64,000 nt of DNA, taken from NCBI GenBank assembly GCA_016182015.1, contig JACOYC010000009.1, positions 6,953-70,952 of the forward strand, read 5' to 3'. This document shows positions 1 through 64,000 of this stretch, piece after piece (within the stretch, counting starts at the first letter, position 1; each line of letters begins with the position of its first letter). A program made the translations under genes and the position numbers. This stretch comes from Nanobdellati archaeon (GTDB lineage: Archaea > Nanobdellota > Nanobdellia > UBA10117). The notes beneath the pieces are model-generated. The model saw only the letters and a list, made by a program, of their open reading frames with translations, was not told the DNA's origin and searched no databases.

Positions 1-689
1 CTAATTTCATAGAAAGTAACTTCCCCTTCCTTGTCCACGATGCCGACCAGCAGTTTCTTCCTCGTGGAATGGGCTACGCGGTTCATCGCTGCGAACTGTG
101 TCCATGTGTAGCCATCTGTCTCGTTTGTGCAGAACAGCACCCACTTCGCGTGGTCCTGGCCTGGCTTCATGCCGCGCGGGTAAACCCTATAATCTGCGCC
201 GAACTTTAAAGCGGTTTTGGTAATGTACCCCCTAGTTCTAATATCCCGGTAAACCTGATACTTTGTCCAGAAGTTTGCCTCAATTTTGTTTGCGAGTTTG
301 ACAAACTGCTCAAAATTAAGCTGCTTCTTGCCGTCCAGCACAACCAATTTCCCGCGCTCCATCAAGTAAAGCGCCTCATCCAGCGCGAACTCAATTCTTG
401 TTTCTTTTACGCCCTGCTGCTGGCCAAAAATCTCGCCGAAGTTCGAGCGGTCGAAGAACTGCTGCGCGTTCTGGAAGTCCTCCCTAACTGCAACCTTGTT
501 TCCAATCAAGTACCCGCGGACTGGCTCCTTGATTTTTATCTGTTCAATCGAAGTCGGTAACTGCTCTGCCGGCTGTTGGTTGCCCCCCATGCCTGCTTCA
601 GCTATCTCGCCGGCCTCTGCAACTTCAGGAGCCCCAAGGCTAGTCTCGTTAACACCTTCTTGTTTCTTATCTTTGTGCTTTTTAGACAT
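1..689 (-). CDS. endA: tRNA-splicing endonuclease (EndA), C-terminus cut by window edge
   Basis: Not in the ORF track because no stop lies in the window. Manual minus-strand translation from the ATG at 689-687 gives MSKKHKDKKQEG...YQVYRDIRTRGYITKTALKFGADYRVYPRGMKPGQDHAKWVLFC...RVAHSTRKKLLVGIVDKEGEVTFYEI. This matches the catalytic domain pattern of archaeal EndA (Y, H, K catalytic contexts). Confidence 0.7.
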   Translation of the reverse strand, partial: MSKKHKDKKQEGVNETSLGAPEVAEAGEIAEAGMGGNQQPAEQLPTSIEQIKIKEPVRGYLIGNKVAVREDFQNAQQFFDRSNFGEIFGQQQGVKETRIEFALDEALYLMERGKLVVLDGKKQLNFEQFVKLANKIEANFWTKYQVYRDIRTRGYITKTALKFGADYRVYPRGMKPGQDHAKWVLFCTNETDGYTWTQFAAMNRVAHSTRKKLLVGIVDKEGEVTFYEI

Positions 690-833
690 TCTAGAAGCCA
701 ATCTTATCGCCAAACGGCCTACGTCCCCGTTGGGCAAATTTAAGTGGCTGTCACCGAAATAAACTGTAGATTTGGGTTTAAAAACGTTTTCAGGCAGGCA
801 AAGTCTTTTAAGTCTTTTGTTAGACATTACACC

Positions 834-1112
834 ATGGCAGGAGAGAAAGCATCAGTTGAATTGTCGCATTTGGAGAGATTAGCTCTGGGCATAATGCTGA
901 CAGGTAGCGCGCCACCCCTAGACGGGGCAGACATAGTAGCTTTCACATTTAAAGCCGGCCTAAAAGAAGCAATTGGCGAAAATGGCTACAATGGTTTGCG
1001 AGACTTTGCAGACAGGCTTAGAAAAAAAGGGTTATTTGCTGGCAAGGGCGACACATATTTTTTGACTGCAGAAGGATACGAAGCTGGGCAAGCAATGCAT
1101 CCCACCACATAA
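834..1112 (+). CDS. hypothetical small protein (92 aa from internal ATG)
   Basis: ORF track 744..1112; the ATG at 834 gives MAGEKASVELSHLERLALG.... The upstream 30 codons lie in the endA-divergent spacer. No family recognised. Confidence 0.35.
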   Translation: MAGEKASVELSHLERLALGIMLTGSAPPLDGADIVAFTFKAGLKEAIGENGYNGLRDFADRLRKKGLFAGKGDTYFLTAEGYEAGQAMHPTT

Positions 1113-1158
1113 TTCGCGGTGCGAAACCTTTTAAGTTCTGAAATTTACAAGTAATAAT

Positions 1159-1203
1159 ATGAAACTAACAATTCTCGGAACCGGCGGCGCAACACCAATA
1201 CCA
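1159..1203 (+). repeat. decayed duplicate of the first ~45 nt of rnz (left copy of a direct repeat; right copy is 2276-2320)
   Basis: atgaaactaacaattctcggaaccggcggcgcaacaccaatacc compared with the rnz start atgaaactaacaattctaggaaccggcagtgcaatgccaacacc. The left copy reads MKLTILGTGGATPIP... and then stops after 23 codons. Confidence 0.7.
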
Positions 1204-1225
1204 CAAGCTTTAAATAGTTCTAAAA

Positions 1226-1241
1226 TGTAACATATGTTACA
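1226..1241. promoter_or_regulatory. perfect 16-bp palindrome TGTAACATATGTTACA, candidate operator of the MNT/HEPN cassette
   Basis: The perfect inverted repeat ends 2 nt before the ATG at 1244. The downstream protein has an N-terminal wHTH-like segment, so autoregulation is plausible but inferred. Confidence 0.4.
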
Positions 1242-1243
1242 AA

Positions 1244-1825
1244 ATGAAACCGTACGTTACAAAAAAGTACCTAAATATGCTAATGCAAAGTTCCTGCGAC
1301 CGCGTACTTGAAGTGCTTTTTCGCATGCCAGAAGCGGAGTTTAGCCTATCGGACCTCGCCAAAGAAGCAGGTGTAGCTAAGCCGCATATAGGCAGCATAC
1401 TTAAAAAGTTTGTAGGCTTAAATCTAATAACAATAATTAAGCTAACAAAAATCTGGCGCATAAGAGCAAACCAGCAAAATTGGAATTTTATCAGAAGCAA
1501 AATTGTCTACAACTTAAATTTCATATACCAAAGCGGTTTGGTAGAGTTCCTAAGCGAGTATTTCAAAAATCCAAAGGCAATCGTTCTATTCGGCAGCTTC
1601 AGGCGTGGCGAGGACATTTCTTCTTCAGATATAGATATTGCTATTGAAACCAGCGAAGAAACCGAATATAATGTTATTGGCCTGCGGGAACTTTCAGATT
1701 TCGAGAAAAATATAAGCAGGCGCATCCAAATACATAAATTTAACAAAAAAAATGTTGACATGCACGTCTTCAACAACATAGCAAACGGCGTCGTGCTGGC
1801 CGGCTTTCTAGAGGTGCAACCATGA
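1244..1825 (+). CDS. minimal nucleotidyltransferase (MNT-type antitoxin) with N-terminal wHTH-like domain
   Basis: 193 aa. The pol-beta-type NTase signature is present: VLFGSFRRGEDISSSDIDIAIE (GS...G...SDIDI). There is a 4-nt overlap with the downstream HEPN gene. Confidence 0.75.
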   Translation: MKPYVTKKYLNMLMQSSCDRVLEVLFRMPEAEFSLSDLAKEAGVAKPHIGSILKKFVGLNLITIIKLTKIWRIRANQQNWNFIRSKIVYNLNFIYQSGLVEFLSEYFKNPKAIVLFGSFRRGEDISSSDIDIAIETSEETEYNVIGLRELSDFEKNISRRIQIHKFNKKNVDMHVFNNIANGVVLAGFLEVQP

Positions 1826-2268
1826 GAAAAGAAATAATTGAGCAATTGGTAAGAAGCGATCAACTTCGCAAGCGTTTCCCGGATAAAGAAAAAATAAAAT
1901 CAATATTAGAATCTGCGGAAACAAATATGCGCATCGTAAAAGGAGTTCTGCCTACAGAAGATAGCGCAACTCTTATTTTCAGAGAGACTTACGAGTCAGT
2001 CCGCCAGCTTGGCGATGCTAAATGGTGGCTGCTCGGCTATGAGCCGCGCAACCACGAAGTCAGCTTAGAAATATTAAAAGATATGGATATAAAAGAAAGA
2101 ACAAAATTAAACCACGTTATGCGCTTTAAATCTATACGAAATGATGCAAATTATCGGGGCTTCAAAATAAGTCTGGTGCTGGCTAAGGAAATCCTGGAAT
2201 TCTGGGATTTATGTGCTGCGGATATAATATCAGAATTACTAAAAGAGTTAAAAACCAACACTTTATAA
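1822..2268 (+). CDS. HEPN domain protein (toxin partner of MNT)
   Basis: 148 aa and all-helical, with an IRNDANYRG motif typical of HEPN partners of MNT genes. It is translationally coupled to 1244..1825. Confidence 0.7.
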   Translation: MRKEIIEQLVRSDQLRKRFPDKEKIKSILESAETNMRIVKGVLPTEDSATLIFRETYESVRQLGDAKWWLLGYEPRNHEVSLEILKDMDIKERTKLNHVMRFKSIRNDANYRGFKISLVLAKEILEFWDLCAADIISELLKELKTNTL

Positions 2269-2275
2269 TGATACC

Positions 2276-3163
2276 ATGAAACTAACAATTCTAGGAACCG
2301 GCAGTGCAATGCCAACACCCAGCCGCAACCATAGCGCGACCGCGCTGGACATCGGCCCGGAAGTTTTGCTGTTTGACTGCGGCGAGGGCACGCAGCTGCA
2401 ATTAATGAAAGCTGGAATAAGCCACAACAAGATTTCAAAAATATTTATCACGCACTGGCACGGCGACCACGTGCTTGGCCTGCCGGGATTAATCCAGAGC
2501 ATGTCTTTAAACAAAAGGGCTAAGCCGCTGAATATTTACGGGCCGGCAAGGACAAAGGAAAACTTCAGAAAAATTTCCGAGGCGTTTGGAATCTTCCCAA
2601 CCTTCAAAATTTCAATAACTGAATTAAAGCCCGGCGCATTCAACGCAGAAAAATATTCCATCGCGGTTGCAAATGCAAAACACAACGCGCCTTGCCTGGC
2701 TTTTGCATTTCAGGAAAAGCCGAAAATAAAAATAAACATAATCTATTTGAAAAAGTTTGGCCTGGCAAACAATCCAGTAATCGGTGATTTGATAAAAGGA
2801 AAAGATATTGTCTGGAACAAAAAGAAAATCAAAGCAAGGGATGCAACATTTGTAGAAAAAGGAAAGAAAATTGTTTATCTGCTGGACTCGGCATACTCAA
2901 AACATTTGGAAAACTTCTGCAAAGGAGCAGATGTTTTGCTGTGCGAGGCGACATTTGCGGATGACATGAAGGAATTTGCAAAAGAGTTCGGCCACATGAC
3001 TGCAACGCAGGCCGCAACACTGGCAAAAAAAGCAAGCATAAAAAAATTAATTATAACACATTTCAGCCAGAGATACAAAGACACAAATATCCTGTTGAAA
3101 GAAGCAAAAAAAGTTTTTGCAGACACGATTGCGGCTAAGGATTTAATAACAATTGAAATTTAA
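2276..3163 (+). CDS. rnz: ribonuclease Z (tRNA 3' processing, metallo-beta-lactamase fold)
   Basis: 295 aa. MKLTILGTGSAMPT... with the HxHxDH motif ITHWHGDHVLGLPG and a C-terminal ITHFSQRY. Confidence 0.9.
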   Translation: MKLTILGTGSAMPTPSRNHSATALDIGPEVLLFDCGEGTQLQLMKAGISHNKISKIFITHWHGDHVLGLPGLIQSMSLNKRAKPLNIYGPARTKENFRKISEAFGIFPTFKISITELKPGAFNAEKYSIAVANAKHNAPCLAFAFQEKPKIKINIIYLKKFGLANNPVIGDLIKGKDIVWNKKKIKARDATFVEKGKKIVYLLDSAYSKHLENFCKGADVLLCEATFADDMKEFAKEFGHMTATQAATLAKKASIKKLIITHFSQRYKDTNILLKEAKKVFADTIAAKDLITIEI

Positions 3164-5451
3164 TTTTTGTCTTCCGGTTTCTTCTCTCCGTCCAGAAAAT
3201 CCTCGTCCTCTTCTTCCAACCAGTCCACGAATCGCTGCCATGTGCCTTTCTTCTGGGCCTGGCTGCTGGCTAGCTGGCTTGGCTGGGCTGGCTTTGGCTG
3301 CTCTTTTGCTTGGACAATTCGCGCCGGCATTGCAGGCCTTCTTGGCCAAGAACGCACACCGGCCAGCAAAACTGCCAAAACCATAACTGCTACAACACCA
3401 ATCTGCCAGTTTTTGTAACCGTAAGTTCTGCCACGAATTAAATCTCTGAGCCAGTCGCGGGCCTGCCTCAGCGGCCGTTTAACCGCTTCCGTATACGGGC
3501 CTGCCAGCTCGTTGGCTTTATTCCTTGCGCGCGCATCCAATGTACCAACAGCGCCTGCTGCACCGCTTATTTTATCGGACAGTTGCAAGCTTGGTTTGCT
3601 TATCTGAATTTTTGGAAAATGCAATTTCACTCCGCTACTGGAGTTTGCCTGCACGCTGACTGGTCTCGCGCCGTGAGTCAGGGAAACCGCCCTAGTCCAT
3701 AAACTAGATACAAAACCCTTGATTGCCCGTGTCTGTGCGGAAAAGTTTGGAAGCGCACGTTCCCCTTGAATTGCTCCCTGGCTGGCTGGCTTTTTTGGCG
3801 CTTCCGGCTCTTTAACCTCTGCAACATTAATATCTATGGTGGATGAGCTATACGTAGCGCCGCCCTGCAGCCTGGCTGAAAATGTAAGTTTGTAGTCTTG
3901 TTGCGGCGCATCTGCGGGGAGCGCGATATATGCGTACGCAGTGCCTGCCTCGGAGCCGCCCAGCGTAAGCGTGCTGGGATTTAGTTTTGCGTAAGCTGCA
4001 CCAGAGCCGGAGACTTCCAGATTATACACTGCAGCTTCGCGGCCAAGGTTTTCCACAACAATTGGGATCAATGCGCCCTGCCCGCGGGCAACACTGACGC
4101 GCTGTTCCGCTGGAGTTGTCCGAACGCCAAAACAAGAGTCGCGTGACGGAATTTTCAGCACAAGCTCGTCGGATGCACTTGTAATGCCTGCCTGCTCTGC
4201 CGATACTTTAACAACATATCCTCCAGATGTAACGTCCCTTGGGCTGGCAACTAAATTTACTACCGCGCTTTCGCCGGTTTTTAATTTAACCGCTTGCTTG
4301 TCAAGGGAAACAAAATCTGCGCCAGATGCAGAAAGCACAAAGTCTCCGTCGTACTTGCCCAAATTAGAAACCTGGACAGCATATGCCTTTTCAGTTCCGG
4401 AACAAACTGTATCCTGCTCTGCGGAAATGCGAACGTCAGTTGCATAGCATTTCAAAACATTTGCAACTATTTCTCGGGAAACTTTCTGCGCTCCCTTCTC
4501 AGATGAAGCTTCAACATTAATTCTGAAGTCGCCAGTTGTTCCAAGCCTCGGAAATAATATTAAGTTAGCAGACGCAGGCCTGCCGGCCGCAGCCTGCACG
4601 CTCGTAGATTCAAGGCTTGCCCAGCTCGGGCCGGAAACTTTTAGCTCGTAGCTGTTGCCAACAGTCCCCCTGTTCTGCAAATTTATTGGTATGCTTGCCT
4701 GCGCATTCTCGCAAAAGCTCAAGTAGTTTTTATCCGGGACAAAGTCAAAGTCATAACATGCCTCTGAGTTCAAAACGAGCGGGGCGCTTGTAACGGCGCT
4801 CGAGTCTTTTGAAATAGCTGAAACAGACAAATCAAAAGTTCCTACTGTTAAGCATGAAGTCAGGACTGAAACATCAAAATCTTTTTTTTCGTTTGGCGCC
4901 AGCCGCACCTCGGAAAGGCTTGGCGTTGCATACTGTGCGCCGGTGCCGCTAAGCTTGATTACAAACGTTTCAGAATATCTGCCAGTGTTCTCAAGCGAAA
5001 CTAGGTATTTTCCTGGCGCGCATGCACATGTGTTTAACGTGCCGGCCTGCGCGGTTAAAGCGCCTGCATGGCAATCATCAACAACTACGCTGTAACCTGC
5101 AGTTGTTTTGCCGGAAAGACCTGAATTCACAATCGCATCGAGAGAGTACATGCCTGGCTGTGCGCTCAGCGATGGCGTAACATAAATATAAACGGAATTC
5201 GACTGCCCGGGTTTCAGAACAAAACCAGATGGCGCAGCGACCGCCCATTTTGCTGCATCGCCGGCCAGCGAGATTGTGTATGAGTCGGAGTTAGCCAAAT
5301 TGTGGTTTGTAACGCCAAGCACAAATAAAATTGTGTCAGACGCACAGGCAGTGCCACTAGTATCGGTATTACTTAATGCGCCCGCAGACGCAAGTACTAG
5401 CAACAAAGCTGTTACAATCCACAAAACCCTAACTTGGCCATTGCTTACCAT
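3160..5451 (-). CDS. large surface protein: signal peptide, repeated beta-sandwich domains, C-terminal TM anchor with acidic cytoplasmic tail
   Basis: 763 aa. The N-terminus is LWIVTALLLVLASAGALS. Repeated segments of about 100 aa look CARDB/NEW3-like by eye. The TM segment is WQIGVVAVMVLAVLLAGV, followed by the tail ...WLEEEDEDFLDGEKKPEDKN. A GGAGG sits 10 nt upstream of the ATG. Confidence 0.6.
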   Translation of the reverse strand: MVSNGQVRVLWIVTALLLVLASAGALSNTDTSGTACASDTILFVLGVTNHNLANSDSYTISLAGDAAKWAVAAPSGFVLKPGQSNSVYIYVTPSLSAQPGMYSLDAIVNSGLSGKTTAGYSVVVDDCHAGALTAQAGTLNTCACAPGKYLVSLENTGRYSETFVIKLSGTGAQYATPSLSEVRLAPNEKKDFDVSVLTSCLTVGTFDLSVSAISKDSSAVTSAPLVLNSEACYDFDFVPDKNYLSFCENAQASIPINLQNRGTVGNSYELKVSGPSWASLESTSVQAAAGRPASANLILFPRLGTTGDFRINVEASSEKGAQKVSREIVANVLKCYATDVRISAEQDTVCSGTEKAYAVQVSNLGKYDGDFVLSASGADFVSLDKQAVKLKTGESAVVNLVASPRDVTSGGYVVKVSAEQAGITSASDELVLKIPSRDSCFGVRTTPAEQRVSVARGQGALIPIVVENLGREAAVYNLEVSGSGAAYAKLNPSTLTLGGSEAGTAYAYIALPADAPQQDYKLTFSARLQGGATYSSSTIDINVAEVKEPEAPKKPASQGAIQGERALPNFSAQTRAIKGFVSSLWTRAVSLTHGARPVSVQANSSSGVKLHFPKIQISKPSLQLSDKISGAAGAVGTLDARARNKANELAGPYTEAVKRPLRQARDWLRDLIRGRTYGYKNWQIGVVAVMVLAVLLAGVRSWPRRPAMPARIVQAKEQPKPAQPSQLASSQAQKKGTWQRFVDWLEEEDEDFLDGEKKPEDKN

Positions 5452-5663
5452 CTCAACTCAACCTCCAACTCGAACTCTCTTATCACTGAACATTAGCAAA
5501 TACAGAATTCGGAGTAGAAACCTGTTTAAAAATAATTGTTTTGGGGCTTATACATATATTTTGATAGAGTTTGATATTTAATGTAAAACATGAATAAAAA
5601 ATTTAGCTAATCATATGTGCCGGGCTTCAAAGTAGGATCGCTGGGCATAAAATTAGATGGCTT

Positions 5664-6269
5664 TTACTCTTCCTTTATTTCATCTATTGTTCTTAGCCTG
5701 CCTTCGTATTGAATGGTTAAAACTATGAACCTATCGCGATCGTAGTTGCTTTGATGGCCCTCAGTTCGCTTATTTAAAGTTAAAACAATTGTCGCTACTC
5801 CACGTTCATTTTCAACAATTTCCATGTAACCGCTCGGGATATGATCCTTACCAATGCGATTTCTTCCCAATGGCAGGCTTTCCAAAAGCCTCTTCAAATC
5901 TTTGCCAGAAACTTCTTTTCCAACCAACTGCTCGAGCTGTGTGACTGGCTGTGCAATATAAGCGCCAAGTGGCTTTCGGCGTTCATACTTAAAAACTTCG
6001 CCTGTCTTCGGTGTGTAAGAAAAACGTTCCCTGAACCATTGCCAGCCATCAACTTCAACATAGCCTTCAGATTCTAACGGAAATTGTGCAGCAATGCTCT
6101 CGGAAATAATTGGTTTCAAACCACTGCCTGCACCGTTTGAACTGAAAAACCTATTGCTATCCTCAACAAACACGTCTGGCAGCTCGTCGCCTTTCTCAAG
6201 CGTTGTTATAGTTACTAATGGGAAAGCCAAAATTCCTTCAACACCTTGCTCGCATACTGGACATTCCAT
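5664..6269 (-). CDS. hypothetical protein (N-terminal CxxC)
   Basis: 201-aa ORF with no competing frame. It starts MECPVCEQG. No family recognised. Confidence 0.45.
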   Translation of the reverse strand: MECPVCEQGVEGILAFPLVTITTLEKGDELPDVFVEDSNRFFSSNGAGSGLKPIISESIAAQFPLESEGYVEVDGWQWFRERFSYTPKTGEVFKYERRKPLGAYIAQPVTQLEQLVGKEVSGKDLKRLLESLPLGRNRIGKDHIPSGYMEIVENERGVATIVLTLNKRTEGHQSNYDRDRFIVLTIQYEGRLRTIDEIKEE

Positions 6270-6307
6270 AGTTTGCTCACGATTAAAAATTAATATTTAA
6301 ATAATTT

Positions 6308-6372
6308 GCGGCATCGAAGATGCCGCTCGGGGGTTTGGGCAATGCCAAAGAACTAAGGGGGCAGAGCCCCCC
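6308..6372 (-). other. two GC-rich stem-loops in the 116-nt spacer after the 394-aa gene (possible terminator or processing signals)
   Basis: gcggcatc-gaa-gatgccgc at 6308-6326 has an 8-bp stem. ggggg-cagag-ccccc lies at 6357-6371. No adjacent oligo-T run, so their function is uncertain. Confidence 0.25.
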
Positions 6373-6385
6373 TTGGGTCTTTGAA

Positions 6386-7570
6386 TTAGTAGTAAACCTG
6401 TCCCTTTCCGCTGCCCCTGCGTGTTGCCCAGAAGGCAGCAATCACTGCCAGCAGGACAACCACAACGACAAACACCAGGCCAAGCTGGTCCTTATCTGCC
6501 AGCCCGCTTGCAACTGATGGCGCAGAGCCGCTAACTTGAACATCAACAGGCACTGCTGAAACAGTTGTCGCCCCATCCTTCAAAAACAAAGTGAAGGAAT
6601 GCCTGCCAGCTACAGACGGAAGCAGGTAAACAAAAACAGATTCGGACTCGCCCGCGCCAAGTGTTACAGTTGTTGGGTCTACTCTTGCTGCGGATGCCCA
6701 ATCAACAGTCCCGCCAAGCTGCAGGTTGAAAGTCTTTTGCGAATCTTCGTTGTTCGAAACCGCCAGGCTCACAACCGCGCCTTTTCCGATTGGAACTTGA
6801 ACACTTACTGGAGTTTGTGTCTGCCTGTCTTGCGCCTGTGATGCAGGAATAAACTTCTGCACTTCAACAAGGCCTGAATTTGTGGCTGAAACATCTGCGT
6901 TGCTTGCTGTTACTTTCAAAACATACAGCCCGCTCTCTGCATCCCGCGGAACGCTCAGAGTCATATAAAGTGTTCTGTCATCTTCCTGCATAAGTGTATC
7001 AGTTACGCGGATTGTCTGTGATGCGCCGACCTCCGGCATCTCTGCTTTAATCTTCAAGCTATCTTCTGCATTTTTTCCGTTGTTAACCAAACGCACTGCC
7101 AAATCTATAGAATCGCCGGCGGTAACGGATGCTGAGCTTATCTGGATAGATTTGAAATATACTGAGTGGTCTTTCTGCTCAACAAAAAGATTTCCGGAAA
7201 ATTGCTGTGCCTTTACGATGCCGTTAGCCTTTCCTTCTGCATTTAAGGTCAGCCTGTAAGTGCCTTCCCTTAGGTCGTTTGGCACACTTACGGTTAGTTT
7301 AAGCTCGCGTTCATTTCCAGATAACATTTTGCTGACATGCAGTTCTGCCCTACTTTCCTTCTCACCTGCAATCTGGCCTGTAATTTTTATATCCTTGACA
7401 TCTGCACCTGCAGACAACACGAAGGAAACAGCAACAGATTCGCTGGGAGCAACTGTGTCTTCAAAATCAACTTCGCCTAAAGCCAGCGCTGACCGCGTTG
7501 TTGCAAAGGCTGGCGCAATCAAAAGCAGGCTTGCCAGCAAAGCGGCAATTAATTTAAACATGTTTTTCAT
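6386..7570 (-). CDS. surface protein: signal peptide, repeated beta-sandwich domains, C-terminal TM anchor
   Basis: 394 aa. The signal peptide is MKNMFKLIAALLASLLLIAPAFA. The C-terminal anchor is LGLVFVVVVVLLAVIAAFW followed by RRGSGKG. Confidence 0.6.
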   Translation of the reverse strand: MKNMFKLIAALLASLLLIAPAFATTRSALALGEVDFEDTVAPSESVAVSFVLSAGADVKDIKITGQIAGEKESRAELHVSKMLSGNERELKLTVSVPNDLREGTYRLTLNAEGKANGIVKAQQFSGNLFVEQKDHSVYFKSIQISSASVTAGDSIDLAVRLVNNGKNAEDSLKIKAEMPEVGASQTIRVTDTLMQEDDRTLYMTLSVPRDAESGLYVLKVTASNADVSATNSGLVEVQKFIPASQAQDRQTQTPVSVQVPIGKGAVVSLAVSNNEDSQKTFNLQLGGTVDWASAARVDPTTVTLGAGESESVFVYLLPSVAGRHSFTLFLKDGATTVSAVPVDVQVSGSAPSVASGLADKDQLGLVFVVVVVLLAVIAAFWATRRGSGKGQVYY

Positions 7571-7571
7571 C

Positions 7572-8834
7572 TTACTGCCCCCTCTTCTTGGAAGCCTGAG
7601 CGGTTTGCGTAGTCCTCATCAAGATTACTACCGCGACAATTATGACAACAAGCCCGCCGAACACTGCAAACAACACATTGTCGTCTAACTGCGGAGTTCT
7701 TGATTGAGTTTCTACATTTCCCGGCGCGGTAGAAACTGCGACCGGGGTGACTGTTACTGCTGGAAGTGTTTCAGCTTCGGCCCTTGCTGCGCCAACATTT
7801 ATAACTTGGCTGCCTGTTGCCGTGTCTTTTCCGTCATTGAATGTTACTGTGAAAAACACAACATGCCTGCCAGGCCTCGCGTCTTTTGAAACAGCAAATG
7901 GTATGTATTGTACTGTCTCTTCGCTCTGGCCAAGCTTGAAAACCGGGCTGAATTCCTGCACGCCCAAGTCGTCAGACTGAACCTTCACGCGGACAGACTC
8001 ATCTTTCTTTCCGATGTTTGACAGGGCGACTGCAACCTGTGATTGCTCGCCTGGCCTTACTGAATCAGAAGTGAACTGCGCTGATGTCAGCGTAACTTCG
8101 TGGCCTGCCCTCTCCACTTCAAGCACTTCAGACCTCTGGCCTGCCTGCGCGAACTGGTGAGAATCTTCATCCTGCCACTCGAACTTTACATTAACATCGT
8201 ATTTCTTTTCCTTTGCATCTATCGGGACAACAAAAGTTGCCGTAGCATCTTCAGTATCTTTATTATTTAGTCTGCCAAAGTCAAGCTCCTGCTCAAGGTC
8301 TTCGCCACTGTCAATACCAGCTATTGAAACTGTTGCTACCAAATCGAATGCATCATGTCCCCAGCTGTTCTTGACAGAGATTGCAACATCTACTGCGCTT
8401 GTTGGCTTTGCTGTATCAGCTGACAAGTCAAGTGATTTCAGTACTACTGTCTGGCCTGCTGGCGGGGTTGTTGTTCCGTCTGTTGGTGTTCCGCCATCGG
8501 CTGGAGGAGGCGGTGCTGTTGATGTCAAAACATAATATGCTGTCCAGTCGCTTGACAAACGAACTAAGGGAATGGGTTTTGTATCATAACCTGCTTTTGT
8601 TACGGTAATTTGATATGAGCCGTCCGGCAGGAAGCAGCTCTTAGAAGCTGCATTCACGCCCTGGCACACGACAGAAGAAGTTGCAGCGTCAGCAACAACT
8701 ATACTGTCTGGCACTGGCTGGCTGCCGCTCGGGGCAATATCCAGTACGTGTATTTCAGTTGCAAGTGTTCCGATTGGTGCGCCTAAAAGCGCTAGCATAA
8801 ACGTAAGCGCAACCAATATCTTTGTCATTTTCAT
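7572..8834 (-). CDS. surface protein: signal peptide, Pro/Thr-rich linker, beta-sandwich domains, C-terminal TM anchor
   Basis: The ORF track start is 8885. I prefer the ATG at 8834 (MKMTKILVALTFMLALLGAP...), which directly follows the stop of the upstream gene and a GGAGG. PT linker: APPPPADGGTPTDGTTTPPAG. C-terminal anchor: VLFAVFGGLVVIIVAVVILM. Confidence 0.55.
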   Translation of the reverse strand: MKMTKILVALTFMLALLGAPIGTLATEIHVLDIAPSGSQPVPDSIVVADAATSSVVCQGVNAASKSCFLPDGSYQITVTKAGYDTKPIPLVRLSSDWTAYYVLTSTAPPPPADGGTPTDGTTTPPAGQTVVLKSLDLSADTAKPTSAVDVAISVKNSWGHDAFDLVATVSIAGIDSGEDLEQELDFGRLNNKDTEDATATFVVPIDAKEKKYDVNVKFEWQDEDSHQFAQAGQRSEVLEVERAGHEVTLTSAQFTSDSVRPGEQSQVAVALSNIGKKDESVRVKVQSDDLGVQEFSPVFKLGQSEETVQYIPFAVSKDARPGRHVVFFTVTFNDGKDTATGSQVINVGAARAEAETLPAVTVTPVAVSTAPGNVETQSRTPQLDDNVLFAVFGGLVVIIVAVVILMRTTQTAQASKKRGQ

Positions 8835-8835
8835 T

Positions 8836-10932
8836 TTATTCATTCCTCCCCAAAATATCTGAGAGAGCGCTAAACTCGCGGTCATTTATCACGAAGCCCT
8901 TATCTGCCCGTACAAACTGGCCGTCAACCATCCATCCTCTTACTAGATAAGATGTGTTGCCAGTCGTGTTGTAAACGCGCACAGTCCAGTCTGTCTCGGC
9001 GTTTGCAAAATCAATTATGTAATCAACAGTCGAATTGCTTAATGTCCTGTTTGCACTGTATTTTTCATTTGCTATGTCGCGCAATGCCGAAGTGTTTGTT
9101 CCATTGTCAAACTTTACTGATTGCCACGGGTTTGACTCGTAGTTTGGCAGCAGACGCGCCTGGACTAAGCTGTCAATGCTGCGCTGTGCCTGCTCCCATG
9201 CACCCAGCTCGCGGCTGGCCTGCGCATTGTCGACCAGACCAACAAAGTAAGAAGCGTTCCTTTCCGTCAGATATAATATTTCATTTCTTGCCTGCACCGC
9301 ATCAGAAAATCCCTGATTGTATGCTGTCCTGTCAGAAGCATTGTTCCACTCCCATACCTTGCCAACCAAATCATCCAGGCTTGCCGGCGAGTCAAGGCCA
9401 AGTCTGCTGGCAAAGTCTCTGAAGCCCTGCAGGTATTTTGCTGAAATCAGGCCATCAACCTGCTGGCCAAGGTATGCTCTGTTTGCTTTCTGGTTTTCAG
9501 GGACAGCTACGCCATGCCCTTCTAAATAATCTACTAAGGCATCTGCCGGCAAGAGTGCTTCAAGCTGGCTTGCTGTCAAGCCTGTAACTGCAATATCATT
9601 TGCCCTGCCTAGCTCCTGCAGCTCCTGTAGTTTGTAAGTTGAAGCATTGCCTTGTTCGGAATCCCACTGCTGCAAAATCCCGGTTTTGTACGATAAGTTT
9701 ACCAAATCAGACGTGCTTCTGCTGTCAAGTGCTGCCCGCGAACCAACACCCAGTGCATTAAGATAAGCGCTGCGCGTGTTCCACAACGCGTCTTTGAATC
9801 CTGTCAGCGAGTCAGCCAGCAGGACAGAGTCATGGCCGAGCTGGTAGTCAACCTGCACTAAGTAGTTTACAACTTCGCGCTGCTTCTGTTCATTTGTTAA
9901 ATTAGCATTATTTCTTATTGCTGAAATGTTTGTTGATATGCCTGCAAGATCTGCGCCTTTTGCTACGAGGCTTGCCTTCATTAAATCAACCGCGCTCCAG
10001 CCGCCCTGCTGGAATGTATCGTTTCCGGCTATCCTGCCTGCGCTCATGTTAAATATTTCAGACGGCGTGTGGCCGAATACTTCTTCGAGCGTGAAATGAT
10101 ACGGCGCGCCCTGCGCAAACGCCAGAACATTTACATAATCTGCAAAATCCTGCGGCGTTCCGATGTTTAATTTGCCGGATACCCTTGCGTAAGAACCATC
10201 AACTCTTCCGTTATCGAAAGCATCATTAATTTTAGCAACCTGTGACGCATTCAATTGTCCAGATTTTCCATCAGCCATAAATGCGCCGCTTGCCTTTCCA
10301 TCGGCTACGTGTTCCAAAATACTTAGCGCGGAAACATTTCCAATTCCTGCTGCCTGGCCCGCTGCCCTGGCAGCATCGCCATGCAGTTCAATTAATCCTA
10401 ACTGGCCTGGCAGGACAGAAACCCTTGCAGGATCCCTGTGGTATAATTTTCCAAGTACCTGCTGCGCTTTTTCGGCTGGCACAAACTGCCCGCCCAAAAC
10501 AAAACTATGATTGCCAGAAACATTAACTTCATACTGGCCCGCAGAAACATTCACTCCTAATTTTTGAAGCTCTTTTGCAGTTTCATTTCCAACCGTAACT
10601 TTAATTGGATGTTCCGCGTGCAACACGACCTGCTCCAAATCTTTATCTGTTTTTTTCGGGAAGAGCGCGCCTGACATGCCTGCAAGGACAAGGCTTGCCG
10701 CAGGTAAGACTGTACCCAATGTGTAAGCAGCGGCCTTAATCTGCCTTGCGGCCCGGGCCGCAGCACCGCTTGCCGCAATTGCTGCGCGGTTGGCTGCGAC
10801 TGCGCCAACTACTGCGCCAACCAAGCCGGAACCAACTGAGCGTAAGCCAGGCCCTCCTAAAAACTGTGTGCCTAAACTATAACCAGTTACAAATCCGGAC
10901 ACTGCACCACCAGCAGCTGCTTGTCTTCCCAT
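8836..10932 (-). CDS. membrane-anchored protein with Gly-rich N-terminal TM region and a large, probably extracellular, sequon-rich domain
   Basis: 698 aa. The N-terminal ~90 aa are a Gly/Ala zipper (GGAVSGFVTGYSLG...GLVGAVVGAVAANRAAIAASGAA). The rest carries many N-x-S/T sequons (NETA, NVSA, NVSG, NHSF, NMSA, NISA, NLTN, NASD...). No family recognised. Confidence 0.5.
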   Translation of the reverse strand: MGRQAAAGGAVSGFVTGYSLGTQFLGGPGLRSVGSGLVGAVVGAVAANRAAIAASGAAARAARQIKAAAYTLGTVLPAASLVLAGMSGALFPKKTDKDLEQVVLHAEHPIKVTVGNETAKELQKLGVNVSAGQYEVNVSGNHSFVLGGQFVPAEKAQQVLGKLYHRDPARVSVLPGQLGLIELHGDAARAAGQAAGIGNVSALSILEHVADGKASGAFMADGKSGQLNASQVAKINDAFDNGRVDGSYARVSGKLNIGTPQDFADYVNVLAFAQGAPYHFTLEEVFGHTPSEIFNMSAGRIAGNDTFQQGGWSAVDLMKASLVAKGADLAGISTNISAIRNNANLTNEQKQREVVNYLVQVDYQLGHDSVLLADSLTGFKDALWNTRSAYLNALGVGSRAALDSRSTSDLVNLSYKTGILQQWDSEQGNASTYKLQELQELGRANDIAVTGLTASQLEALLPADALVDYLEGHGVAVPENQKANRAYLGQQVDGLISAKYLQGFRDFASRLGLDSPASLDDLVGKVWEWNNASDRTAYNQGFSDAVQARNEILYLTERNASYFVGLVDNAQASRELGAWEQAQRSIDSLVQARLLPNYESNPWQSVKFDNGTNTSALRDIANEKYSANRTLSNSTVDYIIDFANAETDWTVRVYNTTGNTSYLVRGWMVDGQFVRADKGFVINDREFSALSDILGRNE

Positions 10933-11006
10933 TTTAATTCTCCAATGAAATTACTGACTGATAAGTAACGAAAATCTTTTAAAGCTTTCTGTTGTTGTTT
11001 GCAATA

Positions 11007-11804
11007 TTACTTCTCAACGTATTTCAAATATGCTGCGAGGAAGGAATCAAATTTGCCACAATCAATCTGCTTGATTCCGCCGCGCGAAACCAGGTGCAGA
11101 GAAAATCTGTTCGGAATAGTTGTAGCGTATACTCCGCCAACTACGGGCAGTACAAACTGCCTCTCGGAATAATTCAGAACCATGCCTTCCGGGTGCGGCA
11201 GGCCAGCCAAAAATTCATCAAGCTTATTTTTTGCCCCGGTGGGCTGGCCGGCTTTAGCAGCTTCGCCCAGAAGCCTTGCCAGCTCATCTCCTTTGCCTGC
11301 CAGCCTTGCCCTTGCCATTTCATATGCCTGCAAAAATTCTTCCGCGCCAACGTAAAGCTGTTTCCTAACCCAGCTTGCCTCCAGAAAAAATCTTGCTGAG
11401 CGGCGCATCTCTTCTGTGTAGCAATAAAACCCGTCTCCGTCTGCAGGGTAACTCTGATTTTGCATGCCGAGCGTCCTGAGTGCGGCATCGGTAGTAATCA
11501 TTAGTTCAAGCTCGTTGGGCTGGTCGGTTTCTTCCATTTGTTTTCTGGAAGGCTCGCCTTTTGTTTCTCTTTCTAAATCTGAATATAATTTCAAAAGTTC
11601 AAATTGTTCTGTCAGCCTTTCCCCGCCGCACTCCAAAAGCTCAGCCAGATTTACTGCAACCCTATCCTCTATATCTTTATCTTTCCGTGCCGCGAGCCTG
11701 CAAATATTTCTGTAAAAATCTTTGGGGGAGAGCGGTTTAACTGTCACTCCGCCGTTTTGCGAGCCTGCTGCCTGAACTTCTTTTGCAATCATGGTTTCAC
11801 TCAA
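11007..11804 (-). CDS. hypothetical protein
   Basis: 265-aa ORF, co-directional with its neighbours. No motif recognised. Confidence 0.45.
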   Translation of the reverse strand: MSETMIAKEVQAAGSQNGGVTVKPLSPKDFYRNICRLAARKDKDIEDRVAVNLAELLECGGERLTEQFELLKLYSDLERETKGEPSRKQMEETDQPNELELMITTDAALRTLGMQNQSYPADGDGFYCYTEEMRRSARFFLEASWVRKQLYVGAEEFLQAYEMARARLAGKGDELARLLGEAAKAGQPTGAKNKLDEFLAGLPHPEGMVLNYSERQFVLPVVGGVYATTIPNRFSLHLVSRGGIKQIDCGKFDSFLAAYLKYVEK

Positions 11805-11851
11805 ATGTGAGAATTAGCCTGATTTTTAAGGCTTTGCACACAACGCTAAGG

Positions 11852-13435
11852 TTACGCTTCTTCAAATTCCACGCCGCACTTCGGACACTTTGTTTCCGCG
11901 GCGCTAACATTCCAGCCGCAGGCAGGGCATTCAAACTGTTCACCTTCATCATCTTTATCAGATTCGCCGCCTGCGCCACCTTCCTTAGAACCTTCATCGG
12001 CACTTTTATCTGCTGCCCTCTTCCTATCATCGGCTCCTTCCCCGCTGTCTGCTGGCGTTTGAGATTTGGGTTCTGGCTCGGCTGGCGGTAGGGATGGTGG
12101 TAATGGCCGCTCTTCCCTTACCGGTGGGGGCGCAGGCGCATATGATAATGGTGGAAGTGCTGGCGCTCTAGCCAATAGCGGTCTAGCTGGCGGTGGCGGT
12201 AGCCGTGCGCTGCCGCCATCTTTTTTATCTAGTTCACTATAATAAAATTCCTGCAATTGCCTCCTGTTCTTTTCTATTTCATGTGTGAGTATGCTGCTTT
12301 CTGCTTCTACAACTTTTATCCTGCCAAAAAGTCCTACCTTATATCTTATGACGCCACCGCTGTCCGGCATAACGTAAGTCGCGATTCTGGTATCGCGGTC
12401 AAAACTATTTTTCGGAACAAGACTTTCCAGGCCAGCGCCTGATCGCCCTGCCTCTCCAGCTCCTGCCGGCCTGCTAAATTGCGGTGGAAGTAGTGGTAAT
12501 GGCCGCTCTTCCCTTACCGGTGGGGGCGCAGGCGCATATGATAATGGTGGAAGTGCTGGCGCTCGCAGAGGTGGCGCAGATTCAAACGCCAAATCCAAAA
12601 CAATTTCTAACTCACCCGGCGCAATTTCTTTAGTAACAACATTTTCGTAAAACTCCGCGTGCCCGTCACCGGACTGAATATAAAACTCTCCGTCGAGTTC
12701 CGCGCCAGCAAGTTTTCCGAATCTATTTAAAACTTTTTGCGCCCTGCCTGATGAGGCTTGTAATTGCACGGGTGTTCCGAACGCATCACTTGCCCTTTCT
12801 TGCAGGTCTGGCATGTAAACTTCTAATTCTAAACTCGTTCCACCTTTAGTTATATATTCTAGTGGCGTATCACTTGGCCACCTCGGGGCACTACTTCTTT
12901 CGCCAGCAAGCGCAATTTTCAAATGCTGTATTTTTCCTGGCAAATTATCTTTATTCATCTCTTTGTAAACTCTCAAAACGTATTCGAGCGTGGCATCTGG
13001 ATTCAAATCTTTAATTTCAGCTGGCCACCTGCCGCCCTCGTATGAAACTCTGACTAAATATTTCACTGATGCCACTCCTGACTGTTCGGGCGTCTGTGCA
13101 TCTGGCGCTCTCCCTGGCGCAGGCGGTGCGGGCGGCGTAAATGACTCAAGCTGTCCAAGCCTTTCTTCAAGGCTGGCTTTCTCTGTTGACAGTGCTGTGA
13201 TGCGCGCACCTAACTCTGCCTGCTTCGCTTCTCCGACCGCAGAATAAAATTTTGAACAAAGCTGCGCAATATTAGTAACATCAAATGCAACATCTGGAAA
13301 GGCCTCCTCAAGTTTTCTGCCATCCTTTAGAACTATGCCCTTGTCAGCAGTAACTGTATATTCGATTGGCATTCCGCCAATTCTCGCAGCGACATAAATT
13401 TCATTTGAATTTTCAGCCTTTCCTTCTTCTGCCAT
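11852..13435 (-). CDS. Pro-rich repeat protein with acidic tail and C-terminal zinc ribbon
   Basis: 527 aa. It has two identical copies of APALPPLSYAPAPPPVREERPLP. The C-terminus is FECPACGWNVSAAETKCPKCGVEFEEA (CxxC-x10-CxxC). Confidence 0.6.
   Translation of the reverse strand: MAEEGKAENSNEIYVAARIGGMPIEYTVTADKGIVLKDGRKLEEAFPDVAFDVTNIAQLCSKFYSAVGEAKQAELGARITALSTEKASLEERLGQLESFTPPAPPAPGRAPDAQTPEQSGVASVKYLVRVSYEGGRWPAEIKDLNPDATLEYVLRVYKEMNKDNLPGKIQHLKIALAGERSSAPRWPSDTPLEYITKGGTSLELEVYMPDLQERASDAFGTPVQLQASSGRAQKVLNRFGKLAGAELDGEFYIQSGDGHAEFYENVVTKEIAPGELEIVLDLAFESAPPLRAPALPPLSYAPAPPPVREERPLPLLPPQFSRPAGAGEAGRSGAGLESLVPKNSFDRDTRIATYVMPDSGGVIRYKVGLFGRIKVVEAESSILTHEIEKNRRQLQEFYYSELDKKDGGSARLPPPPARPLLARAPALPPLSYAPAPPPVREERPLPPSLPPAEPEPKSQTPADSGEGADDRKRAADKSADEGSKEGGAGGESDKDDEGEQFECPACGWNVSAAETKCPKCGVEFEEA
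12097..12168 (-). repeat. 72-bp exact direct repeat, copy 1 (inside the 527-aa gene)
   Basis: gtggtaatggccgctcttcccttaccggtgggggcgcaggcgcatatgataatggtggaagtgctggcgctc is identical base for base to 12493-12564. The copies are 396 nt apart and in frame. Confidence 0.95.
12493..12564 (-). repeat. 72-bp exact direct repeat, copy 2
   Basis: Identical to 12097-12168. It encodes the second Pro-rich motif. Confidence 0.95.
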
Positions 13436-13436
13436 C

Positions 13437-14810
13437 TTATAATCTGACCTCTGCCTTTCTTCTCACTGGCGCTACGCCAGCAGCCTCTCGCACTTTTTTT
13501 AATTCTGCTCTGGCCTCAGCAACCTCGCCCCACAAGCCCACTGCTGCTTCGTACGCTGGCCTTGCCTGCTCCAATTTTTCTCTTGCTGTTTGCAGCAGTG
13601 CTGCCTGCTCTGTAATTCCGCTGTTAATGTCTGCCAAATCTGCGCCTGAAGCCGCGGCAGAACGCTCTGCAGCCTCAATTTTATCGCTTAGGGTTTGGAG
13701 TGCGGCGCTTAAACCATCAAACCTGACTTGTGCCTGTTCCTGCAATCCTTTAACAGTTTCCAGATACTCATCAACTATTACGCGATATCCATCAAACGCA
13801 CTCTTTGCCTCGCCTTCCTTGACTGTTAGATTATCATCAAATTCCTGCAGCCTGCCTAAAAGCCCCTGCACCTCTTCTGCCTTTTGGTACATCTGCTCCA
13901 GCGCTGTCTTTCGCTCAGCAAATCCGCGAAGTTCAGCTTCAAATCTATTAAATGTATCGCTGAGTTCGGCTGACTTTTCAACAAGACTTGCCTGCTGGCC
14001 ATCAGCATATGTTGTTAATTCATCAATCTTTGTAGCAAGCTGGCCTGCCGCCTCTTCCGCGTTTCCAACCTTTGTGGTAAGCCTGCCTAAGCTGGCTTCC
14101 AAATCAGCGCGCTGGCCTTTCAATGTTTTGGCACTTTCTGCGTGCTGCCCTAACTCTGCCTCTAACCCTGCCAGCTGTGTTTTCACCCGCTCGGCAGTCT
14201 GCGCAGCCACGTCTGCAACACTTGCGTAAGTAACAACCCTTTGCGATGCCTGCTGGAGTTGCTCTTGGTATTCTTCGGTCGCCGAAATAACGCGGCTCAC
14301 GCCCTCTCTGGCCTTTCTCATCTGCTCTGCAAGTTCTACGCGGCCGGCTGCTAAATCAGCAAACCCAGTTTCTGCATTCTGCAATGCCAGCATAGCGGCG
14401 GCAGTTTTTTTCTCTAAGTCTGCAGGCTCTGGTAGCGCGCGTATATCCTTAACTTTTTTCTGAACTTCGGAATAATAATTTATATCTATCCTTCTTGATT
14501 TTCGCGGTCCTGGCAACTCGTTAATTGCTTTTATTTTTGAGGCCAGCGCATCAACATCTGTGGCGTCTATTAGTCTAGCCAGCAACCCGTATTTTTCCAG
14601 CGCTCTAATCGGCGCGTAATGTGCGTCTAAATCTTCTTGGCTAACGCCTTGTGGCAATTCGACCACTAAGTCGCTGAATGCATTAATCAATCCACTTCCC
14701 AAATACTTAAAAATATCATTGCCAACTTTAACTTCCAAAAAGAAACTGCCATCGTCGCTCTTTCTTGGCGCGTATGTTGCTGTACTTCCAGCTTGCCTTT
14801 CGTCTGCCAT
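13437..14810 (-). CDS. coiled-coil protein with small N-terminal beta-rich domain
   Basis: 457 aa. After ~110 aa it consists of long heptad-like Ala/Glu/Gln/Leu helices (…LAGLEAELGQHAESAKTLKGQRADLEASLGRL…). The following gene's start codon lies 1 nt beyond this gene's stop. Confidence 0.55.
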   Translation of the reverse strand: MADERQAGSTATYAPRKSDDGSFFLEVKVGNDIFKYLGSGLINAFSDLVVELPQGVSQEDLDAHYAPIRALEKYGLLARLIDATDVDALASKIKAINELPGPRKSRRIDINYYSEVQKKVKDIRALPEPADLEKKTAAAMLALQNAETGFADLAAGRVELAEQMRKAREGVSRVISATEEYQEQLQQASQRVVTYASVADVAAQTAERVKTQLAGLEAELGQHAESAKTLKGQRADLEASLGRLTTKVGNAEEAAGQLATKIDELTTYADGQQASLVEKSAELSDTFNRFEAELRGFAERKTALEQMYQKAEEVQGLLGRLQEFDDNLTVKEGEAKSAFDGYRVIVDEYLETVKGLQEQAQVRFDGLSAALQTLSDKIEAAERSAAASGADLADINSGITEQAALLQTAREKLEQARPAYEAAVGLWGEVAEARAELKKVREAAGVAPVRRKAEVRL

Positions 14811-14924
14811 TTAATTTCACCAATTAGTGTATACTCCAACAAACGAAAGAGTTTTAAAACTTTCGGCATGCGGCGCCACAAGACAAAGCGAAAGATTTTA
14901 GTAATTATCATTGCAAATAAAACT

Positions 14925-15680
14925 ATGCCAAACATGCACGCAGACCGCGGCCAAAGCCTTGCAGGCAGGGCAATCCTCTGCGAGCGGCATGGGGATTTCC
15001 AGCTGGCCAGAACATTGTACTTGGATGCGGCCAGCGCGTACGCGCGCGCAACAAAATCCGCTGGCTCAAAGGAACTGCAAACAAGCTATCAAAGGCTGAC
15101 AGACATTTACCTTGGCAAGGCAAGACAGCTTCGCGGCAGGCAGAGCAACCAGATAACCCTGCATGACAGCGATAACTTTGGCATAATACTGAGCGAAAAA
15201 AGCTCGCCAAACCCATTCAGGCTGACGTCAGAAATGCAATCAATAGCTGACCGGTGCATCGCCGGCAAAGGCAAAACCGACCTCGAAGGCCGGGCAAATG
15301 CAATTTTTAACTGGCTAAATGATAATATCAAATACGGCGGCAAGAAGCGCGGCAGAGTAGGCTACAGACGGGCCGACGAAGTTATCAAAACCGGCGAAGG
15401 CGTGTGCGGCGAGGATGCATACCCATACATAGTCATGCTGCGCTATGCTGGCCTTGAGGCGCGTTTTATGCTTGTTTACACAGACTGTTATGGTGCGGAT
15501 GTTTTTCATGCCTGCGCGCGCGTTTTAATGCCAAGGGAATTTTCATCGGACGTTGCGTACCATATGTATGATGTTGGGGCTGCTGCCGGCAGCGACCACC
15601 AAAGAATTAAAGTTCTTCCGGACGAAGAGGTTCTTCAAAACGAAGATGCTGTAAAAGTCTTCAGAAGCTGGCGCGGCTAA
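14925..15680 (+). CDS. MIT-like domain fused to transglutaminase-like cysteine protease
   Basis: The ORF track start is 14793. I prefer the ATG at 14925 (MPNMHADRG...), outside the divergent neighbour. The N-terminus GDFQLARTLYLDAASAYARATKS...LTDIYLGKARQLRG resembles the N-domains of the two AAA ATPases. The core GEGVCGEDAYPYIVMLRYAGLEARF ... FHACARV ... YHMYDVG fits the Cys-His-Asp transglutaminase fold. Confidence 0.6.
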   Translation: MPNMHADRGQSLAGRAILCERHGDFQLARTLYLDAASAYARATKSAGSKELQTSYQRLTDIYLGKARQLRGRQSNQITLHDSDNFGIILSEKSSPNPFRLTSEMQSIADRCIAGKGKTDLEGRANAIFNWLNDNIKYGGKKRGRVGYRRADEVIKTGEGVCGEDAYPYIVMLRYAGLEARFMLVYTDCYGADVFHACARVLMPREFSSDVAYHMYDVGAAAGSDHQRIKVLPDEEVLQNEDAVKVFRSWRG

Positions 15681-17812
15681 ACTGCCGGCGGGCGCTGTTC
15701 GGTCTCCTCGAGCTCAATGTCCGGTATTTTTACATCTTTCGGGCCATCATCCGCTGGCTTTTCCGCTGCTGTAACTTCCCTAACTTTCTTAACAACTTTT
15801 CCGGTTCCCTTCTTTATTTTTTCTGCTGCAAGCTGGCGATTTAGATCGGCTATTTGTTGCCCAGCTTCATTTAAACGCGCCGCAGAAGTTTCGGCCTCTC
15901 TTGCCATGATAGCCAGCCGTTCCTCTGCGTTTTTTGCCAGTGCATCTTTTCCAGCAATAATTTGTTTATACATATCATCTTTTTCTTCCAGCATGCTTTC
16001 AAGCATCTTGCGGATTTCTGATTCCGGCGAAGCTGCCAGGCGGGCTTCCAATTGCCTGTCTTTTTCACTCGCCGCCCTTAAATCCCCTTCCAGCCGCAAA
16101 ATATTTTCTCTTGCTGCAATTAACGCAGCAGCATTTTCCCTGCCGGCCTGTGCATCGCTTGCAAGCCTTTCAATATCCATCGCAAATCTGCTCATACCTG
16201 CGCCAAGCTCTGCATTCTCTGGCAGGCCAGCTCGATAGCTCTCTGGAAACATTTCATAAAACTCATTTAATGCGCTAAGCTTCCAGGCCGTAAGTTTTTT
16301 CTTAACCGCTGAATTCAATAAATCCCGCAGGCTGCCCGTTCCGTCGTTAAGATTGCTAATATCAACTGGCGAGCCGGAAAGCTCTGAAATATAAGCTACT
16401 ATCATGCTTCTAAGTTCTGCGCTGCTCTCGCGAATCGCTGCTATATCTTTTTCCTTGCCGCGCACAACTTCGTCGACAGACTTCACAGCCAATTTTAATA
16501 AATCGTCAACTTTCAGATTTTCCATCTTACCTTTAAATTCGGGCTTAACGCGCTCGACAAGCAGTCTCAAAACGTCTGGGATACCATATTTCGAACTGCT
16601 GTTTGCTAAAGCAGTTTTATTTATTTCCTCAAAGACGTAGCGTACTGCGGCCAGCGAATCCGCGCCCCATTTTGAATTATAAGCTGCAACAACATCCTTG
16701 CTCAAACCAAAATCACTAGCTATTTTTTCCAAATGACTGTGCAAGCCAGCCATAAATTTTGCGCGGGCCTGCATCCTTGCGGTATTTTTGCTTTGTATTT
16801 TTTCAAGTAAGTCAAGCGTGGCATCAATGGGGCGCTCATATTTGCTAATATCAGCGTCACTATCTTTTGTCCCCATCGCCTTGAGGATTTCAGTTTCTTT
16901 CTTGATAATCGGCTCCAACTGTTCTAGAAAAATCTCCTCCTGCCGCGAAAACGCCGTATAATGCTTGCCGAAGATTTTGAATAATATATAATATCTGTCT
17001 GTTTCTGGCAGAAGTTCAGGCACATCGCCCGTTTCTATATATATTCCGGAATCATTTACCCGTAATATCCTTTCCCGTCCATCATGTTTTTGCTTTATAA
17101 AAAAACCATTCTTTCCGAGCTCGACGTTTGTTACTATGTTAAGCAAATCTTCAAGCTCTAGATTTTTCTGCTGTGCCGCGGTTGCATCGCGAAACTGCTG
17201 CTCCATTTTTTCATAATTTGCAATTTCGGCGGCTAATTTATTATTTGCTATTTTTTGTTGTTCTTCTGACTCCAAAGCACTGGCCGCGCGCGACTCGGCC
17301 TGCGCCAGCCGTTGCTCTAGCTGTCCCCTTTCGCTGCCAAATCTTGAAGCCTGAATTGTAATCTCCTGCTCCATTGCGGCGGGCCCAAGCAAGTGCTCGG
17401 CAACAGTCCTAAATATGTAACACAAAGTCGCAAGATTGTATTCAAGCTTGCTACCTTCTTTTTTACTTGCTAAATCATAATTAAATAAAGAAAAACCATC
17501 ATCACCGCACTTTGCTAAAATAGAGAGTTTCTTGCCAGTCCAGTCAGTTGTGTGCACTAACAAACTACTTTTATTATAAATATCTACGCCGGAAATGTCA
17601 GAAATTTGCAGCCTAAATCCTTCCTCAGCTAGTACGAGGGCCTGTGATTTTTCAGACAGCTGGCGCGACAAACTTTCCTTCTCGGCCGTAAGACGCGCAT
17701 TTTCAGCCACTACTTTTGGCAGAATTTCCGGCAGTCCTAGCTGTGCTGGCCTGCCAGTCTCTGCATGCGGTTTAACTCCTACTCCATCCAAAGTTTTACT
17801 CGGGGGCGGCAT
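15677..17812 (-). CDS. long coiled-coil protein
   Basis: 711 aa of extended helical heptad regions interrupted by two small beta-rich modules. Its start overlaps the TPR gene stop by 17 nt. Confidence 0.55.
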   Translation of the reverse strand: MPPPSKTLDGVGVKPHAETGRPAQLGLPEILPKVVAENARLTAEKESLSRQLSEKSQALVLAEEGFRLQISDISGVDIYNKSSLLVHTTDWTGKKLSILAKCGDDGFSLFNYDLASKKEGSKLEYNLATLCYIFRTVAEHLLGPAAMEQEITIQASRFGSERGQLEQRLAQAESRAASALESEEQQKIANNKLAAEIANYEKMEQQFRDATAAQQKNLELEDLLNIVTNVELGKNGFFIKQKHDGRERILRVNDSGIYIETGDVPELLPETDRYYILFKIFGKHYTAFSRQEEIFLEQLEPIIKKETEILKAMGTKDSDADISKYERPIDATLDLLEKIQSKNTARMQARAKFMAGLHSHLEKIASDFGLSKDVVAAYNSKWGADSLAAVRYVFEEINKTALANSSSKYGIPDVLRLLVERVKPEFKGKMENLKVDDLLKLAVKSVDEVVRGKEKDIAAIRESSAELRSMIVAYISELSGSPVDISNLNDGTGSLRDLLNSAVKKKLTAWKLSALNEFYEMFPESYRAGLPENAELGAGMSRFAMDIERLASDAQAGRENAAALIAARENILRLEGDLRAASEKDRQLEARLAASPESEIRKMLESMLEEKDDMYKQIIAGKDALAKNAEERLAIMAREAETSAARLNEAGQQIADLNRQLAAEKIKKGTGKVVKKVREVTAAEKPADDGPKDVKIPDIELEETEQRPPAV

Positions 17813-20800
17813 TTTCCATCTCCATTATAACTGCGGCTGCATCTGCAGGCCTGTTAAGCTTGTCTAAGATTCTAACTTTAACCCTGCTGTAATAATCTTC
17901 CTGCGGCTCTAATTTAATCGCCCGACTAATATAATCTAAAGCGGTGTCAAGCTCTCCGGCAAGCTCGTGCACTTCTGCTAGCCCGCCAATAGCGCAGTCC
18001 GAATTCCTGTTTAGTTTAAGCACGCGCTCATACGCGCGTCTGGCATCAGCCGTTCTTTTAAGCGCCAATAAACAATTTCCTTTGTTAGTTAAAACTATTT
18101 CTAATGTTTGCTCATCTGGTTTAAGTTTTAAACAGCCACTATAATAATTAACAGCTTCCGCGTAATTTGCCAAATTTTCATTCGCCAAGCCGGCTAAAAA
18201 CCAAGTACGTATGTGCGTGATATTGCGCCGGCAGGCGTCCATTGCTATAACTGATGCGCTTCTAACATCGCCGCTTTTAAACAGGGAATTAGCTTTTCCA
18301 TAATTTGCATTATCATTGTTCGGATCAGTGGCAAGCACTGTATCATAACATGCAATCGCCCCAGCATAATCATCTGATTCTAACAGCAAATCCCCCCTGT
18401 GCAATGCTGCGTTAGTGTCGCCCTCTGCCATAAGTGTTTCTAATGTGGCTAAAACCGGCCCGATTTTTTTTGCCCTTTCTTCTGCATTTGCTTTTTTATT
18501 TAATATATCTCTAGTCTGACCGGAACATCGCATAGCTTCATCAAAGCAGCGTATAGCTTCTTCGAAATTGTTTGACAGCATCGCTTCGTCTCCTTTTTTA
18601 TTCCAGTCACGGCCGTCCATTTTCATACCAATATCCTTTTCCAGCTGCAGCGACTCTTTTGAACCGAGGCCTTTAGCCCGCGCGCATGCAGCCAAGGCAG
18701 TTTCCAAATCCCCGTTATCTCTTAGGGCGGTTGCATACTTGTAAAACGCGCCCGGGCCAGGCGAGAGCTCTGTGGCTTTTCTGTAAAACTCTATCCTATC
18801 TCTTGTAGCAGATATATCGCCGAGAAGAACGTACGCCAAACTTTTTAAACCAGTAGAAACGCGTGGCTGTGATATTATCTCTCTGGCCAGCTTCGCAGCA
18901 TTGTCATTGTCTTTTAGATTTATGTGCGCATCCAATAATAATCTGGCCACTTCATCCTCGTGGCGCTGCGGATATTGCGATAGAACATCTATAACTTCAT
19001 CGTGCCTCGAAAGATCGTGTAAAAGCTGGGCAAGCTTTTTCCGAAGTTCAGGCTCGCCCAACTTTAGAACTGCTGGTTTTTTAACTCTGCTGGCCTGTGT
19101 AGGTTCGGACTGCAAATTTTCTATTTTATGAAGCGCTACATACAAATCCTTAACTGCTATGGCCTTTGCATCTGCAGAATAATTGCCTACGCCAAGTACG
19201 GCCTGAGCGTGCATTATATGCACATCGGGATTACTGCGATCAAGATTTACAAGTGCATCTAAACTATCTAACGCTTTCTGATTTTGCCCGAGCTGTAGCG
19301 CTACCTCTGCGCATCCTTCCAACCACTCGCCGTTAACTTCTTTATTCTTAGATATTATGTACTCGTAAATAGAGTACGCCTTTTCCAGACTTTTCTTATC
19401 GCCGGCCTTCTGAAAAAGCCTTGCTCGTATAAAGCAAAGATTGTCTGGTAACTTTTTGCCTTCTTTTGTGGCGCGGTCTATTACTGCTGCGATCTCATCG
19501 TACCTCTTTAATCTACCAAGAATTGCAACTTCATTGGACAATGTATCTGTGGAATCATCGCGCGCTTTGGCCATTCGTATATAATACAATGCCCTATCTA
19601 GCTCACCAGCATTATGATGTGCGCTAGATAAATTATTAATAACCGCTACGTCTGTTTGCGGATTAAATCTCATAAAATATTCATAAAGTTCAATTGCCTG
19701 TCTGTGCTCGCCGCTGGCCAATCTAATATTACCAAGCTCTTTAAGCGCAAATAGATTGTCTGGCGCGTGTTGCAGAATAGTTTCCAAAGTATCTGCCACA
19801 CCTGGCGAGCCTAGCTCTTTTTGCGCCAATGCTTTGTAATGTAATGCAAAAACATCACCGCGATTAATTTTGAGTATGCTATCTGCGTGCGATATGACTT
19901 CTGGCAAAACAGACCTATCTCCGCTTCCAGATTTTTGCCAAAGCACACCTAACATCTGCCTGTGAGGCTCGGCAGCGTTGCTTGGACTCGCAGTTATAGT
20001 ATCAGTCAACATCGTCCTTGCCCCATCAAAATCCTTCCGCTGTCTTGCGCGTTCTGCATTGCGCAGTACTGCGGTCTCTTTTATTTTGTTTATTTCTTCA
20101 TTTTGCGGCTGAACTGCCAAAGCACGGTTACAATAATCAATAAGCTCGCCATCTTTACTTTTCAATCTGTTTAGCACATCACAAATAAGCAAAAGTGCAT
20201 CTATGTTATTATTATTAGTCAAAACCAGCTGCAGCTGCTCACAAGCACGCTCGTTTGCCCCCAAGTTATAATGGCATTTTGCCGCATTAATAAGAGACTC
20301 TAACTTATTAAAATTAAGATCTGCGGCCTTTTCGAAATGCATAGCTGCAGTTTGCAAATCTTTTTTGCCCAATTCTATCTGCCCCATGCTAAAGTGTACA
20401 TCGCCGCTTGCCTGTATCCTGAGTGCACTGACATAATCTTTTCTGGCAAGGCCTGTCTTTTTCATCGCCATGTGCACGTGGCCACGATACCTGAGGCCCT
20501 GTAAGTCCTGTGGATTTTCTTTCAGCCAAGAGTCCAAGGCATTAAGAGCTTTGCCAAAATTACTTTCGCGATAATAAGCCATACCAAGCAGCAGCTTGCT
20601 GTCTCTAAATGATTTTTTCAGCCGCTTTAAGTGCGAAATTGTCTCATAAAACCAATCTATTTCAAATGCTATTCTGCCAAGCTCGTAAATGCACCTTTCG
20701 TTTTTCGGGGCAAGCCTGCTCGCCTTTAAAACAACCTTATATGCGCCATCAAAGTATGCTTTGTTTCCATTTGCTATTAGCAGATCGGCCACATCCATTA

Positions 20801-22283
20801 GTGCGTTTAGAGTTGGCCCGTCTGCTTCTATTCTGCCCAGCAGCGGCTTAAGATTTATGTTTGGATCTGCCAAAGCTTTTTCTAAAATTTCCTTCAAACT
20901 AAAATATTCGCGCTCCCACTTGCGTTTCAATGAATTCGCAGATACTGCGCACCGCCATGAATTAACGCTGTTGGCAAGGCGCGCCAGGCCTGTGCTTTTT
21001 CCTGCCAACGATTTTAGAATTATGCTTTTTTCTTCCAGAATTATTTTGGATTGTTTTACTCTCAAAAAAGAATTACACACGCCTAACGCTCGTCCAAAAT
21101 CTCCGTACGAGCACAGGAACTTTTCAAAATTTACCACGGCATATTCGTTAGTTGGATCGCTTTTAATCAAGTTTTCATAAAAAGTGCTTGCTTTGTCGTA
21201 GTCGCCCAGAAGGGCGCAAAGACTGGCTGTGTTTTGCAACCGGCGCAAGTCTGTTAGCTTGTCAGCACTGGCCGTATTGGGATCATAAAGGACCTCTTTA
21301 ATCTTTGTGTTTAAGTCATAATGCAAATTATAAATTTCAACATTCGGGCGCAAAAAAAAATCCAAGCCAAATTCAACGCCATTTAATCTTAAATATTCCA
21401 GAAGTTCATCTATAACCATGAGCTCTTTCAGCTCACCTAGTGTCGTAACACGTCGGATTAAAATCCGGCTGTTAGGATTGTTGAGCATAGCAATCAAAAC
21501 TGCTTCTGTTCTTTCTTCAATTGGCCCCTTTTCCAGTGGCCTGGCAGATTCTACACGGACATTATAAGACGAGTGGCGCGACACGTCCCGGTATATGTTA
21601 GGCATTGCATACGCCAAATATGCTGTTACATGACTAAGCGGTTCGCGAGTTAGCAAATTTTGTAACTGGTCTTGACTTGTAATATGTTGAACAAAAAAAT
21701 CTAAAACACATAAACGTTTTAGCAAGCCAAGATTATCTATATTTTTGCCTGCCAAAAAATTTGTCAGTGTGTTCTTCGGCGTGTTTGACACTAAGGCATT
21801 TAGTAGTGCGGCATACTCTGGTGATACGTCCACACCAAGTTCATAAGCAATTGAGTTTCTTATGCTGCTAAAATCAAAACTCACACTGCCAGTTGCTAAT
21901 ACAGAAACAATCTTTAAAACTCCGCGTAAAGTATCTTGAATTTCTAACTTAACACGCTCAGCTTTATCTGGCGCCGCTTCATCTCTCGGCAGCCCGCGCC
22001 TAATTACATCTTCTAAGCCGGCAATAGAATCGCGTTTGACCTGCGGGCCTGCTATTGGTACGTGCATTTGCGGCCTGCTTGCCATATCCAGAATTTTATC
22101 CTTTAGTGTTTGCGGCTGCGCGTCAGTTTTAGCATCCTCTGGTGCCTGTTCTCTCCCAGCTACTATGCGCATAACTTTATCTCTTACTGGATCAACCGCA
22201 GCTGCCGCGGGCGGCGGAGCGGGCTGTGCTTCCTGCCCATGCCGTCTCAAAATTTCATGTACTCTATCGCGTGCACTTGCCAT
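17796..22283 (-). CDS. giant TPR-repeat protein (1495 aa)
   Basis: After a ~370-aa unassigned N-terminal region there are dozens of 34-aa TPR-like units (e.g. GDYDKASTFYENLIKSDPTNEYAVVNF, GKALNALDSWLKENPQDLQGLRYRG). Its start codon abuts the E1-like gene stop. Confidence 0.7.
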   Translation of the reverse strand: MASARDRVHEILRRHGQEAQPAPPPAAAAVDPVRDKVMRIVAGREQAPEDAKTDAQPQTLKDKILDMASRPQMHVPIAGPQVKRDSIAGLEDVIRRGLPRDEAAPDKAERVKLEIQDTLRGVLKIVSVLATGSVSFDFSSIRNSIAYELGVDVSPEYAALLNALVSNTPKNTLTNFLAGKNIDNLGLLKRLCVLDFFVQHITSQDQLQNLLTREPLSHVTAYLAYAMPNIYRDVSRHSSYNVRVESARPLEKGPIEERTEAVLIAMLNNPNSRILIRRVTTLGELKELMVIDELLEYLRLNGVEFGLDFFLRPNVEIYNLHYDLNTKIKEVLYDPNTASADKLTDLRRLQNTASLCALLGDYDKASTFYENLIKSDPTNEYAVVNFEKFLCSYGDFGRALGVCNSFLRVKQSKIILEEKSIILKSLAGKSTGLARLANSVNSWRCAVSANSLKRKWEREYFSLKEILEKALADPNINLKPLLGRIEADGPTLNALMDVADLLIANGNKAYFDGAYKVVLKASRLAPKNERCIYELGRIAFEIDWFYETISHLKRLKKSFRDSKLLLGMAYYRESNFGKALNALDSWLKENPQDLQGLRYRGHVHMAMKKTGLARKDYVSALRIQASGDVHFSMGQIELGKKDLQTAAMHFEKAADLNFNKLESLINAAKCHYNLGANERACEQLQLVLTNNNNIDALLLICDVLNRLKSKDGELIDYCNRALAVQPQNEEINKIKETAVLRNAERARQRKDFDGARTMLTDTITASPSNAAEPHRQMLGVLWQKSGSGDRSVLPEVISHADSILKINRGDVFALHYKALAQKELGSPGVADTLETILQHAPDNLFALKELGNIRLASGEHRQAIELYEYFMRFNPQTDVAVINNLSSAHHNAGELDRALYYIRMAKARDDSTDTLSNEVAILGRLKRYDEIAAVIDRATKEGKKLPDNLCFIRARLFQKAGDKKSLEKAYSIYEYIISKNKEVNGEWLEGCAEVALQLGQNQKALDSLDALVNLDRSNPDVHIMHAQAVLGVGNYSADAKAIAVKDLYVALHKIENLQSEPTQASRVKKPAVLKLGEPELRKKLAQLLHDLSRHDEVIDVLSQYPQRHEDEVARLLLDAHINLKDNDNAAKLAREIISQPRVSTGLKSLAYVLLGDISATRDRIEFYRKATELSPGPGAFYKYATALRDNGDLETALAACARAKGLGSKESLQLEKDIGMKMDGRDWNKKGDEAMLSNNFEEAIRCFDEAMRCSGQTRDILNKKANAEERAKKIGPVLATLETLMAEGDTNAALHRGDLLLESDDYAGAIACYDTVLATDPNNDNANYGKANSLFKSGDVRSASVIAMDACRRNITHIRTWFLAGLANENLANYAEAVNYYSGCLKLKPDEQTLEIVLTNKGNCLLALKRTADARRAYERVLKLNRNSDCAIGGLAEVHELAGELDTALDYISRAIKLEPQEDYYSRVKVRILDKLNRPADAAAVIMEMENAAPE

Positions 22284-23846
22284 TCATACACCTAATACGC
22301 ATTTTGAAGTATAACAATTTTCGACGCCAGAAGCATCTGTGCCGGAGATTTGCAGTCTCCTCCTCGCTGACAGGTTATACATCAAGTAACCGGCAGGGAG
22401 TTTTGATGGATTTGTAAACACGTGCATGGCCTCTGCTACTGCCAGCCCGCCAACTACTAAGTTTGGCATTATGACACTTGGGTCAGCAGAGTAAGCACAC
22501 CCCTCTCTAGCTGCACGATTCGTTTTGCGGCGCTCTTCTGCCGCCTTTCTCTCGTCACTAATCATTTCTTTTAAATCAGTCCACGGACCCCATCGCTGAT
22601 AACGAATGCACTTTGTCCTGCCGGGATACGCAAAATATATTTCTCCCCCCCTAACGCCGGCAGATGCATCTATTATTGGCACATTCAATCCCGACATTAA
22701 AACTAAATTATTAATGTGAATCCTTGCTTCTACGCTGTCCACGCCAGATATTATTAAATCGGGCGAAATTTCTTTCAGCCATTTAGTAAAATTTTCGTCG
22801 ATGTAACCTATAACAAAACCAACATCGCGTCCAGTTATCTGACTTAATCTATTTGAAAGTGCTGACGCTTTCTTCTTGCCAATTGCGCCGTATGCCAATA
22901 TTTGTCTGTTTAAATTTGTGGGTTCAAAATTATCGCCGTCCGCTATTATAACTCTTGCACCGGTTAAACAAGACCACAATGATGTGTAATTGCCAATTGC
23001 GCCGCCGCCAATTATTAAAATGGTTTTGTTATAAAACAGACTATTTGCAGATTGCTTTGGCCCATCTAAACTAACACGTTTGCTGGATAGAGAATCATAA
23101 TCGATTGCTAACACCGGCCGTCCATCTGTTTCCATTGGCATAATTATGCTGCGCAATTCGCCGATGGCTATGCCTGCCGCTATGCCGCTGGTGGCATTGC
23201 CCTGCGGCAAATCTTCATAAATGCCTGGCATTATATCTGCTTCGTTTACATGTACCCATGCACTGTTAATAAGAGCTCTAATACGCTCTTCTAAAATCAT
23301 GGCTGGCCCGCTTTTCGCCTGCCGCCCGAATATTCTTACCGAACATTTAGTGGCGCTTGACATTGTGCTTATAAACGGAACATTTTGTTTTCTGCACCAT
23401 TCATAAGAATAAAATTTAGAAGTATAATTGTTTGTTGCATCTATAACTGTTGTTGGCATTCCAAAATTACTTGCAGCGTCTCTTCCAAGCGGCGCATCAA
23501 TGCCGCTAACCTGTATGTTCGGGTTAATCTGACGTAGCGATGCAGTCAACGCTTTAATTTTACTCTCGCCCTTGCGGGCTTCAAAAAGCAAAAATCCTTC
23601 GGATGCACTATCCAGATTGCGGCCGCCGTTCACATTTCCAGAACCAATTATCCTTACATGACCTACGCCGAGTGCCGCGCAGCCTGCCGAAACGCAGTTC
23701 GAAAGCTGGCCAGAACCCACCACAACAACTTTCGCGCTGTCAATCTTTCCTTGCATCCAGCCCTCAATCCGCCTCTGTCTGTCGTATACATCTGCTACTT
23801 CGTGCTCATCTTGTTCCTCTTGTCTTATTGGTATAACGCCCATCAT
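22284..23846 (-). CDS. E1-like (ThiF/MoeB family) enzyme with two tandem Rossmann-type domains
   Basis: 520 aa. The N-terminal domain is degenerate (VVVVGSGQLSNCVSAGCAALGVGHVRIIG). The second domain is canonical (ILIIGGGAIGNYTS...VIIADGDNFEPTNLNRQIL...ISGVDSVEARIHINN...). Confidence 0.7.
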   Translation of the reverse strand: MMGVIPIRQEEQDEHEVADVYDRQRRIEGWMQGKIDSAKVVVVGSGQLSNCVSAGCAALGVGHVRIIGSGNVNGGRNLDSASEGFLLFEARKGESKIKALTASLRQINPNIQVSGIDAPLGRDAASNFGMPTTVIDATNNYTSKFYSYEWCRKQNVPFISTMSSATKCSVRIFGRQAKSGPAMILEERIRALINSAWVHVNEADIMPGIYEDLPQGNATSGIAAGIAIGELRSIIMPMETDGRPVLAIDYDSLSSKRVSLDGPKQSANSLFYNKTILIIGGGAIGNYTSLWSCLTGARVIIADGDNFEPTNLNRQILAYGAIGKKKASALSNRLSQITGRDVGFVIGYIDENFTKWLKEISPDLIISGVDSVEARIHINNLVLMSGLNVPIIDASAGVRGGEIYFAYPGRTKCIRYQRWGPWTDLKEMISDERKAAEERRKTNRAAREGCAYSADPSVIMPNLVVGGLAVAEAMHVFTNPSKLPAGYLMYNLSARRRLQISGTDASGVENCYTSKCVLGV

Positions 23847-23861
23847 TTATGCACCACTATA

Positions 23862-24854
23862 TCATATATCTTTAATATCTAAATGATAACGCCCATCATC
23901 ACCCATTTTACCTGATTTGGGCGTTCCATCGTACGCGACTATAGCTTTAGCTTTGGCATCCCGTACTGCCTTAATCTCGGTCTGCGCAGCTCGTTGTAAG
24001 CCACTAACATTTTCACGTATTATTCTAATTAAATCATCCTCGGTAAAGGAAATGTCATTTTTTACGTGTGCTTGCTCAAATTGTATAATGTTATTTTCCA
24101 CCGCGCTTGTATCAATTTCAAATGTCGGCTTGCGCGGCGCGTAAACTATTTTTGCATGATAGTTACCCTTAAGATCAAGAACCAAACTCAAAGCAAACCC
24201 AAACTCCCTTAGCCTATCATATAAAAGATCAAATTCTGGCAATCTGTCTTCCAGGCCAGCTGCATCAAGTCTACAGCCGGGCAACCATATTTTAATTTCA
24301 CGCTTGCCGGGCGTTTCAGATATATTTAGAAGAACACCTTGCTCTGAATTTTCAGCTTGTATTTTAACCGGCAAGCTAAGCAAACGAATATCATCATGCG
24401 CATACAAAAAATTATGCGCAGCAATTTGCGGAAAAACTATTAAATTAAGATTAGTATCATCAGTATCTGAATGCTCGCAGCTAAAGTATGGATGGGTATG
24501 CCATGCACCCATTATTCTGTATGATTCTTTATGCACTTTAACGCCAGCTGCAAAATCATCGGCAGAACGTATGAAATTTTTTCCAGCTACCTGCCTCGTC
24601 AAACAAACATCGTGTATTGTAAAATCATCAACATCTTTTGAACCTAATAAAAGCCCGCCAACTTCTGATCCTTCGCCCAACTCCTCTTTTGTTATTTTAT
24701 GCGCAAGCTCGCCCAGCCGGTGCGCCTTTTCCCATGCTTTCTGCGTCATGACAAAGGTCTGCGGAATGCAAATCGGGTCCTGACGCTCGGTGCCGCGAAA
24801 CTTGCGATTAAGTTGCGCTTCAAAAGCCCTCTGCGACTTATTTTTTTCTGCCAT
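23862..24854 (-). CDS. JAB/MPN+ (JAMM) metallopeptidase with unassigned C-terminal domain
   Basis: 330 aa. The conserved Glu lies in SEVGGLLLGS, and the full JAMM motif is GAWHTHPYFSCEHSDTDD (HxH-x7-S-xx-D). Confidence 0.75.
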   Translation of the reverse strand: MAEKNKSQRAFEAQLNRKFRGTERQDPICIPQTFVMTQKAWEKAHRLGELAHKITKEELGEGSEVGGLLLGSKDVDDFTIHDVCLTRQVAGKNFIRSADDFAAGVKVHKESYRIMGAWHTHPYFSCEHSDTDDTNLNLIVFPQIAAHNFLYAHDDIRLLSLPVKIQAENSEQGVLLNISETPGKREIKIWLPGCRLDAAGLEDRLPEFDLLYDRLREFGFALSLVLDLKGNYHAKIVYAPRKPTFEIDTSAVENNIIQFEQAHVKNDISFTEDDLIRIIRENVSGLQRAAQTEIKAVRDAKAKAIVAYDGTPKSGKMGDDGRYHLDIKDI

Positions 24855-26287
24855 TATATTATCAAACCATTCCTGCGTGCTTCTTCTTCTAACATTTCCT
24901 GGCCAGCAAAATCAATTCTTCTGTGCCCATGGCCAGTTCCCTGCGAGTAAACCACAACGGGATATAGCTTTCTCGCTAAAATGTCCCGAATGCCCTTTTC
25001 TAAACCAGTTTTAACAAAATAATTCAGCGCGTCTTCCTCGTTTTTGAAGCCCTTTCCAGCCAGCTGATAGTGCCTAAACTCCAAAACGCAGAGGCCATCA
25101 TAAAAAATACTATGTTTTGATATGCTGTCAAATGCCTGATGGTTCGATAATCTTTGGATTACGCAGAGCGGTTTTAACACTATCCTGCCGCTTTCATGCG
25201 CCAGCGGGATGGCAGGCCGCATAGGTTTCATTTCATAAAAAACACCCGGAATTGTTATGAAGCCACCATCCTCTATTCTATCTGTAGCTTGAACCGCACA
25301 GCGTGGCGTAGAAACAAAAATATAATATTTTATGTTGCCTATGATATTTTTTTCCTGAACATGGATGCCATATTTTGTTTCTGGTATTACGTAGCTTTTT
25401 CCGTCCGCTTCTTCTACTGGATTTTTGAATACCTTTTGAAATACATTTTCTTCATATTTGTTTAACTTTAAAATTTTAGCATTAAGCTCCTTATCTTCTG
25501 CAAGCGAATTTGCGGCATACTTCATTTTAAGCGCCATCTGTATGTGCTCTTCTAAACTATCCGTTGTTTTGCTCGATATTTTCGGCACGTACCTACATCC
25601 GCTGATGCAAATATAATTCTGGCCTTCTGTGGGATTTTGAAAAACCAGTCTGTAAACCAAACCCTGCGTTAATAATAATCTACTATCCTGCAGCGCCCGA
25701 CGAAATGCGATCCGGCCGGCGCCAATAAATTCAGATAAATTTGAAAACTGCCCATCAAACATATCTCTCAGATATGCAATGCGCTCATCGCCAGAAAGCA
25801 CTTTTTCTTCTCTCTCTGCTGCTGGATCTAGAACGGCTGGCTTTTCTTCCCCAGCCACTTTTTTAATCCCAAGTATATCAAACACGCGCCCTTTTGCACT
25901 TCTAACAGAATCATCCTTTTCGCGCGTCAGGTATGGTATTAGTTCTTTAACCAGGTATCTTAAAACAGGATCTGCCTGCAGCTCTGGCGGGTCTGGCGCG
26001 ATTGGCTTAGCCAAAGGTATGCCTGCCAAAACACTGCTAATTAATTTTTGTTTCCATGCCGCTATGCTTGGCGCATTATCATCTTCATAAATTTGCTCCA
26101 GCGTTTCCAGGCTTTCTCCCGGAACTACGGTATAGTGCCTTCCAAAAAGTCTTGCAAAATTGCCTTTTGGTATTGTTTCACTCCCGATATGAAAAATCTG
26201 TCCGTCGCAAATAATAGCAGTTCTACTTGCCAAACTTTTTATTTGCGTTTGCGGCAGTAATTCTAATAAAAGCTCTTGGAGCTGCAT
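24854..26287 (-). CDS. hypothetical protein with possible UBC/E2-like C-terminal region
   Basis: 477 aa. Residues ~339-376, EDGGFITIPGVFYEMKPMRPAIPLAHESGRIVLKPLCVIQ, resemble the UBC core spacing (GG.F..I.F...YP.KPP...F...I.HPN...G.ICL). It shares a 1-nt stop/start overlap with the JAB gene. The E2 assignment is a pattern match by eye only. Confidence 0.35.
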   Translation of the reverse strand: MQLQELLLELLPQTQIKSLASRTAIICDGQIFHIGSETIPKGNFARLFGRHYTVVPGESLETLEQIYEDDNAPSIAAWKQKLISSVLAGIPLAKPIAPDPPELQADPVLRYLVKELIPYLTREKDDSVRSAKGRVFDILGIKKVAGEEKPAVLDPAAEREEKVLSGDERIAYLRDMFDGQFSNLSEFIGAGRIAFRRALQDSRLLLTQGLVYRLVFQNPTEGQNYICISGCRYVPKISSKTTDSLEEHIQMALKMKYAANSLAEDKELNAKILKLNKYEENVFQKVFKNPVEEADGKSYVIPETKYGIHVQEKNIIGNIKYYIFVSTPRCAVQATDRIEDGGFITIPGVFYEMKPMRPAIPLAHESGRIVLKPLCVIQRLSNHQAFDSISKHSIFYDGLCVLEFRHYQLAGKGFKNEEDALNYFVKTGLEKGIRDILARKLYPVVVYSQGTGHGHRRIDFAGQEMLEEEARRNGLII

Positions 26288-26322
26288 CGTGCCTCGTTTT
26301 ATGATATAGTTATAATATAAAT

Positions 26323-26790
26323 TTATACGCGATATGCTCCCTGAATAGTGCCTTCCACAATTTGCAGGTCATACACGATAACTTTTTTCTCTGGATCTTC
26401 TTTTACCCTGCCCAACTTACCTATCTGCTGGACATCTATTTTTTTTGTTGGCATTGGCCTGCCTGTTGCCCGATCTATTTGGCAGGGCGCCTTATTATTA
26501 TTAATATCCATGTGTATTCCCTTTGGCTTCTGCGCCAGCAGGCCTATGTCGCTCAAAACTTTTGCTTCCTCTGGAGACTGACCCGCACCAGTATACAGGA
26601 GCGTAGAGAGAGAATCCAAAGTCAAACCATGCCGCATTTCTATTGGGATTTCGCGAACTATAACATCTCCGCCTAATGCCGTGCTTAGGCTGCCGATCCA
26701 CGGCAACTGGTATACTTCTTCTTCAGACATTTTCCTTTTTTCTTCGCTCTGCGAGAAATCAAATAACGCTTCTATGCTATCCACACCCAT
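26323..26790 (-). CDS. hypothetical 155-aa protein (positional candidate for the modifier of the E1/JAB module)
   Basis: ORF 35 nt upstream of the 477-aa gene. It ends ...VIVYDLQIVEGTIQGAYRV with no GG terminus and no recognisable ubiquitin motif. Confidence 0.4.
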   Translation of the reverse strand: MGVDSIEALFDFSQSEEKRKMSEEEVYQLPWIGSLSTALGGDVIVREIPIEMRHGLTLDSLSTLLYTGAGQSPEEAKVLSDIGLLAQKPKGIHMDINNNKAPCQIDRATGRPMPTKKIDVQQIGKLGRVKEDPEKKVIVYDLQIVEGTIQGAYRV

Positions 26791-26836
26791 ATTATCACCA
26801 TAACTTTAAAATACGAAAGGATTAAAAACCTTTTGT

Positions 26837-28606
26837 TTACTGGGTGCGCCCGTAAACAATCTCTGCAACCCTTGCGCACGATTGGCTGGTTAAAACTGCC
26901 GTACAGAATCTGGCTTCTTTAAGCATCCCTGCCCGCAAGAACGCATTCAGCTTGTTAAGCCAAATTATTTTGTTTTTTGGTTCAATCTCCAAAGCTTTTG
27001 AGTAAAAATTTTGCGCTTCACTAAATTTTTTCTGTGCTACACAAACATCTCCAAGGGCAACATACGTATTTAAATCTACCTTACCAGAAAATAAAATAGA
27101 TTCTAGATGCTGTCTTGCACCATCAAGCTCGCCAACCATAATCTCGGCCATGGCAGTATTATATGCAACTAAATCATTATGCGGTTTTATTCCGCGCAGC
27201 AAGTCAAGCGCTTTGCTGTGCTGTCCAAAACTATAAAGTAAAACTGCTTTATTATTAGCTGCCTCTGTAAAACTTGGTTCTTTTACTATGGCTTTATCAT
27301 AACACATTAATGCATCATCCTTAGCGCCAATAGCATCAAATGTAGCACCAAGGTTGTTCCAGCCGACGGCGCTATTTTCATCAAGGCGTAAAAGCTTTTT
27401 GTACCAGCCTACAGCTTGTTGAAAGTTGCCTTTTCGGTATGCTACATTCCCAAGCTTCAGATACAGCTCCGGTAAAAGCTGGCCTGCCCGGCTTTCATAC
27501 TGTACAACTTTTTTCTCTATTTCTGGAAGCTCTGGCGATGCTATTCTCTTCAGCCCTTGCTCGGCGAGCAGCCTATTTAAAACAGAAACTAAATCATGTA
27601 TTGACTGATTTAGGTCCTGGCCTGCCTGAGGCACCACTATAGACTGTGGCCCCGGCTGCTTGGCCAGCAACAGCTCCCTATCTTTAAGCTCTATCTCTTT
27701 TTCGAGCACAGCAATTTTTTCTTTGTATTCTTGTACCATTACAGCAGCTTCGCGTTCAGTCCTTTCTAAGGCCAGCAACTGATCCTCGCGCCTTTCGCGC
27801 AGGTGTATTTCGCTCCGCTCTTTTTCTTCCTCTAATTCTAGATGCTGTTCTGCTCTTCTTTGTTCAAGCCACGTTTCAACTCTGGCGCGTTCTGCAGTTA
27901 GAAGTGCTTCCTGCATGCCTGCGCGCATTTCCAAAACTTTCTTTTTTTGCTCTAGTAAAATGAACTGCGCAGTTAGGTCCTTATGTGCAGCATCAAATTC
28001 CTGATCCCGCGCTTTTTGATGCAACTCGCTCAAAGCCATTTCTAATTTTTTATCAAGATAATTACCGCTCCAATCACACACAATATCACTTGCCTCAAGA
28101 CCGTATTCAGCCAGCTTCAAGTCTCTTTTAACGCACGCGTAAAAATCCCCGCGCCGGTTTAAACAAACATCATCAGCAGTAAACTCACTGGCGACGCTCA
28201 CAGCAGCTTCAGAAAGTCTGGGTGATAAAATTTCCTCCAGATCACTTTTCATAACTCCTGATTTGCCTTCAGTTGCAAACAAATTAACAAGCGCATGCGC
28301 AAGCTTGCCTGCGGCCAATTCATTTCTAATGATATATTTGAGTGTCAGGTCGCCTTCGAGTTTGTGGCCATCCTTTGTTGTCACGCCTAATTTAAAATGC
28401 AATAAGACTGGCCCATTATCCACAACAATATAATCCTGGTCGCCGAACCAGCGCCGTTTCCCGGGCTGTTCGCCTTTAAATAAATCTGCCAGATTTTCCG
28501 CTGGCATGCAGTAATCTTCTCCCGGCGCGTTGTCTCTGTGAAATATTCCGCGCTGTTGCGTCACCTTTCTTGCAACCTCATCCTCACTTTTTTTCCAGGG
28601 TTTCAT
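26837..28606 (-). CDS. SPFH/band-7-like N-domain, charged coiled coil, C-terminal TPR repeats
   Basis: 589 aa. The N-terminus DYIVVDNGPVLLHFKLGVTTKDGHKLEGDLTLKYIIRN looks SPFH-like by eye. The central region is an EQRRAEQHLELEEEKERSEIHLRERRED coil. The C-terminus has TPR units (GNFQQAVGWYKKLLRLDENSAVGWNNLG...). Confidence 0.45.
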   Translation of the reverse strand: MKPWKKSEDEVARKVTQQRGIFHRDNAPGEDYCMPAENLADLFKGEQPGKRRWFGDQDYIVVDNGPVLLHFKLGVTTKDGHKLEGDLTLKYIIRNELAAGKLAHALVNLFATEGKSGVMKSDLEEILSPRLSEAAVSVASEFTADDVCLNRRGDFYACVKRDLKLAEYGLEASDIVCDWSGNYLDKKLEMALSELHQKARDQEFDAAHKDLTAQFILLEQKKKVLEMRAGMQEALLTAERARVETWLEQRRAEQHLELEEEKERSEIHLRERREDQLLALERTEREAAVMVQEYKEKIAVLEKEIELKDRELLLAKQPGPQSIVVPQAGQDLNQSIHDLVSVLNRLLAEQGLKRIASPELPEIEKKVVQYESRAGQLLPELYLKLGNVAYRKGNFQQAVGWYKKLLRLDENSAVGWNNLGATFDAIGAKDDALMCYDKAIVKEPSFTEAANNKAVLLYSFGQHSKALDLLRGIKPHNDLVAYNTAMAEIMVGELDGARQHLESILFSGKVDLNTYVALGDVCVAQKKFSEAQNFYSKALEIEPKNKIIWLNKLNAFLRAGMLKEARFCTAVLTSQSCARVAEIVYGRTQ

Positions 28607-28629
28607 ATTATGTAAAAATGCTCAGTAAC

Positions 28630-29988
28630 TCAGCTAGCAACAATCTCATATCCCACACCTAAGCTGCCGAAGTCCAGCTCTCTCAAACTCCCCAATTTTA
28701 GTTTAGCTTTTACAAAATCGTCAATGAGATCTTCTCTGACAAAACTGCGCAAATCATCCGCTTCTATTCTTAAGCTACTGGCGGCCGGGTTTTTTTCACG
28801 CGCCACTTTTCTTAACATTCCGTCAGTTGTCATCGGTTTCTGATTGTCACCGGAAAAATAGGGCGCAAAATGTTTTGCAACCGGATTGTTCTCATCATAA
28901 ATCAGGCGCCTGCTGCTTAAGTCGTAACACATAACTGCAGAATCTGCCAGCTGCGTGTTTCTGAAAAATTTTGCCACATTTTCCCGCACCCCTTCCGCAA
29001 CAAAGACAAATACTTTCTGGCCTTCGCCTGCAACCTTATGTATAAAGTCGGTCATGTCTTTGTCGCTCTTTAGTTTGAATGATAGATAGGTCAGCGCCTC
29101 AGAGAAATAAACGCATTCTATGCCCAAACCTTTTTGCAATGTTCTGCCCTTAACTGTGCCGCGGATGCTACATGTTTTGTGTGTGTCATCTATTTTTTCA
29201 CAGAGCAGGTCATCCGGCGGGCCTGCCCACCAAGACCATCGCGCATCAAGTATTGGGACTTTTCCGTTTGGCCAGTAGTCCGGCACATAATTTTTCAGCA
29301 GGCTCATCGCGCTGGCCATGTAGCTCTTTGCGCCTACGCTCAGGCTTGATTGTGATGCTGCAATGCTTGTCCTGCGCGCGGCTTCCTGCGCGCCAAGGCG
29401 TTCTTCCAGGCTGTCATGCACGCGCGTGCCTGGCCAGCGGAATGTCTCGCGCAGGTGCTGGTCGGGATAAACATAATCATATTTTATTACATCGGAAGGA
29501 ACTCTTTCCCAGATATTATTTAATTGTACAGCTAACGCTGTTGTTGCTATAAAATTATTTTCATTAATCGCGCCCTTTGCTTTTTCATCGCGGAGCAGAA
29601 CAACCTGATAGTTAAGTACATTTGCATACTCGCGCATCTGGGCAAAAAAATCGCGCTGGCGTTCCTGTGCCTGCCTGTCAACACTTCTGTTTGCTCCCCT
29701 GCCCTTAAAATTTCTCAGCGTATAACCGCGGACATTTGCCGAAAGAATTTCAAGCTGTCTTTTCAGCTCAGGGTCACCGCGCAAAAGCTCTGCGACGCCA
29801 ATCGCACCATTAACACTATCCAAAACATCATCGCGCAGGCCTGTTGTTTCCCTTCTTGCCTGCATCTGCGGCGTGCCATGCATCACGCGATAGGCAAGCT
29901 TTATAACATACGCGCCAGGGCCGTCTGCATACTGTATATACTGCCAAAGCTGGCTAAGCCCCAGACCAGCGACAAGCGCGGCAACCAA
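28630..29988 (-). CDS. hypothetical protein
   Basis: 452-aa ORF between the SPFH/TPR gene and the AAA pair. No family recognised. Confidence 0.45.
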   Translation of the reverse strand: MVAALVAGLGLSQLWQYIQYADGPGAYVIKLAYRVMHGTPQMQARRETTGLRDDVLDSVNGAIGVAELLRGDPELKRQLEILSANVRGYTLRNFKGRGANRSVDRQAQERQRDFFAQMREYANVLNYQVVLLRDEKAKGAINENNFIATTALAVQLNNIWERVPSDVIKYDYVYPDQHLRETFRWPGTRVHDSLEERLGAQEAARRTSIAASQSSLSVGAKSYMASAMSLLKNYVPDYWPNGKVPILDARWSWWAGPPDDLLCEKIDDTHKTCSIRGTVKGRTLQKGLGIECVYFSEALTYLSFKLKSDKDMTDFIHKVAGEGQKVFVFVAEGVRENVAKFFRNTQLADSAVMCYDLSSRRLIYDENNPVAKHFAPYFSGDNQKPMTTDGMLRKVAREKNPAASSLRIEADDLRSFVREDLIDDFVKAKLKLGSLRELDFGSLGVGYEIVAS

Positions 29989-30055
29989 ATTACACCACGT
30001 AAAAATCCAAATAGTTAAAGATTTAAAGGTTTCGCTGTAAGATGATTTTTACAAA

Positions 30056-31345
30056 TTATTCGCTCGGCAATTCCCCGCCCGAGGACTTGCCTTCTATTTT
30101 AACCGGCGGCCTGGCCATGTCGCTTTTGTATCTTTCAATCATGTCAAGCAAATCCTTAAATTCATCTCTTTCGCCGCTTCTTTCTATCTGCTGTTCCGCG
30201 AGCGTGAACCACGGGCCAAGCGTTGATGGCTTTTGCGAAATTGCCTGCTGGAAATCCGCGAGCGTTACCTGCCTTGCCTGCCCGCCCGAGCTCAGCGCCT
30301 CTCTGAATGGAATATCTGCAGCTAATTTCACAACTTCAGCAATATCTGCCGCAGAATACCACTCTGTCATGCCTGCAAGCGCAATATAATTTACTGAAGT
30401 TTCAACTGGCCGCGAGCTGCACTCTTTCTCAAAAATTGCTGTGCGCATTTCCAGGTCTGGCGGCGAAACCAAAACGTGCTTGCTAAACCTTCCGCTTCTT
30501 CTTAGCGCAGGGGCGATCTCCCATGGCTTGTTTGTAGAAGCTAAAATCAGGGATTTTTCCGGCCGTTCCTGCAGGCCATCCATCTGGGCAAGCAGTGTGT
30601 TGACTGCCTTGACTCTTTTTTTGTTGGCCAGCGAGTCAAACTCATCAAAATACATAATCGACGGTGAATTTTCCCTCGCAAATTCAAATGCTGTCACTAT
30701 GTTGCGCTCTGTCTCGCCCTCGCCGCTTTTCAATAAATTGTACGGCATGACAAACAGAAATGTTGCATTGCCCTCGCCTGCTGCTGCCTTTGCAACAAAA
30801 GTCTTTCCGCAGCCTGGCGGGCCGTAGAGCAGGACGGCTTCTGAAGTCTGCTTTCCGTAAGCCTGATAAAGTTCCGGGCGCGTGAATGGATAAACCAAAA
30901 CCTCATTTATGATTTGCTTAACTACTGGCATGCCAACAACATCATCAAGCTTGACATTTGGCCTTTCAATTAAAAGGAAATCTGGAACATCTTCTTTCTT
31001 TTCATCTATTGTTGGTTTTTCCGGCGCGATTTTCTTTGGGTCCGGCGGCGGAACTGGCTTTGAAGGCGCAACCGGAATTGCTGGCACTGGCTGGGGCGGC
31101 GGTGGAATTACACTTTTTCCAACACCGGGCGCATACCTTTTTGCTATTTCGAGGCATTGCTGGCCTCGCTTGAGATGATCCCTGCTCTCACGATTCTGCT
31201 GAATCCTTGATGCCTGAACATAAAGGTCTGCAGCTTCCAGGTAGCATCTGCGGGCTTCAGAAAAATCCCGCGAACGTTCGTGCTTCATGGCCGATGTATA
31301 CAAACCGTCCGCCCTTCCTACTAGTTCTTCAAGTTTCTGTGACAT
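30056..31345 (-). CDS. MIT-AAA+ ATPase, Vps4/CdvC-like, paralog with degenerate pore loop
   Basis: 429 aa. The N-terminal three-helix segment is FSEARRCYLEAADLYVQASRI...CLEIAKRY, followed by a Pro-rich linker. Walker A is LLYGPPGCGKT and Walker B is IMYFDEFDSL. The SRH is TNKPWEIAPALRRSGRFSK. The pore-loop position reads LLKSGEGETE and lacks an aromatic residue. Confidence 0.75.
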   Translation of the reverse strand: MSQKLEELVGRADGLYTSAMKHERSRDFSEARRCYLEAADLYVQASRIQQNRESRDHLKRGQQCLEIAKRYAPGVGKSVIPPPPQPVPAIPVAPSKPVPPPDPKKIAPEKPTIDEKKEDVPDFLLIERPNVKLDDVVGMPVVKQIINEVLVYPFTRPELYQAYGKQTSEAVLLYGPPGCGKTFVAKAAAGEGNATFLFVMPYNLLKSGEGETERNIVTAFEFARENSPSIMYFDEFDSLANKKRVKAVNTLLAQMDGLQERPEKSLILASTNKPWEIAPALRRSGRFSKHVLVSPPDLEMRTAIFEKECSSRPVETSVNYIALAGMTEWYSAADIAEVVKLAADIPFREALSSGGQARQVTLADFQQAISQKPSTLGPWFTLAEQQIERSGERDEFKDLLDMIERYKSDMARPPVKIEGKSSGGELPSE

Positions 31346-31346
31346 T

Positions 31347-32579
31347 TTAGTTTTTTGGCAAATATCTTCTTATTAGATTTACTAAATCCGGATACTCTGA
31401 TGCTTCGCCGCTCCTTTCAATTTCGTTTTTTGCCTTAACAAGCCAAGGCACTAATGATTTTTTTGTCTGCGAAAGAGCTGTTTGAAAATCTCTAATAACT
31501 ACCGGCCTTTCTGACTTGCCTTCCAAAGACACTTCTTTTGCGATAATTTGCTTTGCACTTTTAGCGATATCAACGATATCCGCACTGGTGTAGCCTTCGG
31601 TATTCTGCGCCAGCCAGTCGTAATCTGCAGGATGAAGACTTACAAGTTCTGCCGTTGTATTTAACTGAAAAATTTTCTTTCTGGCGGGAGCATCTGGCAA
31701 GGGAACAAACACAGTTCTGTCAAGCCTGCCAGGCCTTCGGACTGCGGGATCAACTGCCCATGGCCTGTTTGTAGTTGCCATCCAAAATACCGGCTTCGCT
31801 GCATCTTTGCTTGAAAAGCCATCCATGCTGGACAGTATTTGATTCACGAGCCTTGCTGTATGTGATGCGTCTGCTGAGTCTCTGGAAACACCAAGCGCGT
31901 CAATCTCATCTAAGAATATTATGCTCGGCGCGTTTTTTATTGCGTCTTCAGTCATTCTTGAAAAATGCTGCTCCGACTCACCGACATATTTACTCAAAAT
32001 ATCGCTTATCTTTACGTTATAAAAATTTGCCTTGCACTGGCCTGCTGCTGCCCTGCCGATAAATGTTTTTCCGCAGCCTGGCGGGCCGTAAAGCAAAATG
32101 CCGCCGCCGGGTTTCAAGCCCAGCCGTTGGTAAAGCTGCGGCGACATCATCGGCTGTATTATACTAAGGCGTATCTCTTCTTTGACATCATCAAGGCCAG
32201 CCACCTGTTCAAAAGTCATGTCTGACTTCTCGGGCTTGATTTCAAATGTTTCTTCCAGAGAACTAGAATCGCCTCCACCACCCTGTCTGACTTGAATGCG
32301 CGGTGGTGGCTGCGGGGCGAGGGCTCTGCCTTTTTCCACGTACAACCTTGCTAAATTTTCCCAGCTTTTTCTGTCGGCTTCTGAGCTGGTTAGCCTTGCA
32401 GCATTAGCATACTCTTCTGCAGCTCTTAGATAAAGTTGCCGCGAACGTTCAAAGCCATATTGTGCGCGGCTAGTGTCAGCTGGCAAGAGAGACTTAGCCT
32501 CCTCCTCGAGTCTGCGTGCTTCATTAGAGTAGCCAAGCCCTCTGGCTGCTGTAACCCTGGGTTCATTGCCAGCTGACAT
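31347..32579 (-). CDS. MIT-AAA+ ATPase, Vps4/CdvC-like, paralog with canonical pore loop
   Basis: 410 aa. The N-terminus is FERSRQLYLRAAEEYANAARL...LARLYVEKGRAL. Walker A is LLYGPPGCGKT and Walker B is IIFLDEIDAL. The pore loop is SKYVGESE. The SRH is TNRPWAVDPAVRRPGRLDR. There is a 1-nt gap to the paralog downstream. Confidence 0.75.
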   Translation of the reverse strand: MSAGNEPRVTAARGLGYSNEARRLEEEAKSLLPADTSRAQYGFERSRQLYLRAAEEYANAARLTSSEADRKSWENLARLYVEKGRALAPQPPPRIQVRQGGGGDSSSLEETFEIKPEKSDMTFEQVAGLDDVKEEIRLSIIQPMMSPQLYQRLGLKPGGGILLYGPPGCGKTFIGRAAAGQCKANFYNVKISDILSKYVGESEQHFSRMTEDAIKNAPSIIFLDEIDALGVSRDSADASHTARLVNQILSSMDGFSSKDAAKPVFWMATTNRPWAVDPAVRRPGRLDRTVFVPLPDAPARKKIFQLNTTAELVSLHPADYDWLAQNTEGYTSADIVDIAKSAKQIIAKEVSLEGKSERPVVIRDFQTALSQTKKSLVPWLVKAKNEIERSGEASEYPDLVNLIRRYLPKN

Positions 32580-32588
32580 AGTTTGTAT

Positions 32589-33197
32589 TTACCTAGCACC
32601 TTGATTGCCTTCGTCCCTTTGCCTCTCTTTCGCAATCTCCTGTTCCACAGAAGTTACGCCCACAGTTTCCTGTGCGATTTCTGCTGAGGCCTGTGCCTTT
32701 AATCTTGCAACAAGGTCTTCTGTTGGCTCAGACTGGCCAATGTTTGAGAGGCCTTCAAGTGCAACCTCTACCTGCTGGCCACTGGTCTCTAAATCTCTCA
32801 GTGCTTGCTCTGCATCACCAAGCAGCGCATCTATGTTTCCTGTTTTGGCTTTTAGTTTTCCTGATACTTTTACTACACCTTTCATCGTGCCGAGCAAACC
32901 AACATATTGTTCGGCAAGGTCTACTAAACCAACAACATTTTGAGAATATTGTCTTATGTTGCCAGCTGCAAGTTCCATTCTGCCTGCACGGTCATACATA
33001 TTGGCGTGCATTGCTTCGGCCTTTTCACCAGCATTTGTTCTAACTGCTTCCTTAAATGCCTCATACGCTTTTTGTTTACTTCGCTTTGCTCCCAAAGCTG
33101 ACTTGTCGGCCTCTCGCTGCGCCCTGACCAGAGTTTGCTTCAACTGGTATGGCGTCTCGCTTCTAAATAAACCCTTTAACGTTTCTCCTAATGTCAT
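32589..33197 (-). CDS. ESCRT-III (Snf7/CHMP/CdvB)-like protein
   Basis: 202 aa and all-helical. The N-terminus ETLKGLFRSETPYQLKQTLVRAQREADKSALGAKRSKQKAYEAFKEAVRTNAGEKAEAM follows the CHMP pattern. The first half is basic and the C-terminus is acidic, with a TEDLVARLKAQ helix. It lies 9 nt upstream of the AAA gene. Confidence 0.6.
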   Translation of the reverse strand: MTLGETLKGLFRSETPYQLKQTLVRAQREADKSALGAKRSKQKAYEAFKEAVRTNAGEKAEAMHANMYDRAGRMELAAGNIRQYSQNVVGLVDLAEQYVGLLGTMKGVVKVSGKLKAKTGNIDALLGDAEQALRDLETSGQQVEVALEGLSNIGQSEPTEDLVARLKAQASAEIAQETVGVTSVEQEIAKERQRDEGNQGAR

Positions 33198-33207
33198 TTT
33201 TTCACCC

Positions 33208-33942
33208 CTAAATTTTTTCTACCTCTCTTTTCCCTTTTTGGGATTGAGCATCAACGTCCGGTGTGCTTGCCCTAGCAACTACCAGAAGTTCAGGCTGCCT
33301 GGCCGGTTGTGCTGGCTGCCTTTGCGGCTGGCCTGACAGCTCTCTTTTCAGCTGAGCATACAGCGCTGCATCCTCCGGCGTTGTTTCCAGTTGTGCGCCT
33401 AGCGCAGACTCGCTTGATTCGGCTATTCTCTCCAAGTCACTATTCACACGATCACTCTCTTCACCAAGCCGCTGTGCTGTTGCAGCGATTGCTTCAGACT
33501 GATAGCCTAGCTTTTCGCCCATTACTGTAAAAAGTTCTGAAACTTCTGCAACGTCCTGCAACCACGTTCCGTTCTTAACTGCAGTTATTGCATCTATTAC
33601 CTTTGAAGCGAGCAATGAAGCATTATCCGCGCGCTGGCGCGCATATCTGTGTGCCTTGACAAAAGACTGCGCTTGTATTTTATCACCCTTGCCTTCCCAC
33701 ACCGCAGCGCGTTGCCAAGCAGCCTCAGCTTCTGTAACACTTTTTTCTCTCAAGTTAAGCTGGTGCTGGTACTGCATATTAAGCCTCGTAACTAATTCCT
33801 GATCCGACATCCTCTGATACTCTGCAATCCTTTGCTGTGAGCCCGGCCGAAACTGTCCCGTATTGGGATTAATACCAATATGATCGCGGTTATTTCTGTA
33901 CCACCAATCTGCCAGCCTGTCAAGCATTCCTCTTTGTCCCAT
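33208..33942 (-). CDS. divergent ESCRT-III/PspA-superfamily-like helical protein
   Basis: 244 aa and predominantly helical, with the same basic-then-acidic polarity. The C-terminal helix is PEDAALYAQLKRELSG. It is adjacent to the 202-aa ESCRT-III-like gene (10-nt gap). Confidence 0.4.
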   Translation of the reverse strand: MGQRGMLDRLADWWYRNNRDHIGINPNTGQFRPGSQQRIAEYQRMSDQELVTRLNMQYQHQLNLREKSVTEAEAAWQRAAVWEGKGDKIQAQSFVKAHRYARQRADNASLLASKVIDAITAVKNGTWLQDVAEVSELFTVMGEKLGYQSEAIAATAQRLGEESDRVNSDLERIAESSESALGAQLETTPEDAALYAQLKRELSGQPQRQPAQPARQPELLVVARASTPDVDAQSQKGKREVEKI

Positions 33943-33946
33943 TTTA

Positions 33947-35092
33947 TCACCCGATTAGCGAGAGCGTATCGCCCTGCTTATCAACTTCCCTTCCATAAAC
34001 TTTCTTAAACAGTTTTACAACATCATCATTATTTAATCTGAGCGCAGTGCGCAGCCTTGGCAGGCCAAACATTTCACCGCCAGAGCCTAAAGACAAAAGC
34101 GAATCCGTCTGCGTCTCTCTAAATTCATCTAGGTAAGCCCGCAGTCCATCAGTCTCTGCAGTCGGGTCGAAATAATGCTTGAACAGCCTTGCCCGCGCAT
34201 CGCCCTGATTGTAGATTAATTCTTCATCCCTGAAATTCCAGCAGAAAGGCAGGTAATTTGGGTGCTCGAACTGCCTGAACAGAGTGCTTATTCCTGCGCG
34301 GGACATATTATCAACAACAAAACATTCAACTACAAACTGCTTGCGCCTGTGCGCCTCTTCCGCCCGGCTAATCAAGCTGTCCTTCCGCGCAGTTGGCGAA
34401 AGCGAAAGCTCAATTGAAAATAAAGAATATTCGCAGCGCACCGCGAGCGGCCTTGCAAGCAGGCCCGTCTTTACCTCGCCGGCAACAGCGATTCCGTCCT
34501 CGCGCAACAATTTAGGATCCCAACTGCCATCGCCCAAAAACGCGCCCGGCGCATAAAGCGGCATCTGGGCAGCCATCTTAGTTCTAACTGCTAAAACATA
34601 CATTGCACCGGGTATGCGCGTCGTTCCACTGCCAATTGCAGAAACATGCCCATGGAGCTGCTTAATCTGCTCAATATTTTCTTCATATGCCTGCATTCTT
34701 GCCGGCAGCTCTGCCTGTGCCCTGCCAACTAATGTATTCTTATCGAATTTAATATCTTGTAATTTCACGCCGCGCGCAGCTGCCTGCAAATATGTTTGGC
34801 TGTGCACGACATATCTGTTCAGCTCTCTGGCCTCAGTTTCAAAATCCAGCTCTTTGCCAGAAATCGCTGCAGCATATATAGAATCTAATGCTGACAAGAT
34901 TATCTCGCAATTATTTCTTTCAACTAAGTCATGCACGCTTTTTTCCAGCCCGTTACATACCAGAGAAAAATTTTGGAGTAGTTCCTGCGTCCTGGCAATT
35001 TGTTTCCACCAGTCCTGCCTGTTTTGCTTGGCGTGCTGCTGCAATATCTGCCGCAGATTTTCTGCTACCTGTAGCTTGCTTTCCAGTGTCAT
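33947..35092 (-). CDS. hypothetical protein, first gene of the minus-strand array
   Basis: 381 aa, 4 nt upstream of the 244-aa gene. It ends ...VDKQGDTLSLIG. No family recognised. Confidence 0.45.
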   Translation of the reverse strand: MTLESKLQVAENLRQILQQHAKQNRQDWWKQIARTQELLQNFSLVCNGLEKSVHDLVERNNCEIILSALDSIYAAAISGKELDFETEARELNRYVVHSQTYLQAAARGVKLQDIKFDKNTLVGRAQAELPARMQAYEENIEQIKQLHGHVSAIGSGTTRIPGAMYVLAVRTKMAAQMPLYAPGAFLGDGSWDPKLLREDGIAVAGEVKTGLLARPLAVRCEYSLFSIELSLSPTARKDSLISRAEEAHRRKQFVVECFVVDNMSRAGISTLFRQFEHPNYLPFCWNFRDEELIYNQGDARARLFKHYFDPTAETDGLRAYLDEFRETQTDSLLSLGSGGEMFGLPRLRTALRLNNDDVVKLFKKVYGREVDKQGDTLSLIG

Positions 35093-35114
35093 ACTACTAA
35101 ATGTCAGTTAAAAA

Positions 35115-35170
35115 AGCTTAAATAGCTTTCGCTTCGGCTGCTTTTAAGCCTTCCGAAAGCTTATTAAATT
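35115..35170. promoter_or_regulatory. compact divergent promoter region with two TATA-like boxes
   Basis: cttaaata at 35117-35124 (tatttaag on the minus strand) lies ~28 nt from the minus ATG at 35092. ttattaaa at 35161-35168 lies ~27 nt from the plus ATG at 35192. This spacing suggests leaderless or short-leader transcripts. An 8-bp inverted repeat agctttcg/cgaaagct lies between the boxes. Confidence 0.35.
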
Positions 35171-35191
35171 TTACGCATTAAGCGGCGGCAT

Positions 35192-36079
35192 ATGGCACTC
35201 AGCCAATGGAGAACTTCTGAACAGGTAATCGCAAGATATGCAAAACCGGGATTTCTGGAAGGCTTCGCGGTTGACTCCAGCGAATATGCAATTATTTTGA
35301 AAGGCGGCGCGCTGACAGGCTATGTAATCTCTGGCGGAATAGTCAAAAGAAGTTTTTGGGATATTTTTGGAAAAACAAGTTTCATTTTCGCGGATGGCCG
35401 GCCACGGCAAATCTACGCAGCAATTAGCGCAGTATCCGCGGATTCGCTTGAAATCGTTGCCGATATCGCACTGAACTATAAAATAGAACCTAACTTAATG
35501 CAAAATCTTGCCGGCATGATAAACAGCACAAAAACTATTCTGCTCGGCAGCGATTTAGAGAGTGTGCTGAGAAGCGAAGGCATTGAACAGAAAATTAAGG
35601 AAATCGCAGGCCAGCATAAGGGTTACGAACTGCAGACAAAAATTAAGGCGCTTGACGGCTTGCGGCAGCAATATATAAGATACGGAATCACAGTACAAAG
35701 CTGTACGATAAACTGGCGATACACGCAGGATGTTTTGACACAGATAGAAATTAAACGGCAGGATTTGCAAAGGCAACGCGACACGGCTACTACATTGACA
35801 GATATAAATCGCATCAGACAGCAAATGCAAATTTTAGACGAACAATTAAAATTTTATGACTTACAAATTCATGCGGCAAAAAAAGAAGCAGAGCTTGCAA
35901 GGGTGAAGGCAGCAGCAAGCCCTGAGCTTGCCCGCAGGGATGCAGAGCACGCCGCGCAAATTGAGCAGGAAAAAAGAGAGCTGGACATGTTAGTGGAACT
36001 GCAAAAGAAGCGCGGCGCAGGGGCAGGCCCGATGATTATCGGCGGGACGATTAATATTGGTGGGGAGAAAAAGCAGTAA
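35192..36079 (+). CDS. SPFH/band-7-like protein with C-terminal coiled coil
   Basis: 295 aa. ...SADSLEIVADIALNYKIEPNLMQNL... resembles the SPFH core by eye. The C-terminal region is a charged coil (QRQRDTATTLTDINRIRQQMQILDEQLKFYDLQIHAAKKEAELARVKAAA). Confidence 0.45.
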   Translation: MALSQWRTSEQVIARYAKPGFLEGFAVDSSEYAIILKGGALTGYVISGGIVKRSFWDIFGKTSFIFADGRPRQIYAAISAVSADSLEIVADIALNYKIEPNLMQNLAGMINSTKTILLGSDLESVLRSEGIEQKIKEIAGQHKGYELQTKIKALDGLRQQYIRYGITVQSCTINWRYTQDVLTQIEIKRQDLQRQRDTATTLTDINRIRQQMQILDEQLKFYDLQIHAAKKEAELARVKAAASPELARRDAEHAAQIEQEKRELDMLVELQKKRGAGAGPMIIGGTINIGGEKKQ

Positions 36080-36107
36080 AAACTAATTTGTGAAATTTTA
36101 GTTTTTT
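36078..36107. terminator. stem-loop plus T-run between convergent genes
   Basis: aaaaactaa at 36078-36086 pairs with ttagttttt at 36098-36106 (9 bp) and is followed by T residues. It starts at the stop codon of the plus-strand gene. Confidence 0.35.
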
Positions 36108-36249
36108 GACAAAGTCATACCGCCTGCCCAAAACATTCTTCACATCAAACGCGCCCGCACCTGCCGCATTGAGCTGTGCCAGCTGCGCCCATAGCACCAC
36201 AGTAGCGGCAATTAGAAGGTTGGGACTGCGGCATTTGTGGAATTTCTTG

Positions 36250-37959
36250 CTATCCCCCAGACTTTTTTTTCTGTTCCGCATACCCTGCCAGTCCCATAAG
36301 CGTAAGAACGCCGCCAAGCAAGCCTCCGCCAATCCCTCCCCAGCCCCAGCCAAAATATAAACTAAGTGGCCAGCCAACTGCGGCTGCGCCAATAAATGGA
36401 CTTAATATTGCCAAGCCGTCATTTTTTCCGAAATAAAGGAAAGGGGTGCCGATTAGTGTTCCAGTTACGCCGCCAAGCAACGCGCCGCGGAGGTGGTGTG
36501 TTAATACCCACTGATTCATCGCATTTAATATTAACTCTCTTAATTCATCATACGACTCCCAAGTGTGTATCTTGCTCATATAATCAGTCGCTACGTAGTG
36601 TTCCAAAACATCATTAGACAATGAGGATTTTAAATTTAAAATATTAGATAGAGGAGATAGTGGATCATAGCTTCCTCCCGACCACCACGGCGGATCCTGC
36701 GAATTCGCGCCAATCGCCCACCCAACCCCTGCGCCAAACAACCCCAACAACGTACCAGCGCCGTACCACAAAGCAGGCCATTCTTTATGATGCGCCAAAT
36801 GAAAAGGCAATGCAATGGCAGTCCCTAGCGCTCCGCCGGCAACCGTAGCAGCAGCCACGGTATTGGTCGGCTGCCCCAGCGCAGTTGCCAAGCCAATCAA
36901 GCCGCCAGTAACGCCGCCGGTAAATATGCTGGAAATCGCAGAAAGGGTTCTGCTGTTATGGTCTTTTATTAATTCCTCAAGCCCGCTGTCCTGGCCCGCA
37001 CCAAGCTGTTTTGCTTTTTTATAGCACTTTATTGCCTTTCTATTCTCCCACCACTGCCAGAATTTTTTATCCGCAATTTCTTTGTGCAGCCTTGCCTTCC
37101 CAAGCCAGATGTTCGGCTGGTTTGGATTTATCCGCAGCGCGGTTTCATAGGTTTCCGCTGCCTGTTCTGGCAGGCCTGCCTTTATCAGCAAGCTCCCGCG
37201 CCAAACCAGATATTCAAGATTTTCCGGATTCCTCTGCAGTTCACCGCCAAGAATGCCCGCGGCCTCTGCATGCCTGTTTAGCTTTTCGAGCGCGGAAACT
37301 TTTTCTTTAATTATGTCGTTATCGGGTTTTATTTTAAGTGCGTTGTCAAGGCAGCCAATCGCCTCTGCGTATTCGCCAAATCTATTTAGCATAAATCCGC
37401 GCAGGTACCAAGGCCACGCCTCTTTATAGTGCAGCTTTACCTGTTCATCGCAGAACTCTATCGCCTCTTGCTTTTTATTATTCTGCGCATAAAGTTCCAT
37501 CTTCTTAAAAAGTGTCGGCAAATGATTCTGCCAGACTTCCAATGCCCAATCGTAGTAAAAGTCTGTCGCCCTGAAGCTTCCGCCTGCTGCGTGGCCCATC
37601 AAAAACTGGTAAAATATATCTGAAGCGCCTTGGGTATCGCCCCACCCGCACATTTCCTGATAGAATCTATTTGCCTCGTCCTTCCGGTTTGTTTCACCAA
37701 ATCTACCGCCGCGCCGAGCGACAGCAGTCTCCACTAAAATATCAAGCTTGCTGTGCGCGGCCCGCCTGTGCTGCGGCGATAGTTCAAGAACTCGGTCGTA
37801 ACATTCCAGCTCGCCCTCGCGCTGGCCTGCATTGCTTAATACCTTCGCCTTGCCCAGCCACAAATCTACATCGTCCGGCCTAATCTGGAGCAGCGTGTCA
37901 TACTGCTGCAAAGCGAATGTACGGTCTTCAAGGGTTTGCGGCATTTTTGTAAAGCGCAT
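36250..37959 (-). CDS. TPR-repeat protein with C-terminal Gly-rich multi-TM region, ends in Gly-Gly
   Basis: 569 aa. The N-terminal ~330 aa are TPR-like units. The C-terminal ~230 aa contain several Gly-zipper hydrophobic segments (GGVTGGLIGLATALG, GTLLGLFGAGVGWAIG, GGIGGGLLGGVLTLMGLAG). The C-terminus is ...AEQKKKSGG. Confidence 0.55.
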   Translation of the reverse strand: MRFTKMPQTLEDRTFALQQYDTLLQIRPDDVDLWLGKAKVLSNAGQREGELECYDRVLELSPQHRRAAHSKLDILVETAVARRGGRFGETNRKDEANRFYQEMCGWGDTQGASDIFYQFLMGHAAGGSFRATDFYYDWALEVWQNHLPTLFKKMELYAQNNKKQEAIEFCDEQVKLHYKEAWPWYLRGFMLNRFGEYAEAIGCLDNALKIKPDNDIIKEKVSALEKLNRHAEAAGILGGELQRNPENLEYLVWRGSLLIKAGLPEQAAETYETALRINPNQPNIWLGKARLHKEIADKKFWQWWENRKAIKCYKKAKQLGAGQDSGLEELIKDHNSRTLSAISSIFTGGVTGGLIGLATALGQPTNTVAAATVAGGALGTAIALPFHLAHHKEWPALWYGAGTLLGLFGAGVGWAIGANSQDPPWWSGGSYDPLSPLSNILNLKSSLSNDVLEHYVATDYMSKIHTWESYDELRELILNAMNQWVLTHHLRGALLGGVTGTLIGTPFLYFGKNDGLAILSPFIGAAAVGWPLSLYFGWGWGGIGGGLLGGVLTLMGLAGYAEQKKKSGG

Positions 37960-38020
37960 CTAGCTCATTTTTCAATCCAATCTTATGTGTATATTCCGCG
38001 TAGATTCTACTCGGAATTAA

Positions 38021-39148
38021 CTATGACATATTTTTCAGCTGGTCCTTTAACTCCGCCAGTGTTGCGCCATCCTGTGGATTTCTGCGGAAGGCCTGTACAT
38101 TATACTCAATCGCTTTTCCCCGTATACCCAGCCCTCTTGCAAGCCTCGACCTATTTTTCCACATGTCCGGCGACTCCTTCTCTATTTCCTCCAGAAGGCA
38201 GAGCTTTTGCAGCCTTGTATTTGCATCTATGCCCAGAAGCGCGTCTTGAAGGTTTGTCCAGACTGGCAGACTGGGCCTGCGCCGAAGCGCTTCATATGTA
38301 AATTCAAATTCAAAACCTGGCAGGCCTGCGCGCTTTGCAACCGCCGCTTTGTATAAGTATGTTTGGGGTGAGAACGGCGCGATATGCCTGATTTCAGAGA
38401 GCCAATCGGCAGCATGCCCGCGGTGTTGTGCGGCAACATCACCTATTCTCCGCCAAATCAAATCTGCTTCTGGAAGCTTGCTTTGAACATTAAGATAGTA
38501 TCTCATTTTTCTTCCCGGTTCCTGCGCAAAATCCCCAAGTTTTAGTATTGTCTCGATATTATCAGCAACCTGCACTTCAGCAGGCTCGGCTACGCTAATA
38601 CTGCTAATCAAATCCCTAGCTATTTTGTGCAGCTCGAGTTTCGGTATGTCCAGTGGTTTTGTCACAATAACATCTATCGGAGCCGCCTCCGCCTGCGTAG
38701 CAGACATAATCTGTTCTTCCGCAAGCTCAGGGGCCATCTCCTGCACTTCTTTTTTGCCAAGGATTTCAACACTGCCACCGGGATATGTTGCGCTCCTTGA
38801 ATTTTGCGTGAGCCTTTCAGATAAGGGTTTGAGATTAGACTGGTTGCCGGTAAAACGCGTGTACTGTGCAGACCGCAATCTATCGCTGCTCAAAGCGTTT
38901 ATATCAGAAAGTTCGGTAGCAACCGGCAATCCATCGCCGGCTAGCACAAAAACATCGCCTCTGACATTCCACTGGCCGCGGTATTGCGTGGCGCCACGCA
39001 AATCAACAACTGTAACGTGGAGGGCATCGCTTGCCATTACTTTCCCAGGTTTGCCTCTGTCGCCTTTAATTCGCAGGACTGCCTGATGCGTTACGAGCCA
39101 CTTAGCCAACTCATCGCTAATCTCGCTGCCAGCCATGCCAAATAACAA
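38021..39148 (-). CDS. hypothetical protein
   Basis: 375-aa ORF with no family recognised. The start could be the internal MAGSEISDE. Confidence 0.4.
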   Translation of the reverse strand: MLFGMAGSEISDELAKWLVTHQAVLRIKGDRGKPGKVMASDALHVTVVDLRGATQYRGQWNVRGDVFVLAGDGLPVATELSDINALSSDRLRSAQYTRFTGNQSNLKPLSERLTQNSRSATYPGGSVEILGKKEVQEMAPELAEEQIMSATQAEAAPIDVIVTKPLDIPKLELHKIARDLISSISVAEPAEVQVADNIETILKLGDFAQEPGRKMRYYLNVQSKLPEADLIWRRIGDVAAQHRGHAADWLSEIRHIAPFSPQTYLYKAAVAKRAGLPGFEFEFTYEALRRRPSLPVWTNLQDALLGIDANTRLQKLCLLEEIEKESPDMWKNRSRLARGLGIRGKAIEYNVQAFRRNPQDGATLAELKDQLKNMS

Positions 39149-39243
39149 ACAAAAAGCGATTTAAGTCTTTCTATTGCGCTTAATTAAAACAGTAATTAAT
39201 TAAAAACAAACAAAATTAAAAAATACAAAACTAAAAATAAGCC

Positions 39244-41286
39244 TTAGTACTTCTCAATCTTCTTTCCGTTACCCTTGCCGTTCCTTGTCACGACAAGCAC
39301 GATTGCCAGTATCGCTACAAGTATCACGAGCGCGCCAAAGCCTATTGTCACCGTGTTTCCGCTCAGCTTCAGTGCTGATGCGCCTGTCGCAGGAGAAAAC
39401 TGCTCAACCGTTGTTGTGCCGGCCTTCACAAGCGTTGTCAAAACCTTGCTTGAAAGGACTGTAGTTCCGGAAACAACTGAAACTGTTGCGCTGTGGTCGC
39501 CGGCTGATGCATCGCGCCTCGGAGTCAGGTAAACAAACAATTGCGAGCTGGCCCCGGGAGCCAGAGTAAGTTCTGACGGCTCTGCGCTTGCAGTCGCCCA
39601 GTCCTGCGTTCCGCTCACGTCAACCCTAAAAGTTGCTGCCGTGGCCTGCGTGTTTGTAACAGTTATTGTATATTTTACTGCCTGGCCCCGCTCTGCAACT
39701 GCAGATGCCTGCTGGACAGCTATTGCCGCAACAGCAGATTCTGAAGTTGTGCCTGTGCCACTTGCAACTGCCTGCGCGCTGCAGCCAACTGTAAGTTTGA
39801 CCGGCTCGGTCTGCTCTGTCTTGCCGTCATTGTAGCTGGATGTAACATCAAGTGTATAGTCCTGCGCCTTAGCTGTGGCCGGCACACTGATGGCCAGCCT
39901 TGAAACCTTTTCAGCGTCAGAGCCTTCTTTCTTTAGCGTGAACTGGCCCGTACTTAGTGAAGTTCCGAGTGCATTATTTTTCACATTTACTGTTACGTCT
40001 TCCTCGGAATTTCCGATATTTATTGTTTTAACTGCTATCTCTGTGCTTCCGCCGCAGGTCGCTTCTGGCGGGTTGAATGCGATAGAATCAAATATTATTT
40101 TATGATCCTGCCGCGTTACCTTAAATTCTTTCACATAGTAGTCTGTAAATAAAGTCCCGTTCTCATCGCTGCCTTCTGCAACAATATTAAGCGCAAGGTA
40201 TGTTGTCAAATCAGTCGTGCTCTTTCTTGCACCAGTTGACAGCCTGAATTTTAATGTTATTTCGTCTTTCGTGTCGGCGGCAGAAAGGTCAAATTTATCT
40301 TCCTGCACCCTTTCGCTGTATCTTTTTACAGTGCTGTCCTTTACACCGGACACCCATGCCTTAACTTTTACTGATTCAAGGTCTTTATTGTGCAGGTTGG
40401 CAACATCAAGCGTGGCTTCGAAATCGTCGCCAGGCTCGTGTTCATCCTCGTCGCCCGAGACATCTGTAACGTCGATGTTTCTTACAAGGAGTTTTTCATT
40501 GTCTGAAGAATCTTTCACAAAATATCTCACCGCTTTTGAATTTGTTGCGCCCGAGCTGTCAGTCGCTGTCAGTGTAACATAATGATATCCGACGTCAGCA
40601 TCTGTCGGCGTGAAGGAAATTGTTCCATCGTCCTTCATAGTAAATGTTGTCCACTCTGTTGAGGATGAATATTTCAAAGAGTCGCCGCTCGGCAGGCCTG
40701 CATCAATCGGCTCGTTCGCATTCCTCTCTGCAATCTTGTCCTGATGCTGCGTATTTGCTGTCAGGACAATTGCATTGTTCGCTGAATTGCTTGAAACTGC
40801 TACAGTGTTTGTTGTCGAAAGTACCACGACATCCTTGCTCAGCTTCGCAAGATTAAGGTCTGGATCTGAATTCGCAACAGTGAGCCTGAAATCTTCTGTA
40901 TCGCTGTCGCCATTCGCATCAGTAACAGTAACAGTTACTGTGTAAGTGCCAATCTCGCTGTGCCTGCCGGTATAAGATATTTTCCCGGTATTTTTGTCTA
41001 TGCAGATGCCGGCCTGCCCTGCTGGACATGCGCCCTGTGCGTTTTGCGCGCCAACCTGAAGCTTTGGCTTTGCCTGATCTACATTGACATCGTCAACAAC
41101 ATATGCTAACGGGGCAACACCGCCGCTGACTACGACTGGCAAGCCATTCACGCCGCCGAGGGCCGAGCCTTCTAGAGCGGTCTGGTCAGTAAGCTCTGCA
41201 ACAACTGGCACTGCAGCAGAAACTGCCGAAAAGGATAACACTGCGGTTAGTATCGAAAACGCCAATAATAGCGCTCTGTAGTTCAT
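39244..41286 (-). CDS. surface protein with Ig/cadherin-like repeats, beta-sandwich domains and C-terminal TM anchor
   Basis: The ORF track start is 41325. The ATG at 41286 gives the signal peptide MNYRALLLAFSILTAVLSFSAVSA. There are two Ig-like units (GKISYTGRHSEIGTYTVTVTVTDANGDSDTEDFRLTV; GTISFTPTDADVGYHYVTLTATDSSG). The C-terminal anchor is IGFGALVILVAILAIVLVV. Confidence 0.6.
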   Translation of the reverse strand: MNYRALLLAFSILTAVLSFSAVSAAVPVVAELTDQTALEGSALGGVNGLPVVVSGGVAPLAYVVDDVNVDQAKPKLQVGAQNAQGACPAGQAGICIDKNTGKISYTGRHSEIGTYTVTVTVTDANGDSDTEDFRLTVANSDPDLNLAKLSKDVVVLSTTNTVAVSSNSANNAIVLTANTQHQDKIAERNANEPIDAGLPSGDSLKYSSSTEWTTFTMKDDGTISFTPTDADVGYHYVTLTATDSSGATNSKAVRYFVKDSSDNEKLLVRNIDVTDVSGDEDEHEPGDDFEATLDVANLHNKDLESVKVKAWVSGVKDSTVKRYSERVQEDKFDLSAADTKDEITLKFRLSTGARKSTTDLTTYLALNIVAEGSDENGTLFTDYYVKEFKVTRQDHKIIFDSIAFNPPEATCGGSTEIAVKTINIGNSEEDVTVNVKNNALGTSLSTGQFTLKKEGSDAEKVSRLAISVPATAKAQDYTLDVTSSYNDGKTEQTEPVKLTVGCSAQAVASGTGTTSESAVAAIAVQQASAVAERGQAVKYTITVTNTQATAATFRVDVSGTQDWATASAEPSELTLAPGASSQLFVYLTPRRDASAGDHSATVSVVSGTTVLSSKVLTTLVKAGTTTVEQFSPATGASALKLSGNTVTIGFGALVILVAILAIVLVVTRNGKGNGKKIEKY

Positions 41287-41356
41287 TTTACACCTCAATT
41301 GCGACTTTGTAGTAACGAAAGGCATTTAAATCTTTCGCCTTACTGTATGAAAACAA

Positions 41357-41917
41357 TTATTTTTCAAACTCAGGCCATGCAACATATTTAACAAAAAAAT
41401 ATCCCTTTAATTTGTCCGCCAAAGAACGCGCCGGTGGCGTCATTGAATATGCCCTTTGCGCGGCTCGATTTACACTAACTGCTTCTATAGCTGGCAGGTG
41501 CGCGCGGCTAACTATATCACACATACTGCAGGTACAAAATATTTTGCTGCTGCTTATTTCGAAATCCGAAAGTCCGCCGTGGCTTGCCTCAAAAACATAC
41601 AACGGATGCGCATAGGCATCATGGACATTCCTATCCTTGCGGGTTTGTAAGATGACTTTCGCAAAGCCAGCTACTTGCCCGTTAACGGCCTGTAAATATA
41701 TATCTATAAACTGTTGTTCACTCAATTGTCCGGCGCCGAGCACGCCGCCCAGTATACTTGATGTTCTGCCATTGCTTTTAATTGCTAAACTGATTTGCGC
41801 CTCTAAATTATATGGGCTTTTTTGCTCTCTCGGTTTGTCAGGCCTGCAGCCTACATGCCTGCCGCCTTTAGAATTATATACTGTTAGTAGCGCACCGCAA
41901 TCTGTACAGAATGCCAT
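41357..41917 (-). CDS. hypothetical protein with N-terminal zinc-ribbon-like CxxC
   Basis: 186 aa. It starts MAFCTDCGALL and has a later CTCSMC. No family recognised. Confidence 0.4.
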   Translation of the reverse strand: MAFCTDCGALLTVYNSKGGRHVGCRPDKPREQKSPYNLEAQISLAIKSNGRTSSILGGVLGAGQLSEQQFIDIYLQAVNGQVAGFAKVILQTRKDRNVHDAYAHPLYVFEASHGGLSDFEISSSKIFCTCSMCDIVSRAHLPAIEAVSVNRAAQRAYSMTPPARSLADKLKGYFFVKYVAWPEFEK

Positions 41918-41977
41918 CGGACTGTATGATTAGTAAGTAATATAATACTTACGTTATAATATGATACGTATGTTAAG

Positions 41978-42215
41978 CGCCCCGGCGAAGATATGTTATG
42001 TAGTATATATTTAGTAGAGTATATACTACCATTGAACTCCGGACCCCCTGCTAGCTTCTCGTGGCACCCAAAGTTTGTGCGATCGAAGATCGCACTGGTT
42101 CTTTCTTTAGATGCCCGGGAGCGTTTCTTTCTTCTCAAGAAAGAAAAGCTGCCGTTAGAAGGCAGGTGCTCTATTTACTCCTGCATTTCTGCAGTCCAAG
42201 CTGAGCTACCGGGGC
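41978..42215 (-). tRNA. tRNA-Arg(UCU) interrupted by three putative introns (D-loop, anticodon loop 37/38, T-loop 59/60)
   Basis: The minus strand reads GCCCCGG-TA-GCTC-AGCTTGGAC[~21 nt]AGAGC-A-CCTGC-CTTCTA[~100 nt]A-GCAGG-GGGTC-CGGAG-TTCAAT[~39 nt]-CTTCG-CCGGGGC-G. The acceptor (7 bp), anticodon stem (5 bp) and T stem (5 bp with one G-U) all pair. No CCA is encoded. Exact splice points were not resolved. Confidence 0.65.
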
Positions 42216-42223
42216 ACGATAAG

Positions 42224-42247
42224 TATTTTAAATCGGGTTTTATAAAG
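42224..42247. promoter_or_regulatory. candidate bidirectional promoter (two TATA-like boxes) between tRNA-Arg and leuS
   Basis: tattttaaat at 42224-42233 lies ~25 nt upstream of the leuS ATG at 42254. tttataaag at 42238-42247 (ctttataaa on the minus strand) lies ~28 nt upstream of the tRNA 5' end at 42215. Confidence 0.3.
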
Positions 42248-42253
42248 AATTCT

Positions 42254-50535: not shown

Positions 50536-51191
50536 TGGCGCCGATGCCAGCATCAATTAAAGTCGCAGTTGACGTCGATGGCGTTCTTGCTGATTTACAC
50601 CAAAGATTTTTGCATATGTTAAATAAAGATCATAAAACTGGATATATGCTTGAGGATATTGTTGACTGGAATGTGTGGGAAGTTCTCCCGCTATTTAAAG
50701 CGCACGGAGAAAAATGGGGCGTGTCTGCCGCGAAAAGTTTGTGCTGGCGATATTTTGATTTGGCTTGGCTTACTCCGCGCAAAATGCGGCCAGTCCGTGG
50801 TGCTGTTGAAACAATGCAGTATTTGCTGTCCAACAAGGATATTGAAGTACATATCGTTACCGCGAGGCAGCTTAAAACTGCCGGCAATATGATAGATTGG
50901 CTTGACTACGTTGGAATACATGCTCCGACAGTAACAATACTAGATGCACATACTCCGCATACAGATAAAGCCGAGCTCGGATTTCACACATATATTGATG
51001 ATTCGCCGAGGCTAGCAACCGCAATGGCAAATCATCCAGGGAGCACGCTGCTGTTGTTTGATGCGCCCTACAACCAAAAGGAATACTCGCCAAATGTTCG
51101 TCGCATGGGCAACTGGAGACAGCCGGAAACTCTCTGGCAAGCTGCGCGGGTACATCTCGATTCGCTGAGGCCTACGGCAGTAAATGAATAG
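50535..51191 (+). CDS. HAD-superfamily 5'(3')-deoxyribonucleotidase-like phosphatase
   Basis: 218 aa. HAD motif I is KVAVDVDGVLADL, with later IVTAR and YIDDSP motifs. Confidence 0.6.
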   Translation: MAPMPASIKVAVDVDGVLADLHQRFLHMLNKDHKTGYMLEDIVDWNVWEVLPLFKAHGEKWGVSAAKSLCWRYFDLAWLTPRKMRPVRGAVETMQYLLSNKDIEVHIVTARQLKTAGNMIDWLDYVGIHAPTVTILDAHTPHTDKAELGFHTYIDDSPRLATAMANHPGSTLLLFDAPYNQKEYSPNVRRMGNWRQPETLWQAARVHLDSLRPTAVNE

Positions 51192-51481
51192 ATTCGTGCG
51201 AAACACTTATAACTTAGATCATCTTTGCTAATTTGCGAATAACGCAAAACTGCTGTTTCACGGAATAGAAAATTGCCAGATTTTTCTATAAACCTTCTGC
51301 GAAGGTTTATAACCCAAACTTCGTTTGTGAATAACCATTACTACGTAATGCTTATAAACCCAAATACAGAGCTTCTGTTATAAAATAGAAACAATGCGTC
51401 GGCAGGCCATTCAGACCTGTACGAGCGCGCGTGTCTCTTTCTGAGACGCGCACCAAAACGCAACTTGTACTATTTAACAAA

Positions 51482-52732
51482 ATGAAACGATTCGAAGAAC
51501 TAAACATAAAACCCGAATTATTGAGGGCTATAAAAGAAATTGGTTTTGAAGAAACCACGGCAATACAAGAGCAGTCCATCCCGCTCATCAAAGCGGGCAA
51601 GGATGTTATTGGCCAGTCCGGAACAGGTTCCGGCAAGACCGCGGCCTTCGGGCTGCCGATGCTCGAGCTAGTCGAATCTGGGAAGGGCATACAAGCCTTA
51701 GTCCTTGTGCCAACGAGGGAGCTGGCGGAGCAGGTATCCAAAGAATTAATAAAATTCTCAAAATATACGCCGAAACACATACTCGCAGTTTACGGCGGCG
51801 TTGGAATCGAGCGCCAGATAAACGAGCTGAGGCGCGCAGAAATAGTTGTCGGCACTCCGGGCAGGATGCTCGACCACCTGGAAAGACGGACAATAGATTT
51901 AAGCAAAATAAAAATTCTAGTTTTGGACGAAGCAGACAAAATGTTTGAGATGGGATTTGTTGATGATGTCCGCGACATAATCAGGCAAACACCGCAATTC
52001 AGGCGAACGCTGCTTTTTAGCGCCACGATTTCTTCTGATGTTATAGATATTTCTGATAGATATATGAATGACCCGGAAGTGGTGCGCGTTGATGTTTATG
52101 TAGAAAAATCGCATTTAAAGCAAGGCTACTATAATGTGTCAACTCGCGATAAATTTTCTTTGCTCACGCACTTGATTAGAACGGAAAATCCGAAGCTAGC
52201 AATAATTTTCTGCGCAACGCGGCACAGAGTTGACATGGTTGCTAAAAACCTTGAGCGGCAGGGAATAAACGCTGAGCCAATACACGGCGGTCTGACGCAA
52301 GCAAGAAGAAATAAAATCATGGAAGAGTTCCACGCTGGAAAAATCCACGTGCTTGTCGCGTCAGATGTTGCCGCACGCGGCTTGGATATAAAGAATGTTA
52401 CACACATTATAAACTATGACATTCCAAAAACAGACAAGGAATATCTGCACAGAATCGGCAGGACTGCAAGAGCTGGAGAGATTGGAAAGGCAATCTCGCT
52501 GCTCTCTGAGCAGGACTATGACAACTTCCGCCACGTACAATCAAACAGAGATATTGACATTGAAAAGCTCGCTGCGCCGCAGTTCCAGAGATTACCGTTC
52601 GACTTCGGCAGCCGATCTGGATTTAGCGGCAGGCCATCTGGATTCCATGGCCATCGCGGATTAAGCCAGTTCAGCAGAAACCCACCGGCGCGGGGCCGTT
52701 TCGGGCGCAGGCCACAAAGCAGGGGATATTAA
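51482..52732 (+). CDS. DEAD-box ATP-dependent RNA helicase
   Basis: The ORF track starts at 51431, but the ATG at 51482 (MKRFEELNIKPELLRAIKEIGFEETTAIQ) fits the Q motif. GQSGTGSGKT, VLDEADKMF, SAT and HRIGRTARAG are present, followed by a C-terminal RG-rich tail. Confidence 0.9.
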   Translation: MKRFEELNIKPELLRAIKEIGFEETTAIQEQSIPLIKAGKDVIGQSGTGSGKTAAFGLPMLELVESGKGIQALVLVPTRELAEQVSKELIKFSKYTPKHILAVYGGVGIERQINELRRAEIVVGTPGRMLDHLERRTIDLSKIKILVLDEADKMFEMGFVDDVRDIIRQTPQFRRTLLFSATISSDVIDISDRYMNDPEVVRVDVYVEKSHLKQGYYNVSTRDKFSLLTHLIRTENPKLAIIFCATRHRVDMVAKNLERQGINAEPIHGGLTQARRNKIMEEFHAGKIHVLVASDVAARGLDIKNVTHIINYDIPKTDKEYLHRIGRTARAGEIGKAISLLSEQDYDNFRHVQSNRDIDIEKLAAPQFQRLPFDFGSRSGFSGRPSGFHGHRGLSQFSRNPPARGRFGRRPQSRGY

Positions 52733-52817
52733 ATTTTATTAGTAAATTACACTGCTTGCCGAAACGCTGTATTCGCAACGGCAATAGTAAGTTACGGATT
52801 GAAGCTATTTTAATACT

Positions 52818-52968
52818 GCTCTGTTGAAACCCAAGCGAAACGAGTTCCGCTTGGCCAACTTCGCGCAGCGAAGTCCGCAAACTTGTTTGCGTCATCTTGG
52901 ACGAAGCACTAATTTAAGCGAGCGTTCCGTCACATATGTTATGACAGACCCGAGACTTTCAACAGAGC
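52818..52968 (+). ncRNA. 151-nt structured intergenic element (unknown ncRNA or miniature repeat); strand uncertain
   Basis: A 12-bp closing helix pairs gctctgttgaaa (52818-52829) with tttcaacagagc (52957-52968). It encloses at least three hairpins (ccaagcg...cgcttgg, cttcgc-gca-gcgaag, gcaaac-tt-gtttgc) and is followed by cttttt. Confidence 0.3.
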
Positions 52969-53018
52969 CTTTTTAATACAATAACTTTTTTAACTTAAAT
53001 TTCTTAGTTATCTCGGCC

Positions 53019-53051
53019 ATGCTGAACTACGAAATAGCTAAGATTTTTTAT
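53019..53051 (+). repeat. duplicate of the first 33 nt of polX (left copy; right copy is 53099-53131)
   Basis: atgctgaactacgaaatagctaagattttttat compared with atgctgaatacagaaattgctaagattttttac. The left copy opens a 28-codon ORF, MLNYEIAKIFYYAAEARLPRKKSGECKC*. Confidence 0.7.
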
Positions 53052-53098
53052 TATGCAGCCGAAGCTCGGCTGCCACGTAAAAAATCTGGGGAGTGCAA

Positions 53099-54814
53099 AT
53101 GCTGAATACAGAAATTGCTAAGATTTTTTACGATGTAGCTGACATTTTCGAAATGCTTGGTGTTGCTTGGAAGCCTATTGCCTATAGAAAAGCTGCAAGA
53201 CAGCTGGAAAGTCTGAGCAAAGATGTCAAAGATATTTATGAAGATGGCGGCCTAGAATCCATTCAAGAAATACCGTCAATCGGTGAAGGGCTGGCCAAAA
53301 AAATCGTGCAGTACATAGAAACAGGAAAAATTTTGGAGTTTGAAAAGCTAAAAGCAAAGTTACCCAAAGGCCTGGCAAAACTTCTGGAAATAGAATCAAT
53401 CGGCCCAAAACGGGCAGCAATTTTGTACAGAAAACTGAAAATAAAATCAGTTGAAGATTTAAAAAATGCAATTGAAAAAAATAAAATCGTAAAACTTGCT
53501 GGCTTCGGCCAAAAATCCCAGCAAAACATCACTGCGGGCCTTGACATTTTTCAGAAAGGCAAGGAGCGCTTTTCACTTGGTGAAGTTATTCCAATTGCGA
53601 ACGAAATTATTTCTATTATAAAAAAAGTTCCGGGCGTCGAGCAGGCAATTCCTGCTGGCTCTGTCCGCAGATGGAAGGAAACAGTAGGTGATTTGGATAT
53701 TTTAGTAATATCAAAACACGCAGAACGGGTTATGGATATTTTTACAAAAATGCCGTCTGTAAAAAGAGTTTTGGCGAAAGGAAAAACAAAATCAACAGTA
53801 ATACTAAAAGATGGCCTGCAGGCAGATATCAGAGTCCTTGAAAAAAAATCATTTGGTGCAGCGCTGAATTACTTTACTGGAAATGTAGACCATAACGTTG
53901 CGCTGCGTAGAATCGCAATTGAAAAAGGCTACAAACTTTCTGAATATGGTTTGTTCAATAGAAAAACAAATAAATTTACTGCTGGGCGCACAGAGGAAGA
54001 GCTTTACAAAAAACTTGGCCTGTCTTATATCGAGCCAGAGATGCGTGAAAATCGTGGTGAGATAGCCGCCGCGATGGCAGGCAAGCTGCCAAAACTAATT
54101 AAATTAAATGACATTCGCGGCGATCTTCATACGCATACGCAACAAAGCGATGGTACAAACACAATTGAGCAGATGGCGCAGGCCGCACAAAATTTAGGCT
54201 ACGAATATGTGTGCGTTTCAGACCACTCAAAAACAACCGCAATAGCTCACGGTTTAGATATCGAACAAGTGAACAAACAAATTTTAGAAATAAAAAAATT
54301 GCAAAACAAATTCAAAATAAAAATTTTAACTGGCTCTGAGGTCGATATTCTTGGAAGTGGAGAATTAGACTTTCCGGATGATGTTCTGAAAAAATTAGAC
54401 ATAGTTATCGGTTCGGTGCACTCCGGCTTCAAAAGCCCGGGGGAAAAAATGACTGTGCGAATCGCGGCCGCGCTGCAAAACAAATACCTAACTATTCTTG
54501 GGCATCCTACTGGCCGGCTCGTCAACAAGCGCAATCCGTATGAAGTAGATTTGAAAAAAATCTTTGACGTCGCGGCGCAAAACAAAAAAATCGTGGAGAT
54601 TAGCGCACACCCGTCGCGGCTTGATTTAAAAGACGAACACATTCTGCTGGCAAGACAGTACGGCCTGAAATTTGCCATAAATTCCGATGCGCACTCGACC
54701 GAACAATTAAAACTCATGCAGTTTGGCGCCCATAATGCGAGGAGGGGCTGGCTCGAAGCGAATGATGTTATAAATACATACAAGTTTTCAGAACTAAAAA
54801 AATTCCTGCACTGA
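53099..54814 (+). CDS. polX: family X DNA polymerase with C-terminal PHP domain
   Basis: The track start at 53093 is a GTG; the ATG at 53099 gives MLNTEIAKIFYDVADIFEMLG. HhH motifs are present (GIGEGLAKKI, GIGPKRAA, GFGQKSQ), as is the NTase motif GSVRRWKETVGDLDILV. The PHP domain has GDLHTHTQQSDG and INSDAHS. Confidence 0.85.
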   Translation: MLNTEIAKIFYDVADIFEMLGVAWKPIAYRKAARQLESLSKDVKDIYEDGGLESIQEIPSIGEGLAKKIVQYIETGKILEFEKLKAKLPKGLAKLLEIESIGPKRAAILYRKLKIKSVEDLKNAIEKNKIVKLAGFGQKSQQNITAGLDIFQKGKERFSLGEVIPIANEIISIIKKVPGVEQAIPAGSVRRWKETVGDLDILVISKHAERVMDIFTKMPSVKRVLAKGKTKSTVILKDGLQADIRVLEKKSFGAALNYFTGNVDHNVALRRIAIEKGYKLSEYGLFNRKTNKFTAGRTEEELYKKLGLSYIEPEMRENRGEIAAAMAGKLPKLIKLNDIRGDLHTHTQQSDGTNTIEQMAQAAQNLGYEYVCVSDHSKTTAIAHGLDIEQVNKQILEIKKLQNKFKIKILTGSEVDILGSGELDFPDDVLKKLDIVIGSVHSGFKSPGEKMTVRIAAALQNKYLTILGHPTGRLVNKRNPYEVDLKKIFDVAAQNKKIVEISAHPSRLDLKDEHILLARQYGLKFAINSDAHSTEQLKLMQFGAHNARRGWLEANDVINTYKFSELKKFLH

Positions 54815-54850
54815 ACAAAGTTATTTAATACTTATCATTCAATTATTAGT

Positions 54851-56137
54851 ATGCGCCTCTCGGAAATTATAGGATATTATAAGAAAGTTGCGCCAGAAAT
54901 AGCGCGCATCTCAGCGGGCAGAGAAATTGCTGTCAAATTCGGGGCGGAAGCTGGGTATGGAAAACGGCCAGACATAGCGCAGTTTCCATCGGATATTTTG
55001 AACCACGTGAGGCGTGGCGCAACCTCTTTTCATATTTCAGAAGAAAGATGGAAAGACCCGCTCCAGCTTTCAACAGAATCAACAAAAACAGAATTAGACA
55101 ACCTGCGGAACGGCTGGGACTTGGTGTTCGATATTGACTGCCCGTGGGGATTTGAAATAGCTAAGTCAACTGCAAAACTAGTCGTGCAGGCATTACGCTG
55201 GCACGATATAAAAAATATCTTCGTAAAATTTTCCGGCTCAAAGGGTTTTCACATACTAGTACCTTACGAAGCGTTTCCAAAAGAGTTACATAAAGATGAA
55301 ATATCAAAATATTACCCCGAGATTCCACAGCTTTGCGCGCAGTATATTCTAGAATTCATCAAACCAAACCTGGAAAAGCAAATACTTGAATTGGCAAGCT
55401 ACGACATAAAAAAACTTATTGAAATTTTTGGTACAACAAAAGAAAAAATTTTCGATGAAAAAACGCAATCATTCCACACAAACATATTTGCGCAAATAGA
55501 TATTGGATTGATGTCATCGCGGCATTTGTTCCGCGCACCATACTCCCTAAACGAAAAGAGCTGGCTGGCCGCAGTACCAGTGCAGCCTGACAAAATAAAG
55601 GACTTTGAAAAAGATTTCGCTAAGCCGGAGAGCATAAATTTGGAGGAAGGCTTTATGAATTTCGAAGGCGTGCGGACTGGTGAAGCGTCCCAGCTTCTTA
55701 TGCAGACCCTCGACTGGCAGAAGCGGATGGAGGAAAAAGATGAAAAGAAATATTCTGGCAGGAAATTTGAATTTTCTGACAAAGTTCCCGAAGAAGCATT
55801 CCCGCCCTGCATGAAAATAATACTGAGCGGCCTGCAAGACGGCAGAAAACGCTCTCTTTTCGCACTACTAAATTTCATGAAATCAGCAAAATGGCCATGG
55901 AACGAGATAGAAGAACGAGTTTGGGAGTGGAATAAAAAAAATTCGCCCCCTTTGAAGACCGGTTATGTGAAGGCACAACTAGCATGGCATGCCCGCCAGT
56001 CTTTGAAAGTTCCGCCGCCCAACTGCAGACAATATTTCATAGAGCTCGGCGTATGCAAACCAGATGCAATCTGCGATAAAATTAAAAATCCCATAAGTTA
56101 TCCTAAATTCAAAATTGGCGGGATGACTAGCAAATAA
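54851..56137 (+). CDS. archaeo-eukaryotic DNA primase, PriS catalytic domain fused to a PriL-CTD-like Fe-S module
   Basis: 428 aa. The AEP motifs are WDLVFDIDCP (DxD) and FSGSKGFHILVPY. The C-terminal ~110 aa read EEAFPPCMKIILSGLQDGRKRSLFALLNFMK...PPPNCRQYFIELGVCKPDAICDK, with four Cys and a PriL FPPCM signature. Confidence 0.75.
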   Translation: MRLSEIIGYYKKVAPEIARISAGREIAVKFGAEAGYGKRPDIAQFPSDILNHVRRGATSFHISEERWKDPLQLSTESTKTELDNLRNGWDLVFDIDCPWGFEIAKSTAKLVVQALRWHDIKNIFVKFSGSKGFHILVPYEAFPKELHKDEISKYYPEIPQLCAQYILEFIKPNLEKQILELASYDIKKLIEIFGTTKEKIFDEKTQSFHTNIFAQIDIGLMSSRHLFRAPYSLNEKSWLAAVPVQPDKIKDFEKDFAKPESINLEEGFMNFEGVRTGEASQLLMQTLDWQKRMEEKDEKKYSGRKFEFSDKVPEEAFPPCMKIILSGLQDGRKRSLFALLNFMKSAKWPWNEIEERVWEWNKKNSPPLKTGYVKAQLAWHARQSLKVPPPNCRQYFIELGVCKPDAICDKIKNPISYPKFKIGGMTSK

Positions 56138-56203
56138 CTGTTTTCTGGCCAACCAAAATTCTTTTTAAACTAACTATAGCAAAAGAACCGGAGGGCTCGT
56201 GAT

Positions 56204-56926
56204 ATGACTGAATTTACTTTTGATGACATAGCTGAACTTGCCAGAATAGAAAAATATTCGACAGATCTGCAGCAAATCAAACCCGAAGATATGCAAAAAA
56301 TCCGTGAGTATTTTGAAGCTAAAAAAGCTATGCTTGCAAAACAGACAAAAAATTCTGAGTTTTACGACAAAGCCAAAAAGGAAAAGCTGAAGTTCGAAAT
56401 AGAAAATGCTCGCCGCGCGCTTAAAGATTTTTATGAACGGCGCGAAAAAAAAATTATAAGCCGCGCGCAGTTCGCGGCAAGGACAAACTTTAAACTTAAG
56501 GATACGACAAATATGCGTCCCGCAGAAGAAAAATTTTACAGCACAATACTGGCTGGCCTAGAAGTATTTGAAAAAGAGTTTTATGCCCAGTTTACAAAAA
56601 AGATCGGAGATGCAATACCCGCCTCAGATCCGCAAACTGCACCGGCACTCGCCACCGCTGATACGCAGCTAATTCTCAGAGTAATAAAATTTCTTGATAA
56701 CATACCTGAGCTTGTCGGGCCAGATCTCAAAACGTATGGGCCGTTTGCTGCGGAGCAAACAGCTTCTGTTCCGGAAGAAATCGCAGTTTTGCTGGTGAAA
56801 CAAGGAAAAGCGGTTGAAGCAGGCCAGCCAGCCGCGCCGCAAATAGCACAAACAGAAGTTGTTGCCAAAGTTGAAAATCATAATGAGCCTGCCCAAGCAT
56901 CCGAAACTCAAAAGCAAACATTTTAA
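56204..56926 (+). CDS. GINS-like (Gins51-type) replication factor
   Basis: 240 aa. The A-domain-like region reads DDIAELARIEKYSTDLQQIKPEDMQKIREYFEAKK...ENARRALKDFYERREKKIISRAQ. The B-domain-like region reads LRVIKFLDNIPELVGPDLKTYGPFAAEQTASVPEEIAVLLVKQGKAVEA. It lies directly downstream of the primase. Confidence 0.55.
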   Translation: MTEFTFDDIAELARIEKYSTDLQQIKPEDMQKIREYFEAKKAMLAKQTKNSEFYDKAKKEKLKFEIENARRALKDFYERREKKIISRAQFAARTNFKLKDTTNMRPAEEKFYSTILAGLEVFEKEFYAQFTKKIGDAIPASDPQTAPALATADTQLILRVIKFLDNIPELVGPDLKTYGPFAAEQTASVPEEIAVLLVKQGKAVEAGQPAAPQIAQTEVVAKVENHNEPAQASETQKQTF

Positions 56927-56949
56927 AACCCGCATCAGCGCCTAATTTT

Positions 56950-57240
56950 ATGAAAGTTCCAAAATTAACGAAAAGATACTGCCCATTCTGCAAGAAGCAC
57001 ACAGAGCAGGCCGTATCGCTTTTTAGAACAAAGGCCAGGCCGGCTACAAAGAAAACCGCCCTAAAGGCTGGCGTACGAAGGGTTGCATATACATTTGCGG
57101 GCTACCGCGGAACATCAAGAAGGACCGTGACACCAGTTAAAACAACCAAAAAAGCTGCCCTGAAATTCGAATGTAAAATATGCAAAAAAAATTACTTCCT
57201 ACGAAATCCGATAAGAATAAAAAAAGTGGAGTTTGTATAA
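56950..57240 (+). CDS. rpl44e: 50S ribosomal protein L44e (eL42)
   Basis: 96 aa. MKVPKLTKRYCPFCKKHTEQAV...KFECKICKKNYF carries the zinc-ribbon Cys pairs. Confidence 0.9.
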   Translation: MKVPKLTKRYCPFCKKHTEQAVSLFRTKARPATKKTALKAGVRRVAYTFAGYRGTSRRTVTPVKTTKKAALKFECKICKKNYFLRNPIRIKKVEFV

Positions 57241-57417
57241 ATGGCGCAAACAAGATCAAGATTTGTAAAAGTACGATGTGAAAAGTGCAAGAATGAGCAA
57301 ATAATATTCTCAAACGCTTCGACAAAAATCGCTTGCCTTGTGTGCAAGGAAATTCTTGCTGAGCCAGCCGGCGGAAAAGCAAAGATTAAGGCCGGCATTC
57401 TTGAAATTTTATCTTAA
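57241..57417 (+). CDS. rps27e: 30S ribosomal protein S27e (eS27)
   Basis: Below the ORF-track size cutoff. Manual translation gives MAQTRSRFVKVRCEKCKNEQIIFSNASTKIACLVCKEILAEPAGGKAKIKAGILEILS* (58 aa, CxxC...CxxC). It starts immediately after the L44e stop. Confidence 0.85.
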   Translation: MAQTRSRFVKVRCEKCKNEQIIFSNASTKIACLVCKEILAEPAGGKAKIKAGILEILS

Positions 57418-57549
57418 CGACAGCTGTGAACTTCTAATACACATTTCAGAAAGCAAAGTGTTTTAAACTTACTTGTTCGGTATCGTGCATGTACAAAAAA
57501 CAGGGCAAAAGCAAACGCGGTTTGCTAGTGTCTTGTTTTGAGGTGATGC

Positions 57550-58338
57550 ATGTATAAGAAACAAGGCCTGCCTGAGAAGAACGATTTAGTAATCTGCACA
57601 ATAAAAGAAGCCACGCCAAGCTCTGTTTTTGCAACATTGGACGAATACGAAAAAGTTGAAGGAATGATTCATGTCTCTGAAATAACGCGGAAGTGGGTGC
57701 GCGGCATGAAAACGTACCTAAAGGGAGGCATGAAACTTGTTTGCCAAGTTATGGCTGTTGACCTGCTGAAAAACTTTGTTAATCTTTCCTCGCGCAGGGT
57801 CGGCCCTGGTCAGCAGAGAAACAAAATGCAGGAATGGAATAACGAAAAAAAAGCGAATGATATGCTCGAGGTCTTCGCAAAACAGACTGGTTCAACACCA
57901 AAAGGCATTTACGAAAAAATTGGAAATAAAATACTTACAAAACACCGCCTAATTTATCCATTTTTGCAGGAAGTTGCAAAATATGGTGAAGCAAAATTAC
58001 TTGACATAGGTGCTGATAAACTACAGGCCCATGATTTTGCGGAATTCATACAAAAAAGAATAACTATGCCAAAAGCTGAGATTAATGCAGACATATCTAT
58101 GCAGTCCAGCTCGCCGGACGGCATAAATATAATAAAAAAAGTTATAGCTGAGGCGCAGGAAATAGCAAAAACAAAAAAATCAAAAATCGAAATAAAATAT
58201 CTCGGGGCGCCGCGATACAAATTTAAGCTTATTACTAACGATTTCAAGCTGGCAGAGGAAGCTTTTAAAGCTATAACTGAACAATTAGAAAAGTCTTTGA
58301 ACAAAAACGAAGGCATATTTGAAATAAAACGGGAATAA
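57550..58338 (+). CDS. translation initiation factor aIF2 alpha subunit
   Basis: 262 aa. The N-terminal S1 domain reads LPEKNDLVICTIKEATPSSVFATLDEYEKVEGMIHVSEITRKWV, followed by helical and alpha-beta domains. Confidence 0.85.
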   Translation: MYKKQGLPEKNDLVICTIKEATPSSVFATLDEYEKVEGMIHVSEITRKWVRGMKTYLKGGMKLVCQVMAVDLLKNFVNLSSRRVGPGQQRNKMQEWNNEKKANDMLEVFAKQTGSTPKGIYEKIGNKILTKHRLIYPFLQEVAKYGEAKLLDIGADKLQAHDFAEFIQKRITMPKAEINADISMQSSSPDGINIIKKVIAEAQEIAKTKKSKIEIKYLGAPRYKFKLITNDFKLAEEAFKAITEQLEKSLNKNEGIFEIKRE

Positions 58339-58340
58339 AA

Positions 58341-59141
58341 ATGACGAAATTCATAGTCCAGAAAAATTTTAAGAATCTGCCCAAGCTGCGCAGTCCTGTT
58401 CTCATAGAAGGCCTGCCAGGCATGGGCCAGGTCGCAAAAATAGCGGTGGATTTTTTAATAGACTCACTAAAACCAACGCTTTTGTATAAAATACACAGCT
58501 ACGATTTTTGGCACTCTGTTTATTTTAACGAAAACGGGCTGCTTGAGTTGCCAGCTGCCTGCATCTATTATAAAAAGGGCAAAAAGCAAGACATACTACT
58601 TCTGGCCGGCGATGACCAGCCAAACACGCCCCGTGCTTCATATGAGTTCGCCGAAAAAATTATTGACTTTGTAGATGAGCTGGGCTGCAAGGAAGTCATA
58701 ACGCTTGGCGGGCTTGGCCTGCCATCTGAGGTAAAAAAACCGAAAATTTTCGGAGCGGTGACATCAAAAGAAATCATGAAAAAATACTCAAAGCTTGGTG
58801 GCGTGAGCTTCAAACTAAATAATAAAATAGAAGCAATAGTTGGCGCATCTGGCCTGCTGCTTGGTCTAGCGCAGCTGCGCGGCATAAAGGGAATTGCACT
58901 GCTTGCCGAAACATACGGCCACCCGACACACCTCGGATTTGTGGAGGCAAAGGAACTGCTTGGCCAGCTGCAAAAAATCCTTGGCATCAGCCTGAATCTG
59001 AAAGAGCTTGACAAAGAGTCCGAAGAGTATAAAAAAGAACAGGCAATAATTGATGATGGCCAAGAACAAGACGTCGGCAGGCTGCAGAAACTAAAGACCC
59101 AGTTTCATGATACTAAACCGGATGCGAGATACATTGGCTAG
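58341..59141 (+). CDS. PAC2-family proteasome assembly chaperone-like protein
   Basis: 266 aa. PVLIEGLPGMGQVAKIAVDFLIDSL is typical of the PAC2/COG1938 family. There is a 2-nt gap after the aIF2-alpha gene. Confidence 0.65.
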   Translation: MTKFIVQKNFKNLPKLRSPVLIEGLPGMGQVAKIAVDFLIDSLKPTLLYKIHSYDFWHSVYFNENGLLELPAACIYYKKGKKQDILLLAGDDQPNTPRASYEFAEKIIDFVDELGCKEVITLGGLGLPSEVKKPKIFGAVTSKEIMKKYSKLGGVSFKLNNKIEAIVGASGLLLGLAQLRGIKGIALLAETYGHPTHLGFVEAKELLGQLQKILGISLNLKELDKESEEYKKEQAIIDDGQEQDVGRLQKLKTQFHDTKPDARYIG

Positions 59142-59146
59142 AAATA

Positions 59147-59473
59147 TTAAAACGCGAGCGACATTTTGACTAATTTTGTTAAGTCACTTGCTATTTTTTT
59201 TCCTCTGTGTGTTAGAGCAAATCTCCCATCGGCCAGCTCTGCAACTAGCCCCGATGCGGACAGCCTAACAGCTACGCCGGCAGTGGGTGGCAGCGTGCTC
59301 TCACCGCGAAGATGAGTTAAGATATTTTTTATGGCTAATACCTCGCGCCCCGTGTACCTAGCAATATCTTGCGGCGCAAGTGATTCATCGCGCACATCGC
59401 GTAATGTAGTAAGAACTTCATAAGCTAGCTGATTAACTAAGATACTATGGTCGTAAGTTAAACCACTTGGCAT
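59147..59473 (-). CDS. small winged-helix DNA-binding protein
   Basis: 108 aa. LAPQDIARYTGREVLAIKNILTHLRGE...SGLVAELADGRFALTHRG has a wHTH pattern. Confidence 0.4.
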   Translation of the reverse strand: MPSGLTYDHSILVNQLAYEVLTTLRDVRDESLAPQDIARYTGREVLAIKNILTHLRGESTLPPTAGVAVRLSASGLVAELADGRFALTHRGKKIASDLTKLVKMSLAF

Positions 59474-59524
59474 AATTGTGCTGATGGATCACAATATATA
59501 AGCTTTGTTGTTCTGCAAGAAATA

Positions 59525-60766
59525 TCAAAAATCAAAAAGCATCTTCTGCTGGCCGTCAAACATGTCAATCTTTGGCTGCTGGCCAGGCCTTACCAGCTTG
59601 CCGTACTCGCCAGCTCCCCCGGGAATATATTGTATTTTGCCATTCCTGAAATGTTCAACGTAAGTTGCAACGTCCCTGCTAACTGACTCGAGCTCGGCGA
59701 TTGGAACATTAATCAGCGCGTTTATTTCTGTCCCAAACTTGTCAATAAACTTATGCCACTCTGCCTGCACTTTTTCAGACCAAGAATTTTTCACGCCGGA
59801 CGAAAGAGCGATAATTTCAGAAAGTGGTATTGCGTGTACGCAGGCCGGCCTGTGCTCTGGATGCTTGCCCTCTGGTAAATCCGCTAGCTCAGAATAAATT
59901 CTGTAGTCAACTCCCTTTTTGATTTGACCGCGGCACTTCGGGCATCTCCAGCCAAATTTTTCTGCGGTTTTTGGCTCAAAAAACGTCAGGCAGCCGCGGC
60001 ATCTTGTCTTATGATAACGGCCTTCTAACGGATTGAATTTAACATTGAGCGAACATTTCCTGCCGGCTTCCCGCTTCAAAACTTTTCCAATTTCCTCAAA
60101 GCTTATTTCTTTCATTTCAAAAACATTAAATTCCCTTCCAAGCCTGTTCGGCCACGGGGAGTGCGCATCAGAGTTTGACGTAAATGTCAACTCGTGGAGC
60201 TCTGAAATGCGGTCTGCCATATCAGTGTCAGCGCTCATTCCCAATTCCATAAAATAAATATTTTTCCACTGCGAGCCATAGGCCTGCTTGTAACTATTGA
60301 ATCTTGCTAAAAGACCGAAGTAAGGCGTAAATGCATGGGCAAAACCAACCAAACAGCCGGCTTCATTGCATATTTCTGCAATCTCTTCTGCACTCAGGCG
60401 AATCCTTGGCCTGCCGTCCTTGTCCAAATCTGTTGAATATTTTTTGAATTTTTCCTTAACTTCTATTACTTTAGAAAAACTCGGGAATAAAATTAAATGA
60501 TGAATGCTATCCGCGGAGCAGACCTCAGTACTTAAAATAAATTTTGTTCTGTTGCCGGCTTCAAAAATTGCTTCATCTGCGGTTGGTTTTAGCTCCGCTT
60601 TCACAATATGTTGCCAGCCCTCGTGCAAAATATCTGCTGACGAAACAAGCTGCAGGCCCTTGAGCGGTGCATTATCTGCAATTATTTGCGGAGTCATCCT
60701 TTCTGAAACAGCGCCCGCATATTTGCCATGAATATGCAAATCCGTATTTATTTTTACTAAGTTCAT
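59525..60766 (-). CDS. PHP-domain protein of the endonuclease Q (TIGR00375-like) type
   Basis: 413 aa. The N-terminus is TDLHIHGKYAGAVSERMT...LKGLQLVSSADILHEGW. The zinc finger is CRGCLTFF...WRCPKCRG. The family call is by eye. Confidence 0.55.
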   Translation of the reverse strand: MNLVKINTDLHIHGKYAGAVSERMTPQIIADNAPLKGLQLVSSADILHEGWQHIVKAELKPTADEAIFEAGNRTKFILSTEVCSADSIHHLILFPSFSKVIEVKEKFKKYSTDLDKDGRPRIRLSAEEIAEICNEAGCLVGFAHAFTPYFGLLARFNSYKQAYGSQWKNIYFMELGMSADTDMADRISELHELTFTSNSDAHSPWPNRLGREFNVFEMKEISFEEIGKVLKREAGRKCSLNVKFNPLEGRYHKTRCRGCLTFFEPKTAEKFGWRCPKCRGQIKKGVDYRIYSELADLPEGKHPEHRPACVHAIPLSEIIALSSGVKNSWSEKVQAEWHKFIDKFGTEINALINVPIAELESVSRDVATYVEHFRNGKIQYIPGGAGEYGKLVRPGQQPKIDMFDGQQKMLFDF

Positions 60767-60806
60767 AAAAACAAAAATAAACGGGCTTATAAAAATTATA
60801 GTTTGC

Positions 60807-61751
60807 TCAACCCAATGCCTGTACGGTCAGCTTTTTCGCGGCTTTCTGATCGTAGTAATACAACAAATTTACGCTTGTTAAATCCTCAAACGTGCCTGCT
60901 GGGACATCTGCCTTGCAAAACACTGTTGCTTCGCCGTTAACCAGCTTTACTTCTTTAACGATGCCAATACCGGAACCGCAGTCAAATACTGCATCGCCGA
61001 GCAAAACACCGCTAATCATTACTTTATCTGTATCGCGGGCCTGCGGATTATCGCACGAGAAACCAACCGTTTTTCCGCTGCCGGCATTTTTAATTGTAAG
61101 CTTAAAGCCTAAGCGGTTTGGCCCGCTTGGAATCTGCTCGGCAGACGCCACGCGAATTGGCCCACCCGAATTCACAATGATCTTTGAGCCAGACGTCTTG
61201 CAGGCATTCGCGCCCACGGTCTGCTTTAGCAGATTTTCTGTTACGCAGGTTGTTACAAACGCATTTGTTTCATATTTATAGCACACATCTGCAATAACAT
61301 TAAAATCAAACTGGCCGGTCGTCACAGGGCCGGAATATCTTAATCCCGTGAAATCAACAGTTGCACTCTCACCTGGCACCGCCTTGTTTCCGATTTTCTG
61401 CACGGGGCCGAGTTCTGGAAGGACACCCTGCTCTAAAGTTGGATTGCCAAAAGACGCAGGATTTATTCCGGTGATTTTTATTTTTCCGGTGCCGTCAATT
61501 CTTGCTTCGCCCTTGTTCTCGAGCTGGACAGAAATTCCAAACTCTTCGCCGGCGGAAACAGTATCTGTTGGCGCGCCAGGCACGAAACTTACGGCCAGCC
61601 CTTGCGAGCCGCCTACAAAAGGAGATGACTTCTGCACGGCCTGCTTCTTGCCGCCGGTACAGCCGGAAAATGCAACTAATGCAACTAAAAGTAAAATTAT
61701 AAATATCCTGCTTTTATTCATGGCCATGTTTTGCAACGCGACGCTTCGCAA
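60807..61751 (-). CDS. secreted lipoprotein-like protein (paralog A)
   Basis: 314 aa. The probable start is the internal MNKSRIFIILLLVALVAFSGCTGG (lipobox-like Cys). It is similar in layout to the next gene. Confidence 0.5.
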   Translation of the reverse strand: MRSVALQNMAMNKSRIFIILLLVALVAFSGCTGGKKQAVQKSSPFVGGSQGLAVSFVPGAPTDTVSAGEEFGISVQLENKGEARIDGTGKIKITGINPASFGNPTLEQGVLPELGPVQKIGNKAVPGESATVDFTGLRYSGPVTTGQFDFNVIADVCYKYETNAFVTTCVTENLLKQTVGANACKTSGSKIIVNSGGPIRVASAEQIPSGPNRLGFKLTIKNAGSGKTVGFSCDNPQARDTDKVMISGVLLGDAVFDCGSGIGIVKEVKLVNGEATVFCKADVPAGTFEDLTSVNLLYYYDQKAAKKLTVQALG

Positions 61752-61817
61752 ACGGGCGCAGTGAAGTTGGCGTTGTTACCTCACCAAAATATGCTATTCA
61801 ACCTTTTAAATACTTTA

Positions 61818-62810
61818 CTACAACTGCACTGGAATTACTGAAATCTGCTTATCTGTTTGCTGCTCATAACTATAAACGATATCAACGAATACCAAATCCT
61901 GATAATCTCCGCCCGTTATTTTCTTATTGAATGTGCATGTTCCTTTGCCAACGCCGTCTTTGTCAAATGATATTACCCAGTTATCGCCTGCCGCTAGTTT
62001 ATTTGCTGTCTTGCAGGTTGGCAATAAATCCTCAGTTCCGAACTGCAGCGAATGTACTACGACTTCGCCCACGCCCAGCTTGCCACGCCCGCGGCATTCC
62101 GTGCTGAGTGCCTGCCCGCCGCCGGTATTTTCCAGCCTGAAGTCAAAACGAACAGTTATCTCGTCCCCGCTCACAGTGGCAAGCTCGCTGAATTCTGTAA
62201 ACTGCACTGGCGCGCCAGAGCTTTTTATCTCGCGCGGGGCCAGCGGATCACAAACACCATCGCCCTTCGCGATGCACAGCTTTGAAATTCCTTTTGTTTC
62301 GTACGGGTAGCAGGCCTGAATGGAAAAGCTGACTGGCGCTTTTTCTGTCGGCGGAAGTATGCCTGTGTATTTTGCATCATAGTAAATTACTGTCCTGCCG
62401 CCCCCGACAAGCTGGTTGCCAACTCTATATTTATTCTCGAGCTGGCCTTCTGCTTCTGTCGGTACATGCCTAATGACCTGCTCGGACGCTATTCCAAAAT
62501 TATTTGCGTTTCCAAAATTCAGCTCAACCTCACCAGGCTGCAGGGCTTTTTCGCCGACATTTTCCACAAACAGCGCGATCTCGAACGGAATATCCTTGAA
62601 AACCTTGTCTGGCGGCGTGTTGTTCAAAAATTCCATCTTCAGCCCTTCAGTGCCGCCGGCAAAGCCTTCTGCCTGCAGCTGCTGCTGGCCAACACATCCG
62701 CTGACAGCTATAAGCGCCGCAAACAGCAAAACCCAAGCCAAACGGCGTTTGGCTGGGCGCAGCGAATGACAGTCCGCTTGCGCAAATTTAATTTTTCCCG
62801 CCATTATCAT
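61818..62810 (-). CDS. secreted lipoprotein-like protein (paralog B)
   Basis: 330 aa. It has RLAWVLLFAALIAVSGCVGQ and shares motifs with paralog A (F.GG..GL...F......D.V.....F.I...L.N.G). It ends with a similar YYYDQ/YSYEQ...V segment. Confidence 0.5.
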   Translation of the reverse strand: MIMAGKIKFAQADCHSLRPAKRRLAWVLLFAALIAVSGCVGQQQLQAEGFAGGTEGLKMEFLNNTPPDKVFKDIPFEIALFVENVGEKALQPGEVELNFGNANNFGIASEQVIRHVPTEAEGQLENKYRVGNQLVGGGRTVIYYDAKYTGILPPTEKAPVSFSIQACYPYETKGISKLCIAKGDGVCDPLAPREIKSSGAPVQFTEFSELATVSGDEITVRFDFRLENTGGGQALSTECRGRGKLGVGEVVVHSLQFGTEDLLPTCKTANKLAAGDNWVISFDKDGVGKGTCTFNKKITGGDYQDLVFVDIVYSYEQQTDKQISVIPVQL

Positions 62811-62815
62811 GCACC

Positions 62816-64000
62816 TTAAAGTTTAGGATTGTAAACTGTAACTGTTGCTATTTTCTTATTTATATAATCATAGTCAAGAACAGCAAACATAAAAAAACTT
62901 CCGTACGGACCTGTCAGCTTGTCATTACTAATTTTAACTTTGAGGTAAAAAGTCTTTGAATCAACTGGCTCAAGCCTTATAACCGACCTTCCGCCGAGCG
63001 CGCTGTCTTTCAGCGTGCACTTTACAATCCCCTGTTCTGGCAGGTTATATGTTTCAACTTCATTTTTTGTTGGTGATTTTGGATTTCCATCGCTGTCAAA
63101 ACAGCTAAAATCCTCCTGATCGTTGTCAGGATAAATCGTAACTGGGTATGGGCTTGGCACAAATATTTTCACCCGGGGTTCTCTGGTGCTAGAATCCTTT
63201 ATCCTGATAAGTGCGTCGCCGCTGTGCGTGGCAGGATTAGAAATGCTTGCGCCAAGATAATATGCATTCTCGAACCTGCCTCCCAACACATCAGTCATAT
63301 CAGTTACTATTATTTCTTCATTTCCTGCCAGGCCAAGGCCAAGATTAACAGAATCATCGCCGTACTGCCAGGACTTCACCGCATCCTTGCTTATGCCGAT
63401 GCCGGCCAGCTTGTCATCACCGGCGTTTACAAAAGTATCTGCGTCAGTGTAATAATACTGCTTGCCTGCCCTGAGTTCTGTTCCAACAGATTGGACTTTA
63501 ACATCGACAGGAACATCGCGGGACTCGCCGGCATTTAACCCGCCGGTTGCGGCATCCGCATATGCGTGCGAACAGGAAAATTTCCTGTCCCGTATGTCAT
63601 CGCCCAGTATTACACCTGGGCTTGTCTCGCCTTCAATCTGACAGGCCCAACTGACTAATCGATTAGTAAAAAGGCTTTTGACTTTTTCATCTGCGCTCTC
63701 AAGCGTTTCTGCAGAAATTATTGCCTTGGCCTCTTTGCCCAGCAGGCCAACCGCGGAAACCCTGCCCCGAATAATTAAATTCTGGCCTGGCAAAAATGAT
63801 TCTCTCAGCGGCACAACATCGTCAATCTTAACGCCGACATCTTTTTGTTCAACATACTGTGACTCGACATTTTCAGAATTCCATACATCTGTCGGGTTAT
63901 AAGTGCCAGCCACAACCTGCTGAACTATGTTTATCGGGCCTTCAACGCCCCTGATGCCTTCGGTTGCGGCAATAGTAGAGCTTGTCCCAAGAGAACCGAA
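62816..64000 (-). CDS. hypothetical secreted protein, 5' end beyond the window
   Basis: The ORF track begins at a GTG (63913). The reading frame stays open to the window edge (29 further codons: FGSLGTSSTIAATEGIRGVEGPINIVQQV), so the gene is probably longer. Confidence 0.45.
   Translation of the reverse strand, partial: FGSLGTSSTIAATEGIRGVEGPINIVQQVVAGTYNPTDVWNSENVESQYVEQKDVGVKIDDVVPLRESFLPGQNLIIRGRVSAVGLLGKEAKAIISAETLESADEKVKSLFTNRLVSWACQIEGETSPGVILGDDIRDRKFSCSHAYADAATGGLNAGESRDVPVDVKVQSVGTELRAGKQYYYTDADTFVNAGDDKLAGIGISKDAVKSWQYGDDSVNLGLGLAGNEEIIVTDMTDVLGGRFENAYYLGASISNPATHSGDALIRIKDSSTREPRVKIFVPSPYPVTIYPDNDQEDFSCFDSDGNPKSPTKNEVETYNLPEQGIVKCTLKDSALGGRSVIRLEPVDSKTFYLKVKISNDKLTGPYGSFFMFAVLDYDYINKKIATVTVYNPKL

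Follow-up and report, generated by a model that had tools for sequence, protein, structure and literature searches.

Organization of the locus

Within the window, by which we mean the whole 64,000-nucleotide stretch of DNA analyzed here, thirteen consecutive minus-strand genes are arranged head to tail, with spacers of 4, 10, 9, 1, 67, 23, 46, 35, -1, 15, 0, and -17 nucleotides as calculated from ORF coordinates (Table 1). Among their products are two ESCRT-III-like proteins, two ATPases with MIT-like domains (AAA1 and AAA2), a JAMM (JAB) peptidase, and an E1-like enzyme. A plus-strand gene for an MIT-transglutaminase converges on the last of these genes, and three more minus-strand genes lie beyond it with spacers of 1 and 47 nucleotides. 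This layout had been described from the sequence alone, and every gene of it was recovered by ORF listing. One start was revised, that of the MIT-transglutaminase gene, which had been placed at TTG 14793 and is most likely ATG 14925, giving 251 amino acids, because the orthologue starts likewise.

Table 1. Genes and predicted promoter regions of the cluster (positions in the window)
Feature	Position	Strand	Remark
381-aa gene	33947-35092	-	ORF listing; head of long unit
244-aa gene (ESCRT-III-like A)	33208-33942	-	ORF listing
202-aa gene (ESCRT-III-like B)	32589-33197	-	ORF listing
AAA1, 410 aa	31347-32579	-	ORF listing
AAA2, 429 aa	30056-31345	-	ORF listing
452-aa gene	28630-29988	-	ORF listing
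589-aa gene	26837-28606	-	ORF listing
155-aa gene	26323-26790	-	ORF listing
477-aa gene	24854-26287	-	ORF listing
JAMM/JAB, 330 aa	23862-24854	-	ORF listing
E1-like, 520 aa	22284-23846	-	ORF listing
1495-aa TPR gene	17796-22283	-	ORF listing
711-aa coiled-coil gene	15677-17812	-	ORF listing; tail of long unit
MIT-transglutaminase, 251 aa	14925-15680	+	convergent with 711-aa gene
457-aa coiled-coil gene	13437-14810	-	head of separate three-gene unit
527-aa Pro-rich zinc-ribbon gene	11852-13435	-	
265-aa orphan gene	11007-11804	-	
295-aa gene	35192-36079	+	divergent from 381-aa gene
Divergent promoter region	35093-35191	.	inverted CGAAAG + TATA-like boxes
Second divergent promoter region	14811-14924	.	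palindromic CGAAAG-TTTTAAAA box

The sequence-only reading had taken the array for a single co-directional unit. This view did not hold: to judge from BRE/TATA-like boxes and the orientation of the genes, there are at least four predicted transcription units rather than one. In the region between the 381-aa and 295-aa genes, two inverted CGAAAG plus TATA-like boxes lie 37 to 38 nucleotides 5' of both ATGs, together with an inverted repeat (35113-35131/35154-35172). The distance from box to ATG suggests that both are leaderless first genes, and no Shine-Dalgarno-like motif was found upstream of the 381-aa gene. In the second divergent region an additional box is located 35 nucleotides 5' of the transglutaminase ATG, and the 457-aa gene has a GGTG Shine-Dalgarno-like motif. 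Further promoter-like boxes occur in the spacer between the 589-aa and 155-aa genes and at 10978-10989, beyond the 265-aa gene, where the box forms the left border. Thirteen same-strand genes with spacers of at most 67 nucleotides are, if taken alone, weak evidence.

Host, conservation, and distribution

NCBI MBI2040686.1, from a "DPANN group archaeon," has the same sequence as the 477-aa protein, and the nearest relative is a metagenome-assembled genome (MAG), Candidatus Woesearchaeota archaeon nzgw42. Archaeal markers in the window are aIF2-alpha and a PriL-like protein. The earlier guess of an archaeal/DPANN host proved correct. The neighbors of the cluster are housekeeping genes, and the adjoining LeuRS is clearly of bacterial type.

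The entire gene order is repeated in two further MAGs at amino acid identities of 29 to 84%, from which it follows that these are genuine genes on which selection acts. The ESCRT-like, E1/JAB, and MIT-protease genes thus keep their order beyond the source genome, as the proposed neighborhood check had asked. The ESCRT-like half (the 381-aa protein, both ESCRT-III-like proteins, and both MIT-AAA proteins) and the E1/JAB half occur together in all three genomes having either, and homologue searches, which yielded three genomes with the cluster, found none carrying one half alone. In nzgw42, the halves are connected via an AAA2 gene split over two contig ends. The right-hand flanking gene, for a 569-aa TPR membrane protein, was not seen in any relative locus examined.

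Among billions of proteins in the databases, the families are found in approximately four lineages only; the 477-aa protein, for example, has just two further homologues in 5.8 billion clusters. With so narrow a distribution, the system does not belong to the core functions of DPANN and might be accessory or conflict related.

ESCRT-III-like and MIT domain proteins

The 202-aa protein carries an N-terminal, CHMP-like "LF..(T/S)P..L" motif and ends in a MIM1-like helix, EDLVARLKAQ; the MIM1-like motifs NLEERLYAQ and DLEEKIFAK are also seen in the alignment. The profile of its family (four orthologues) was compared by hhalign with a Snf7 reference (of the reference sequences used, which also included E2, ubiquitin, Vps4, and PspA, only those of Snf7 and PspA were validated by Pfam) and gave a probability of 92.9% and an E value of 3.8e-7 over 154 collinear columns (5-164 versus 2-167); a reversed control gave 0.2%, and thirteen other window proteins gave at most 1%. 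A single-sequence AF2 model (pLDDT 67), the only usable one, places helices at 16-53, 57-108, 115-152, 159-170, and 178-200, a pattern that fits ESCRT-III. Foldseek searches with this model rank BAR domains first and CHMP1B 8th and 18th, with nothing below an E value of 1e-3.

The 244-aa protein, for which a word-indexed search returned only two relatives, begins with a conserved aromatic segment (LDRLADWWYR), continues in a helical core resembling Snf7, and ends in an acidic, Pro-rich tail. Its family reaches 45 to 54% against the Snf7 reference and 84 to 87% (E value, 4-8e-6) against a merged 202 plus Snf7 profile, with reversed controls at 0.1%, and the sole match of its profile in the PDB is an ESCRT-III chain (9fn1_U; E value, 0.039). 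Pfam Snf7 (PF03357) does not match either protein or three relatives at an E value of ≤10, and hhalign detects no similarity to PspA. The label "ESCRT-III-like" is supported by profile-profile comparison only and not by Pfam, and it is on the former that we regard both proteins as likely to be very divergent ESCRT-III-like proteins.

Directly downstream of these two genes lie those of the MIT-AAA proteins. AAA1 consists of an MIT-like domain joined through a Pro-rich linker to one AAA+ domain (Pfam AAA, 2e-39) with an intact pore loop including the aromatic residue (SKYVGESE), and its orthologues are 68% identical. AAA2 has the same arrangement with a long Pro-rich linker (Pfam AAA, 1e-30; MIT, 1e-3) and a conserved C-terminal tail, GKSSGGELPSE; its pore loop 1, KSGEGETE, is without an aromatic residue, as is that of an orthologue in a related locus (L008). 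The third protein with an MIT-like domain is the 251-aa protein, where it is fused to a transglutaminase-like (papain-fold) Cys-His-Asp domain (Pfam Transglut_core, 1e-13). Its MIT region is 38% identical to that of AAA1 (E value, 9e-6), and an orthologue, likewise of 251 amino acids and in the same orientation, is 83% identical. In a BLAST comparison, AAA2 finds a yeast Vps4 sequence as its best partner, aligned over 15-353 and thus through the MIT domain, and MIT profiles match the MIT domains of calpain-7 (the best in the PDB), chitin synthase, and VPS4A. The earlier assignment of MIT domains to the three proteins receives weak but coherent support, and Pfam agrees with the labels given to the two AAA domains, the JAB, ThiF, and TPR proteins, the transglutaminase core, and the zinc ribbon.

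Membership of AAA1 and AAA2 in the Vps4 clade was considered and, from their signatures, appears untenable. The CdvC equivalog scores (193 and 164 bits) are far below the cutoff of 650, CDC48 and PAN score equally or higher (208 and 202 bits for AAA1), and the alignment shows RRPGR and RRSGR instead of the Vps4 "RRRF" in the second region of homology and no Vps4 beta-domain insert in either protein. The two ATPases are best described as Vps4-like in architecture and CDC48-like in sequence signatures.

E1-like enzyme, JAMM peptidase, and candidate modifier

The E1-like protein contains two ThiF/MoeB-type Rossmann halves (Pfam ThiF, 5e-40, in two stretches). The N-terminal half (residues 21-176, matching MoeB in the PDB) is degenerate, with no DxD and no NLNRQ, and the C-terminal half (256-415, matching ThiF) is canonical (GGGAIG...ADGD...NLNRQ). 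ThiF and MoeB are also the best families in NCBIfam, with scores far under all of their equivalog cutoffs. The adjacent JAMM/MPN+ protein has an intact E...HxHx7SxxD motif, read as "HTHPYFSCEHSDTD" (Pfam Prok-JAB, 7e-7), and a 190-aa C-terminal extension; judged by its motif, the peptidase is active-looking. It matches PADLOC JAB models, and the E1-like protein partially matches E1-E2 models (7e-14) over the adenylation core only.

Searches for a ubiquitin-like modifier and an E2 gave no match. Against ubiquitin/NEDD8/SUMO and ThiS/MoaD, hhalign of all 20 cluster proteins, run with single sequences and hence of low sensitivity, gave probabilities of at most 1.1%. The 381, 452, and 477 families gave no signal against E2 or the TSG101 UEV domain, Pfam UQ_con had no match, and neither ESCRT-I nor ESCRT-II components were detected. 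It could be speculated that the 155-aa orphan is a small modifier, as it has a conserved Gly close to its C-terminal end, which varies in length (..QGAYRV, ..QGAYRTGTPWYV, and ..VGYVKIPD); it has orthologues in the relatives and one additional paralogue in L008. Of the ubiquitin-like module described earlier, the E1-like and JAMM proteins are confirmed, and a modifier and an E2 are not. Because neither of the latter is detectable, it is the E1-like/JAMM pair that carries the suggestion of protein tagging.

Remaining members of the cluster

The 589-aa protein comprises an N-terminal domain, a long coiled coil, and a C-terminal TPR region (Pfam), with orthologues at 47 to 61% identity. The N-terminal alpha/beta domain of the 295-aa protein, also followed by a coiled coil, is paralogous to that of the 589-aa protein (hhalign probability, 87%; E value, 4e-6), and a 57% identical orthologue occupies the same divergent position in a related locus (L006). 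Both had been called SPFH proteins, an assignment that we abandon on the basis of profile comparisons: Band_7 is matched by one of four members below threshold (E value, 0.007 to 0.028), a profile search of the PDB finds no SPFH domain, and hhalign against E. coli QmcA, HflK, and HflC gives 0.2 to 0.3%.

The 381-aa orphan is among the best conserved proteins of the cluster (69% identity in nzgw42), with no relative in Pfam, NCBIfam, PADLOC, or the PDB. The 452-aa orphan, which has a hydrophobic N-terminus, forms the bridge between the two halves; a 54% identical orthologue is found in the same position in L010, and there is no family match in Pfam, PADLOC, or NCBIfam. The 477-aa orphan has conserved Cys and His residues and no PDB match (AF2 model pLDDT, 35, too low for use), and its stop codon shares 1 nucleotide with the start of the JAB gene. 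The start of the 1495-aa protein, to which Pfam assigns TPR families and whose orthologues have 1483 and 1546 amino acids, abuts the E1 stop. The 711-aa coiled-coil protein has orthologues at 41% and 34% identity and no family match in Pfam, PADLOC, or NCBIfam. Beyond the transglutaminase gene, the 457-aa protein gives weak coiled-coil Pfam matches, and in L009 a gene of which only the start is seen lies in the same position. The Pro-rich 527-aa protein has an internal duplicated segment, reflected in an 84-nucleotide direct repeat in its gene, and a C-terminal zinc ribbon (Pfam Zn_ribbon_3, 5e-6). Membership of the 265-aa orphan in the cluster is uncertain.

Proposed function and alternatives

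When these results are combined, the approximately 25 kb at 11007-36079 probably represent a lineage-specific ESCRT-like membrane-remodeling system of a small Woesearchaeota-type DPANN clade, with a genetic link to an E1-like/JAMM module for protein modification. The sequence-only reading had proposed one system linking tagging to membrane remodeling; co-occurrence of the two halves in three genomes speaks for this, its SPFH component and its single transcription unit have fallen away, and a modifier and an E2 were not detected.

In the mechanism that we envisage, the ESCRT-III-like proteins would polymerize at the cytoplasmic face of the membrane, with their N-terminal hydrophobic and basic motifs as the likely membrane contacts, and their C-terminal MIM1-like helices may recruit MIT domains. 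AAA1, with its intact pore loop, would thread, disassemble, or remodel the polymer, and AAA2, which is without the pore-loop aromatic, may be a regulatory or adaptor subunit. By analogy with eukaryotic calpain-7, the MIT-protease could be drawn to the same polymer. The E1-like enzyme would adenylate the C-terminal carboxylate of a modifier, for which the 155-aa protein might be put forward speculatively, perhaps after trimming by the JAMM enzyme. The latter could also reverse the modification, which might mark cargo or regulate the polymer, and the TPR and coiled-coil proteins would act as scaffolds. Division, vesicle budding, membrane repair, and host-cell contact are all possible roles.

It is conceivable, if rather unlikely, that the cluster is instead an accessory conflict, defense, or stress system, in which invading or damaged proteins would be dealt with by a pair of CDC48-like unfoldases, an E1/JAMM conjugation module of the kind found in bacterial Bil or type II CBASS, a protease, and sensors with TPR repeats. 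The helical proteins would then be adaptors or PspA-like proteins that protect the membrane, and not a machine for division or budding. The very narrow, patchy distribution would suit such a system, as would the uneven rate of evolution (several members at 29 to 37% identity, others at 68 to 69%), the closeness of the ATPases to CDC48 and PAN, and matches of the AAA domains to the IetA and TRIP13 defense models of PADLOC. The weak matches of E1 and JAB to PADLOC models point the same way, but they concern generic adenylation and JAB cores, and no model for an E2 domain, a CD-NTase, or an effector is matched. Membership in type II CBASS or Bil was rejected, PADLOC giving partial E1-E2 and JAB matches and no other component. 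Three MIT-like domains beside proteins with Snf7-like profiles follow ESCRT logic, and the surroundings are housekeeping genes, with no mobile-element or viral signs in the window and no cluster relatives in viral contigs.

Less probable still is that two or more unrelated operons (AAA/helical and E1/JAB/TPR) are chance neighbors in close genomes. The spacers of 67, 46, and 35 nucleotides and the promoter-like box between the 589-aa and 155-aa genes permit internal starts, in relatives additional genes separate AAA2 from the 452-aa homologue, and the comparison covers three genomes only. The order nevertheless holds at 29 to 54% identity for many members, where unselected synteny usually decays, and no genome with one half was found; in addition, the third of the MIT proteins is encoded at the distal end of the E1/JAB half, and the paralogous 589/295 domains are distributed one to each half.

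Operons of E1, JAMM, and small-carrier genes are established in bacteria, and the E1-like/JAMM pair might in principle perform sulfur-carrier chemistry of the ThiS/MoaD/CysO/QbsE type for the synthesis of cofactors or thio-compounds, with no protein tagging. We hold this to be very improbable. The best families of the E1-like protein are indeed ThiF and MoeB, and no ubiquitin-like protein was found; yet a ThiS/MoaD-like carrier was likewise not found, biosynthetic genes are absent from the cluster, the E1-like protein is a tandem pseudo-dimer far under the equivalog cutoffs, and the JAB protein has its 190-aa extension. A chimeric contig of bacterial and archaeal DNA, which the bacterial-type LeuRS might bring to mind, is scarcely credible, as the stretch from the 569-aa gene to AAA2 recurs in independent Logan assemblies of four runs, the gene order recurs in two other MAGs, the contig itself carries archaeal markers, and GC content is uniform through the window.

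Comparison with known systems

The ESCRT-like reading can be placed beside several known systems. With the PspA/Vipp1 branch of the ESCRT-III superfamily in bacteria and its SPFH partner, the cluster shares helical membrane-associated proteins beside alpha/beta-plus-coiled-coil proteins, but hhalign similarity to PspA is absent, SPFH is unsupported for the 589-aa and 295-aa proteins, and PspA systems are not known to have an MIT-AAA partner. With Bil and type II CBASS Cap2/Cap3 it shares adjacent E1-like and JAB genes and weak PADLOC matches, which cover the adenylation core only; unlike these bacterial systems, it has no E2 domain, CD-NTase, BilA-like Ubl, or effector, and its context is ESCRT-like and its host archaeal. 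The fusion of an MIT domain to a papain-fold cysteine enzyme recalls the eukaryotic MIT enzymes calpain-7, AMSH, and USP8, with the differences that the protease of the cluster is of the transglutaminase-core type with a single MIT domain, in contrast to calpain-7, and that its JAMM enzyme, in contrast to AMSH, has no MIT domain.

The ESCRT-III/Vps4 systems of archaea include Cdv and the euryarchaeal "Main," Thermoplasmata, Halo_FHA, and Meth_adaptin systems (Makarova 2024, PMC10936438). The cluster shares with them a core of ESCRT-III and MIT-AAA proteins accompanied by lineage-specific accessory, coiled-coil, and zinc-ribbon proteins, and its ATPases have the MIT domain and ESCRT-III neighbors by which Vps4 is operationally defined there (PMC10936438). 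It differs in that no CdvA, wH proteins (arCOG09748), or adaptin-like domains were detected, in the CdvC score of 193 bits against a cutoff of 650, and in its linkage to E1/JAB, which those systems do not have.

From the ubiquitin-coupled ESCRT of Asgard archaea and eukaryotes (Hatano 2022; Makarova 2024, PMC10936438), the cluster is set apart by the lack of detectable ubiquitin, E2, RING, UEV/Vps23, Vps28, and ESCRT-II (Vps22/25), by ESCRT-III-like proteins under Pfam Snf7 thresholds, by two tandem MIT-AAA paralogues whose signatures place them outside the Vps4 clade, by an E1 that is a single-chain tandem ThiF, and by a host that is DPANN and not Asgard. What it has in common with that system is a single neighborhood of ESCRT-III-like, MIT-AAA, E1-type, and MPN/JAMM proteins, and MIT-bearing enzymes recruited together with the ATPase (calpain-7 and AMSH). 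ESCRT-III was not known from DPANN according to a 2025 review (PMC7619361), and DPANN are unmentioned in the 2024 analysis of archaeal ESCRT by Makarova (PMC10936438). The pairing of ESCRT with ubiquitin-like enzymes, previously described for eukaryotes and Asgard archaea only, may be encountered here in a DPANN archaeon.

ESCRT-III-like and MIT proteins

The cluster, whose proteins are named here by their length in aa, is best read as a lineage-specific ESCRT-like membrane-remodelling system, and support for its key homologies overall is moderate, not conclusive. The 202-aa protein is very probably homologous to ESCRT-III, and the same homology is favoured, with less assurance, for the 244-aa protein. 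Neither matches Pfam Snf7, and both were compared profile to profile with a Snf7 reference of five manually entered CHMP/Snf7 sequences, which Pfam confirms as Snf7 family (1e-16 to 1e-58). Four 202-aa orthologues align with this reference at 92.9% probability (E 3.8e-7) over 154 collinear columns from the N-terminus. The 244-aa family reaches 45-54% with the reference and 84-87% (E 4-8e-6) with a merged 202+Snf7 profile, and its sole match in a whole-PDB search is the ESCRT-III chain 9fn1_U (E 0.039); neither sequence reversal nor a set of 13 further window proteins, among them coiled coils, gave a control score above 1%. As read from alignments, the 202 family begins with 'LF(R/K)..(T/S)P.(Q/E)L', resembling CHMP2A, CHMP3, and CHMP4B, and carries near its end a MIM1-like helix ('EDLVARLKAQ', 'NLEERLYAQ'; compare CHMP2A 'DLEERLKNL'). 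For the 202-aa protein, an AF2 model made with no alignment (pLDDT 67) places helices at 16-53, 57-108, 115-152, 159-170, and 178-200, a pattern compatible with ESCRT-III; Foldseek with this model was unspecific, listing BAR domains first and CHMP1B 8th and 18th, none below E 1e-3. A relationship to PspA was rejected, as no similarity was found. Relatives have another ESCRT-III-like paralogue, the third, which the window lacks; its 148- and 182-aa versions match the 202 family at 97% probability and end in LCARVDAEL.

Three cluster proteins, the AAA+ ATPases AAA1 and AAA2 (Pfam AAA, 2e-39 and 1e-30) and a transglutaminase protein (Pfam Transglut_core, 1e-13), have mutually alignable N-termini assigned as MIT; no other MIT protein turned up when the 516 ORFs of the window were all scanned by HMM. 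The six best PDB matches of the MIT profile include MIT domains from calpain-7 (E 0.01), from a chitin synthase of an oomycete (E 0.04), and from human VPS4A (0.67, 0.86). Pfam MIT reaches 1e-3 on AAA2, BLAST alignments of the AAA proteins to yeast Vps4 (manually entered sequence) extend through the MIT region, and the MIT region of AAA1 shares 38% identity (E 9e-6) with that of a relative's transglutaminase.

AAA1 and AAA2 are each built of MIT, a Pro-rich linker, and a single AAA domain, an architecture that together with the neighbourhood corresponds to the operational Vps4 criteria of Makarova et al. 2024 (PMC10936438). Their AAA domains score 208 bits for CDC48, 202 for PAN, and 193 for CdvC (cut-off 650) with NCBIfam models, the CDC48 and PAN scores being equal to or above that for CdvC; they carry the 'RRPGR'/'RRSGR' of classical AAA proteins without 'RRRF', and the beta-domain insert of Vps4 is absent from the alignment. 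AAA1 and AAA2, Vps4-like in architecture and CDC48-like in sequence features, may thus work like Vps4, although these features do not place them in the Vps4 clade. Pore loop 1 of AAA2 ('KSGEGETE') has no aromatic residue, a state shared by its orthologue. AAA2 retains Walker A/B motifs and arginine fingers and ends in a conserved tail, 'GKSSGGELPSE'.

E1-like and JAMM module

The E1-like protein belongs to the ThiF family (Pfam 5e-40) and is a tandem of two ThiF/MoeB-like halves in one chain. DxD and NLNRQ are missing from the N-terminal half, GGGAIG, ADGD, and NLNRQ are present in the C-terminal half, and the orthologue shows the same distribution. The JAB peptidase (Pfam Prok-JAB 7e-7) has an intact E...HxHx7SxxD site, as read in the sequence. 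No ubiquitin-like or ThiS/MoaD-like domain was detected in any of 20 cluster proteins, and no E2/UEV signal in the 381, 452, and 477 families. With neither modifier nor E2 detected, only the E1-like/JAMM pair points to "protein tagging."

Individual candidates were also considered. A ubiquitin-like domain in the 527-aa or 155-aa protein was rejected for want of signal. From its sequence, which has a conserved Gly followed by a tail of 4 to 10 residues, the 155-aa protein is only a candidate modifier. The 477-aa protein (motif 'NHQ...GLCV') was rejected as an E2, there being no hhalign or PDB signal and an unusable AF2 model (pLDDT 35), as was the 381-aa protein as an E2/UEV (motif 'HPNYLPFC'), in which the Cys is not conserved and no signal was found. 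The 381-aa motif 'FEHPNYLPFCWNF' recalls the E2 'HPN...C', with Cys replaced by Gly in the orthologue.

Other cluster proteins

An SPFH assignment made from sequence alone was not borne out by Pfam, PDB-profile, or hhalign tests: Band_7 matches one of four members, below threshold; the PDB profile search returned no SPFH; and hhalign against E. coli QmcA/HflK/HflC gave 0.2-0.3%. The 295-aa protein is, however, a paralogue of the N-terminal domain found in the 589-aa protein (87%, E 4e-6). Pfam identifies TPRs in the 589-, 1495-, and 569-aa proteins and confirms the zinc ribbon, and transmembrane segments are predicted in none of the core proteins. The 381-aa protein, with no detectable relative among known families, is among the best conserved (69% to the Woesearchaeota relative nzgw42 vs 32-34% for the ESCRT-III-like proteins). 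In the 527-aa gene, an 84-nt direct repeat (94% identical, copies 396 nt apart) doubles the proline-rich segment RAPALPPLSYAPAPPPVREERPLP.

Gene order and rarity

The order of ESCRT-like and E1/JAB genes recurs in GCA_053535855.1 and nzgw42, at amino-acid identities to the window of 29% (TPR) to 84% (AAA2). In nzgw42 the AAA2 gene is split over two contig ends, joining the ESCRT-like and E1/JAB halves.

Gene order in relatives of the cluster (numbers are protein lengths in aa)
Genome	Contig	Genes
GCA_053535855.1	first	200, AAA1, AAA2, 182
GCA_053535855.1	other	(589-like), 161, 473, JAB, E1, TPR1483, 712, transglutaminase (opposite strand), 425+
Woesearchaeota nzgw42	first	307 (divergent), 385, 239, 199, AAA1, AAA2-N-terminus
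Woesearchaeota nzgw42	other	AAA2-C-terminus, 113, 148, 60, 455, 603, 157, 461, JAB, E1, TPR1546, 565+

Between AAA2 and the 452-aa homologue, two relative loci (L010, 193-1343; L008, 3323-4091) hold extra small genes missing from the window, namely, the third ESCRT-III-like paralogue, genes of 113 and 60 aa, and, in L008, an additional member of the 155-aa family.

The protein families are extremely rare. The 244-aa and 477-aa proteins have two and three relatives, respectively, among 5.8 billion clusters, the 202-aa protein has three true relatives among 1.84 billion representatives, and nzgw42 (Candidatus Woesearchaeota archaeon) is the only species-representative genome with a homologue; two JGI metagenome scans returned no relatives. 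NCBI MBI2040686.1 (hypothetical protein HYT16_01155, "DPANN group archaeon," 84-kb contig) matches the 477-aa protein at 100% identity.

Transcription units and genomic surroundings

The ORF table reproduces the layout first described, with 13 consecutive minus-strand genes from 35092 down to 15677 (spacers 4, 10, 9, 1, 67, 23, 46, 35, -1, 15, 0, and -17 nt), then one plus-strand gene and three minus-strand genes (spacers 1 and 47 nt), and on the right flank the 295-aa plus-strand gene and the 569-aa TPR gene. The plus-strand transglutaminase gene most likely encodes 251 aa, with the same start as its 83%-identical orthologue.

Inspection of the sequence places CGAAAG and TATA-like boxes 35-57 nt upstream of five window genes, and the 589/155 spacer holds one further box. 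Both divergent intergenic regions carry inverted or palindromic CGAAAG and TATA-like boxes, as would archaeal promoters that are bidirectional and shared. The motif count, 19 against 7.5 +/- 3.1 expected, is only indicative because the motif was defined after the fact. A Shine-Dalgarno-like motif is absent before the 381-aa gene, the first of the long unit, and GGTG or GAGG-type motifs precede 8-9 of the 12 internal genes. Boxes, gene orientation, and Shine-Dalgarno pattern thus divide the cluster, on this reading, into four or more transcription units, which would use the two divergent promoter regions in common, with a left border near 10990; the proposed single array gives way to this division.

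Coordinates of features in the window
Feature	Position	Strand	Remark
381-aa gene	33947-35092	-	
AAA1 gene	31347-32579	-	
AAA2 gene	30056-31345	-	
E1-like gene	22284-23846	-	
Transglutaminase start	14925	+	ATG
84-nt direct repeat	12085-12168, 12481-12564		in 527-aa gene
Divergent region	35093-35191		boxes 35113-35131 / 35154-35172
Divergent region	14811-14924		box 14845-14864
CGAAAG/TATA-like box	35130	-	before 381-aa gene
CGAAAG/TATA-like box	35155	+	before 295-aa gene
CGAAAG/TATA-like box	14890	+	before transglutaminase gene
CGAAAG/TATA-like box	14864	-	before 457-aa gene
CGAAAG/TATA-like box	10989	-	before 698-aa gene, outside cluster
CGAAAG/TATA-like box	41336		ahead of other window gene
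CGAAAG/TATA-like box	48728		ahead of other window gene
LeuRS gene	41993-45202	+	
Family-X DNA polymerase, PHP domain	53093-54814	+	right of cluster
PAC2, proteasome assembly chaperone-type	58341-59141	+	right of cluster
Membrane-anchored protein runs	3160-10932, 39244-41325	-	both flanks

Genes for aIF2-alpha, for a primase subunit resembling PriL, and for PAC2 lie in the window, which has no tRNA or Rfam features. LeuRS, encoded beside the cluster, is clearly of bacterial type (leuS_bact TIGR00396 3.7e-274 vs leuS_arch 1e-68; best PDB match Thermus), which on an archaeal contig points to a probable horizontal acquisition. Its ORF has ~105 additional N-terminal residues ahead of the LeuRS alignment. 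A bacterial host, first suggested by LeuRS, was rejected on the identity to MBI2040686.1, the Woesearchaeota relative, aIF2-alpha, and PriL. The membrane-anchored proteins of the two flanks carry domains of Ig-like, CARDB-like, or FixG_C type and are encoded on the cluster's strand; they could conceivably be related to it, for instance as cargo or surface proteins.

Discussion

In the lineage-specific ESCRT-like system favoured here, MIM-like helices of ESCRT-III-like polymers would be recognised by three MIT proteins, predicted to be an active translocase, a pore-loop-defective paralogue, and a cysteine protease. Conserved synteny ties this system both to the modification module formed by the E1-like enzyme and JAMM and to large putative scaffolds of TPR and coiled-coil type.

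Among the rival explanations, the cluster could be a conflict or stress system; PADLOC returned generic E1 and JAB matches only, a viral scan found no relatives of the cluster, its neighbours are housekeeping genes, and no integrase was seen there. Alternatively, unrelated operons could simply be neighbours; the conserved order counts against this. A further, improbable rival is sulfur-carrier chemistry for the E1-like/JAMM pair. An assembly artefact is essentially excluded because independent assemblies agree; GC is even across the window.

Beyond the ESCRT-like system itself, it is conceivable, if doubtful, that this DPANN lineage has a complete working ESCRT-like machine with ubiquitin-like conjugation, independent of the Asgard/eukaryotic one and using a modifier diverged beyond recognition, for which the 155-aa protein is one possibility. 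Such an independent machine would combine a CDC48-like ATPase that gained an MIT domain by grafting with an MIT-protease and a pseudo-heterodimeric E1 in one chain. If true, the coupling of tagging to ESCRT either evolved at least twice or is older than the Asgard-eukaryote lineage, and DPANN do not lack ESCRT-III.

ESCRT-III/Vps4 systems serve the reconstruction of early archaeal cell biology and eukaryogenesis. If confirmed, the cluster would fill the DPANN gap in ESCRT-III distribution, provide a second, independent case of ESCRT-like genes linked to an E1/JAMM module, and offer natural variants for experiment (a CDC48-like ATPase bearing MIT, its paralogue with a dead pore loop, an MIT-transglutaminase, and a tandem E1 in one chain). 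The cluster further contributes ~8 orphan protein families, conserved only within this system.

A full-text literature search found no prior description of the cluster. A 2025 review (PMC7619361) states that every major archaeal lineage apart from DPANN has ESCRT-III homologues. The 2024 archaeal ESCRT survey treats the ubiquitin link as established in Asgardarchaeota, reports an SPFH link for Meth_adaptin loci, and is silent on DPANN, JAB, and transglutaminase (PMC10936438). In comparison with eukaryotic E1s, the E1-like chain of the cluster likewise pairs an "inactive" with an "active" half, a likeness that is formal.

Follow-up and report, generated by a model that had tools for sequence, protein, structure and literature searches.

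In eukaryotes, AMSH, USP8 and calpain-7 carry MIT domains and act on ESCRT-III, and the use of MIT to recruit proteases and deubiquitinases to this polymer is generally presented as a feature of eukaryotic cells. The only MIT-domain enzymes that we know of beyond eukaryotes are the Vps4/CdvC ATPases, and to our knowledge the Bil operons, in which ubiquitin-like tagging is encoded in bacteria, have neither a transglutaminase-fold component nor an MIT or ESCRT link. According to a 2025 review, ESCRT-III has not been found in the superphylum DPANN (PMC7619361), and the main survey of ESCRT diversity makes no mention of DPANN or of transglutaminase (PMC10936438). None of the solved transglutaminase-like relatives considered here has an MIT domain, no paper in the literature searched contained both "MIT domain" and "transglutaminase-like", and the combined architecture has not been described there.

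Here we report a DPANN gene of this architecture (positions 14925..15680, plus strand, 251 aa, P0001) within the window, by which we mean the whole 64,000-nucleotide stretch of DNA analysed. As in calpain-7, USP8/UBPY and AMSH, an MIT-type domain is joined to a peptidase-type domain in one chain, and as with these ESCRT-III-recruited peptidases the context includes an ESCRT-III homologue, Vps4-like ATPases and ubiquitin-like tagging, here encoded in the same locus. The protein departs from the eukaryotic enzymes in its catalytic fold, which is transglutaminase-like where theirs are calpain, USP or JAMM, in having only one MIT domain and in its host, a tiny symbiotic archaeon of the DPANN; both MIM binding and isopeptidase activity are only predicted.

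The reading frame begins with an ATG at 14925 and ends with a TAA at 15678-15680, and all the peptides that the first-pass annotation had quoted for this protein are present in its translation. A longer frame opening with TTG at 14793 (295 aa) was rejected, as it overlaps the divergent 457-aa gene and the 4 closest orthologues start at most 2 residues from M1. The divergent intergenic region between the 251-aa and 457-aa genes spans 114 nt (14811..14924) and, read from the sequence, holds a TATA-like candidate, TTTTAGTAA, at 14896-14904. At the other end, the gene converges with the minus-strand 711-aa gene, whose stop codon lies at 15677-15679, and the 4-nt overlap of the two 3' ends that had been noted earlier (15677..15680) is indeed there and recurs identically in an 83%-identical locus (L039). 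Both neighbours, of 457 and 711 aa, encode long coiled-coil proteins, and the left flank carries surface-type genes for CARDB/S-layer-like proteins. By eye, no signal peptide or transmembrane segment is evident in the 251-aa protein, whose helical MIT-like domain starts immediately.

The N-terminal domain (residues 4-69; 14934..15131, plus strand), which we call type A, consists of three helices in the AlphaFold model (residues 4-21, 25-45 and 49-68, pLDDT 92-97). Nearly all of its Foldseek matches were MIT domains (target-normalised TM 0.74-0.87, rmsd 0.9-2.5 A), the best being those of Vps4A/B, MITD1, NRBF2, calpain-7 (IST1 complex, 8uc6) and Sulfolobus Vps4, and TPR matches ranked far below. 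It therefore resembles the three-helix bundle of the Vps4/CdvC MIT domains (S. solfataricus 2v6y/2w2u, human VPS4A/B) within that TM range and at an rmsd of 1-2 A, and keeps the VPS4B-type YLxxAxxL pattern of helix 3; it differs from them in that its carrier is a protease and not an AAA ATPase, and in its sub-threshold Pfam score. The Pfam MIT profile (PF04212) reached 14.3 bits (E 0.046), short of the gathering threshold of 30 bits, in an alignment that runs end to end (residues 7-70 on profile positions 2-65 of 66). This profile has only two matches in the genome, our domain being one, and is matched by all five orthologues (best E 1.9e-6). When a profile of the N-domain was compared with the PDB, the MIT domains of VPS4B and VPS4A came out on top and aligned end to end, with marginal E values (0.02-0.14); L63 falls opposite L64 of VPS4A in this comparison. 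The predicted structure and these searches confirm an MIT-type three-helix fold. Behind this domain, a linker (residues 70-100; 15132..15224, plus strand) carries an NPF motif found across the family, with P97 in 143 and F98 in 124 of the 154 representatives.

A profile of the N-domain, run over the 761-kb genome, found exactly three places, its own gene (E 4e-44) and the N-termini of two AAA ATPases (E 3e-8 and 2e-7), and the congeneric genome G329 gave the same pattern of self plus AAA N-termini. Both are Vps4-like ATPases encoded next to each other on the minus strand of the window: one of 410 aa (31347..32579; Pfam AAA 2e-39), with its type-A N-domain at about 32313-32456 (E 3.2e-8), and one of 429 aa (30056..31345; Pfam AAA 1e-30, MIT 0.001), with its type-A MIT-like N-domain at about 31184-31324 (E 1.9e-7). 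Smith-Waterman scores of our N-domain against the two were 67 and 77, where shuffled sequences averaged about 26 (z 8.9 and 10.4; reached by none of 2000 shuffles), and the TPR and coiled-coil proteins encoded in the locus, scanned in 80-aa windows, reached 39 at best. The resemblance to both AAA N-domains that the first-pass annotation had seen by eye is thus borne out by profile and shuffling alike, and so is its choice of MIT over a generic TPR or helical hairpin: a generic TPR identity goes against both the Foldseek ranking and the scores obtained with TPR and coiled-coil proteins from the same locus.

The C-terminal part (residues 101-251; 15225..15677, plus strand) was assigned by Pfam and Foldseek to the transglutaminase-like catalytic domains. 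Transglut_core (PF01841) matched with E 8.7e-14 at 52.2 bits, the cut-off being 23. A structure model from a shallow alignment left this domain at pLDDT 31-60 and was unusable; it was replaced by a model from a deep alignment of 100 sequences (pLDDT 92.7), which has the papain-like/transglutaminase core fold and whose top Foldseek match was 3isr, a putative cysteine protease (E 2.5e-6), with 3kd4, TglA, PNGase, LapG, PeiP and true transglutaminases (TG2, 4xz7) among the others. The fold neighbours in Foldseek include cross-linking transglutaminases as well as amidases and proteases. Cys161 (GEGVCGE; 15405..15407) and His195 (HAC; 15507..15509) are present in 154/154 representatives and Asp209 (SSDVAY, counterpart of the family's VDPAY; 15549..15551) in 150/154, all three on the plus strand and all invariant in the 100-sequence alignment. 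The Cys-His-Asp core proposed earlier, together with its conservation among homologues, therefore stands, each member of the triad being found in at least 150 of the 154, with a correction of the acid: the residue first taken for the catalytic Asp, D216, is kept in only 117/154 and gives way to D209. Sequence conservation and profile matches confirm the C-terminal domain as a predicted transglutaminase-fold cysteine enzyme with an intact, conserved triad. It shares fold and triad with the prokaryotic transglutaminase-like cysteine proteases (PF01841/PF04473; 3isr, 3kd4, LapG, PeiP/PeiW, PNGase), and differs from these relatives in belonging to a subfamily in which C197, D187 and H225 are likewise invariant (100-154 representatives), with an NPF-bearing N-terminal extension and a linkage to E1 and JAB genes.

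Two further minus-strand genes adjoin the AAA pair. The product of the first, of 244 aa (33208..33942), is an ESCRT-III homologue and a candidate docking partner; it matches 9fn1_U, a Loki Vps20/32/60-like protein, in a phmmer search of the PDB (E 1.3e-5). The second encodes a helical protein of 202 aa (32589..33197), possibly a second ESCRT-III-like subunit. Pfam gave no match for either protein, and no ESCRT-III match was found by sequence against the PDB for the 202-aa protein, for the 188-aa protein of the congener G001 or for the 299-aa protein of G307. Motifs resembling the MIM1 core, Lxx[R/K/Q]LK, can be seen by eye in the C-terminal parts of both the 244-aa (...DAALYAQLKRE...) and the 202-aa protein (...EDLVARLKAQ...). 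That the transglutaminase-like enzyme may work together with ESCRT-III-like and Vps4-like proteins is a possibility raised by genomic linkage, namely the 244-aa homologue, the two AAA ATPases that share its N-domain and the place of its gene inside the AAA operon of a variant contig, L020. The same strand also carries a ubiquitin-like tagging cassette (22284..24854) of a tandem-ThiF E1-like protein (520 aa; ThiF 4.7e-40) and a JAB peptidase (330 aa; Prok-JAB 7e-7). Co-transcription of the transglutaminase-like gene with this array is excluded in the window because they lie on opposite strands.

The place of the gene in this super-locus of ubiquitin-like tagging, AAA and ESCRT-like genes is kept in 4/5 variant contigs, including those whose transglutaminase-like gene is 83%, 52% and 47% identical; the remaining contig (L040, 67% identical) is too short to tell and retains the convergent neighbours only. 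In L020 the gene lies between the two AAA genes in the same direction, overlapping the gene upstream by 11 nt, and thus inside an AAA operon remote from surface-protein genes. There the enzyme carries another N-domain, type B, which shares 44% identity with the N-domain of its neighbour AAA465; for type B (the L020 enzyme, AAA465 and AAA474) no MIT was recognised by profile against the PDB, and hhalign recognised no kinship between types B and A (probability 11%). The sequences thus indicate that in L020 the enzyme and the AAA ATPase beside it changed their N-domains together. Such matching within a locus is not universal, since in G001 the enzyme keeps a type-A N-domain and other N-domains are found on both AAA ATPases. 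By their catalytic domains, all members with an MIT domain group in a single clade (SH-like 98), which implies more than one exchange of the N-domain with that of an AAA ATPase; the combined architecture probably arose independently, by copying of an AAA N-domain. As to its distribution, the three genomes of a single genus have both the MIT-bearing enzyme and the gene that leads the ESCRT-like module, and neither is found in 300 further genomes from this phylum; scanning genome and metagenome collections for sequence patterns yielded no more than 2 additional loci and 1 additional locus. Taken together, the shared N-domain, the place in the locus, the gene order in L020, the N-domain swap and the 244-aa homologue support a link of the enzyme to the ESCRT-like/AAA module.

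Without the MIT domain, the catalytic family occurs in many DPANN genomes, and this wider distribution led to a point that the first-pass annotation had missed. A tandem-ThiF E1 homologue is encoded on the same strand 2-7 kb away in 4/14 sampled non-MIT family loci; weak JAB matches adjoin the E1 in both family loci checked, and in one E1-linked locus the transglutaminase-like gene follows directly on the JAB-like gene adjoining the E1. The E1/JAB linkage is also found in 4/5 MIT-type contigs (L040 again being too short to tell). As in the BilABCD operons, then, a tandem-ThiF E1 and a JAB peptidase stand together, here beside the family in several DPANN genomes and in the window. Gene context therefore suggests that the catalytic family is primarily tied to E1/JAB tagging operons, and because of this tie the likely substrate shifts toward ubiquitin-like conjugates and away from the ESCRT-III polymer.

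The reading that we favour, with confidence and doubt in roughly equal parts, is that of a cysteine peptidase or isopeptidase of ubiquitin-like tagging, aimed by its MIT domain at the partners of the Vps4-like ATPases, which would probably be ESCRT-III-like C-terminal helices. Such an enzyme would be cytosolic and made of two domains, the C-terminal one being predicted active through Cys161-His195-Asp209. Its catalytic domain would be a recurrent accessory of tandem-ThiF E1/JAB tagging operons in DPANN, with hydrolysis of peptide or isopeptide bonds, in the trimming, removal or cleavage of tagged proteins, as its most likely chemistry rather than cross-linking. In this lineage the enzyme would have gained an MIT-type docking domain homologous to the N-domains of both Vps4-like ATPases of the locus and, by that homology, would therefore be directed to the binding partners of the ATPases. 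Docking would most probably be on the MIM1-like helices at the C-termini of the locus's ESCRT-III-like proteins, where the enzyme could work on the polymer itself or on cargo that has been tagged.

Hydrolysis has a competitor in the chemistry itself. A cross-linking transglutaminase, brought by the MIT domain to ESCRT-III-like filaments or to coiled-coil/TPR scaffolds, might lock an assembly with Gln-Lys isopeptide bonds or attach tags in a ligase-like manner by transamidation. The gene does adjoin those for two long coiled-coil proteins (457 and 711 aa), acyl-enzyme chemistry permits transfer to amines, and fold and triad are common to true transglutaminases among the Foldseek matches (TG2, 4xz7). 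However, in structure the enzyme comes closest to putative cysteine proteases (3isr, 3kd4) and next to the hydrolases PNGase, LapG and PeiP, and no transferase-specific feature was found; prokaryotic members of the superfamily are mostly regarded as hydrolases, and we consider cross-linking unlikely. A further alternative would be to see in the N-terminal helices a structural cap or generic helical repeat without docking, and in the surface and secreted proteins of the left flank the substrates. The sub-threshold Pfam MIT score, the CARDB/S-layer-like genes on that flank and the promoter region shared with the divergent 457-aa gene could be cited for it. The MIT-specific fold matches, the restriction of N-domain kin in the whole genome to AAA N-domains, the negative TPR and coiled-coil controls, the absence, on inspection by eye, of an evident signal peptide or membrane-spanning segment and the L020 gene order, inside an AAA operon and away from surface-protein genes, all speak against it, and we regard it as highly improbable.

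Another setting for the enzyme would be that of an accessory or effector in a rapidly evolving conflict cassette, antiviral or for interaction with a host, in which Bil-like tagging is combined with AAA unfoldases and the N-domain couples the protease to an ATPase or adaptor independently of ESCRT-III membrane remodelling. Between the window and G001, the left-flank genes are 71-89% identical, the transglutaminase-like gene 52%, the AAA ATPases 30-38% and the E1 21%, so that the cassette is swapped between close relatives, and the version in G307 has a different 248-aa gene, without assigned family, after the AAA pair. Its distribution is patchy, within one genus; family members elsewhere are joined to, or encoded beside, further AAA-type modules (one has a fused CDC48_N domain, and others have AAA genes that overlap the transglutaminase-like gene) and VWA proteins, and the bacterial Bil systems are antiviral. 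Against this, a true ESCRT-III homologue, the 244-aa protein, adjoins the MIT-bearing AAA ATPases, so that the ESCRT analogy is not empty, and the proposal overlaps with the docked peptidase of tagging more than it excludes it. We hold it doubtful.

Extended to the whole locus, the docked (iso)peptidase would belong to a pathway of this genus in which proteins are tagged, sorted and untagged outside Asgard archaea and eukaryotes: a Bil-like tag, ESCRT-III/Vps4-like handling at the membrane and a transglutaminase-fold deconjugase recruited to the filament, an independent analogue of AMSH and USP8 made by copying the docking domain of the ATPase onto a peptidase of the tagging system. We offer this as a speculative and fairly unlikely scenario. 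By analogy, the architecture points to a possible prokaryotic equivalent of the eukaryotic proteases and deubiquitinases recruited to ESCRT-III, an enzyme that would follow the same logic as the eukaryotic MIT peptidases with a different catalytic fold, in a locus that unites ubiquitin-like tagging with ESCRT-III/Vps4-like genes in DPANN. The repeated copying of AAA N-domains onto the same protease further suggests a rule, by which a shared adaptor domain may aim protease and unfoldase at one partner.

The transglutaminase-like (TGase) gene (14925-15680, plus strand) is an ATG-to-TAA frame of 251 amino acids, encoded in a 0.76-Mb DPANN assembly (Woesearchaeota-like / Nanobdellati), and it contains all the peptides quoted in the first-pass annotation. 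As described there, its 3' end overlaps by 4 nt that of the convergent 711-aa gene on the minus strand (stop at 15677-15679); the same overlap is present in L039, a locus whose TGase is 83% identical, and the convergent spacing in other variants is 0 to 2 nt. A longer frame from a TTG at 14793 was rejected, as it enters the divergent 457-aa gene and the 4 closest orthologues begin no more than 2 residues from M1. A TATA-like element, TTTTAGTAA, lies at 14896-14904 within the 114-nt divergent spacer, a position about 25 nt upstream of the ATG that suggests a leaderless transcript.

We next consider the N-terminal domain, for which the Pfam MIT model aligned residues 7-70 to profile positions 2-65 of 66 with a score (14.3 bits, E = 0.046) under the 30-bit threshold. 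Other evidence supports its identity as a MIT domain. The model matched all 5 TGase orthologues (best E = 1.9e-6), and scanning the complete genome in all six frames placed it at only 2 sites, here and at the N-terminal end of the 429-aa AAA ATPase. AlphaFold predicts 3 helices (residues 4-21, 25-45 and 49-68; pLDDT 92-97), for which Foldseek searches of the PDB returned almost exclusively MIT domains, including VPS4A/B, yeast Vps4, the Sulfolobus Vps4-like proteins (2v6y, 2w2u), MITD1, NRBF2 and calpain-7 with IST1, with target-normalised TM-scores of 0.74-0.87 and rmsd of 0.9-2.5 Å. TPR proteins, the generic alternative, appeared with low probability only. A profile of 5 N-domains searched against PDB sequences likewise placed the VPS4B and VPS4A MIT domains on top, aligned end-to-end, with marginal E-values (0.02-0.14).

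The alignment made by eye between this domain and those of both Vps4-like ATPases also holds. Smith-Waterman scores were 67 and 77 against a shuffled mean of about 26 (z = 8.9 and 10.4), values reached by none of 2000 shuffles, and 80-aa windows of the locus's TPR and coiled-coil proteins reached 39 at most. Searched over the whole genome, the N-domain profile hit exactly 3 places, the TGase (E = 4e-44), the 410-aa AAA ATPase (3.2e-8) and the 429-aa one (1.9e-7), with the same three-way outcome in the congener G329; the shuffles, the control and this profile together show that the label of a third MIT-like domain was correct.

The C-terminal domain matches Transglut_core with 52 bits (E = 8.7e-14). 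Profile searches of 1.84 billion representative proteins recovered 716 relatives with E ≤ 1e-3, of which 280 reached E ≤ 1e-10; almost all align solely to profile positions 80-242, with N-termini that differ among transmembrane, coiled-coil and large unknown regions. Across 154 representatives the catalytic C161 and H195 are invariant, whereas the Asp originally proposed, D216, is kept in just 117; the Asp of the triad is instead D209, present in 150 and located in the family motif VDPAY. Three further residues, C197, D187 and H225, are invariant or almost so and may form a metal site or provide a second nucleophile: Cys197 (15513-15515) lies 2 residues beyond the catalytic His, in the sequence HAC, and Asp187 (15483-15485) and His225 (15597-15599) are kept across the family in addition to the triad. 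The AlphaFold model built from a 100-sequence alignment (pLDDT 92.7, pTM 0.77) retrieved putative transglutaminase-like cysteine proteases first with Foldseek (3isr, E = 2.5e-6, then 3kd4), followed by TglA, PNGase, bacterial TGase, LapG, PeiP and TG2. The profile score, the conserved triad, the model and its structural neighbours thus establish the C-domain as an intact enzyme of the transglutaminase fold, which judged by sequence may be either a hydrolase or a cross-linker. The genome encodes a second, unrelated transglutaminase-core protein (G000:C12:11272-11595, a 552-aa frame, Pfam E = 2e-28), of a generic large type found in many other DPANN genomes.

In the window, the TGase gene faces a long minus-strand array that encodes, in order of transcription, a 381-aa protein, the 244-aa and 202-aa proteins, the two MIT-AAA ATPases, a 452-aa protein, a 589-aa TPR protein, 155-aa and 477-aa proteins, a JAB peptidase, a tandem-ThiF E1, a 1495-aa TPR protein and the 711-aa protein, whose 3' end abuts that of the TGase. 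At the sequence level the 244-aa protein is confirmed as an ESCRT-III homologue, its sole PDB match being the Lokiarchaeal Vps20/32/60-like protein 9fn1_U (E = 1.3e-5, residues 49-198); PDB sequence searches gave no match for the 202-aa protein and detected no ESCRT-III in the 188-aa small protein of the G001 type. TGase orthologues are rare: a set of 5.8 billion proteins contained four clusters of them, to which the representatives add P0006 and P0007. In all, 5 variant contigs were found, the window included. L039 keeps the window's gene order. In L040 (TGase 67% identical) the gene converges on a 753-aa gene and TPR genes, and the contig stops before any E1 or AAA gene. The congener G001 (L001/L007 and the rest of contig C29; 52%) encodes 459 (381-like), 188, AAA, AAA, 186, 1109, 151, 535, 316, E1, 1134, 159 and the convergent TGase, and L020 (47%) encodes 458 (381-like), 111, AAA465, 181, TGase, AAA387, 137, 943, 140, 484, 298 and ThiF, with the TGase lying co-directionally between the two AAA genes and sharing 11 nt with the 181-aa gene upstream of it.

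A census covered the order's 39 genomes and an even sample of 300 from the phylum, all recorded under one class. It detected the full-length MIT-TGase only in the 3 genomes of the window's genus, and the ESCRT-like module's lead gene in those 3 and G307. The 8-kb contig of G307 carries the AAA module in a fourth form (L038, 1379-6516), with 423-aa (381-like) and 299-aa proteins, a MIT-like AAA432, an AAA311 devoid of N-domain and, after the 2 AAA genes, an unrelated 248-aa protein in the place where the TGase might be expected; this protein has no Pfam match and may carry a PD-(D/E)xK-like motif, judged by eye.

Beyond its own locus, the catalytic domains of all members bearing such N-domains (P0001-P0007) form one clade of the family tree (SH-like support 98), even though these N-domains are of 2 types. 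The window TGase, the G001 TGase and the window's two AAA ATPases have type A. The L020 TGase (L020:4128-4880) has type B, which there shares 44% identity with the N-domains of AAA465 of the same locus (L020:2191-3588) and AAA474 of G001 (L018 8251-9675), with Smith-Waterman z of 24-26. By score type B is unrelated to type A, and sequence comparison does not recognise it as MIT. Another family member, P0070 (L019:299-1120), has a CDC48_N domain instead of MIT (E = 1.2e-7) and lies between a small CDC48_N-like ORF and a VWA-domain gene. One catalytic clade with 2 N-domain types implies that protease and ATPase have exchanged domains; with the CDC48_N member, the same protease domain has thus repeatedly been given the N-terminal adaptor of an AAA+ ATPase. 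In 2 of 3 cases the adaptor is that of the ATPase encoded alongside, the exception being G001, with a type A TGase and AAA ATPases without type A; selection for protease and ATPase to recognise one partner is the simplest explanation. In the G001 and L020 variants, the small helical proteins beside the AAA genes (L018:7653-8219, L020:1810-2145 and L020:3593-4138) share a C-terminal motif, AAEMW..KK.QL[DE][DE]KLKE, which could be the ligand of the type-B N-domains.

Members of the family without MIT also point to ubiquitin-like tagging. Fourteen of them were taken from other DPANN genomes and examined together with as much as 10 kb of flank per side; 4 of these loci (L043, L049, L051 and L056) encode, 2-7 kb away and in the same orientation, an E1 homologous to the tandem-ThiF enzyme of the window. 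A rough estimate (a 20-kb window in a 1-Mb genome, assuming at most one such E1 per ~1-Mb genome) rather than a computed statistic makes chance adjacency very unlikely. In the family tree the members linked to an E1 are dispersed, so this linkage looks older than the MIT fusion. In L043 (G230:C8, 8441-17181) the order is E1, an 847-aa protein containing the JAB domain, TGase, a 307-aa protein (no Pfam match, VWA-like by eye) and a second, paralogous TGase; the transmembrane segments and LysM-like ends seen by eye in the 847-aa protein and its 598-aa neighbour hint at a link of this operon to the envelope. AAA genes are present in L051 and in L050, where one overlaps the 5' end of the gene for an 823-aa TGase protein.

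Taken together, the observation of a MIT-like domain fused to a transglutaminase-like enzyme is confirmed with a corrected catalytic Asp, and its interpretation is partly supported. The enzyme might instead act as a cross-linking or ligase-like transglutaminase, to which the predicted activities of the fold extend, although putative cysteine proteases head its structural matches. It might also be an effector of a conflict cassette that is exchanged rapidly: between the window (11007-35092) and G001 (L007/L018, G001:C29), close relatives, identity breaks abruptly, from 71-89% left of about 11.8 kb to 38% for the 527-aa gene, 52% for the TGase, 30-38% for the AAA ATPases and 21% for the E1, and a divergent version appears to have replaced the cassette as a whole. 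A third alternative makes the N-domain a helical cap that does not dock. In the reading we propose, the TGase would be a cysteine (iso)peptidase of a ubiquitin-like tagging system, carried by its MIT-type domain to those ligands that the Vps4-like ATPases recognise. Candidates for these ligands are the C-terminal helices of the ESCRT-III-like proteins, which hold weak, by-eye matches to an Lxx[R/K/Q]LK core (DLVARLK in the 202-aa protein, ALYAQLK in the 244-aa, QLDEKLK in the G001 188-aa and QLEDKLK in the L020 181-aa), putatively reminiscent of MIM1. The eukaryotic parallels would be AMSH, USP8 and calpain-7.

Follow-up and report, generated by a model that had tools for sequence, protein, structure and literature searches.

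A predicted ubiquitin-like conjugation module on the BilABCD plan, centred on DPANN archaea

Four head-to-tail ORFs of 155, 477, 330 and 520 aa, all on the minus strand of a 64,000-nucleotide stretch of DNA from a Nanobdellati archaeon (the whole of which is referred to as the window), probably make up a ubiquitin-like conjugation and deconjugation module that follows the BilABCD plan, with a modifier, an E2-like carrier, a JAMM peptidase and a two-domain E1. The module is present in at least 80 other genomes. It is real and represents a version, apparently not described before, of a type of system already known, a literature search having found no description of this four-gene tagging module. 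The module and its surroundings in the window comprise:

26323..26790 (-): 155-aa predicted modifier precursor, family name S155 (jackhmmer family, synteny)
24854..26287 (-): 477-aa candidate E2-like carrier, family name X477 (jackhmmer family, E2 position of Bil operons)
23862..24854 (-): 330-aa JAMM/MPN+ metallopeptidase, predicted to act in modifier processing and deconjugation (Prok-JAB, PADLOC JAB)
22284..23846 (-): 520-aa E1-like enzyme with tandem ThiF domains (PF00899, NCBIfam, PDB phmmer)
15677..22283 (-): 1495-aa TPR protein and 711-aa protein, directly downstream of the module (clade-specific conserved neighbours)
26837..29988 (-): 589-aa and 452-aa proteins, directly upstream of the module (clade-specific conserved neighbours)
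30056..32579 (-): two tandem AAA+ ATPases of 429 and 410 aa, Vps4/CdvC-like (Pfam AAA, weak MIT)

Gene layout and distribution

The ORF positions and the tight packing given in an earlier note on this DNA were borne out; the stop of the 477-aa gene overlaps the start of the JAB gene by 1 nt (..ATA TAATG GCA..), 15 nt separate the JAB and E1 genes, and the gap between the E1 gene and that of the 1495-aa TPR protein is 0 nt. The E1 gene is also followed by the 1495-aa and 711-aa genes in the related loci L001 and L002, and L002 carries orthologues of the 589-aa and 452-aa proteins in the same position as well. The 589-aa protein matches Pfam TPR (9e-20) and contains a coiled coil, its match to Band_7 (SPFH) being weak (0.028).

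Searching a one-genome-per-species collection with tblastn confirmed an E1 relative in 166 stretches, mostly from DPANN archaea and further from Desulfobacterota and other bacteria. Most of the approximately 85 distinct related loci, drawn from DPANN archaea, Desulfobacterota, Patescibacteria, Chloroflexi and others, repeat the order S155-X477-JAB-E1 on one strand. Because the same four families share one strand in most of these loci, the gene arrangement is not a product of chance. The earlier note would have regarded its reading as refuted if homologues of these genes were not syntenic elsewhere; their synteny turned out to be strong, with the 155-aa and 477-aa families occurring together with E1 and JAB genes in most of the loci. 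More specifically, jackhmmer found the X477 family in 76 and the S155 family in 46 of them, the S155 gene usually lying directly upstream of the X477-family gene, and a small ORF with a GG tail adjoins the module in at least 13 more.

The E1-like enzyme and the JAMM peptidase

The domains and residues of these two proteins that are referred to below map as follows:

23112..23792 (-): inactive adenylation domain of the E1, residues ~19-245 (MoeB alignment)
22347..23054 (-): active adenylation domain of the E1, residues ~265-500 (conserved motifs)
22497..22499 (-): codon of Cys450, predicted E1 catalytic Cys at the end of the crossover loop (C450 in 80/81)
24459..24665 (-): JAMM catalytic residues E64, H119-x-H121, S129 and D132 (conservation)

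The tandem ThiF architecture that had been proposed for the 520-aa protein, with a degenerate N-terminal and an intact C-terminal half, was confirmed. Pfam PF00899 matches the protein in two stretches (E=4.7e-40), residues 31-176 and 271-398 are covered by ThiF/MoeB models of NCBIfam, and phmmer against the PDB aligned residues 21-176 with MoeB 12-167 and residues 256-415 with ThiF, ThiF/MoeB being the best PDB and NCBIfam matches for both halves. All of the NCBIfam ThiF/MoeB scores are far under the family cut-offs; NF047750 (SAMP-E1/UbaA), with a cut-off of 450 bits, reached 52, and TIGR01408 (Ube1), with a cut-off of 750 bits, reached 21.

The N-terminal half has a degenerate Gly loop and other residues (GSG..., ...DSASE) at the DxD and NLQRQ positions of MoeB, while an N-terminal RxDRQ motif is kept (R23 in 76 and Q24 in 75 of 81 homologues). 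The active domain has GxGxxG at 280-285, D303, D305, N311-L-N-R-Q315, K326, D370 and R375, each present in 81/81, so that the protein carries the Gly loop, the DxD, the NLxRQ Arg finger and the Mg-binding Asp by which the ThiF/MoeB/E1 superfamily is recognised. This inactive-then-active layout is kept in 81 full-length E1 homologues, which are widespread and measure 410-550 aa. The predicted catalytic Cys450 lies within the motif (S/G)CxYxxDPSV, directly ahead of a conserved helix, and is separated from C413 by ~35 residues in the E1 of the window and by ~20 in most homologues.

E1s that pair an inactive adenylation domain with an active one have long been taken as a eukaryotic hallmark, and to our knowledge the Bil defence systems of bacteria are the only prokaryotic case demonstrated to date. 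The uniqueness that had been implied for a eukaryote-like pseudo-dimeric E1 in this archaeon therefore has to be given up, the same architecture being established for bacterial BilD (10.1101/2023.09.26.559546). With UBA1/UBA6, NAE1-UBA3 and SAE1-UBA2 the 520-aa E1 shares the inactive-first pseudo-dimer and a predicted catalytic Cys associated with the crossover loop. Unlike the eukaryotic enzymes, it has neither FCCH/SCCH nor a C-terminal ubiquitin-fold domain (no E2-recruiting ubiquitin-fold domain is evident in the protein, a point against the conjugation reading), and it is half their size or less.

The JAMM site of the 330-aa protein is intact, as had been read from the window, with E64, H119, H121, S129 and D132 each present in 72-74 of 74 family members and invariant in three close homologues. 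The protein matches Prok-JAB at E=7e-7, which is above the cut-off of that model, and the JAB (Cap3-type) models of PADLOC at 1.7e-8.

The modifier precursor and the candidate carrier

For the 155-aa and 477-aa proteins, the following positions were delimited:

26338..26340 (-): codon of Gly151, predicted mature C-terminus of the modifier (invariance of G151)
26326..26337 (-): AYRV tail, predicted to be removed (position after Gly151)
25088..25141 (-): H383-Q-A-F ... G-L-C400 of X477, predicted thioester site (family motif)
26024..26251 (-): X477 repeat 1, residues ~13-88 (hhalign to repeat 2)
25487..25714 (-): X477 repeat 2, residues ~192-267 (hhalign to repeat 1)

The earlier note had seen no recognisable ubiquitin-like gene in the cluster, a view that comparison of the 155-aa ORF with its family does not support. 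Gly151 is the sole invariant column in a 35-sequence S155 alignment, and the C-terminus of most members consists of Q(Q/E)GG and a tail of 0-11 residues, G151 aligning with the terminal Gly of the motif. GG occupies the G151 position in 38 of the 42 distinct S155 sequences listed, and two ORFs stop exactly at GG. A C-terminal Gly(-Gly) is suited to adenylation, and the 155-aa protein has such a Gly; its ORF is therefore predicted, from sequence, to encode a ubiquitin-like modifier precursor whose mature form ends at Gly151. The clade of the window carries xG in place of GG (TIQG followed by AYRV), which counts against the conjugation reading.

The fold of such a modifier would presumably be a beta-grasp. 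The 155-aa protein has no match in Pfam, NCBIfam or the PDB, S155 profile searches of Pfam and the PDB gave no significant match to any beta-grasp family, and hhalign of S155 with Ub, NEDD8, ThiS, MoaD, SAMP1/2 and BilA returned probabilities of <=1.9% throughout. One S155 member gave a weak ThiS-like match (E=0.014), and the AF2 model of the 155-aa protein has a pLDDT of 35.7, too low for its fold to be read.

The 477-aa gene was rightly singled out as the best E2 candidate, lying between the modifier and JAB genes in what is the E2 position of Bil, but the active site proposed for it has to be moved. In the UBC-like site suggested earlier, HESGRIVLKPLC375, the Cys is found in 4/76 homologues and H364 is likewise unconserved; moreover, the quoted EDGG...PLCVIQ segment, which had been placed at the end of the protein, actually covers residues ~339-378 of 477. 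Some 25 residues downstream of the C375 site lies a conserved pair, H383 and C400, which in the window represents the family motif YxHPF-x(~13)-(I/L)CxG. C400 is the sole residue reported as invariant in X477 (75/76), H383 is found in 66/76 and P384 in 64/76, and position 385 is F or A. Judged by sequence, this HPF...C pattern resembles the HPN...C of UBC proteins, with Phe for Asn and an H-to-C spacing of mostly 13-14 as opposed to 10.

Three close homologues of X477 were found among 5.8 billion proteins, and 13 by exhaustive profile search. Among 62 X477 members, there was no match (E<=1) to UQ_con, Prok-E2 or related Pfam families, and PDB profile searches with X477 found nothing. Aligning X477 with five UBC sequences by hhalign yielded a probability of 0.3%, the alignment being colinear and placing HPF on HPN and Cys on Cys, while E. 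aridi BilB, a CEHH or diverged UBC protein, yielded 0.2% in a single-sequence comparison of low power. This want of a profile link from X477 to E2 proteins, and from S155 to the beta-grasp, counts against the conjugation reading. The N-terminal repeats 1 and 2 of X477 are homologous (hhalign probability 96.4%, E=1e-9). The candidate UBC-like region comprises residues ~288-477. In a UBC fold, an N-terminal helix leads into a meander of four strands, after which come the Cys loop and the C-terminal helices; the AF2 model of the 477-aa protein, whose pLDDT of 34.9 is too low for a fold to be read, has low-confidence strands at 291-371 and helices at 417-472.

Proposed mechanism, alternatives and known systems

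The gene order, its synteny, the domains and the conserved motifs are observed; from them we infer a tagging cycle in which the JAMM peptidase would trim AYRV from the newly made 155-aa precursor and so expose Gly151. The 520-aa E1 would work as an intramolecular pseudo-dimer, its N-terminal ThiF domain replacing the second subunit of the ThiF/MoeB homodimer, and its C-terminal domain would bind ATP/Mg and adenylate Gly151, after which the crossover-loop residue Cys450 would accept the modifier as a thioester. The modifier would then pass to Cys400 of the 477-aa E2-like carrier and from there to target amines, the two N-terminal repeat domains of the carrier probably serving in target selection or assembly, and the JAMM peptidase would also strip the tag from targets. 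Tagged proteins would probably be handled by AAA+ ATPases, for which the two upstream MIT-AAA genes are the candidates in the window, and a PAN-like (OB-AAA) or ClpX-like gene in or adjoining the operon would supply the handler in other lineages.

The AAA+ pair of the window (Pfam AAA 1e-30 and 2e-39; MIT at E=0.001 and NCBIfam CdvC at 5e-57, both below cut-off) is co-directional with the module and lies 3.3-4.6 kb upstream with two genes between, making the two ATPases possible partner unfoldases. Roughly a third to 40% of loci have an AAA+ gene at the module or close by, with a ClpX-like gene in 23 and a Cdc48/PAN/Vps4-like gene in 11. Many of these genes reside inside the module or share a 4-nt overlap with the modifier gene, and some of the encoded ATPases carry a proteasomal-ATPase OB domain. 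That the association is partial, and that two genes intervene in the window, counts against the proposed mechanism.

An E2 is not logically required, because archaeal SAMP conjugation needs none and UbaA acts there as a homodimer without one. The 520-aa E1 might likewise move the 155-aa modifier straight to targets, in which case the 477-aa protein would be a substrate, adaptor or regulator with a Cys for metal binding, redox sensing or attachment. Consistent with this, X477 matches no E2 family in any profile method and looks like a scaffold with its two repeat domains and coiled coil, and the crossover loop that holds the E1 Cys is short, like that of MoeB/UbaA/UBA5-type enzymes. We consider such direct transfer unlikely, given that an invariant Cys after a conserved HPF, locked between the modifier and JAB genes in ~76 loci, has the appearance of a catalytic carrier, and that the two X477 paralogues of some loci (L004, L016, L067) look more like alternative E2s or specificity factors than like one substrate. 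A very improbable alternative is that the small protein serves as a sulfur carrier of the ThiS/MoaD/QbsE type (or as a precursor peptide). The JAB peptidase would cut off its tail, adenylation and thiocarboxylation (or some other modification) of its C-terminus would follow in the making of a cofactor or natural product, and the 477-aa Cys protein would be the sulfur relay. ThiF-type enzymes do pair with JAB peptidases in the QbsCDE and CysO/Mec+ sulfur-carrier systems (background: PMC1779556), and both the ThiF/MoeB matches of the E1 halves and the ThiS-like match of the one S155 member point the same way. Neither the cluster in the window nor the recurrent gene content of the ~85 loci includes rhodanese, cysteine desulfurase, ThiG/MoaE/CysM-type or biosynthetic genes, however, and the neighbours that do recur are unfoldase-type AAA+ ATPases. 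The low NCBIfam ThiF/MoeB scores and the inactive-plus-active E1 layout, so far known only from conjugation systems, speak against it as well.

A further alternative concerns the role of the module and not its mechanism: the same chemistry could tag virion or mobile-element proteins in an anti-virus defence of the Bil type, a role that we rate as not very likely. Bil and Cap2/Cap3 act in defence (10.1101/2023.09.26.559546; PMC11601596), the JAB and E1 proteins give weak matches to PADLOC models of CBASS Cap3/Cap2, and the module is spread patchily over unrelated phyla, with up to three copies in some genomes. On the other hand, no complete PADLOC system was matched, the window region is chromosomal and flanked by the housekeeping genes LeuRS, HisRS, PolX and primase, and the presence of the module in many of the Desulfobacterota records retrieved, together with its fixed operon structure, looks more like housekeeping. 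Returning to the conjugation reading, we tentatively extend it, at somewhat less than even confidence, to a widespread undescribed tagging pathway whose carrier has a new thioester-carrier fold or is an extremely diverged UBC, and which hands its tagged targets to AAA+ unfoldases encoded in the operon (PAN-like OB-AAA, ClpX-like, MIT-AAA). If true, ubiquitin-to-proteasome/segregase targeting would have a prokaryotic counterpart in this pathway, with an inactive-plus-active E1 at its core.

Bil operons have the order Ubl-E2-DUB-E1, with inactive plus active adenylation domains in BilD (10.1101/2023.09.26.559546), and BilA has up to 9 residues past its conserved Gly that are taken off by the JAB peptidase (10.1101/2023.09.26.559546; PMC11601596). 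The present module shares the four genes in the order Ubl, E2-position gene, JAB/JAMM and E1, the E1 layout, the lack of an E3 gene, and a modifier Gly with a short tail, whose removal is here predicted. It differs in that its E1 lacks the ~80-aa mobile helical CYS domain that BilD has inserted in the crossover loop, and this absence counts against the conjugation reading; the loop is 20-35 aa long here and has the Cys at its end; in addition, the inactive E1 domain is still recognised as ThiF by standard HMMs, and hhalign with BilD aligns only the active domain of the 520-aa E1, at 9.6% probability. X477 is 2-3 times larger than BilB, with duplicated N-terminal repeats and no detectable BilB similarity. 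Furthermore, the hosts are mainly DPANN archaea, and AAA+ genes often accompany the module.

The same E1 logic is found in a separate family with its centre in DPANN archaea and a far wider distribution, whose modifier and probable carrier are unrecognised by any database and which unfoldase-type ATPase genes often adjoin. If confirmed, it would bring the major lineages of complete ubiquitin-like systems in prokaryotes to three, give a function to hundreds of "hypothetical" DPANN genes, and offer a tractable test of tag-to-unfoldase coupling beyond eukaryotes, actinobacteria and haloarchaea.

Closer to the hosts, both SAMP/UbaA/HvJAMM1 and the Caldiarchaeum Ub-E1-E2-RING-Rpn11 system likewise combine an archaeal Ubl, a ThiF-type E1 and a JAMM peptidase. 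SAMPs end at GG with no tail, and UbaA is a single-domain protein, whereas the 520-aa E1 has two domains. The Caldiarchaeum system has recognisable Ub, UBC and RING proteins, in contrast to the modifier and carrier of the present module; its Rpn11 processes the Ub precursor (PMC6043591). Finally, the gene for a small tag, here predicted to be activated at its C-terminus, adjoining an OB-AAA or other AAA+ unfoldase gene is a feature shared with Pup-Mpa/ARC and ubiquitin-Rpt/Cdc48; the Pup ligase, however, is glutamine-synthetase-like instead of an E1.

Gene arrangement and spread of the module

A run of minus-strand genes spanning approximately 3.1–35 kb of the window contains four closely packed ORFs, which very probably constitute a module for the activation and processing of a ubiquitin-like (Ubl) modifier:

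26323–26790, minus strand, 155-aa ORF (S155), predicted Ubl modifier
24854–26287, minus strand, 477-aa ORF (X477), candidate E2-like carrier
23862–24854, minus strand, 330-aa ORF (JAB), JAMM peptidase
22284–23846, minus strand, 520-aa ORF (E1), tandem-ThiF protein

The arrangement is as the earlier note described it, with the stop codon of X477 and the start codon of JAB sharing one base (TAATG) and with a zero gap between the E1 gene and a 1495-aa TPR gene. A DPANN group archaeon MAG contains a "hypothetical protein" with exactly the sequence of the window X477. Because LeuRS, HisRS, PolX and primase genes flank the module region, the latter is taken to be chromosomal, and these housekeeping neighbours rule out a mobile-element or viral origin of the window module.

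The 1495-aa all-TPR protein, starting at the base right after the E1 stop codon, and an unannotated 711-aa protein, whose gene overlaps the end of the TPR gene, are both encoded at 15677–22283 (minus strand). The two genes are kept downstream of E1 in the close relatives L001 and L002 and are absent from the other ~80 related loci, which makes them a clade-specific operon extension. In a 589-aa protein on the other side of the module (26837–28606, minus strand), residues 57–174 match SPFH/Band-7 weakly (E=0.028); the protein also has a long coiled coil and, at its C-terminus, TPRs, and its place beside the module is kept in L002 (603 aa) and L001 (partial). The cluster is flanked at 3160–10932 and 39244–41325 (minus strand) by several large, probably surface proteins that carry Ig-like domains (FixG_C, He_PIG, NPCBM_assoc, Big_9).

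Among 5.8 billion proteins, only two other close X477 homologues were found, both in an arrangement matching that of the window, with the gene order 455, 603 (TPR), 157, 461, 332 (JAB), 497 (ThiF), 1546 (TPR) and 565–712 aa. Full-length E1 homologues (410–550 aa) are numerous, and in their contexts the tandem ThiF gene is again accompanied by a small ORF, a 370–560-aa ORF and a JAB gene. When one genome per species was scanned, tblastn confirmed an E1 relative in 166 matching stretches, and at least 80 loci were obtained; most belong to Woese-, Pace-, Nano- and Aenigmatarchaeota, the others to Desulfobacterota, Patescibacteria, Chloroflexi, Fraserbacteria and Acetothermia. Jackhmmer searches over all ORFs of 89 sources recovered E1 in 88, JAB in 77, X477 in 76 and S155 in 46, while at least 13 further loci carry a small GG-tailed ORF beside the module that these searches missed. 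The earlier note had proposed examining synteny elsewhere, and the module families do indeed lie together across related loci, nearly always on the same strand and most commonly in the order 155-477-JAB-E1.

Three separate module copies occur in one small DPANN genome (L013, L035 and L060, from one Woesearchaeota MAG), and likewise in one Nanoarchaeia MAG (L021, L027, L033) and in another MAG (L029, L031, L067). Unlike the archaeal module, that of Desulfobacterota (L007 9001–14217, L008 9001–14286 and related loci) has a fixed order of an 89-aa ORF, E1, a Ubl (…PQEGG plus 3 residues), a 372-aa Cys protein, a ~155-aa unknown, a ClpX-like AAA and a 266-aa JAB. Its presence in many Desulfobacterales and Syntrophobacterales records suggests vertical inheritance there.

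Activating enzyme and peptidase

The reading of the 520-aa protein as a tandem ThiF enzyme with a degenerate N-terminal and an intact C-terminal half was borne out. Pfam ThiF matched the protein twice (E=4.7e-40), NCBIfam ThiF/MoeB models matched residues 31–176 and 271–398 (all with scores far under the family cut-offs), and phmmer against the PDB aligned residues 21–176 to MoeB and 256–415 to ThiF. In the 81 full-length homologues, moreover, G280xGxxG285, D303, D305, NLNRQ311–315, K326, D370 and R375 are invariant. Every adenylation motif is present in the C-terminal domain; the N-terminal domain has lost DxD, NLxRQ and most of the Gly loop, and has kept an N-terminal RxDRQ.

The ATP site of MoeB and ThiF homodimers, like that of NAE1-UBA3, is completed by an Arg that the partner subunit supplies from its N-terminal region. 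By this precedent, the RxDRQ, retained in the inactive domain only, would fit a role in completing the ATP site of the active domain. A large Cys domain is absent from the E1, and a ubiquitin-fold domain is not evident in it. Where the crossover loop ends, Cys450 is found in 80 of the 81 full-length homologues; it is separated from C413 by ~35 residues in the window E1 and by ~20 in most homologues. Most family members carry a CxxC after a Gly-rich strand and a CxC near the C-terminus, resembling the structural zinc site of the ThiF/MoeB type. Because the window-clade E1 has just C413 plus C511/C516 at these putative positions, its zinc site may be altered.

The JAMM site of the 330-aa protein proved intact as earlier claimed, given a Prok-JAB match (E=7e-7) and the conservation of E64, H119, H121, S129 and D132, each kept in 72–74 of 74 homologues. 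Very large JAB genes (944–1033 aa) were seen at L005 (5077–8025), L019 (5125–7977), L031 (2508–5342) and L052 (10129–13230), in which the JAMM domain makes up the first ~150 residues only, the remainder being unannotated or coiled coil.

Predicted modifier and candidate carrier

The earlier note saw no recognisable ubiquitin-like gene and regarded the 155-aa ORF, ending in TIQGAYRV, as only a positional candidate. While that ending is correct, the ORF can now be identified as the predicted modifier from synteny, from its GG-tailed relatives and from Gly151, the sole invariant column in a 35-sequence alignment. The C-terminus of 38 of the 42 distinct family sequences listed reads ...Y..leIeVsavQ(Q/E)GG, followed by 0–11 variable residues (QQGG|YLATFSRNYH and QEGG|LEYKI, or RPQEGG without a tail), and the window clade ends in TIQG|AYRV, TIQG|AYRTGTPWYV or PKVG|YVKIPD. 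Judged from these sequences, this is the pattern of a putative Ubl precursor that would be trimmed by its JAB partner. Such trimming was experimentally shown for BilA and BilC, the Ubl and JAB peptidase of the bacterial BilABCD system, where up to 9 residues follow the conserved Gly (10.1101/2023.09.26.559546). S155 may adopt a beta-grasp fold; hhalign against Ub, NEDD8, ThiS, MoaD, SAMP1/2 and BilA was negative, as were Pfam and PDB profile searches with the family, and an AF2 model from an alignment of 2 sequences was unusable (pLDDT 35.7).

For the 477-aa protein, the UBC-like site formerly proposed at H364/C375 had to be abandoned, as only 4 of 76 sequences have C375 and H364 lacks conservation. 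The earlier note had also asked for a conserved Cys in homologues, and this is C400, present in 75 of the 76 family members. It is preceded by H383 (66/76), P384 (64/76) and F385, at an H-to-C spacing of mostly 13–14 residues, giving the family motif YxHPF...(I/L)CxG. The remainder of X477 consists of homologous ~75-residue repeats at residues 13–88 and 192–267 (hhalign 96%, E=1e-9), a helical linker and a coiled coil ahead of the C-terminal Cys domain.

Searches for kinship between X477 and E2 families were negative in Pfam (single proteins and 62 members), NCBIfam, PADLOC, PDB phmmer and PDB profiles, and by hhalign against BilB, the Bil E2. Against five UBC sequences, hhalign gave a probability of only 0.3%, its best path being colinear with HPF opposite HPN and Cys opposite Cys. 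An AF2 model from an alignment of 3 sequences was unusable (pLDDT 34.9); its low-confidence secondary structure places strands at 291–371 and then helices at 417–472, an order that is compatible with the UBC layout without proving it. We lean slightly towards X477 being a thioester carrier, given its invariant Cys, its HPx motif and a gene position fixed between Ubl and JAB, where Bil operons have their E2. Two X477 paralogues surround one E1 in L004 (4370–6043 and 9664–11340), L016 (4024–7010) and L067 (3119–4390 and 10277–11557), and such pairs may be alternative carriers or specificity factors.

Relation to known systems and adjacent ATPases

The conjugation-module interpretation of the earlier note finds partial support and is refined, with the modifier it deemed not identifiable assigned to S155 and the putative E2 site relocated to H383/C400. 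The complete tagging mechanism, in which S155 would be trimmed, activated by E1 and carried on X477, seems somewhat more probable than not. BilABCD is the closest system: it has the same gene order, an inactive-plus-active E1, a tailed Gly-terminated Ubl and a JAB peptidase, and it too has no E3. Since three defining Bil features were not found, namely the E1 CYS domain, E2 homology to BilB and detectable E1 kinship with BilD beyond the generic active domain, the module is described as working like Bil rather than filed as a member. When the E1 was compared with BilD by hhalign, the active domain alone aligned, at low probability, which falls short of showing BilD family membership. Assignment to SAMP/UbaA is contradicted by the NCBIfam UbaA model (52 bits versus a cut-off of 450), and assignment to Cap2/Cap3 by PADLOC matches to generic domains only. 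Bub systems differ by their fusion proteins and DUF6527 protease (PMC11601596). The literature found on Bil, Bub, CBASS, SAMP and Caldiarchaeum holds no account of this family, with coverage incomplete and an earlier description possible, and the family is not among the systems given in the 2006 survey of Iyer et al. The module is a known type of system in a variant that is apparently undescribed.

When genes on the same strand up to 7 kb from the module were clustered, 23 loci proved to have a ClpX-like ATPase and 11 a Cdc48/PAN/Vps4-like one, the latter including the window:

30056–32579, minus strand, two adjacent AAA+ ATPases (429 and 410 aa) with Vps4/CdvC-like cores and N-terminal MIT-like helices

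The MIT (E=0.001) and CdvC (5e-57) matches of this pair are both under cut-off. Many of the AAA+ genes are located within the module or share 4 nt with the modifier gene, and a proteasomal-ATPase OB domain is present in two (L004, L010) of the adjacent ATPases examined. This adjacency and the OB domains suggest that an unfoldase may receive the tagged proteins. Just upstream of the window pair (32589–35092) lie three unannotated ORFs of 202, 244 and 381 aa, which gave no Pfam match and could be ESCRT-III-like partners of the two ATPases.

Follow-up and report, generated by a model that had tools for sequence, protein, structure and literature searches.

A probable, deeply divergent ESCRT-III/Vps4-type operon in a DPANN archaeon

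The machine with which eukaryotes and some archaea cut membranes has as its core ESCRT-III proteins and an AAA ATPase that carries an MIT domain. Reviews describe DPANN as the one archaeal superphylum in which the ESCRT-III/Vps4 machinery has not been found, and it is in a member of this superphylum that we describe here an operon joining ESCRT-III-like genes to genes for AAA proteins with MIT-like domains. It lies in a window of 64,000 nucleotides (the whole stretch of DNA analysed), whose source bears the NCBI label “DPANN group archaeon” and is Woesearchaeota-like, in agreement with the DPANN-like host proposed in a preliminary description made from the letters alone. We think it probable that the genes of the operon code for a membrane-remodelling machine of the ESCRT-III/Vps4 type, in a deeply divergent form. 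The operon and the other features considered are:

33947..35092, minus strand: 381-aa protein, family not recognised; first gene of the operon and its most conserved component
33208..33942, minus strand: 244-aa ESCRT-III-like protein, nearest the B type (phmmer, hhalign, fold search)
32589..33197, minus strand: 202-aa ESCRT-III-like protein, nearest the A type, CHMP2A (hhalign, fold search)
31347..32579, minus strand: AAA-410, MIT-like N-domain and classical AAA cassette (Pfam AAA, motifs, N-domain profile)
30056..31345, minus strand: AAA-429, paralogous MIT-like AAA protein (Pfam AAA, motifs, tree)
35192..36079, plus strand: divergently transcribed 295-aa protein, maybe an SPFH-like domain then a coiled coil (conserved arrangement)
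35093..35191, no strand: 99-nt intergenic stretch between the divergent genes, in which two AT-rich TATA-like boxes and a short inverted repeat can be read from the sequence; putative promoter role
14793..15680, plus strand: protein that joins a third MIT-like domain to a transglutaminase-like cysteine-protease core (N-domain HMM, Transglut_core)

The five genes at 30056-35092 form a close-set minus-strand run in the order 381, 244, 202, 410 and 429 aa, with intergenic gaps of 4, 10, 9 and 1 nt from the 381-aa gene to AAA-429; the ORF positions given previously are exact. A GGTG Shine-Dalgarno-like motif precedes four of the five core genes, AAA-429 (1 nt after AAA-410) being without one. Orthologues 28–84% identical keep the gene order on contigs L001 (GCA_053535855.1), L003 and L004 (a Ca. 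Woesearchaeota MAG); the five-gene order occurs in at least two other DPANN lineages, and the same order with the divergent 295-aa gene is conserved in at least three lineages. We count the orthologues and the Shine-Dalgarno-like motifs as evidence that the five ORFs are real genes and, as far as the sequence databases tell, the module family is extremely rare.

Genes for a tandem-ThiF E1-like protein and a JAB protein lie on the same strand five to six genes downstream, and the run could in principle belong to a larger ubiquitin-like conjugation or defence island in which the AAA pair and the helical proteins serve the E1-like and JAB proteins, as a Cdc48-like segregase or in CBASS/Bil-like immunity. 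The E1-like and JAB proteins match the E1 part of PADLOC Cap2 and the JAB of Cap3, the PADLOC IetA and TRIP13 models match the AAA proteins (as they would any AAA protein), and the extra C-terminal tail of AAA-429, conserved in L001, ends ...GKSSGGELPSE, a GG-x5 tail. However, the PADLOC matches, at 30–100 bits, are those of generic domains, the analysis turned up no CD-NTase, E2 or Ubl, and a search for viral or mobile-element signal saw none. Moreover, between the five-gene core and the genes downstream there is a gap of 67 nt that has a TATA-like box of its own, and the unit conserved elsewhere consists of the five genes and the 295-aa gene, on contigs that end short of E1/JAB. We regard such an island as very improbable.

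Both helical proteins are predicted to be all-helical, as had been claimed, with a helix pattern that agrees with alpha0-alpha5 (helices 3-13, 16-53, 57-111, 122-153 and 160-201 in the 202-aa protein); the basic N-half and acidic C-half ascribed to both are clear in the 202-aa protein and weaker in the 244-aa protein. Profile searches with Pfam Snf7 and PspA_IM30 and NCBIfam CdvB gave no match at threshold. Profile-to-profile comparison by hhalign, with thin query profiles (3–7 sequences) and reference sequences each validated against Pfam or NCBIfam, aligned the 202-aa family to the ESCRT-III references at 84.8% (E=6.5e-6) over 139 colinear columns, the best single reference being CHMP2A; the observed score was 43.5 versus a null of 16.4 ± 3.2, none of 150 block shuffles attained it, and the reversed control gave 0.6%. 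The 244-aa family gave 35.5% (E=3.9e-4), colinear from the N-terminus, with a score of 33.0 versus a null of 14.0 ± 2.5 that was likewise attained by 0/150 block shuffles (reversed ≤0.6%). Against PspA/Vipp1 each family gave 0.3%. A reference-only ESCRT-III HMM run over 202 window frames placed the 244-aa ORF first, the two ORFs holding ranks 1 and 3.

A phmmer search of the PDB with the 244-aa protein returned a sole match, the Loki ESCRT-III (CHMP4-7) chain 9fn1_U (E=1.3e-5, residues 49-198 versus 18-167), and the match of its family to 9fn1 fades as the profile grows (1.3e-5, 3.4e-3, 0.039). Fold searches started from low-confidence AlphaFold models and gave no match at E≤0.001: the first seven matches of the 244-aa model (pLDDT 46) are all ESCRT-III, and CHMP1B comes first for the 202-aa model (pLDDT 56; E=0.016), with BAR domains intermixed. 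Together these comparisons bear out the proposal that the helical proteins are ESCRT-III-superfamily-like, and of the eukaryote/Asgard type rather than PspA. The 202-aa protein, with only three relatives among 1.84 billion representatives, has the N-terminus LF(K/R)xx(T/S)P and a MIM1-like segment, EDLVARLKAQA; in the 244-aa protein the N-terminal helix is rich in Trp and the linker in Pro and Gln, and a C-terminal peptide, TPDV[DN]AQSQKG[KR]REVEKI, is conserved in four lineages. The C-terminal tails of both are conserved across lineages, with no clean match to MIM1 or MIM2. Judged by its matches, the 244-aa protein appears closest to the B type (Vps20/32/60, CHMP4-7).

Between the two helical proteins BLASTP is not significant and hhalign gives 10%, and they look like distinct subtypes, CHMP2A-nearest and Loki CHMP4-7-nearest, not recent duplicates. 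The AAA proteins are 34% identical over their full length and pair as a clade with 93% bootstrap, which marks them as lineage-specific paralogues. The earlier statement that both components are duplicated thus holds for the AAA pair and fails for the ESCRT-III-like pair, whose members are too far apart.

Pfam AAA matches AAA-410 at E=2.2e-39 and AAA-429 at E=1e-30, and the motifs quoted in the preliminary description can be read in the sequences. Both proteins have the Walker A GPPGCGKT; their Walker B motifs are IIFLDEIDAL and IMYFDEFDSL, and their paired arginines lie in RRPGR and RRSGR. The Pro-rich linker attributed to both is long in AAA-429, and in AAA-410 is a short PQPPP followed by a Gly/Ser linker. 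AAA-410, whose orthologues in L001 and L003 are 68% identical, has an intact pore loop 1 (SKYVGES); AAA-429 keeps Walker A/B and the arginines but has a degenerate pore loop 1 (LKSGEGET) and a 7-residue deletion in the pore-loop-2 region. Placement of the AAA cores in the Vps4/CdvC/meiotic clade was not borne out, and we reject them as Vps4/CdvC orthologues: a clade that unites Vps4, CdvC, katanin and spastin with 100% bootstrap leaves them out, their RRPGR segment is the classical one, without the two-residue deletion typical of that clade, Pfam finds no Vps4_C match in either protein, and the NCBIfam CdvC equivalog scores 164–194 bits versus a cut-off of 650. Their TN[RK]PW motif is common to Vps4, CdvC and katanin, and on clade HMMs they lie further towards the Vps4 group than PAN or Cdc48-D1 do.

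The preliminary description had set two observations, taken together, against its own reading, AAA cores outside that clade and N-domains that are not MIT; the first is what we find, and the second is not. The hhalign comparison of the N-domain profile with MIT gave 58.2% (E=9.8e-5) and spans all three helices, with a score attained by 0/150 shuffles, and Pfam MIT matches three of seven domain copies below threshold (best E=6.5e-5, in AAA-429). The N-domain HMM also matches the 14793..15680 protein (E=4.6e-11), which has a Transglut_core match (E=1.3e-13), covers Pfam MIT positions 2-65 of 66 (E=0.06 when the whole protein is searched, E=0.0036 when the domain is taken by itself) and likely starts at the Met at 14868 or 14925. 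The MIT-like domain is, by these matches, a portable one, present in two AAA proteins and one protease.

The same AAA proteins have Cdc48 and PAN as best whole-protein matches, an SRH of the classical RRPGR type, and N-domains that also match TPR_2 and designed TPR proteins; add that no curated ESCRT model passes threshold, and the operon might be taken for a generic Cdc48/PAN-like unfolding pair with TPR-like N-domains beside unrelated coiled-coil proteins, whose likeness to ESCRT-III would be one of helical composition. Sub-threshold scores are nonetheless expected for divergent members, because the solved Loki ESCRT-III itself falls under the Snf7 cut-off and a bona fide MIT domain, that of CdvC, gets weak TPR matches. 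The ESCRT-III alignments are in register, colinear, far beyond the reversed and shuffled nulls and specific relative to PspA, the ESCRT-III-like ORFs take the high ranks given above, and a tight, conserved operon links the components. We consider a generic unfolding pair improbable.

The 381-aa protein that heads the module matched nothing in Pfam, NCBIfam, PADLOC or PHROGs, as expected of the protein without known family noted previously, and shares 70% identity with its counterpart in L003, whereas the ESCRT-III-like proteins there are just 30–35% identical. Its ATG is preceded at ~24 nt by a TATA-like box, TATTTAAG, and not by a Shine-Dalgarno motif. Across the intergenic region, the 295-aa protein has counterparts of 53–57% identity in L003 and L008, where the divergent arrangement is the same, and other contigs from the organism of the window (L009) carry identical copies of its gene, arranged likewise. 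It matches phrog_200 (E=1.5e-6) and shows weak similarity (E=9e-4) to the N-terminus of a 589-aa protein that has a weak Band_7 match (E=0.028), and from these similarities it may consist of an SPFH-like domain with a coiled coil after it.

Such SPFH-like signals in the 295-aa neighbour and the 589-aa protein would fit PspA/Vipp1-style membrane maintenance, in which protective coats form on stressed membrane with SPFH/flotillin-like proteins and the AAA pair only regulates assembly, with no scission; ESCRT-III and PspA are one superfamily, Band-7/SPFH partners are frequent at PspA loci (PMC7619361), and DPANN are reported to divide with FtsZ (PMC7617429). However, the SPFH evidence is itself weak, the 0.3% of both families versus PspA/Vipp1 contrasts with 35–85% versus eukaryote/Asgard ESCRT-III, PspA_IM30 is not matched, and bacterial PspA systems are said to lack an MIT-like AAA partner, which is the hallmark of the archaeal/eukaryotic branch (PMC7619361). 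We therefore think maintenance of this kind unlikely, if less so than the other two alternatives.

We read the module as a new, deeply divergent ESCRT-III/Vps4 variant with two conserved partners of unrecognised family (381 and 295 aa); the preliminary description stands as regards the ESCRT-III-like and MIT-like parts, but not the AAA clade or full duplication. Beyond the homology-level assignments, gene order, cross-lineage conservation and motif states given above, we infer how such a machine would work. The B-like 244-aa and A-like 202-aa subunits would co-polymerise on the cytoplasmic face of the membrane, making contact through the N-terminal amphipathic motifs LDRLADWWYR and LKGLFR, and the MIT-like N-domains would dock both AAA proteins on the exposed C-terminal tails of the polymers. 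ATP-driven subunit extraction would then lead to filament turnover and membrane constriction or scission. Since AAA-429 has lost pore-loop residues and kept its ATPase motifs, the ring may be a mixed one in which AAA-410 alone grips the substrate. The 381-aa and the possibly SPFH-like 295-aa proteins would probably be membrane-targeting or nucleating partners that replace CdvA or ESCRT-II and, because DPANN divide with FtsZ in the literature, vesicle or bud scission or membrane repair would be a more likely job than primary cytokinesis.

Among known systems, the AAA core resembles Cdc48/VAT and PAN in scoring similarly or slightly higher on those profiles, in its arginine-finger segment and in the LG(I/L)xP(P/G)xG before Walker A. 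It differs from them in its single AAA cassette, its MIT-like N-domain in place of a double-psi barrel or coiled-coil/OB domain, TN[RK]PW in place of TNRPD/E, and its operon link to ESCRT-III-like genes. With the Cdv system of Thermoproteota (CdvA, CdvB, CdvC) the module shares an archaeal operon of ESCRT-III homologue(s) and an MIT-AAA ATPase, and with CdvC the Walker A GPPGCGKT and TNKPW motifs. In contrast to Cdv, the ESCRT-III-like proteins have no winged-helix extension that Pfam detects, FtsZ is what the host superphylum reportedly uses, the CdvC equivalog cut-off is not reached, and CdvA (like ESCRT-I and ESCRT-II) was not detected among the neighbours scanned with Pfam and NCBIfam, as stated previously.

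The euryarchaeal “Main”, Thermoplasmata and Halo/Meth ESCRT systems (Makarova et al. 2024, PMC10936438) are similarly minimal, their loci combining Vps4 and ESCRT-III with accessory proteins specific to the lineage, and SPFH is listed among their neighbourhood domains. Compared with them by description rather than by Vps4 sequences, the module differs in that arCOG09748, arCOG08177, FHA and adaptin-like accessories were not detected; an MIT domain or nearby ESCRT genes serve there as criteria for Vps4, so that by this usage our AAA proteins would count as Vps4. Relative to Asgard and eukaryotic ESCRT, the similarity is mostly profile-to-profile (the phmmer match of the 244-aa protein to Loki 9fn1 being the exception), the AAA core lies outside the Vps4 clade and lacks the RR--RF deletion, Vps4_C match and beta-domain, the AAA gene is duplicated with one copy degenerate in its pore loops, and the 381-aa and 295-aa partners are new. 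What the module has in common with Asgard and eukaryotic ESCRT-III/Vps4 is two distinct subunits, nearest the A type (Vps2/24/46, CHMP2A) and the B type (Vps20/32/60, Loki CHMP4-7, PDB 9fn1), the alpha0-alpha5 helix order, a conserved C-terminal peptide after a disordered linker, and an adjacent gene for an AAA ATPase with an MIT-like N-domain.

The five reading frames that the preliminary description had placed at 30056-35092 are all present there on the minus strand, as follows:

Open reading frames of the module (window positions)
33947-35092, minus strand: 381-aa protein, the module's first gene
33208-33942, minus strand: 244-aa ESCRT-III-like protein
32589-33197, minus strand: 202-aa ESCRT-III-like protein
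31347-32579, minus strand: AAA-410, AAA protein of 410 aa
30056-31345, minus strand: AAA-429, AAA protein of 429 aa

These genes are, in order, 4, 10, 9 and 1 nt apart, and a GGTG Shine-Dalgarno-like motif precedes four of the five (AAA-429, which begins 1 nt after AAA-410, is without it). At the first gene, that of the 381-aa protein, a TATA-like box (TATTTAAG) lies ~24 nt before the ATG and a Shine-Dalgarno-like motif is lacking, which is the pattern expected of a leaderless archaeal first gene, and on its 3' side AAA-429 is followed by a gap of 67 nt that contains T-runs and a further TATA-like element. Because of the tight gaps, the Shine-Dalgarno-like and TATA-like signals and the 67-nt gap after AAA-429, the five genes probably form one transcription unit. 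The neighbouring gene for a 295-aa protein (35192..36079, plus strand) is transcribed divergently, and in the intergenic region 35093-35191 two AT-rich TATA-like boxes flank a short inverted repeat (GCTTTCGG...CCGAAGC), which may be a shared regulatory site.

The order of the module genes is kept at related locus L001 (from GCA_053535855.1), and loci L003 and L004 have genes for proteins of 385, 239, 199 and 406 aa followed by the start of a second AAA gene, while L005-L007, short contigs from a third, more distant lineage, carry fragments of the same order. The AAA genes lie directly 3' of the two ESCRT-III-like genes, an arrangement kept in L001 and L003. The 295-aa gene (53-57% identity) also keeps its arrangement at related loci, and identical copies of it are found, in unchanged arrangement, on other contigs of the window organism itself. 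The 381-aa protein shares 70% identity with its L003 counterpart, whereas the two helical proteins (those of 244 and 202 aa) are only 30-35% identical over the same distance. L001 carries at 3909-4085 a relative of a 155-aa ORF (26323-26790, minus strand; 42% identity over 60 aa), there too on the downstream side of the AAA pair; the 452-aa and 589-aa genes are absent at that place, and a 185-aa gene with a weak DUF7876 match replaces them. An exhaustive HMMER search of 1.84 billion representatives found three relatives of the 202-aa family, word-indexed homologue searches found one relative each for the 202-aa and 244-aa proteins, and the scan of a genome collection for relatives of the module returned only one Woesearchaeota MAG. 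None were found in two metagenome scans and three viral scans, and a viral or mobile origin of the module is thus unsupported. The rarity of the family (three relatives in 1.84 billion) shows what annotation with curated HMMs overlooks.

The source organism carries the NCBI label "DPANN group archaeon", and one of the related loci comes from a Candidatus Woesearchaeota MAG. The window also encodes LeuRS, HisRS, PolX and a fused primase:

54851-56137, plus strand: PriS-PriL fusion of 428 aa, with domain matches to the primase small and large subunits in one chain

Such a fusion is known from Nanoarchaeota/DPANN, so its presence here agrees with the taxonomic label. No tRNA or Rfam features were found across the window. 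From 3160 to 41917 it contains ~39 kb of almost uninterrupted minus-strand genes, among them many large TPR proteins (1495, 589 and 569 aa) and Ig-like/NPCBM-associated surface-type proteins (763, 394 and 693 aa); most proteins of this array have no family assignment.

Are the two helical proteins related to ESCRT-III? The preliminary description had likened them to the Snf7 group, and the curated models were silent on it: neither Snf7 (PF03357) nor PspA_IM30 (PF04012) matches at E≤1, and for Snf7 this holds for the window proteins and their orthologues alike. The Snf7 cut-off is 27.3 bits, and the solved Lokiarchaeal CHMP4-7 fragment itself scores only 26.0 bits. When the 244-aa protein was compared with all PDB sequences by phmmer, a single match was obtained (E=1.3e-5), residues 49-198 aligning with residues 18-167 of 9fn1_U, this same Lokiarchaeal "Vps20/32/60-like ESCRT-III". 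It was still the only or top match of profiles built from two and three 244-aa sequences, with E values that weaken to 3.4e-3 and 0.039; this weakening as the profile grows calls for caution. A corresponding profile search of the PDB with the 202-aa family gave only noise.

Profile-profile comparison by hhalign was made against an alignment of seven ESCRT-III references, namely six sequences validated against Pfam Snf7 at 60-198 bits and the Loki fragment. The query alignments of the helical families are thin. The 202-aa family gave 84.8% (E=6.5e-6) over 139 colinear columns, its residues 8-147 corresponding to Snf7 3-151, and the 244-aa family gave 35.5% (E=3.9e-4) over 113 columns; for scale, eukaryotic A-type and B-type ESCRT-III references give 94.7% against each other. 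Reversed-reference controls were ≤0.6% for both families, and scores of 43.5 (202-aa) and 33.0 (244-aa) compare with block-shuffle nulls of 16.4 ± 3.2 (maximum 26.8) and 14.0 ± 2.5 (maximum 27.0), respectively, with 0 of 150 shuffles reaching the real score in either case. In the 244-aa alignment EGKGDKIQAQ is paired with Snf7 TKGNKVMAKN, which we take to be the predicted hairpin tip. An HMM built from the references only and run over the 202 long frames of the window put the 244-aa ORF at the top of its list (E=0.002) and the 202-aa ORF in third place. A PspA-like coat, the rival reading of these two proteins, would also consist of helical subunits of the wider superfamily, and it fares poorly: validated PspA and Vipp1 references gave 0.3% each with the helical families, in addition to the missing PspA_IM30 match.

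AlphaFold models of the two proteins are of low confidence (pLDDT 56 and 46, from two-sequence alignments, which for the 244-aa model is the reason for the low value), and their helices come in the expected order, a short one at the N-terminus, then a long hairpin and finally two or three shorter ones. In fold searches with these models the top seven matches of the 244-aa protein were ESCRT-III structures (CHMP1B, Loki CHMP4-7 and Asgard ESCRT-IIIB, E=6e-3 to 3e-2), and CHMP1B was the top match of the 202-aa protein (E=0.016), mixed with BAR domains; no match of either reached E≤0.001. We conclude with moderately high confidence, from sequence profiles and models, that both proteins belong to the ESCRT-III superfamily and are of its archaeal/eukaryotic type. 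The ESCRT-III likeness first noticed by eye is thereby upheld as colinear profile similarity to the alpha1-alpha4 core, above shuffled and reversed controls and without a curated-profile match.

Taken one reference at a time, the 202-aa family came closest to the A-type CHMP2A and the 244-aa family to the B-type Loki CHMP4-7, and an assignment of the two as A and B subunits, respectively, is tentative. The 202-aa family begins with LF(K/R)xx(T/S)P, a start that resembles those of CHMP2/3/6. In the 244-aa family the N-terminal helix is rich in Trp, the linker is rich in Pro and Gln, and the chain ends in a peptide, TPDV[DN]AQSQKG[KR]REVEKI, that is kept in four lineages. A tail segment EDLVARLKAQA resembles the MIM1 core, and neither of these conserved tails is a clean fit to the MIM1 or MIM2 consensus. 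The idea that the 202-aa and 244-aa proteins are recent paralogues was dropped because BLASTP between them is not significant and hhalign gives 10%.

AAA-410 and AAA-429 each have one classical AAA cassette (Pfam AAA E=2e-39 and 1e-30) and are 34% identical over their full length, including the N-domain and C-terminal helix. Their scores with the NCBIfam CDC48, PAN and CdvC models are nearly equal (208, 202 and 194 bits for AAA-410; 166, 155 and 164 bits for AAA-429), and with the CdvC equivalog, whose cut-off is 650 bits, they reach 193.5 and 164.4 bits, where a true CdvC scores 698.9. We built a rough neighbour-joining distance tree (200 bootstraps, 262 columns) from these proteins, validated references and archaeal Cdc48, a sparse sample in which euryarchaeal and Asgard Vps4 are not included. 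In this tree the Vps4/CdvC/katanin/spastin clade has 100% bootstrap support and, contrary to the placement expected in the preliminary description, the DPANN cores fall outside it, adjoining the Vps4 clade with only 25% support; AAA-410 and AAA-429 form a clade with 93% bootstrap support, and their duplication is therefore lineage-specific. The exclusion arises because the alignment shows classical segments where the Vps4 clade has deletions: the DPANN proteins have RRPGRLDR or RRSGRFSK in place of the two-residue deletion RR--RF(E/Q)KR, and a full-length LGLKPGGG segment before Walker A where that clade has a short deletion. The motif TN[RK]PW is common to the DPANN proteins, Vps4, CdvC and katanin. 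Vps4_C (PF09336) has no match at E≤1 in the DPANN AAA proteins, whereas the Vps4, katanin and spastin references do match it. Clade HMMs for the meiotic group and Cdc48-D2 gave 222 and 227 bits with AAA-410 and 192 and 171 bits with AAA-429, values that fall in between, PAN scoring 249 and 336 bits. The search for AAA-410 homologues was swamped by two-domain Cdc48, whose summed scores hide single-domain relatives, and so provided no placement.

The two AAA proteins differ at the pore. AAA-410 and its orthologues have the aromatic pore loop 1 SKYVGES; AAA-429 and its orthologue have the non-aromatic LKSGEGET, a 7-residue deletion at the putative pore loop 2 and an additional tail whose last residues are ...GKSSGGELPSE, with Walker A, Walker B and the arginines retained. 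A pair of which one member is pore-loop-dead suggests a hetero-oligomeric disassembly motor; we know of no such motor described for Vps4. An operational criterion for Vps4, the presence of ESCRT component genes in the neighbourhood, was used by Makarova et al. 2024 (PMC10936438), and here the AAA genes directly follow the ESCRT-III-like genes, at distances of 9 and 1 nt. Of the Vps4/CdvC traits compared, the aromatic pore loop of AAA-410 and the ESCRT neighbourhood are present, and clade membership, the signature deletions, Vps4_C and a CdvC equivalog match above the cut-off are not. Membership tests that sampled no euryarchaeal or Asgard Vps4 argue, with limited strength, that AAA-410 and AAA-429 are not Vps4/CdvC orthologues, and the two probably work like Vps4. 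The rival reading here is a generic unfoldase beside unrelated coiled coils; the nearly equal CDC48, PAN and CdvC scores suit it, and the ESCRT-III profile similarity of the adjoining proteins and the kept gene order do not. Pfam and NCBIfam find no CdvA among the module proteins and their neighbours, as had been judged by eye, and no CdvB or ESCRT-I/II among the module proteins; a CdvA analogue of very divergent sequence might escape these models.

The N-domains of the AAA proteins match Pfam MIT below threshold (two of six copies; best E=6.5e-5, 23.4 bits against a 30-bit cut-off), and three of the six copies match TPR_2, which is no argument against MIT because the genuine CdvC MIT domain also collects weak TPR matches. 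Against the PDB the N-domain profile found designed TPR proteins; calpain-7 did no better than E=2.2. Against four validated MIT references (Vps4, VPS4A, VPS4B and CdvC) a seven-sequence N-domain profile gave 58.2% by hhalign (E=9.8e-5) over 62 columns that span all three helices; the reversed control gave 1.0%, and the score of 27.0 was reached by 0 of 150 shuffles (11.8 ± 2.3). The N-domain HMM also found a third copy in the window (E=4.6e-11):

14793-15680, plus strand: MIT-like domain with a transglutaminase-like cysteine-protease core

The core of this protein matches at E=1.3e-13, and its Pfam MIT match is full-length but weak. It is a lone plus-strand gene amid minus-strand genes. In eukaryotes a portable MIT-like domain on various enzymes recruits Vps4, AMSH, USP8 and calpain-7 to ESCRT-III, and the protein at 14793-15680 recalls the eukaryotic MIT-domain proteases and deubiquitinases that bind ESCRT-III.

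Several neighbouring features bear on another rival reading, in which the module has an accessory role in an E1/JAB island:

22284-23846, minus strand: tandem ThiF protein of 520 aa, with two ThiF domains
23862-24854, minus strand: JAB/MPN protein of 330 aa, whose JAMM motif (HTHPYFSCEHSDTD, residue 119) is intact
30056-30120, minus strand: C-terminus of AAA-429, ...GKSSGG-ELPSE, with an identical tail in L001
36035-36079, plus strand: C-terminus of the 295-aa protein, ...INIGG-EKKQ, the second Gly not conserved in L008

In the 520-aa protein a second ThiF domain spans residues 23-174 (E=1.3e-17), its nucleotide loop, VVVGSGQLS, being degenerate, and residues 273-491 carry GGGAIG. The protein resembles, in a single chain, the pair of inactive and active adenylation domains of the eukaryotic E1. 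The JAB/MPN gene is separated by 15 nt from the tandem ThiF gene on its downstream side and shares 1 nt with the 477-aa gene before it, and the C-terminal ~190 residues of its product have no domain match. Near-terminal Gly-Gly is reminiscent of JAB/E1 substrates (in type II CBASS, for example, the C-terminus of the CD-NTase) and would favour the island reading; the chance expectation is ~3% per protein, and two such tails are within what chance allows. No E2 or ubiquitin-like gene was recognised near the JAB and tandem ThiF genes, nor any small Gly-Gly-ended ubiquitin-like ORF, the tails of AAA-429 and the 295-aa protein being the only ones with GG. PADLOC found only generic AAA, E1 and JAB matches in the module and its neighbours, and in the 520-aa protein only the E1 part of CBASS Cap2 matches. 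In the 589-aa protein (26837-28606, minus strand) the N-terminus is weakly SPFH/Band_7-like (E=0.028) and is followed by a long coiled coil and, at the C-terminus, by TPR repeats; the 295-aa protein, whose sole PHROGs match is a "lipoprotein" family, aligns weakly with that N-terminus (E=9e-4).

A working model for an ESCRT-III-like module with a MIT-AAA motor is as follows: the 244-aa and 202-aa subunits would co-polymerise on a membrane, a mixed ring of AAA-410 and AAA-429 would bind the subunit tails through its MIT-like domains (candidate peptide partners are TPDVDAQSQKGKREVEKI and PTEDLVARLKAQASAE), ATP-driven extraction through the AAA-410 pore loops would remodel polymer and membrane, and the 381-aa and 295-aa proteins would supply targeting or nucleation. 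These two conserved partners without known family are candidate membrane-targeting factors. As tiny episymbionts, DPANN archaea exchange material with the cells that host them, and a scission or repair machine therefore bears on budding, division or cell-cell bridges. Because the literature assigns division by FtsZ to DPANN (PMC7617429), a role in the scission of vesicles or buds or in membrane repair is more likely than one in primary cytokinesis. Reviews place ESCRT-III homologues in all major archaeal lineages but DPANN (PMC7619361) and Cdv proteins in three of the four archaeal superphyla (PMC8970359), and a 2024 survey of archaeal ESCRT systems leaves DPANN unmentioned (PMC10936438). No earlier report of a DPANN ESCRT-III-like plus MIT-AAA module was found in the literature searched, and a conserved operon of this kind in Woesearchaeota-like genomes would fill the reported gap; its AAA proteins would serve as an outgroup-like lineage for rooting Vps4 evolution.

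The boldest reading, which we consider improbable, is an anciently diverged, DPANN-native ESCRT in which A-like and B-like subunits would work with a "pre-Vps4" MIT-AAA that predates the signature deletions of Vps4, katanin and spastin. If true, the ESCRT-III and MIT-AAA partnership, perhaps with the A/B split, would be older than the Asgard/TACK radiation, and the MIT-domain protease, eukaryote-like tandem E1 and JAB of this gene array would be a hint of a ubiquitin-like connection beyond Asgard.
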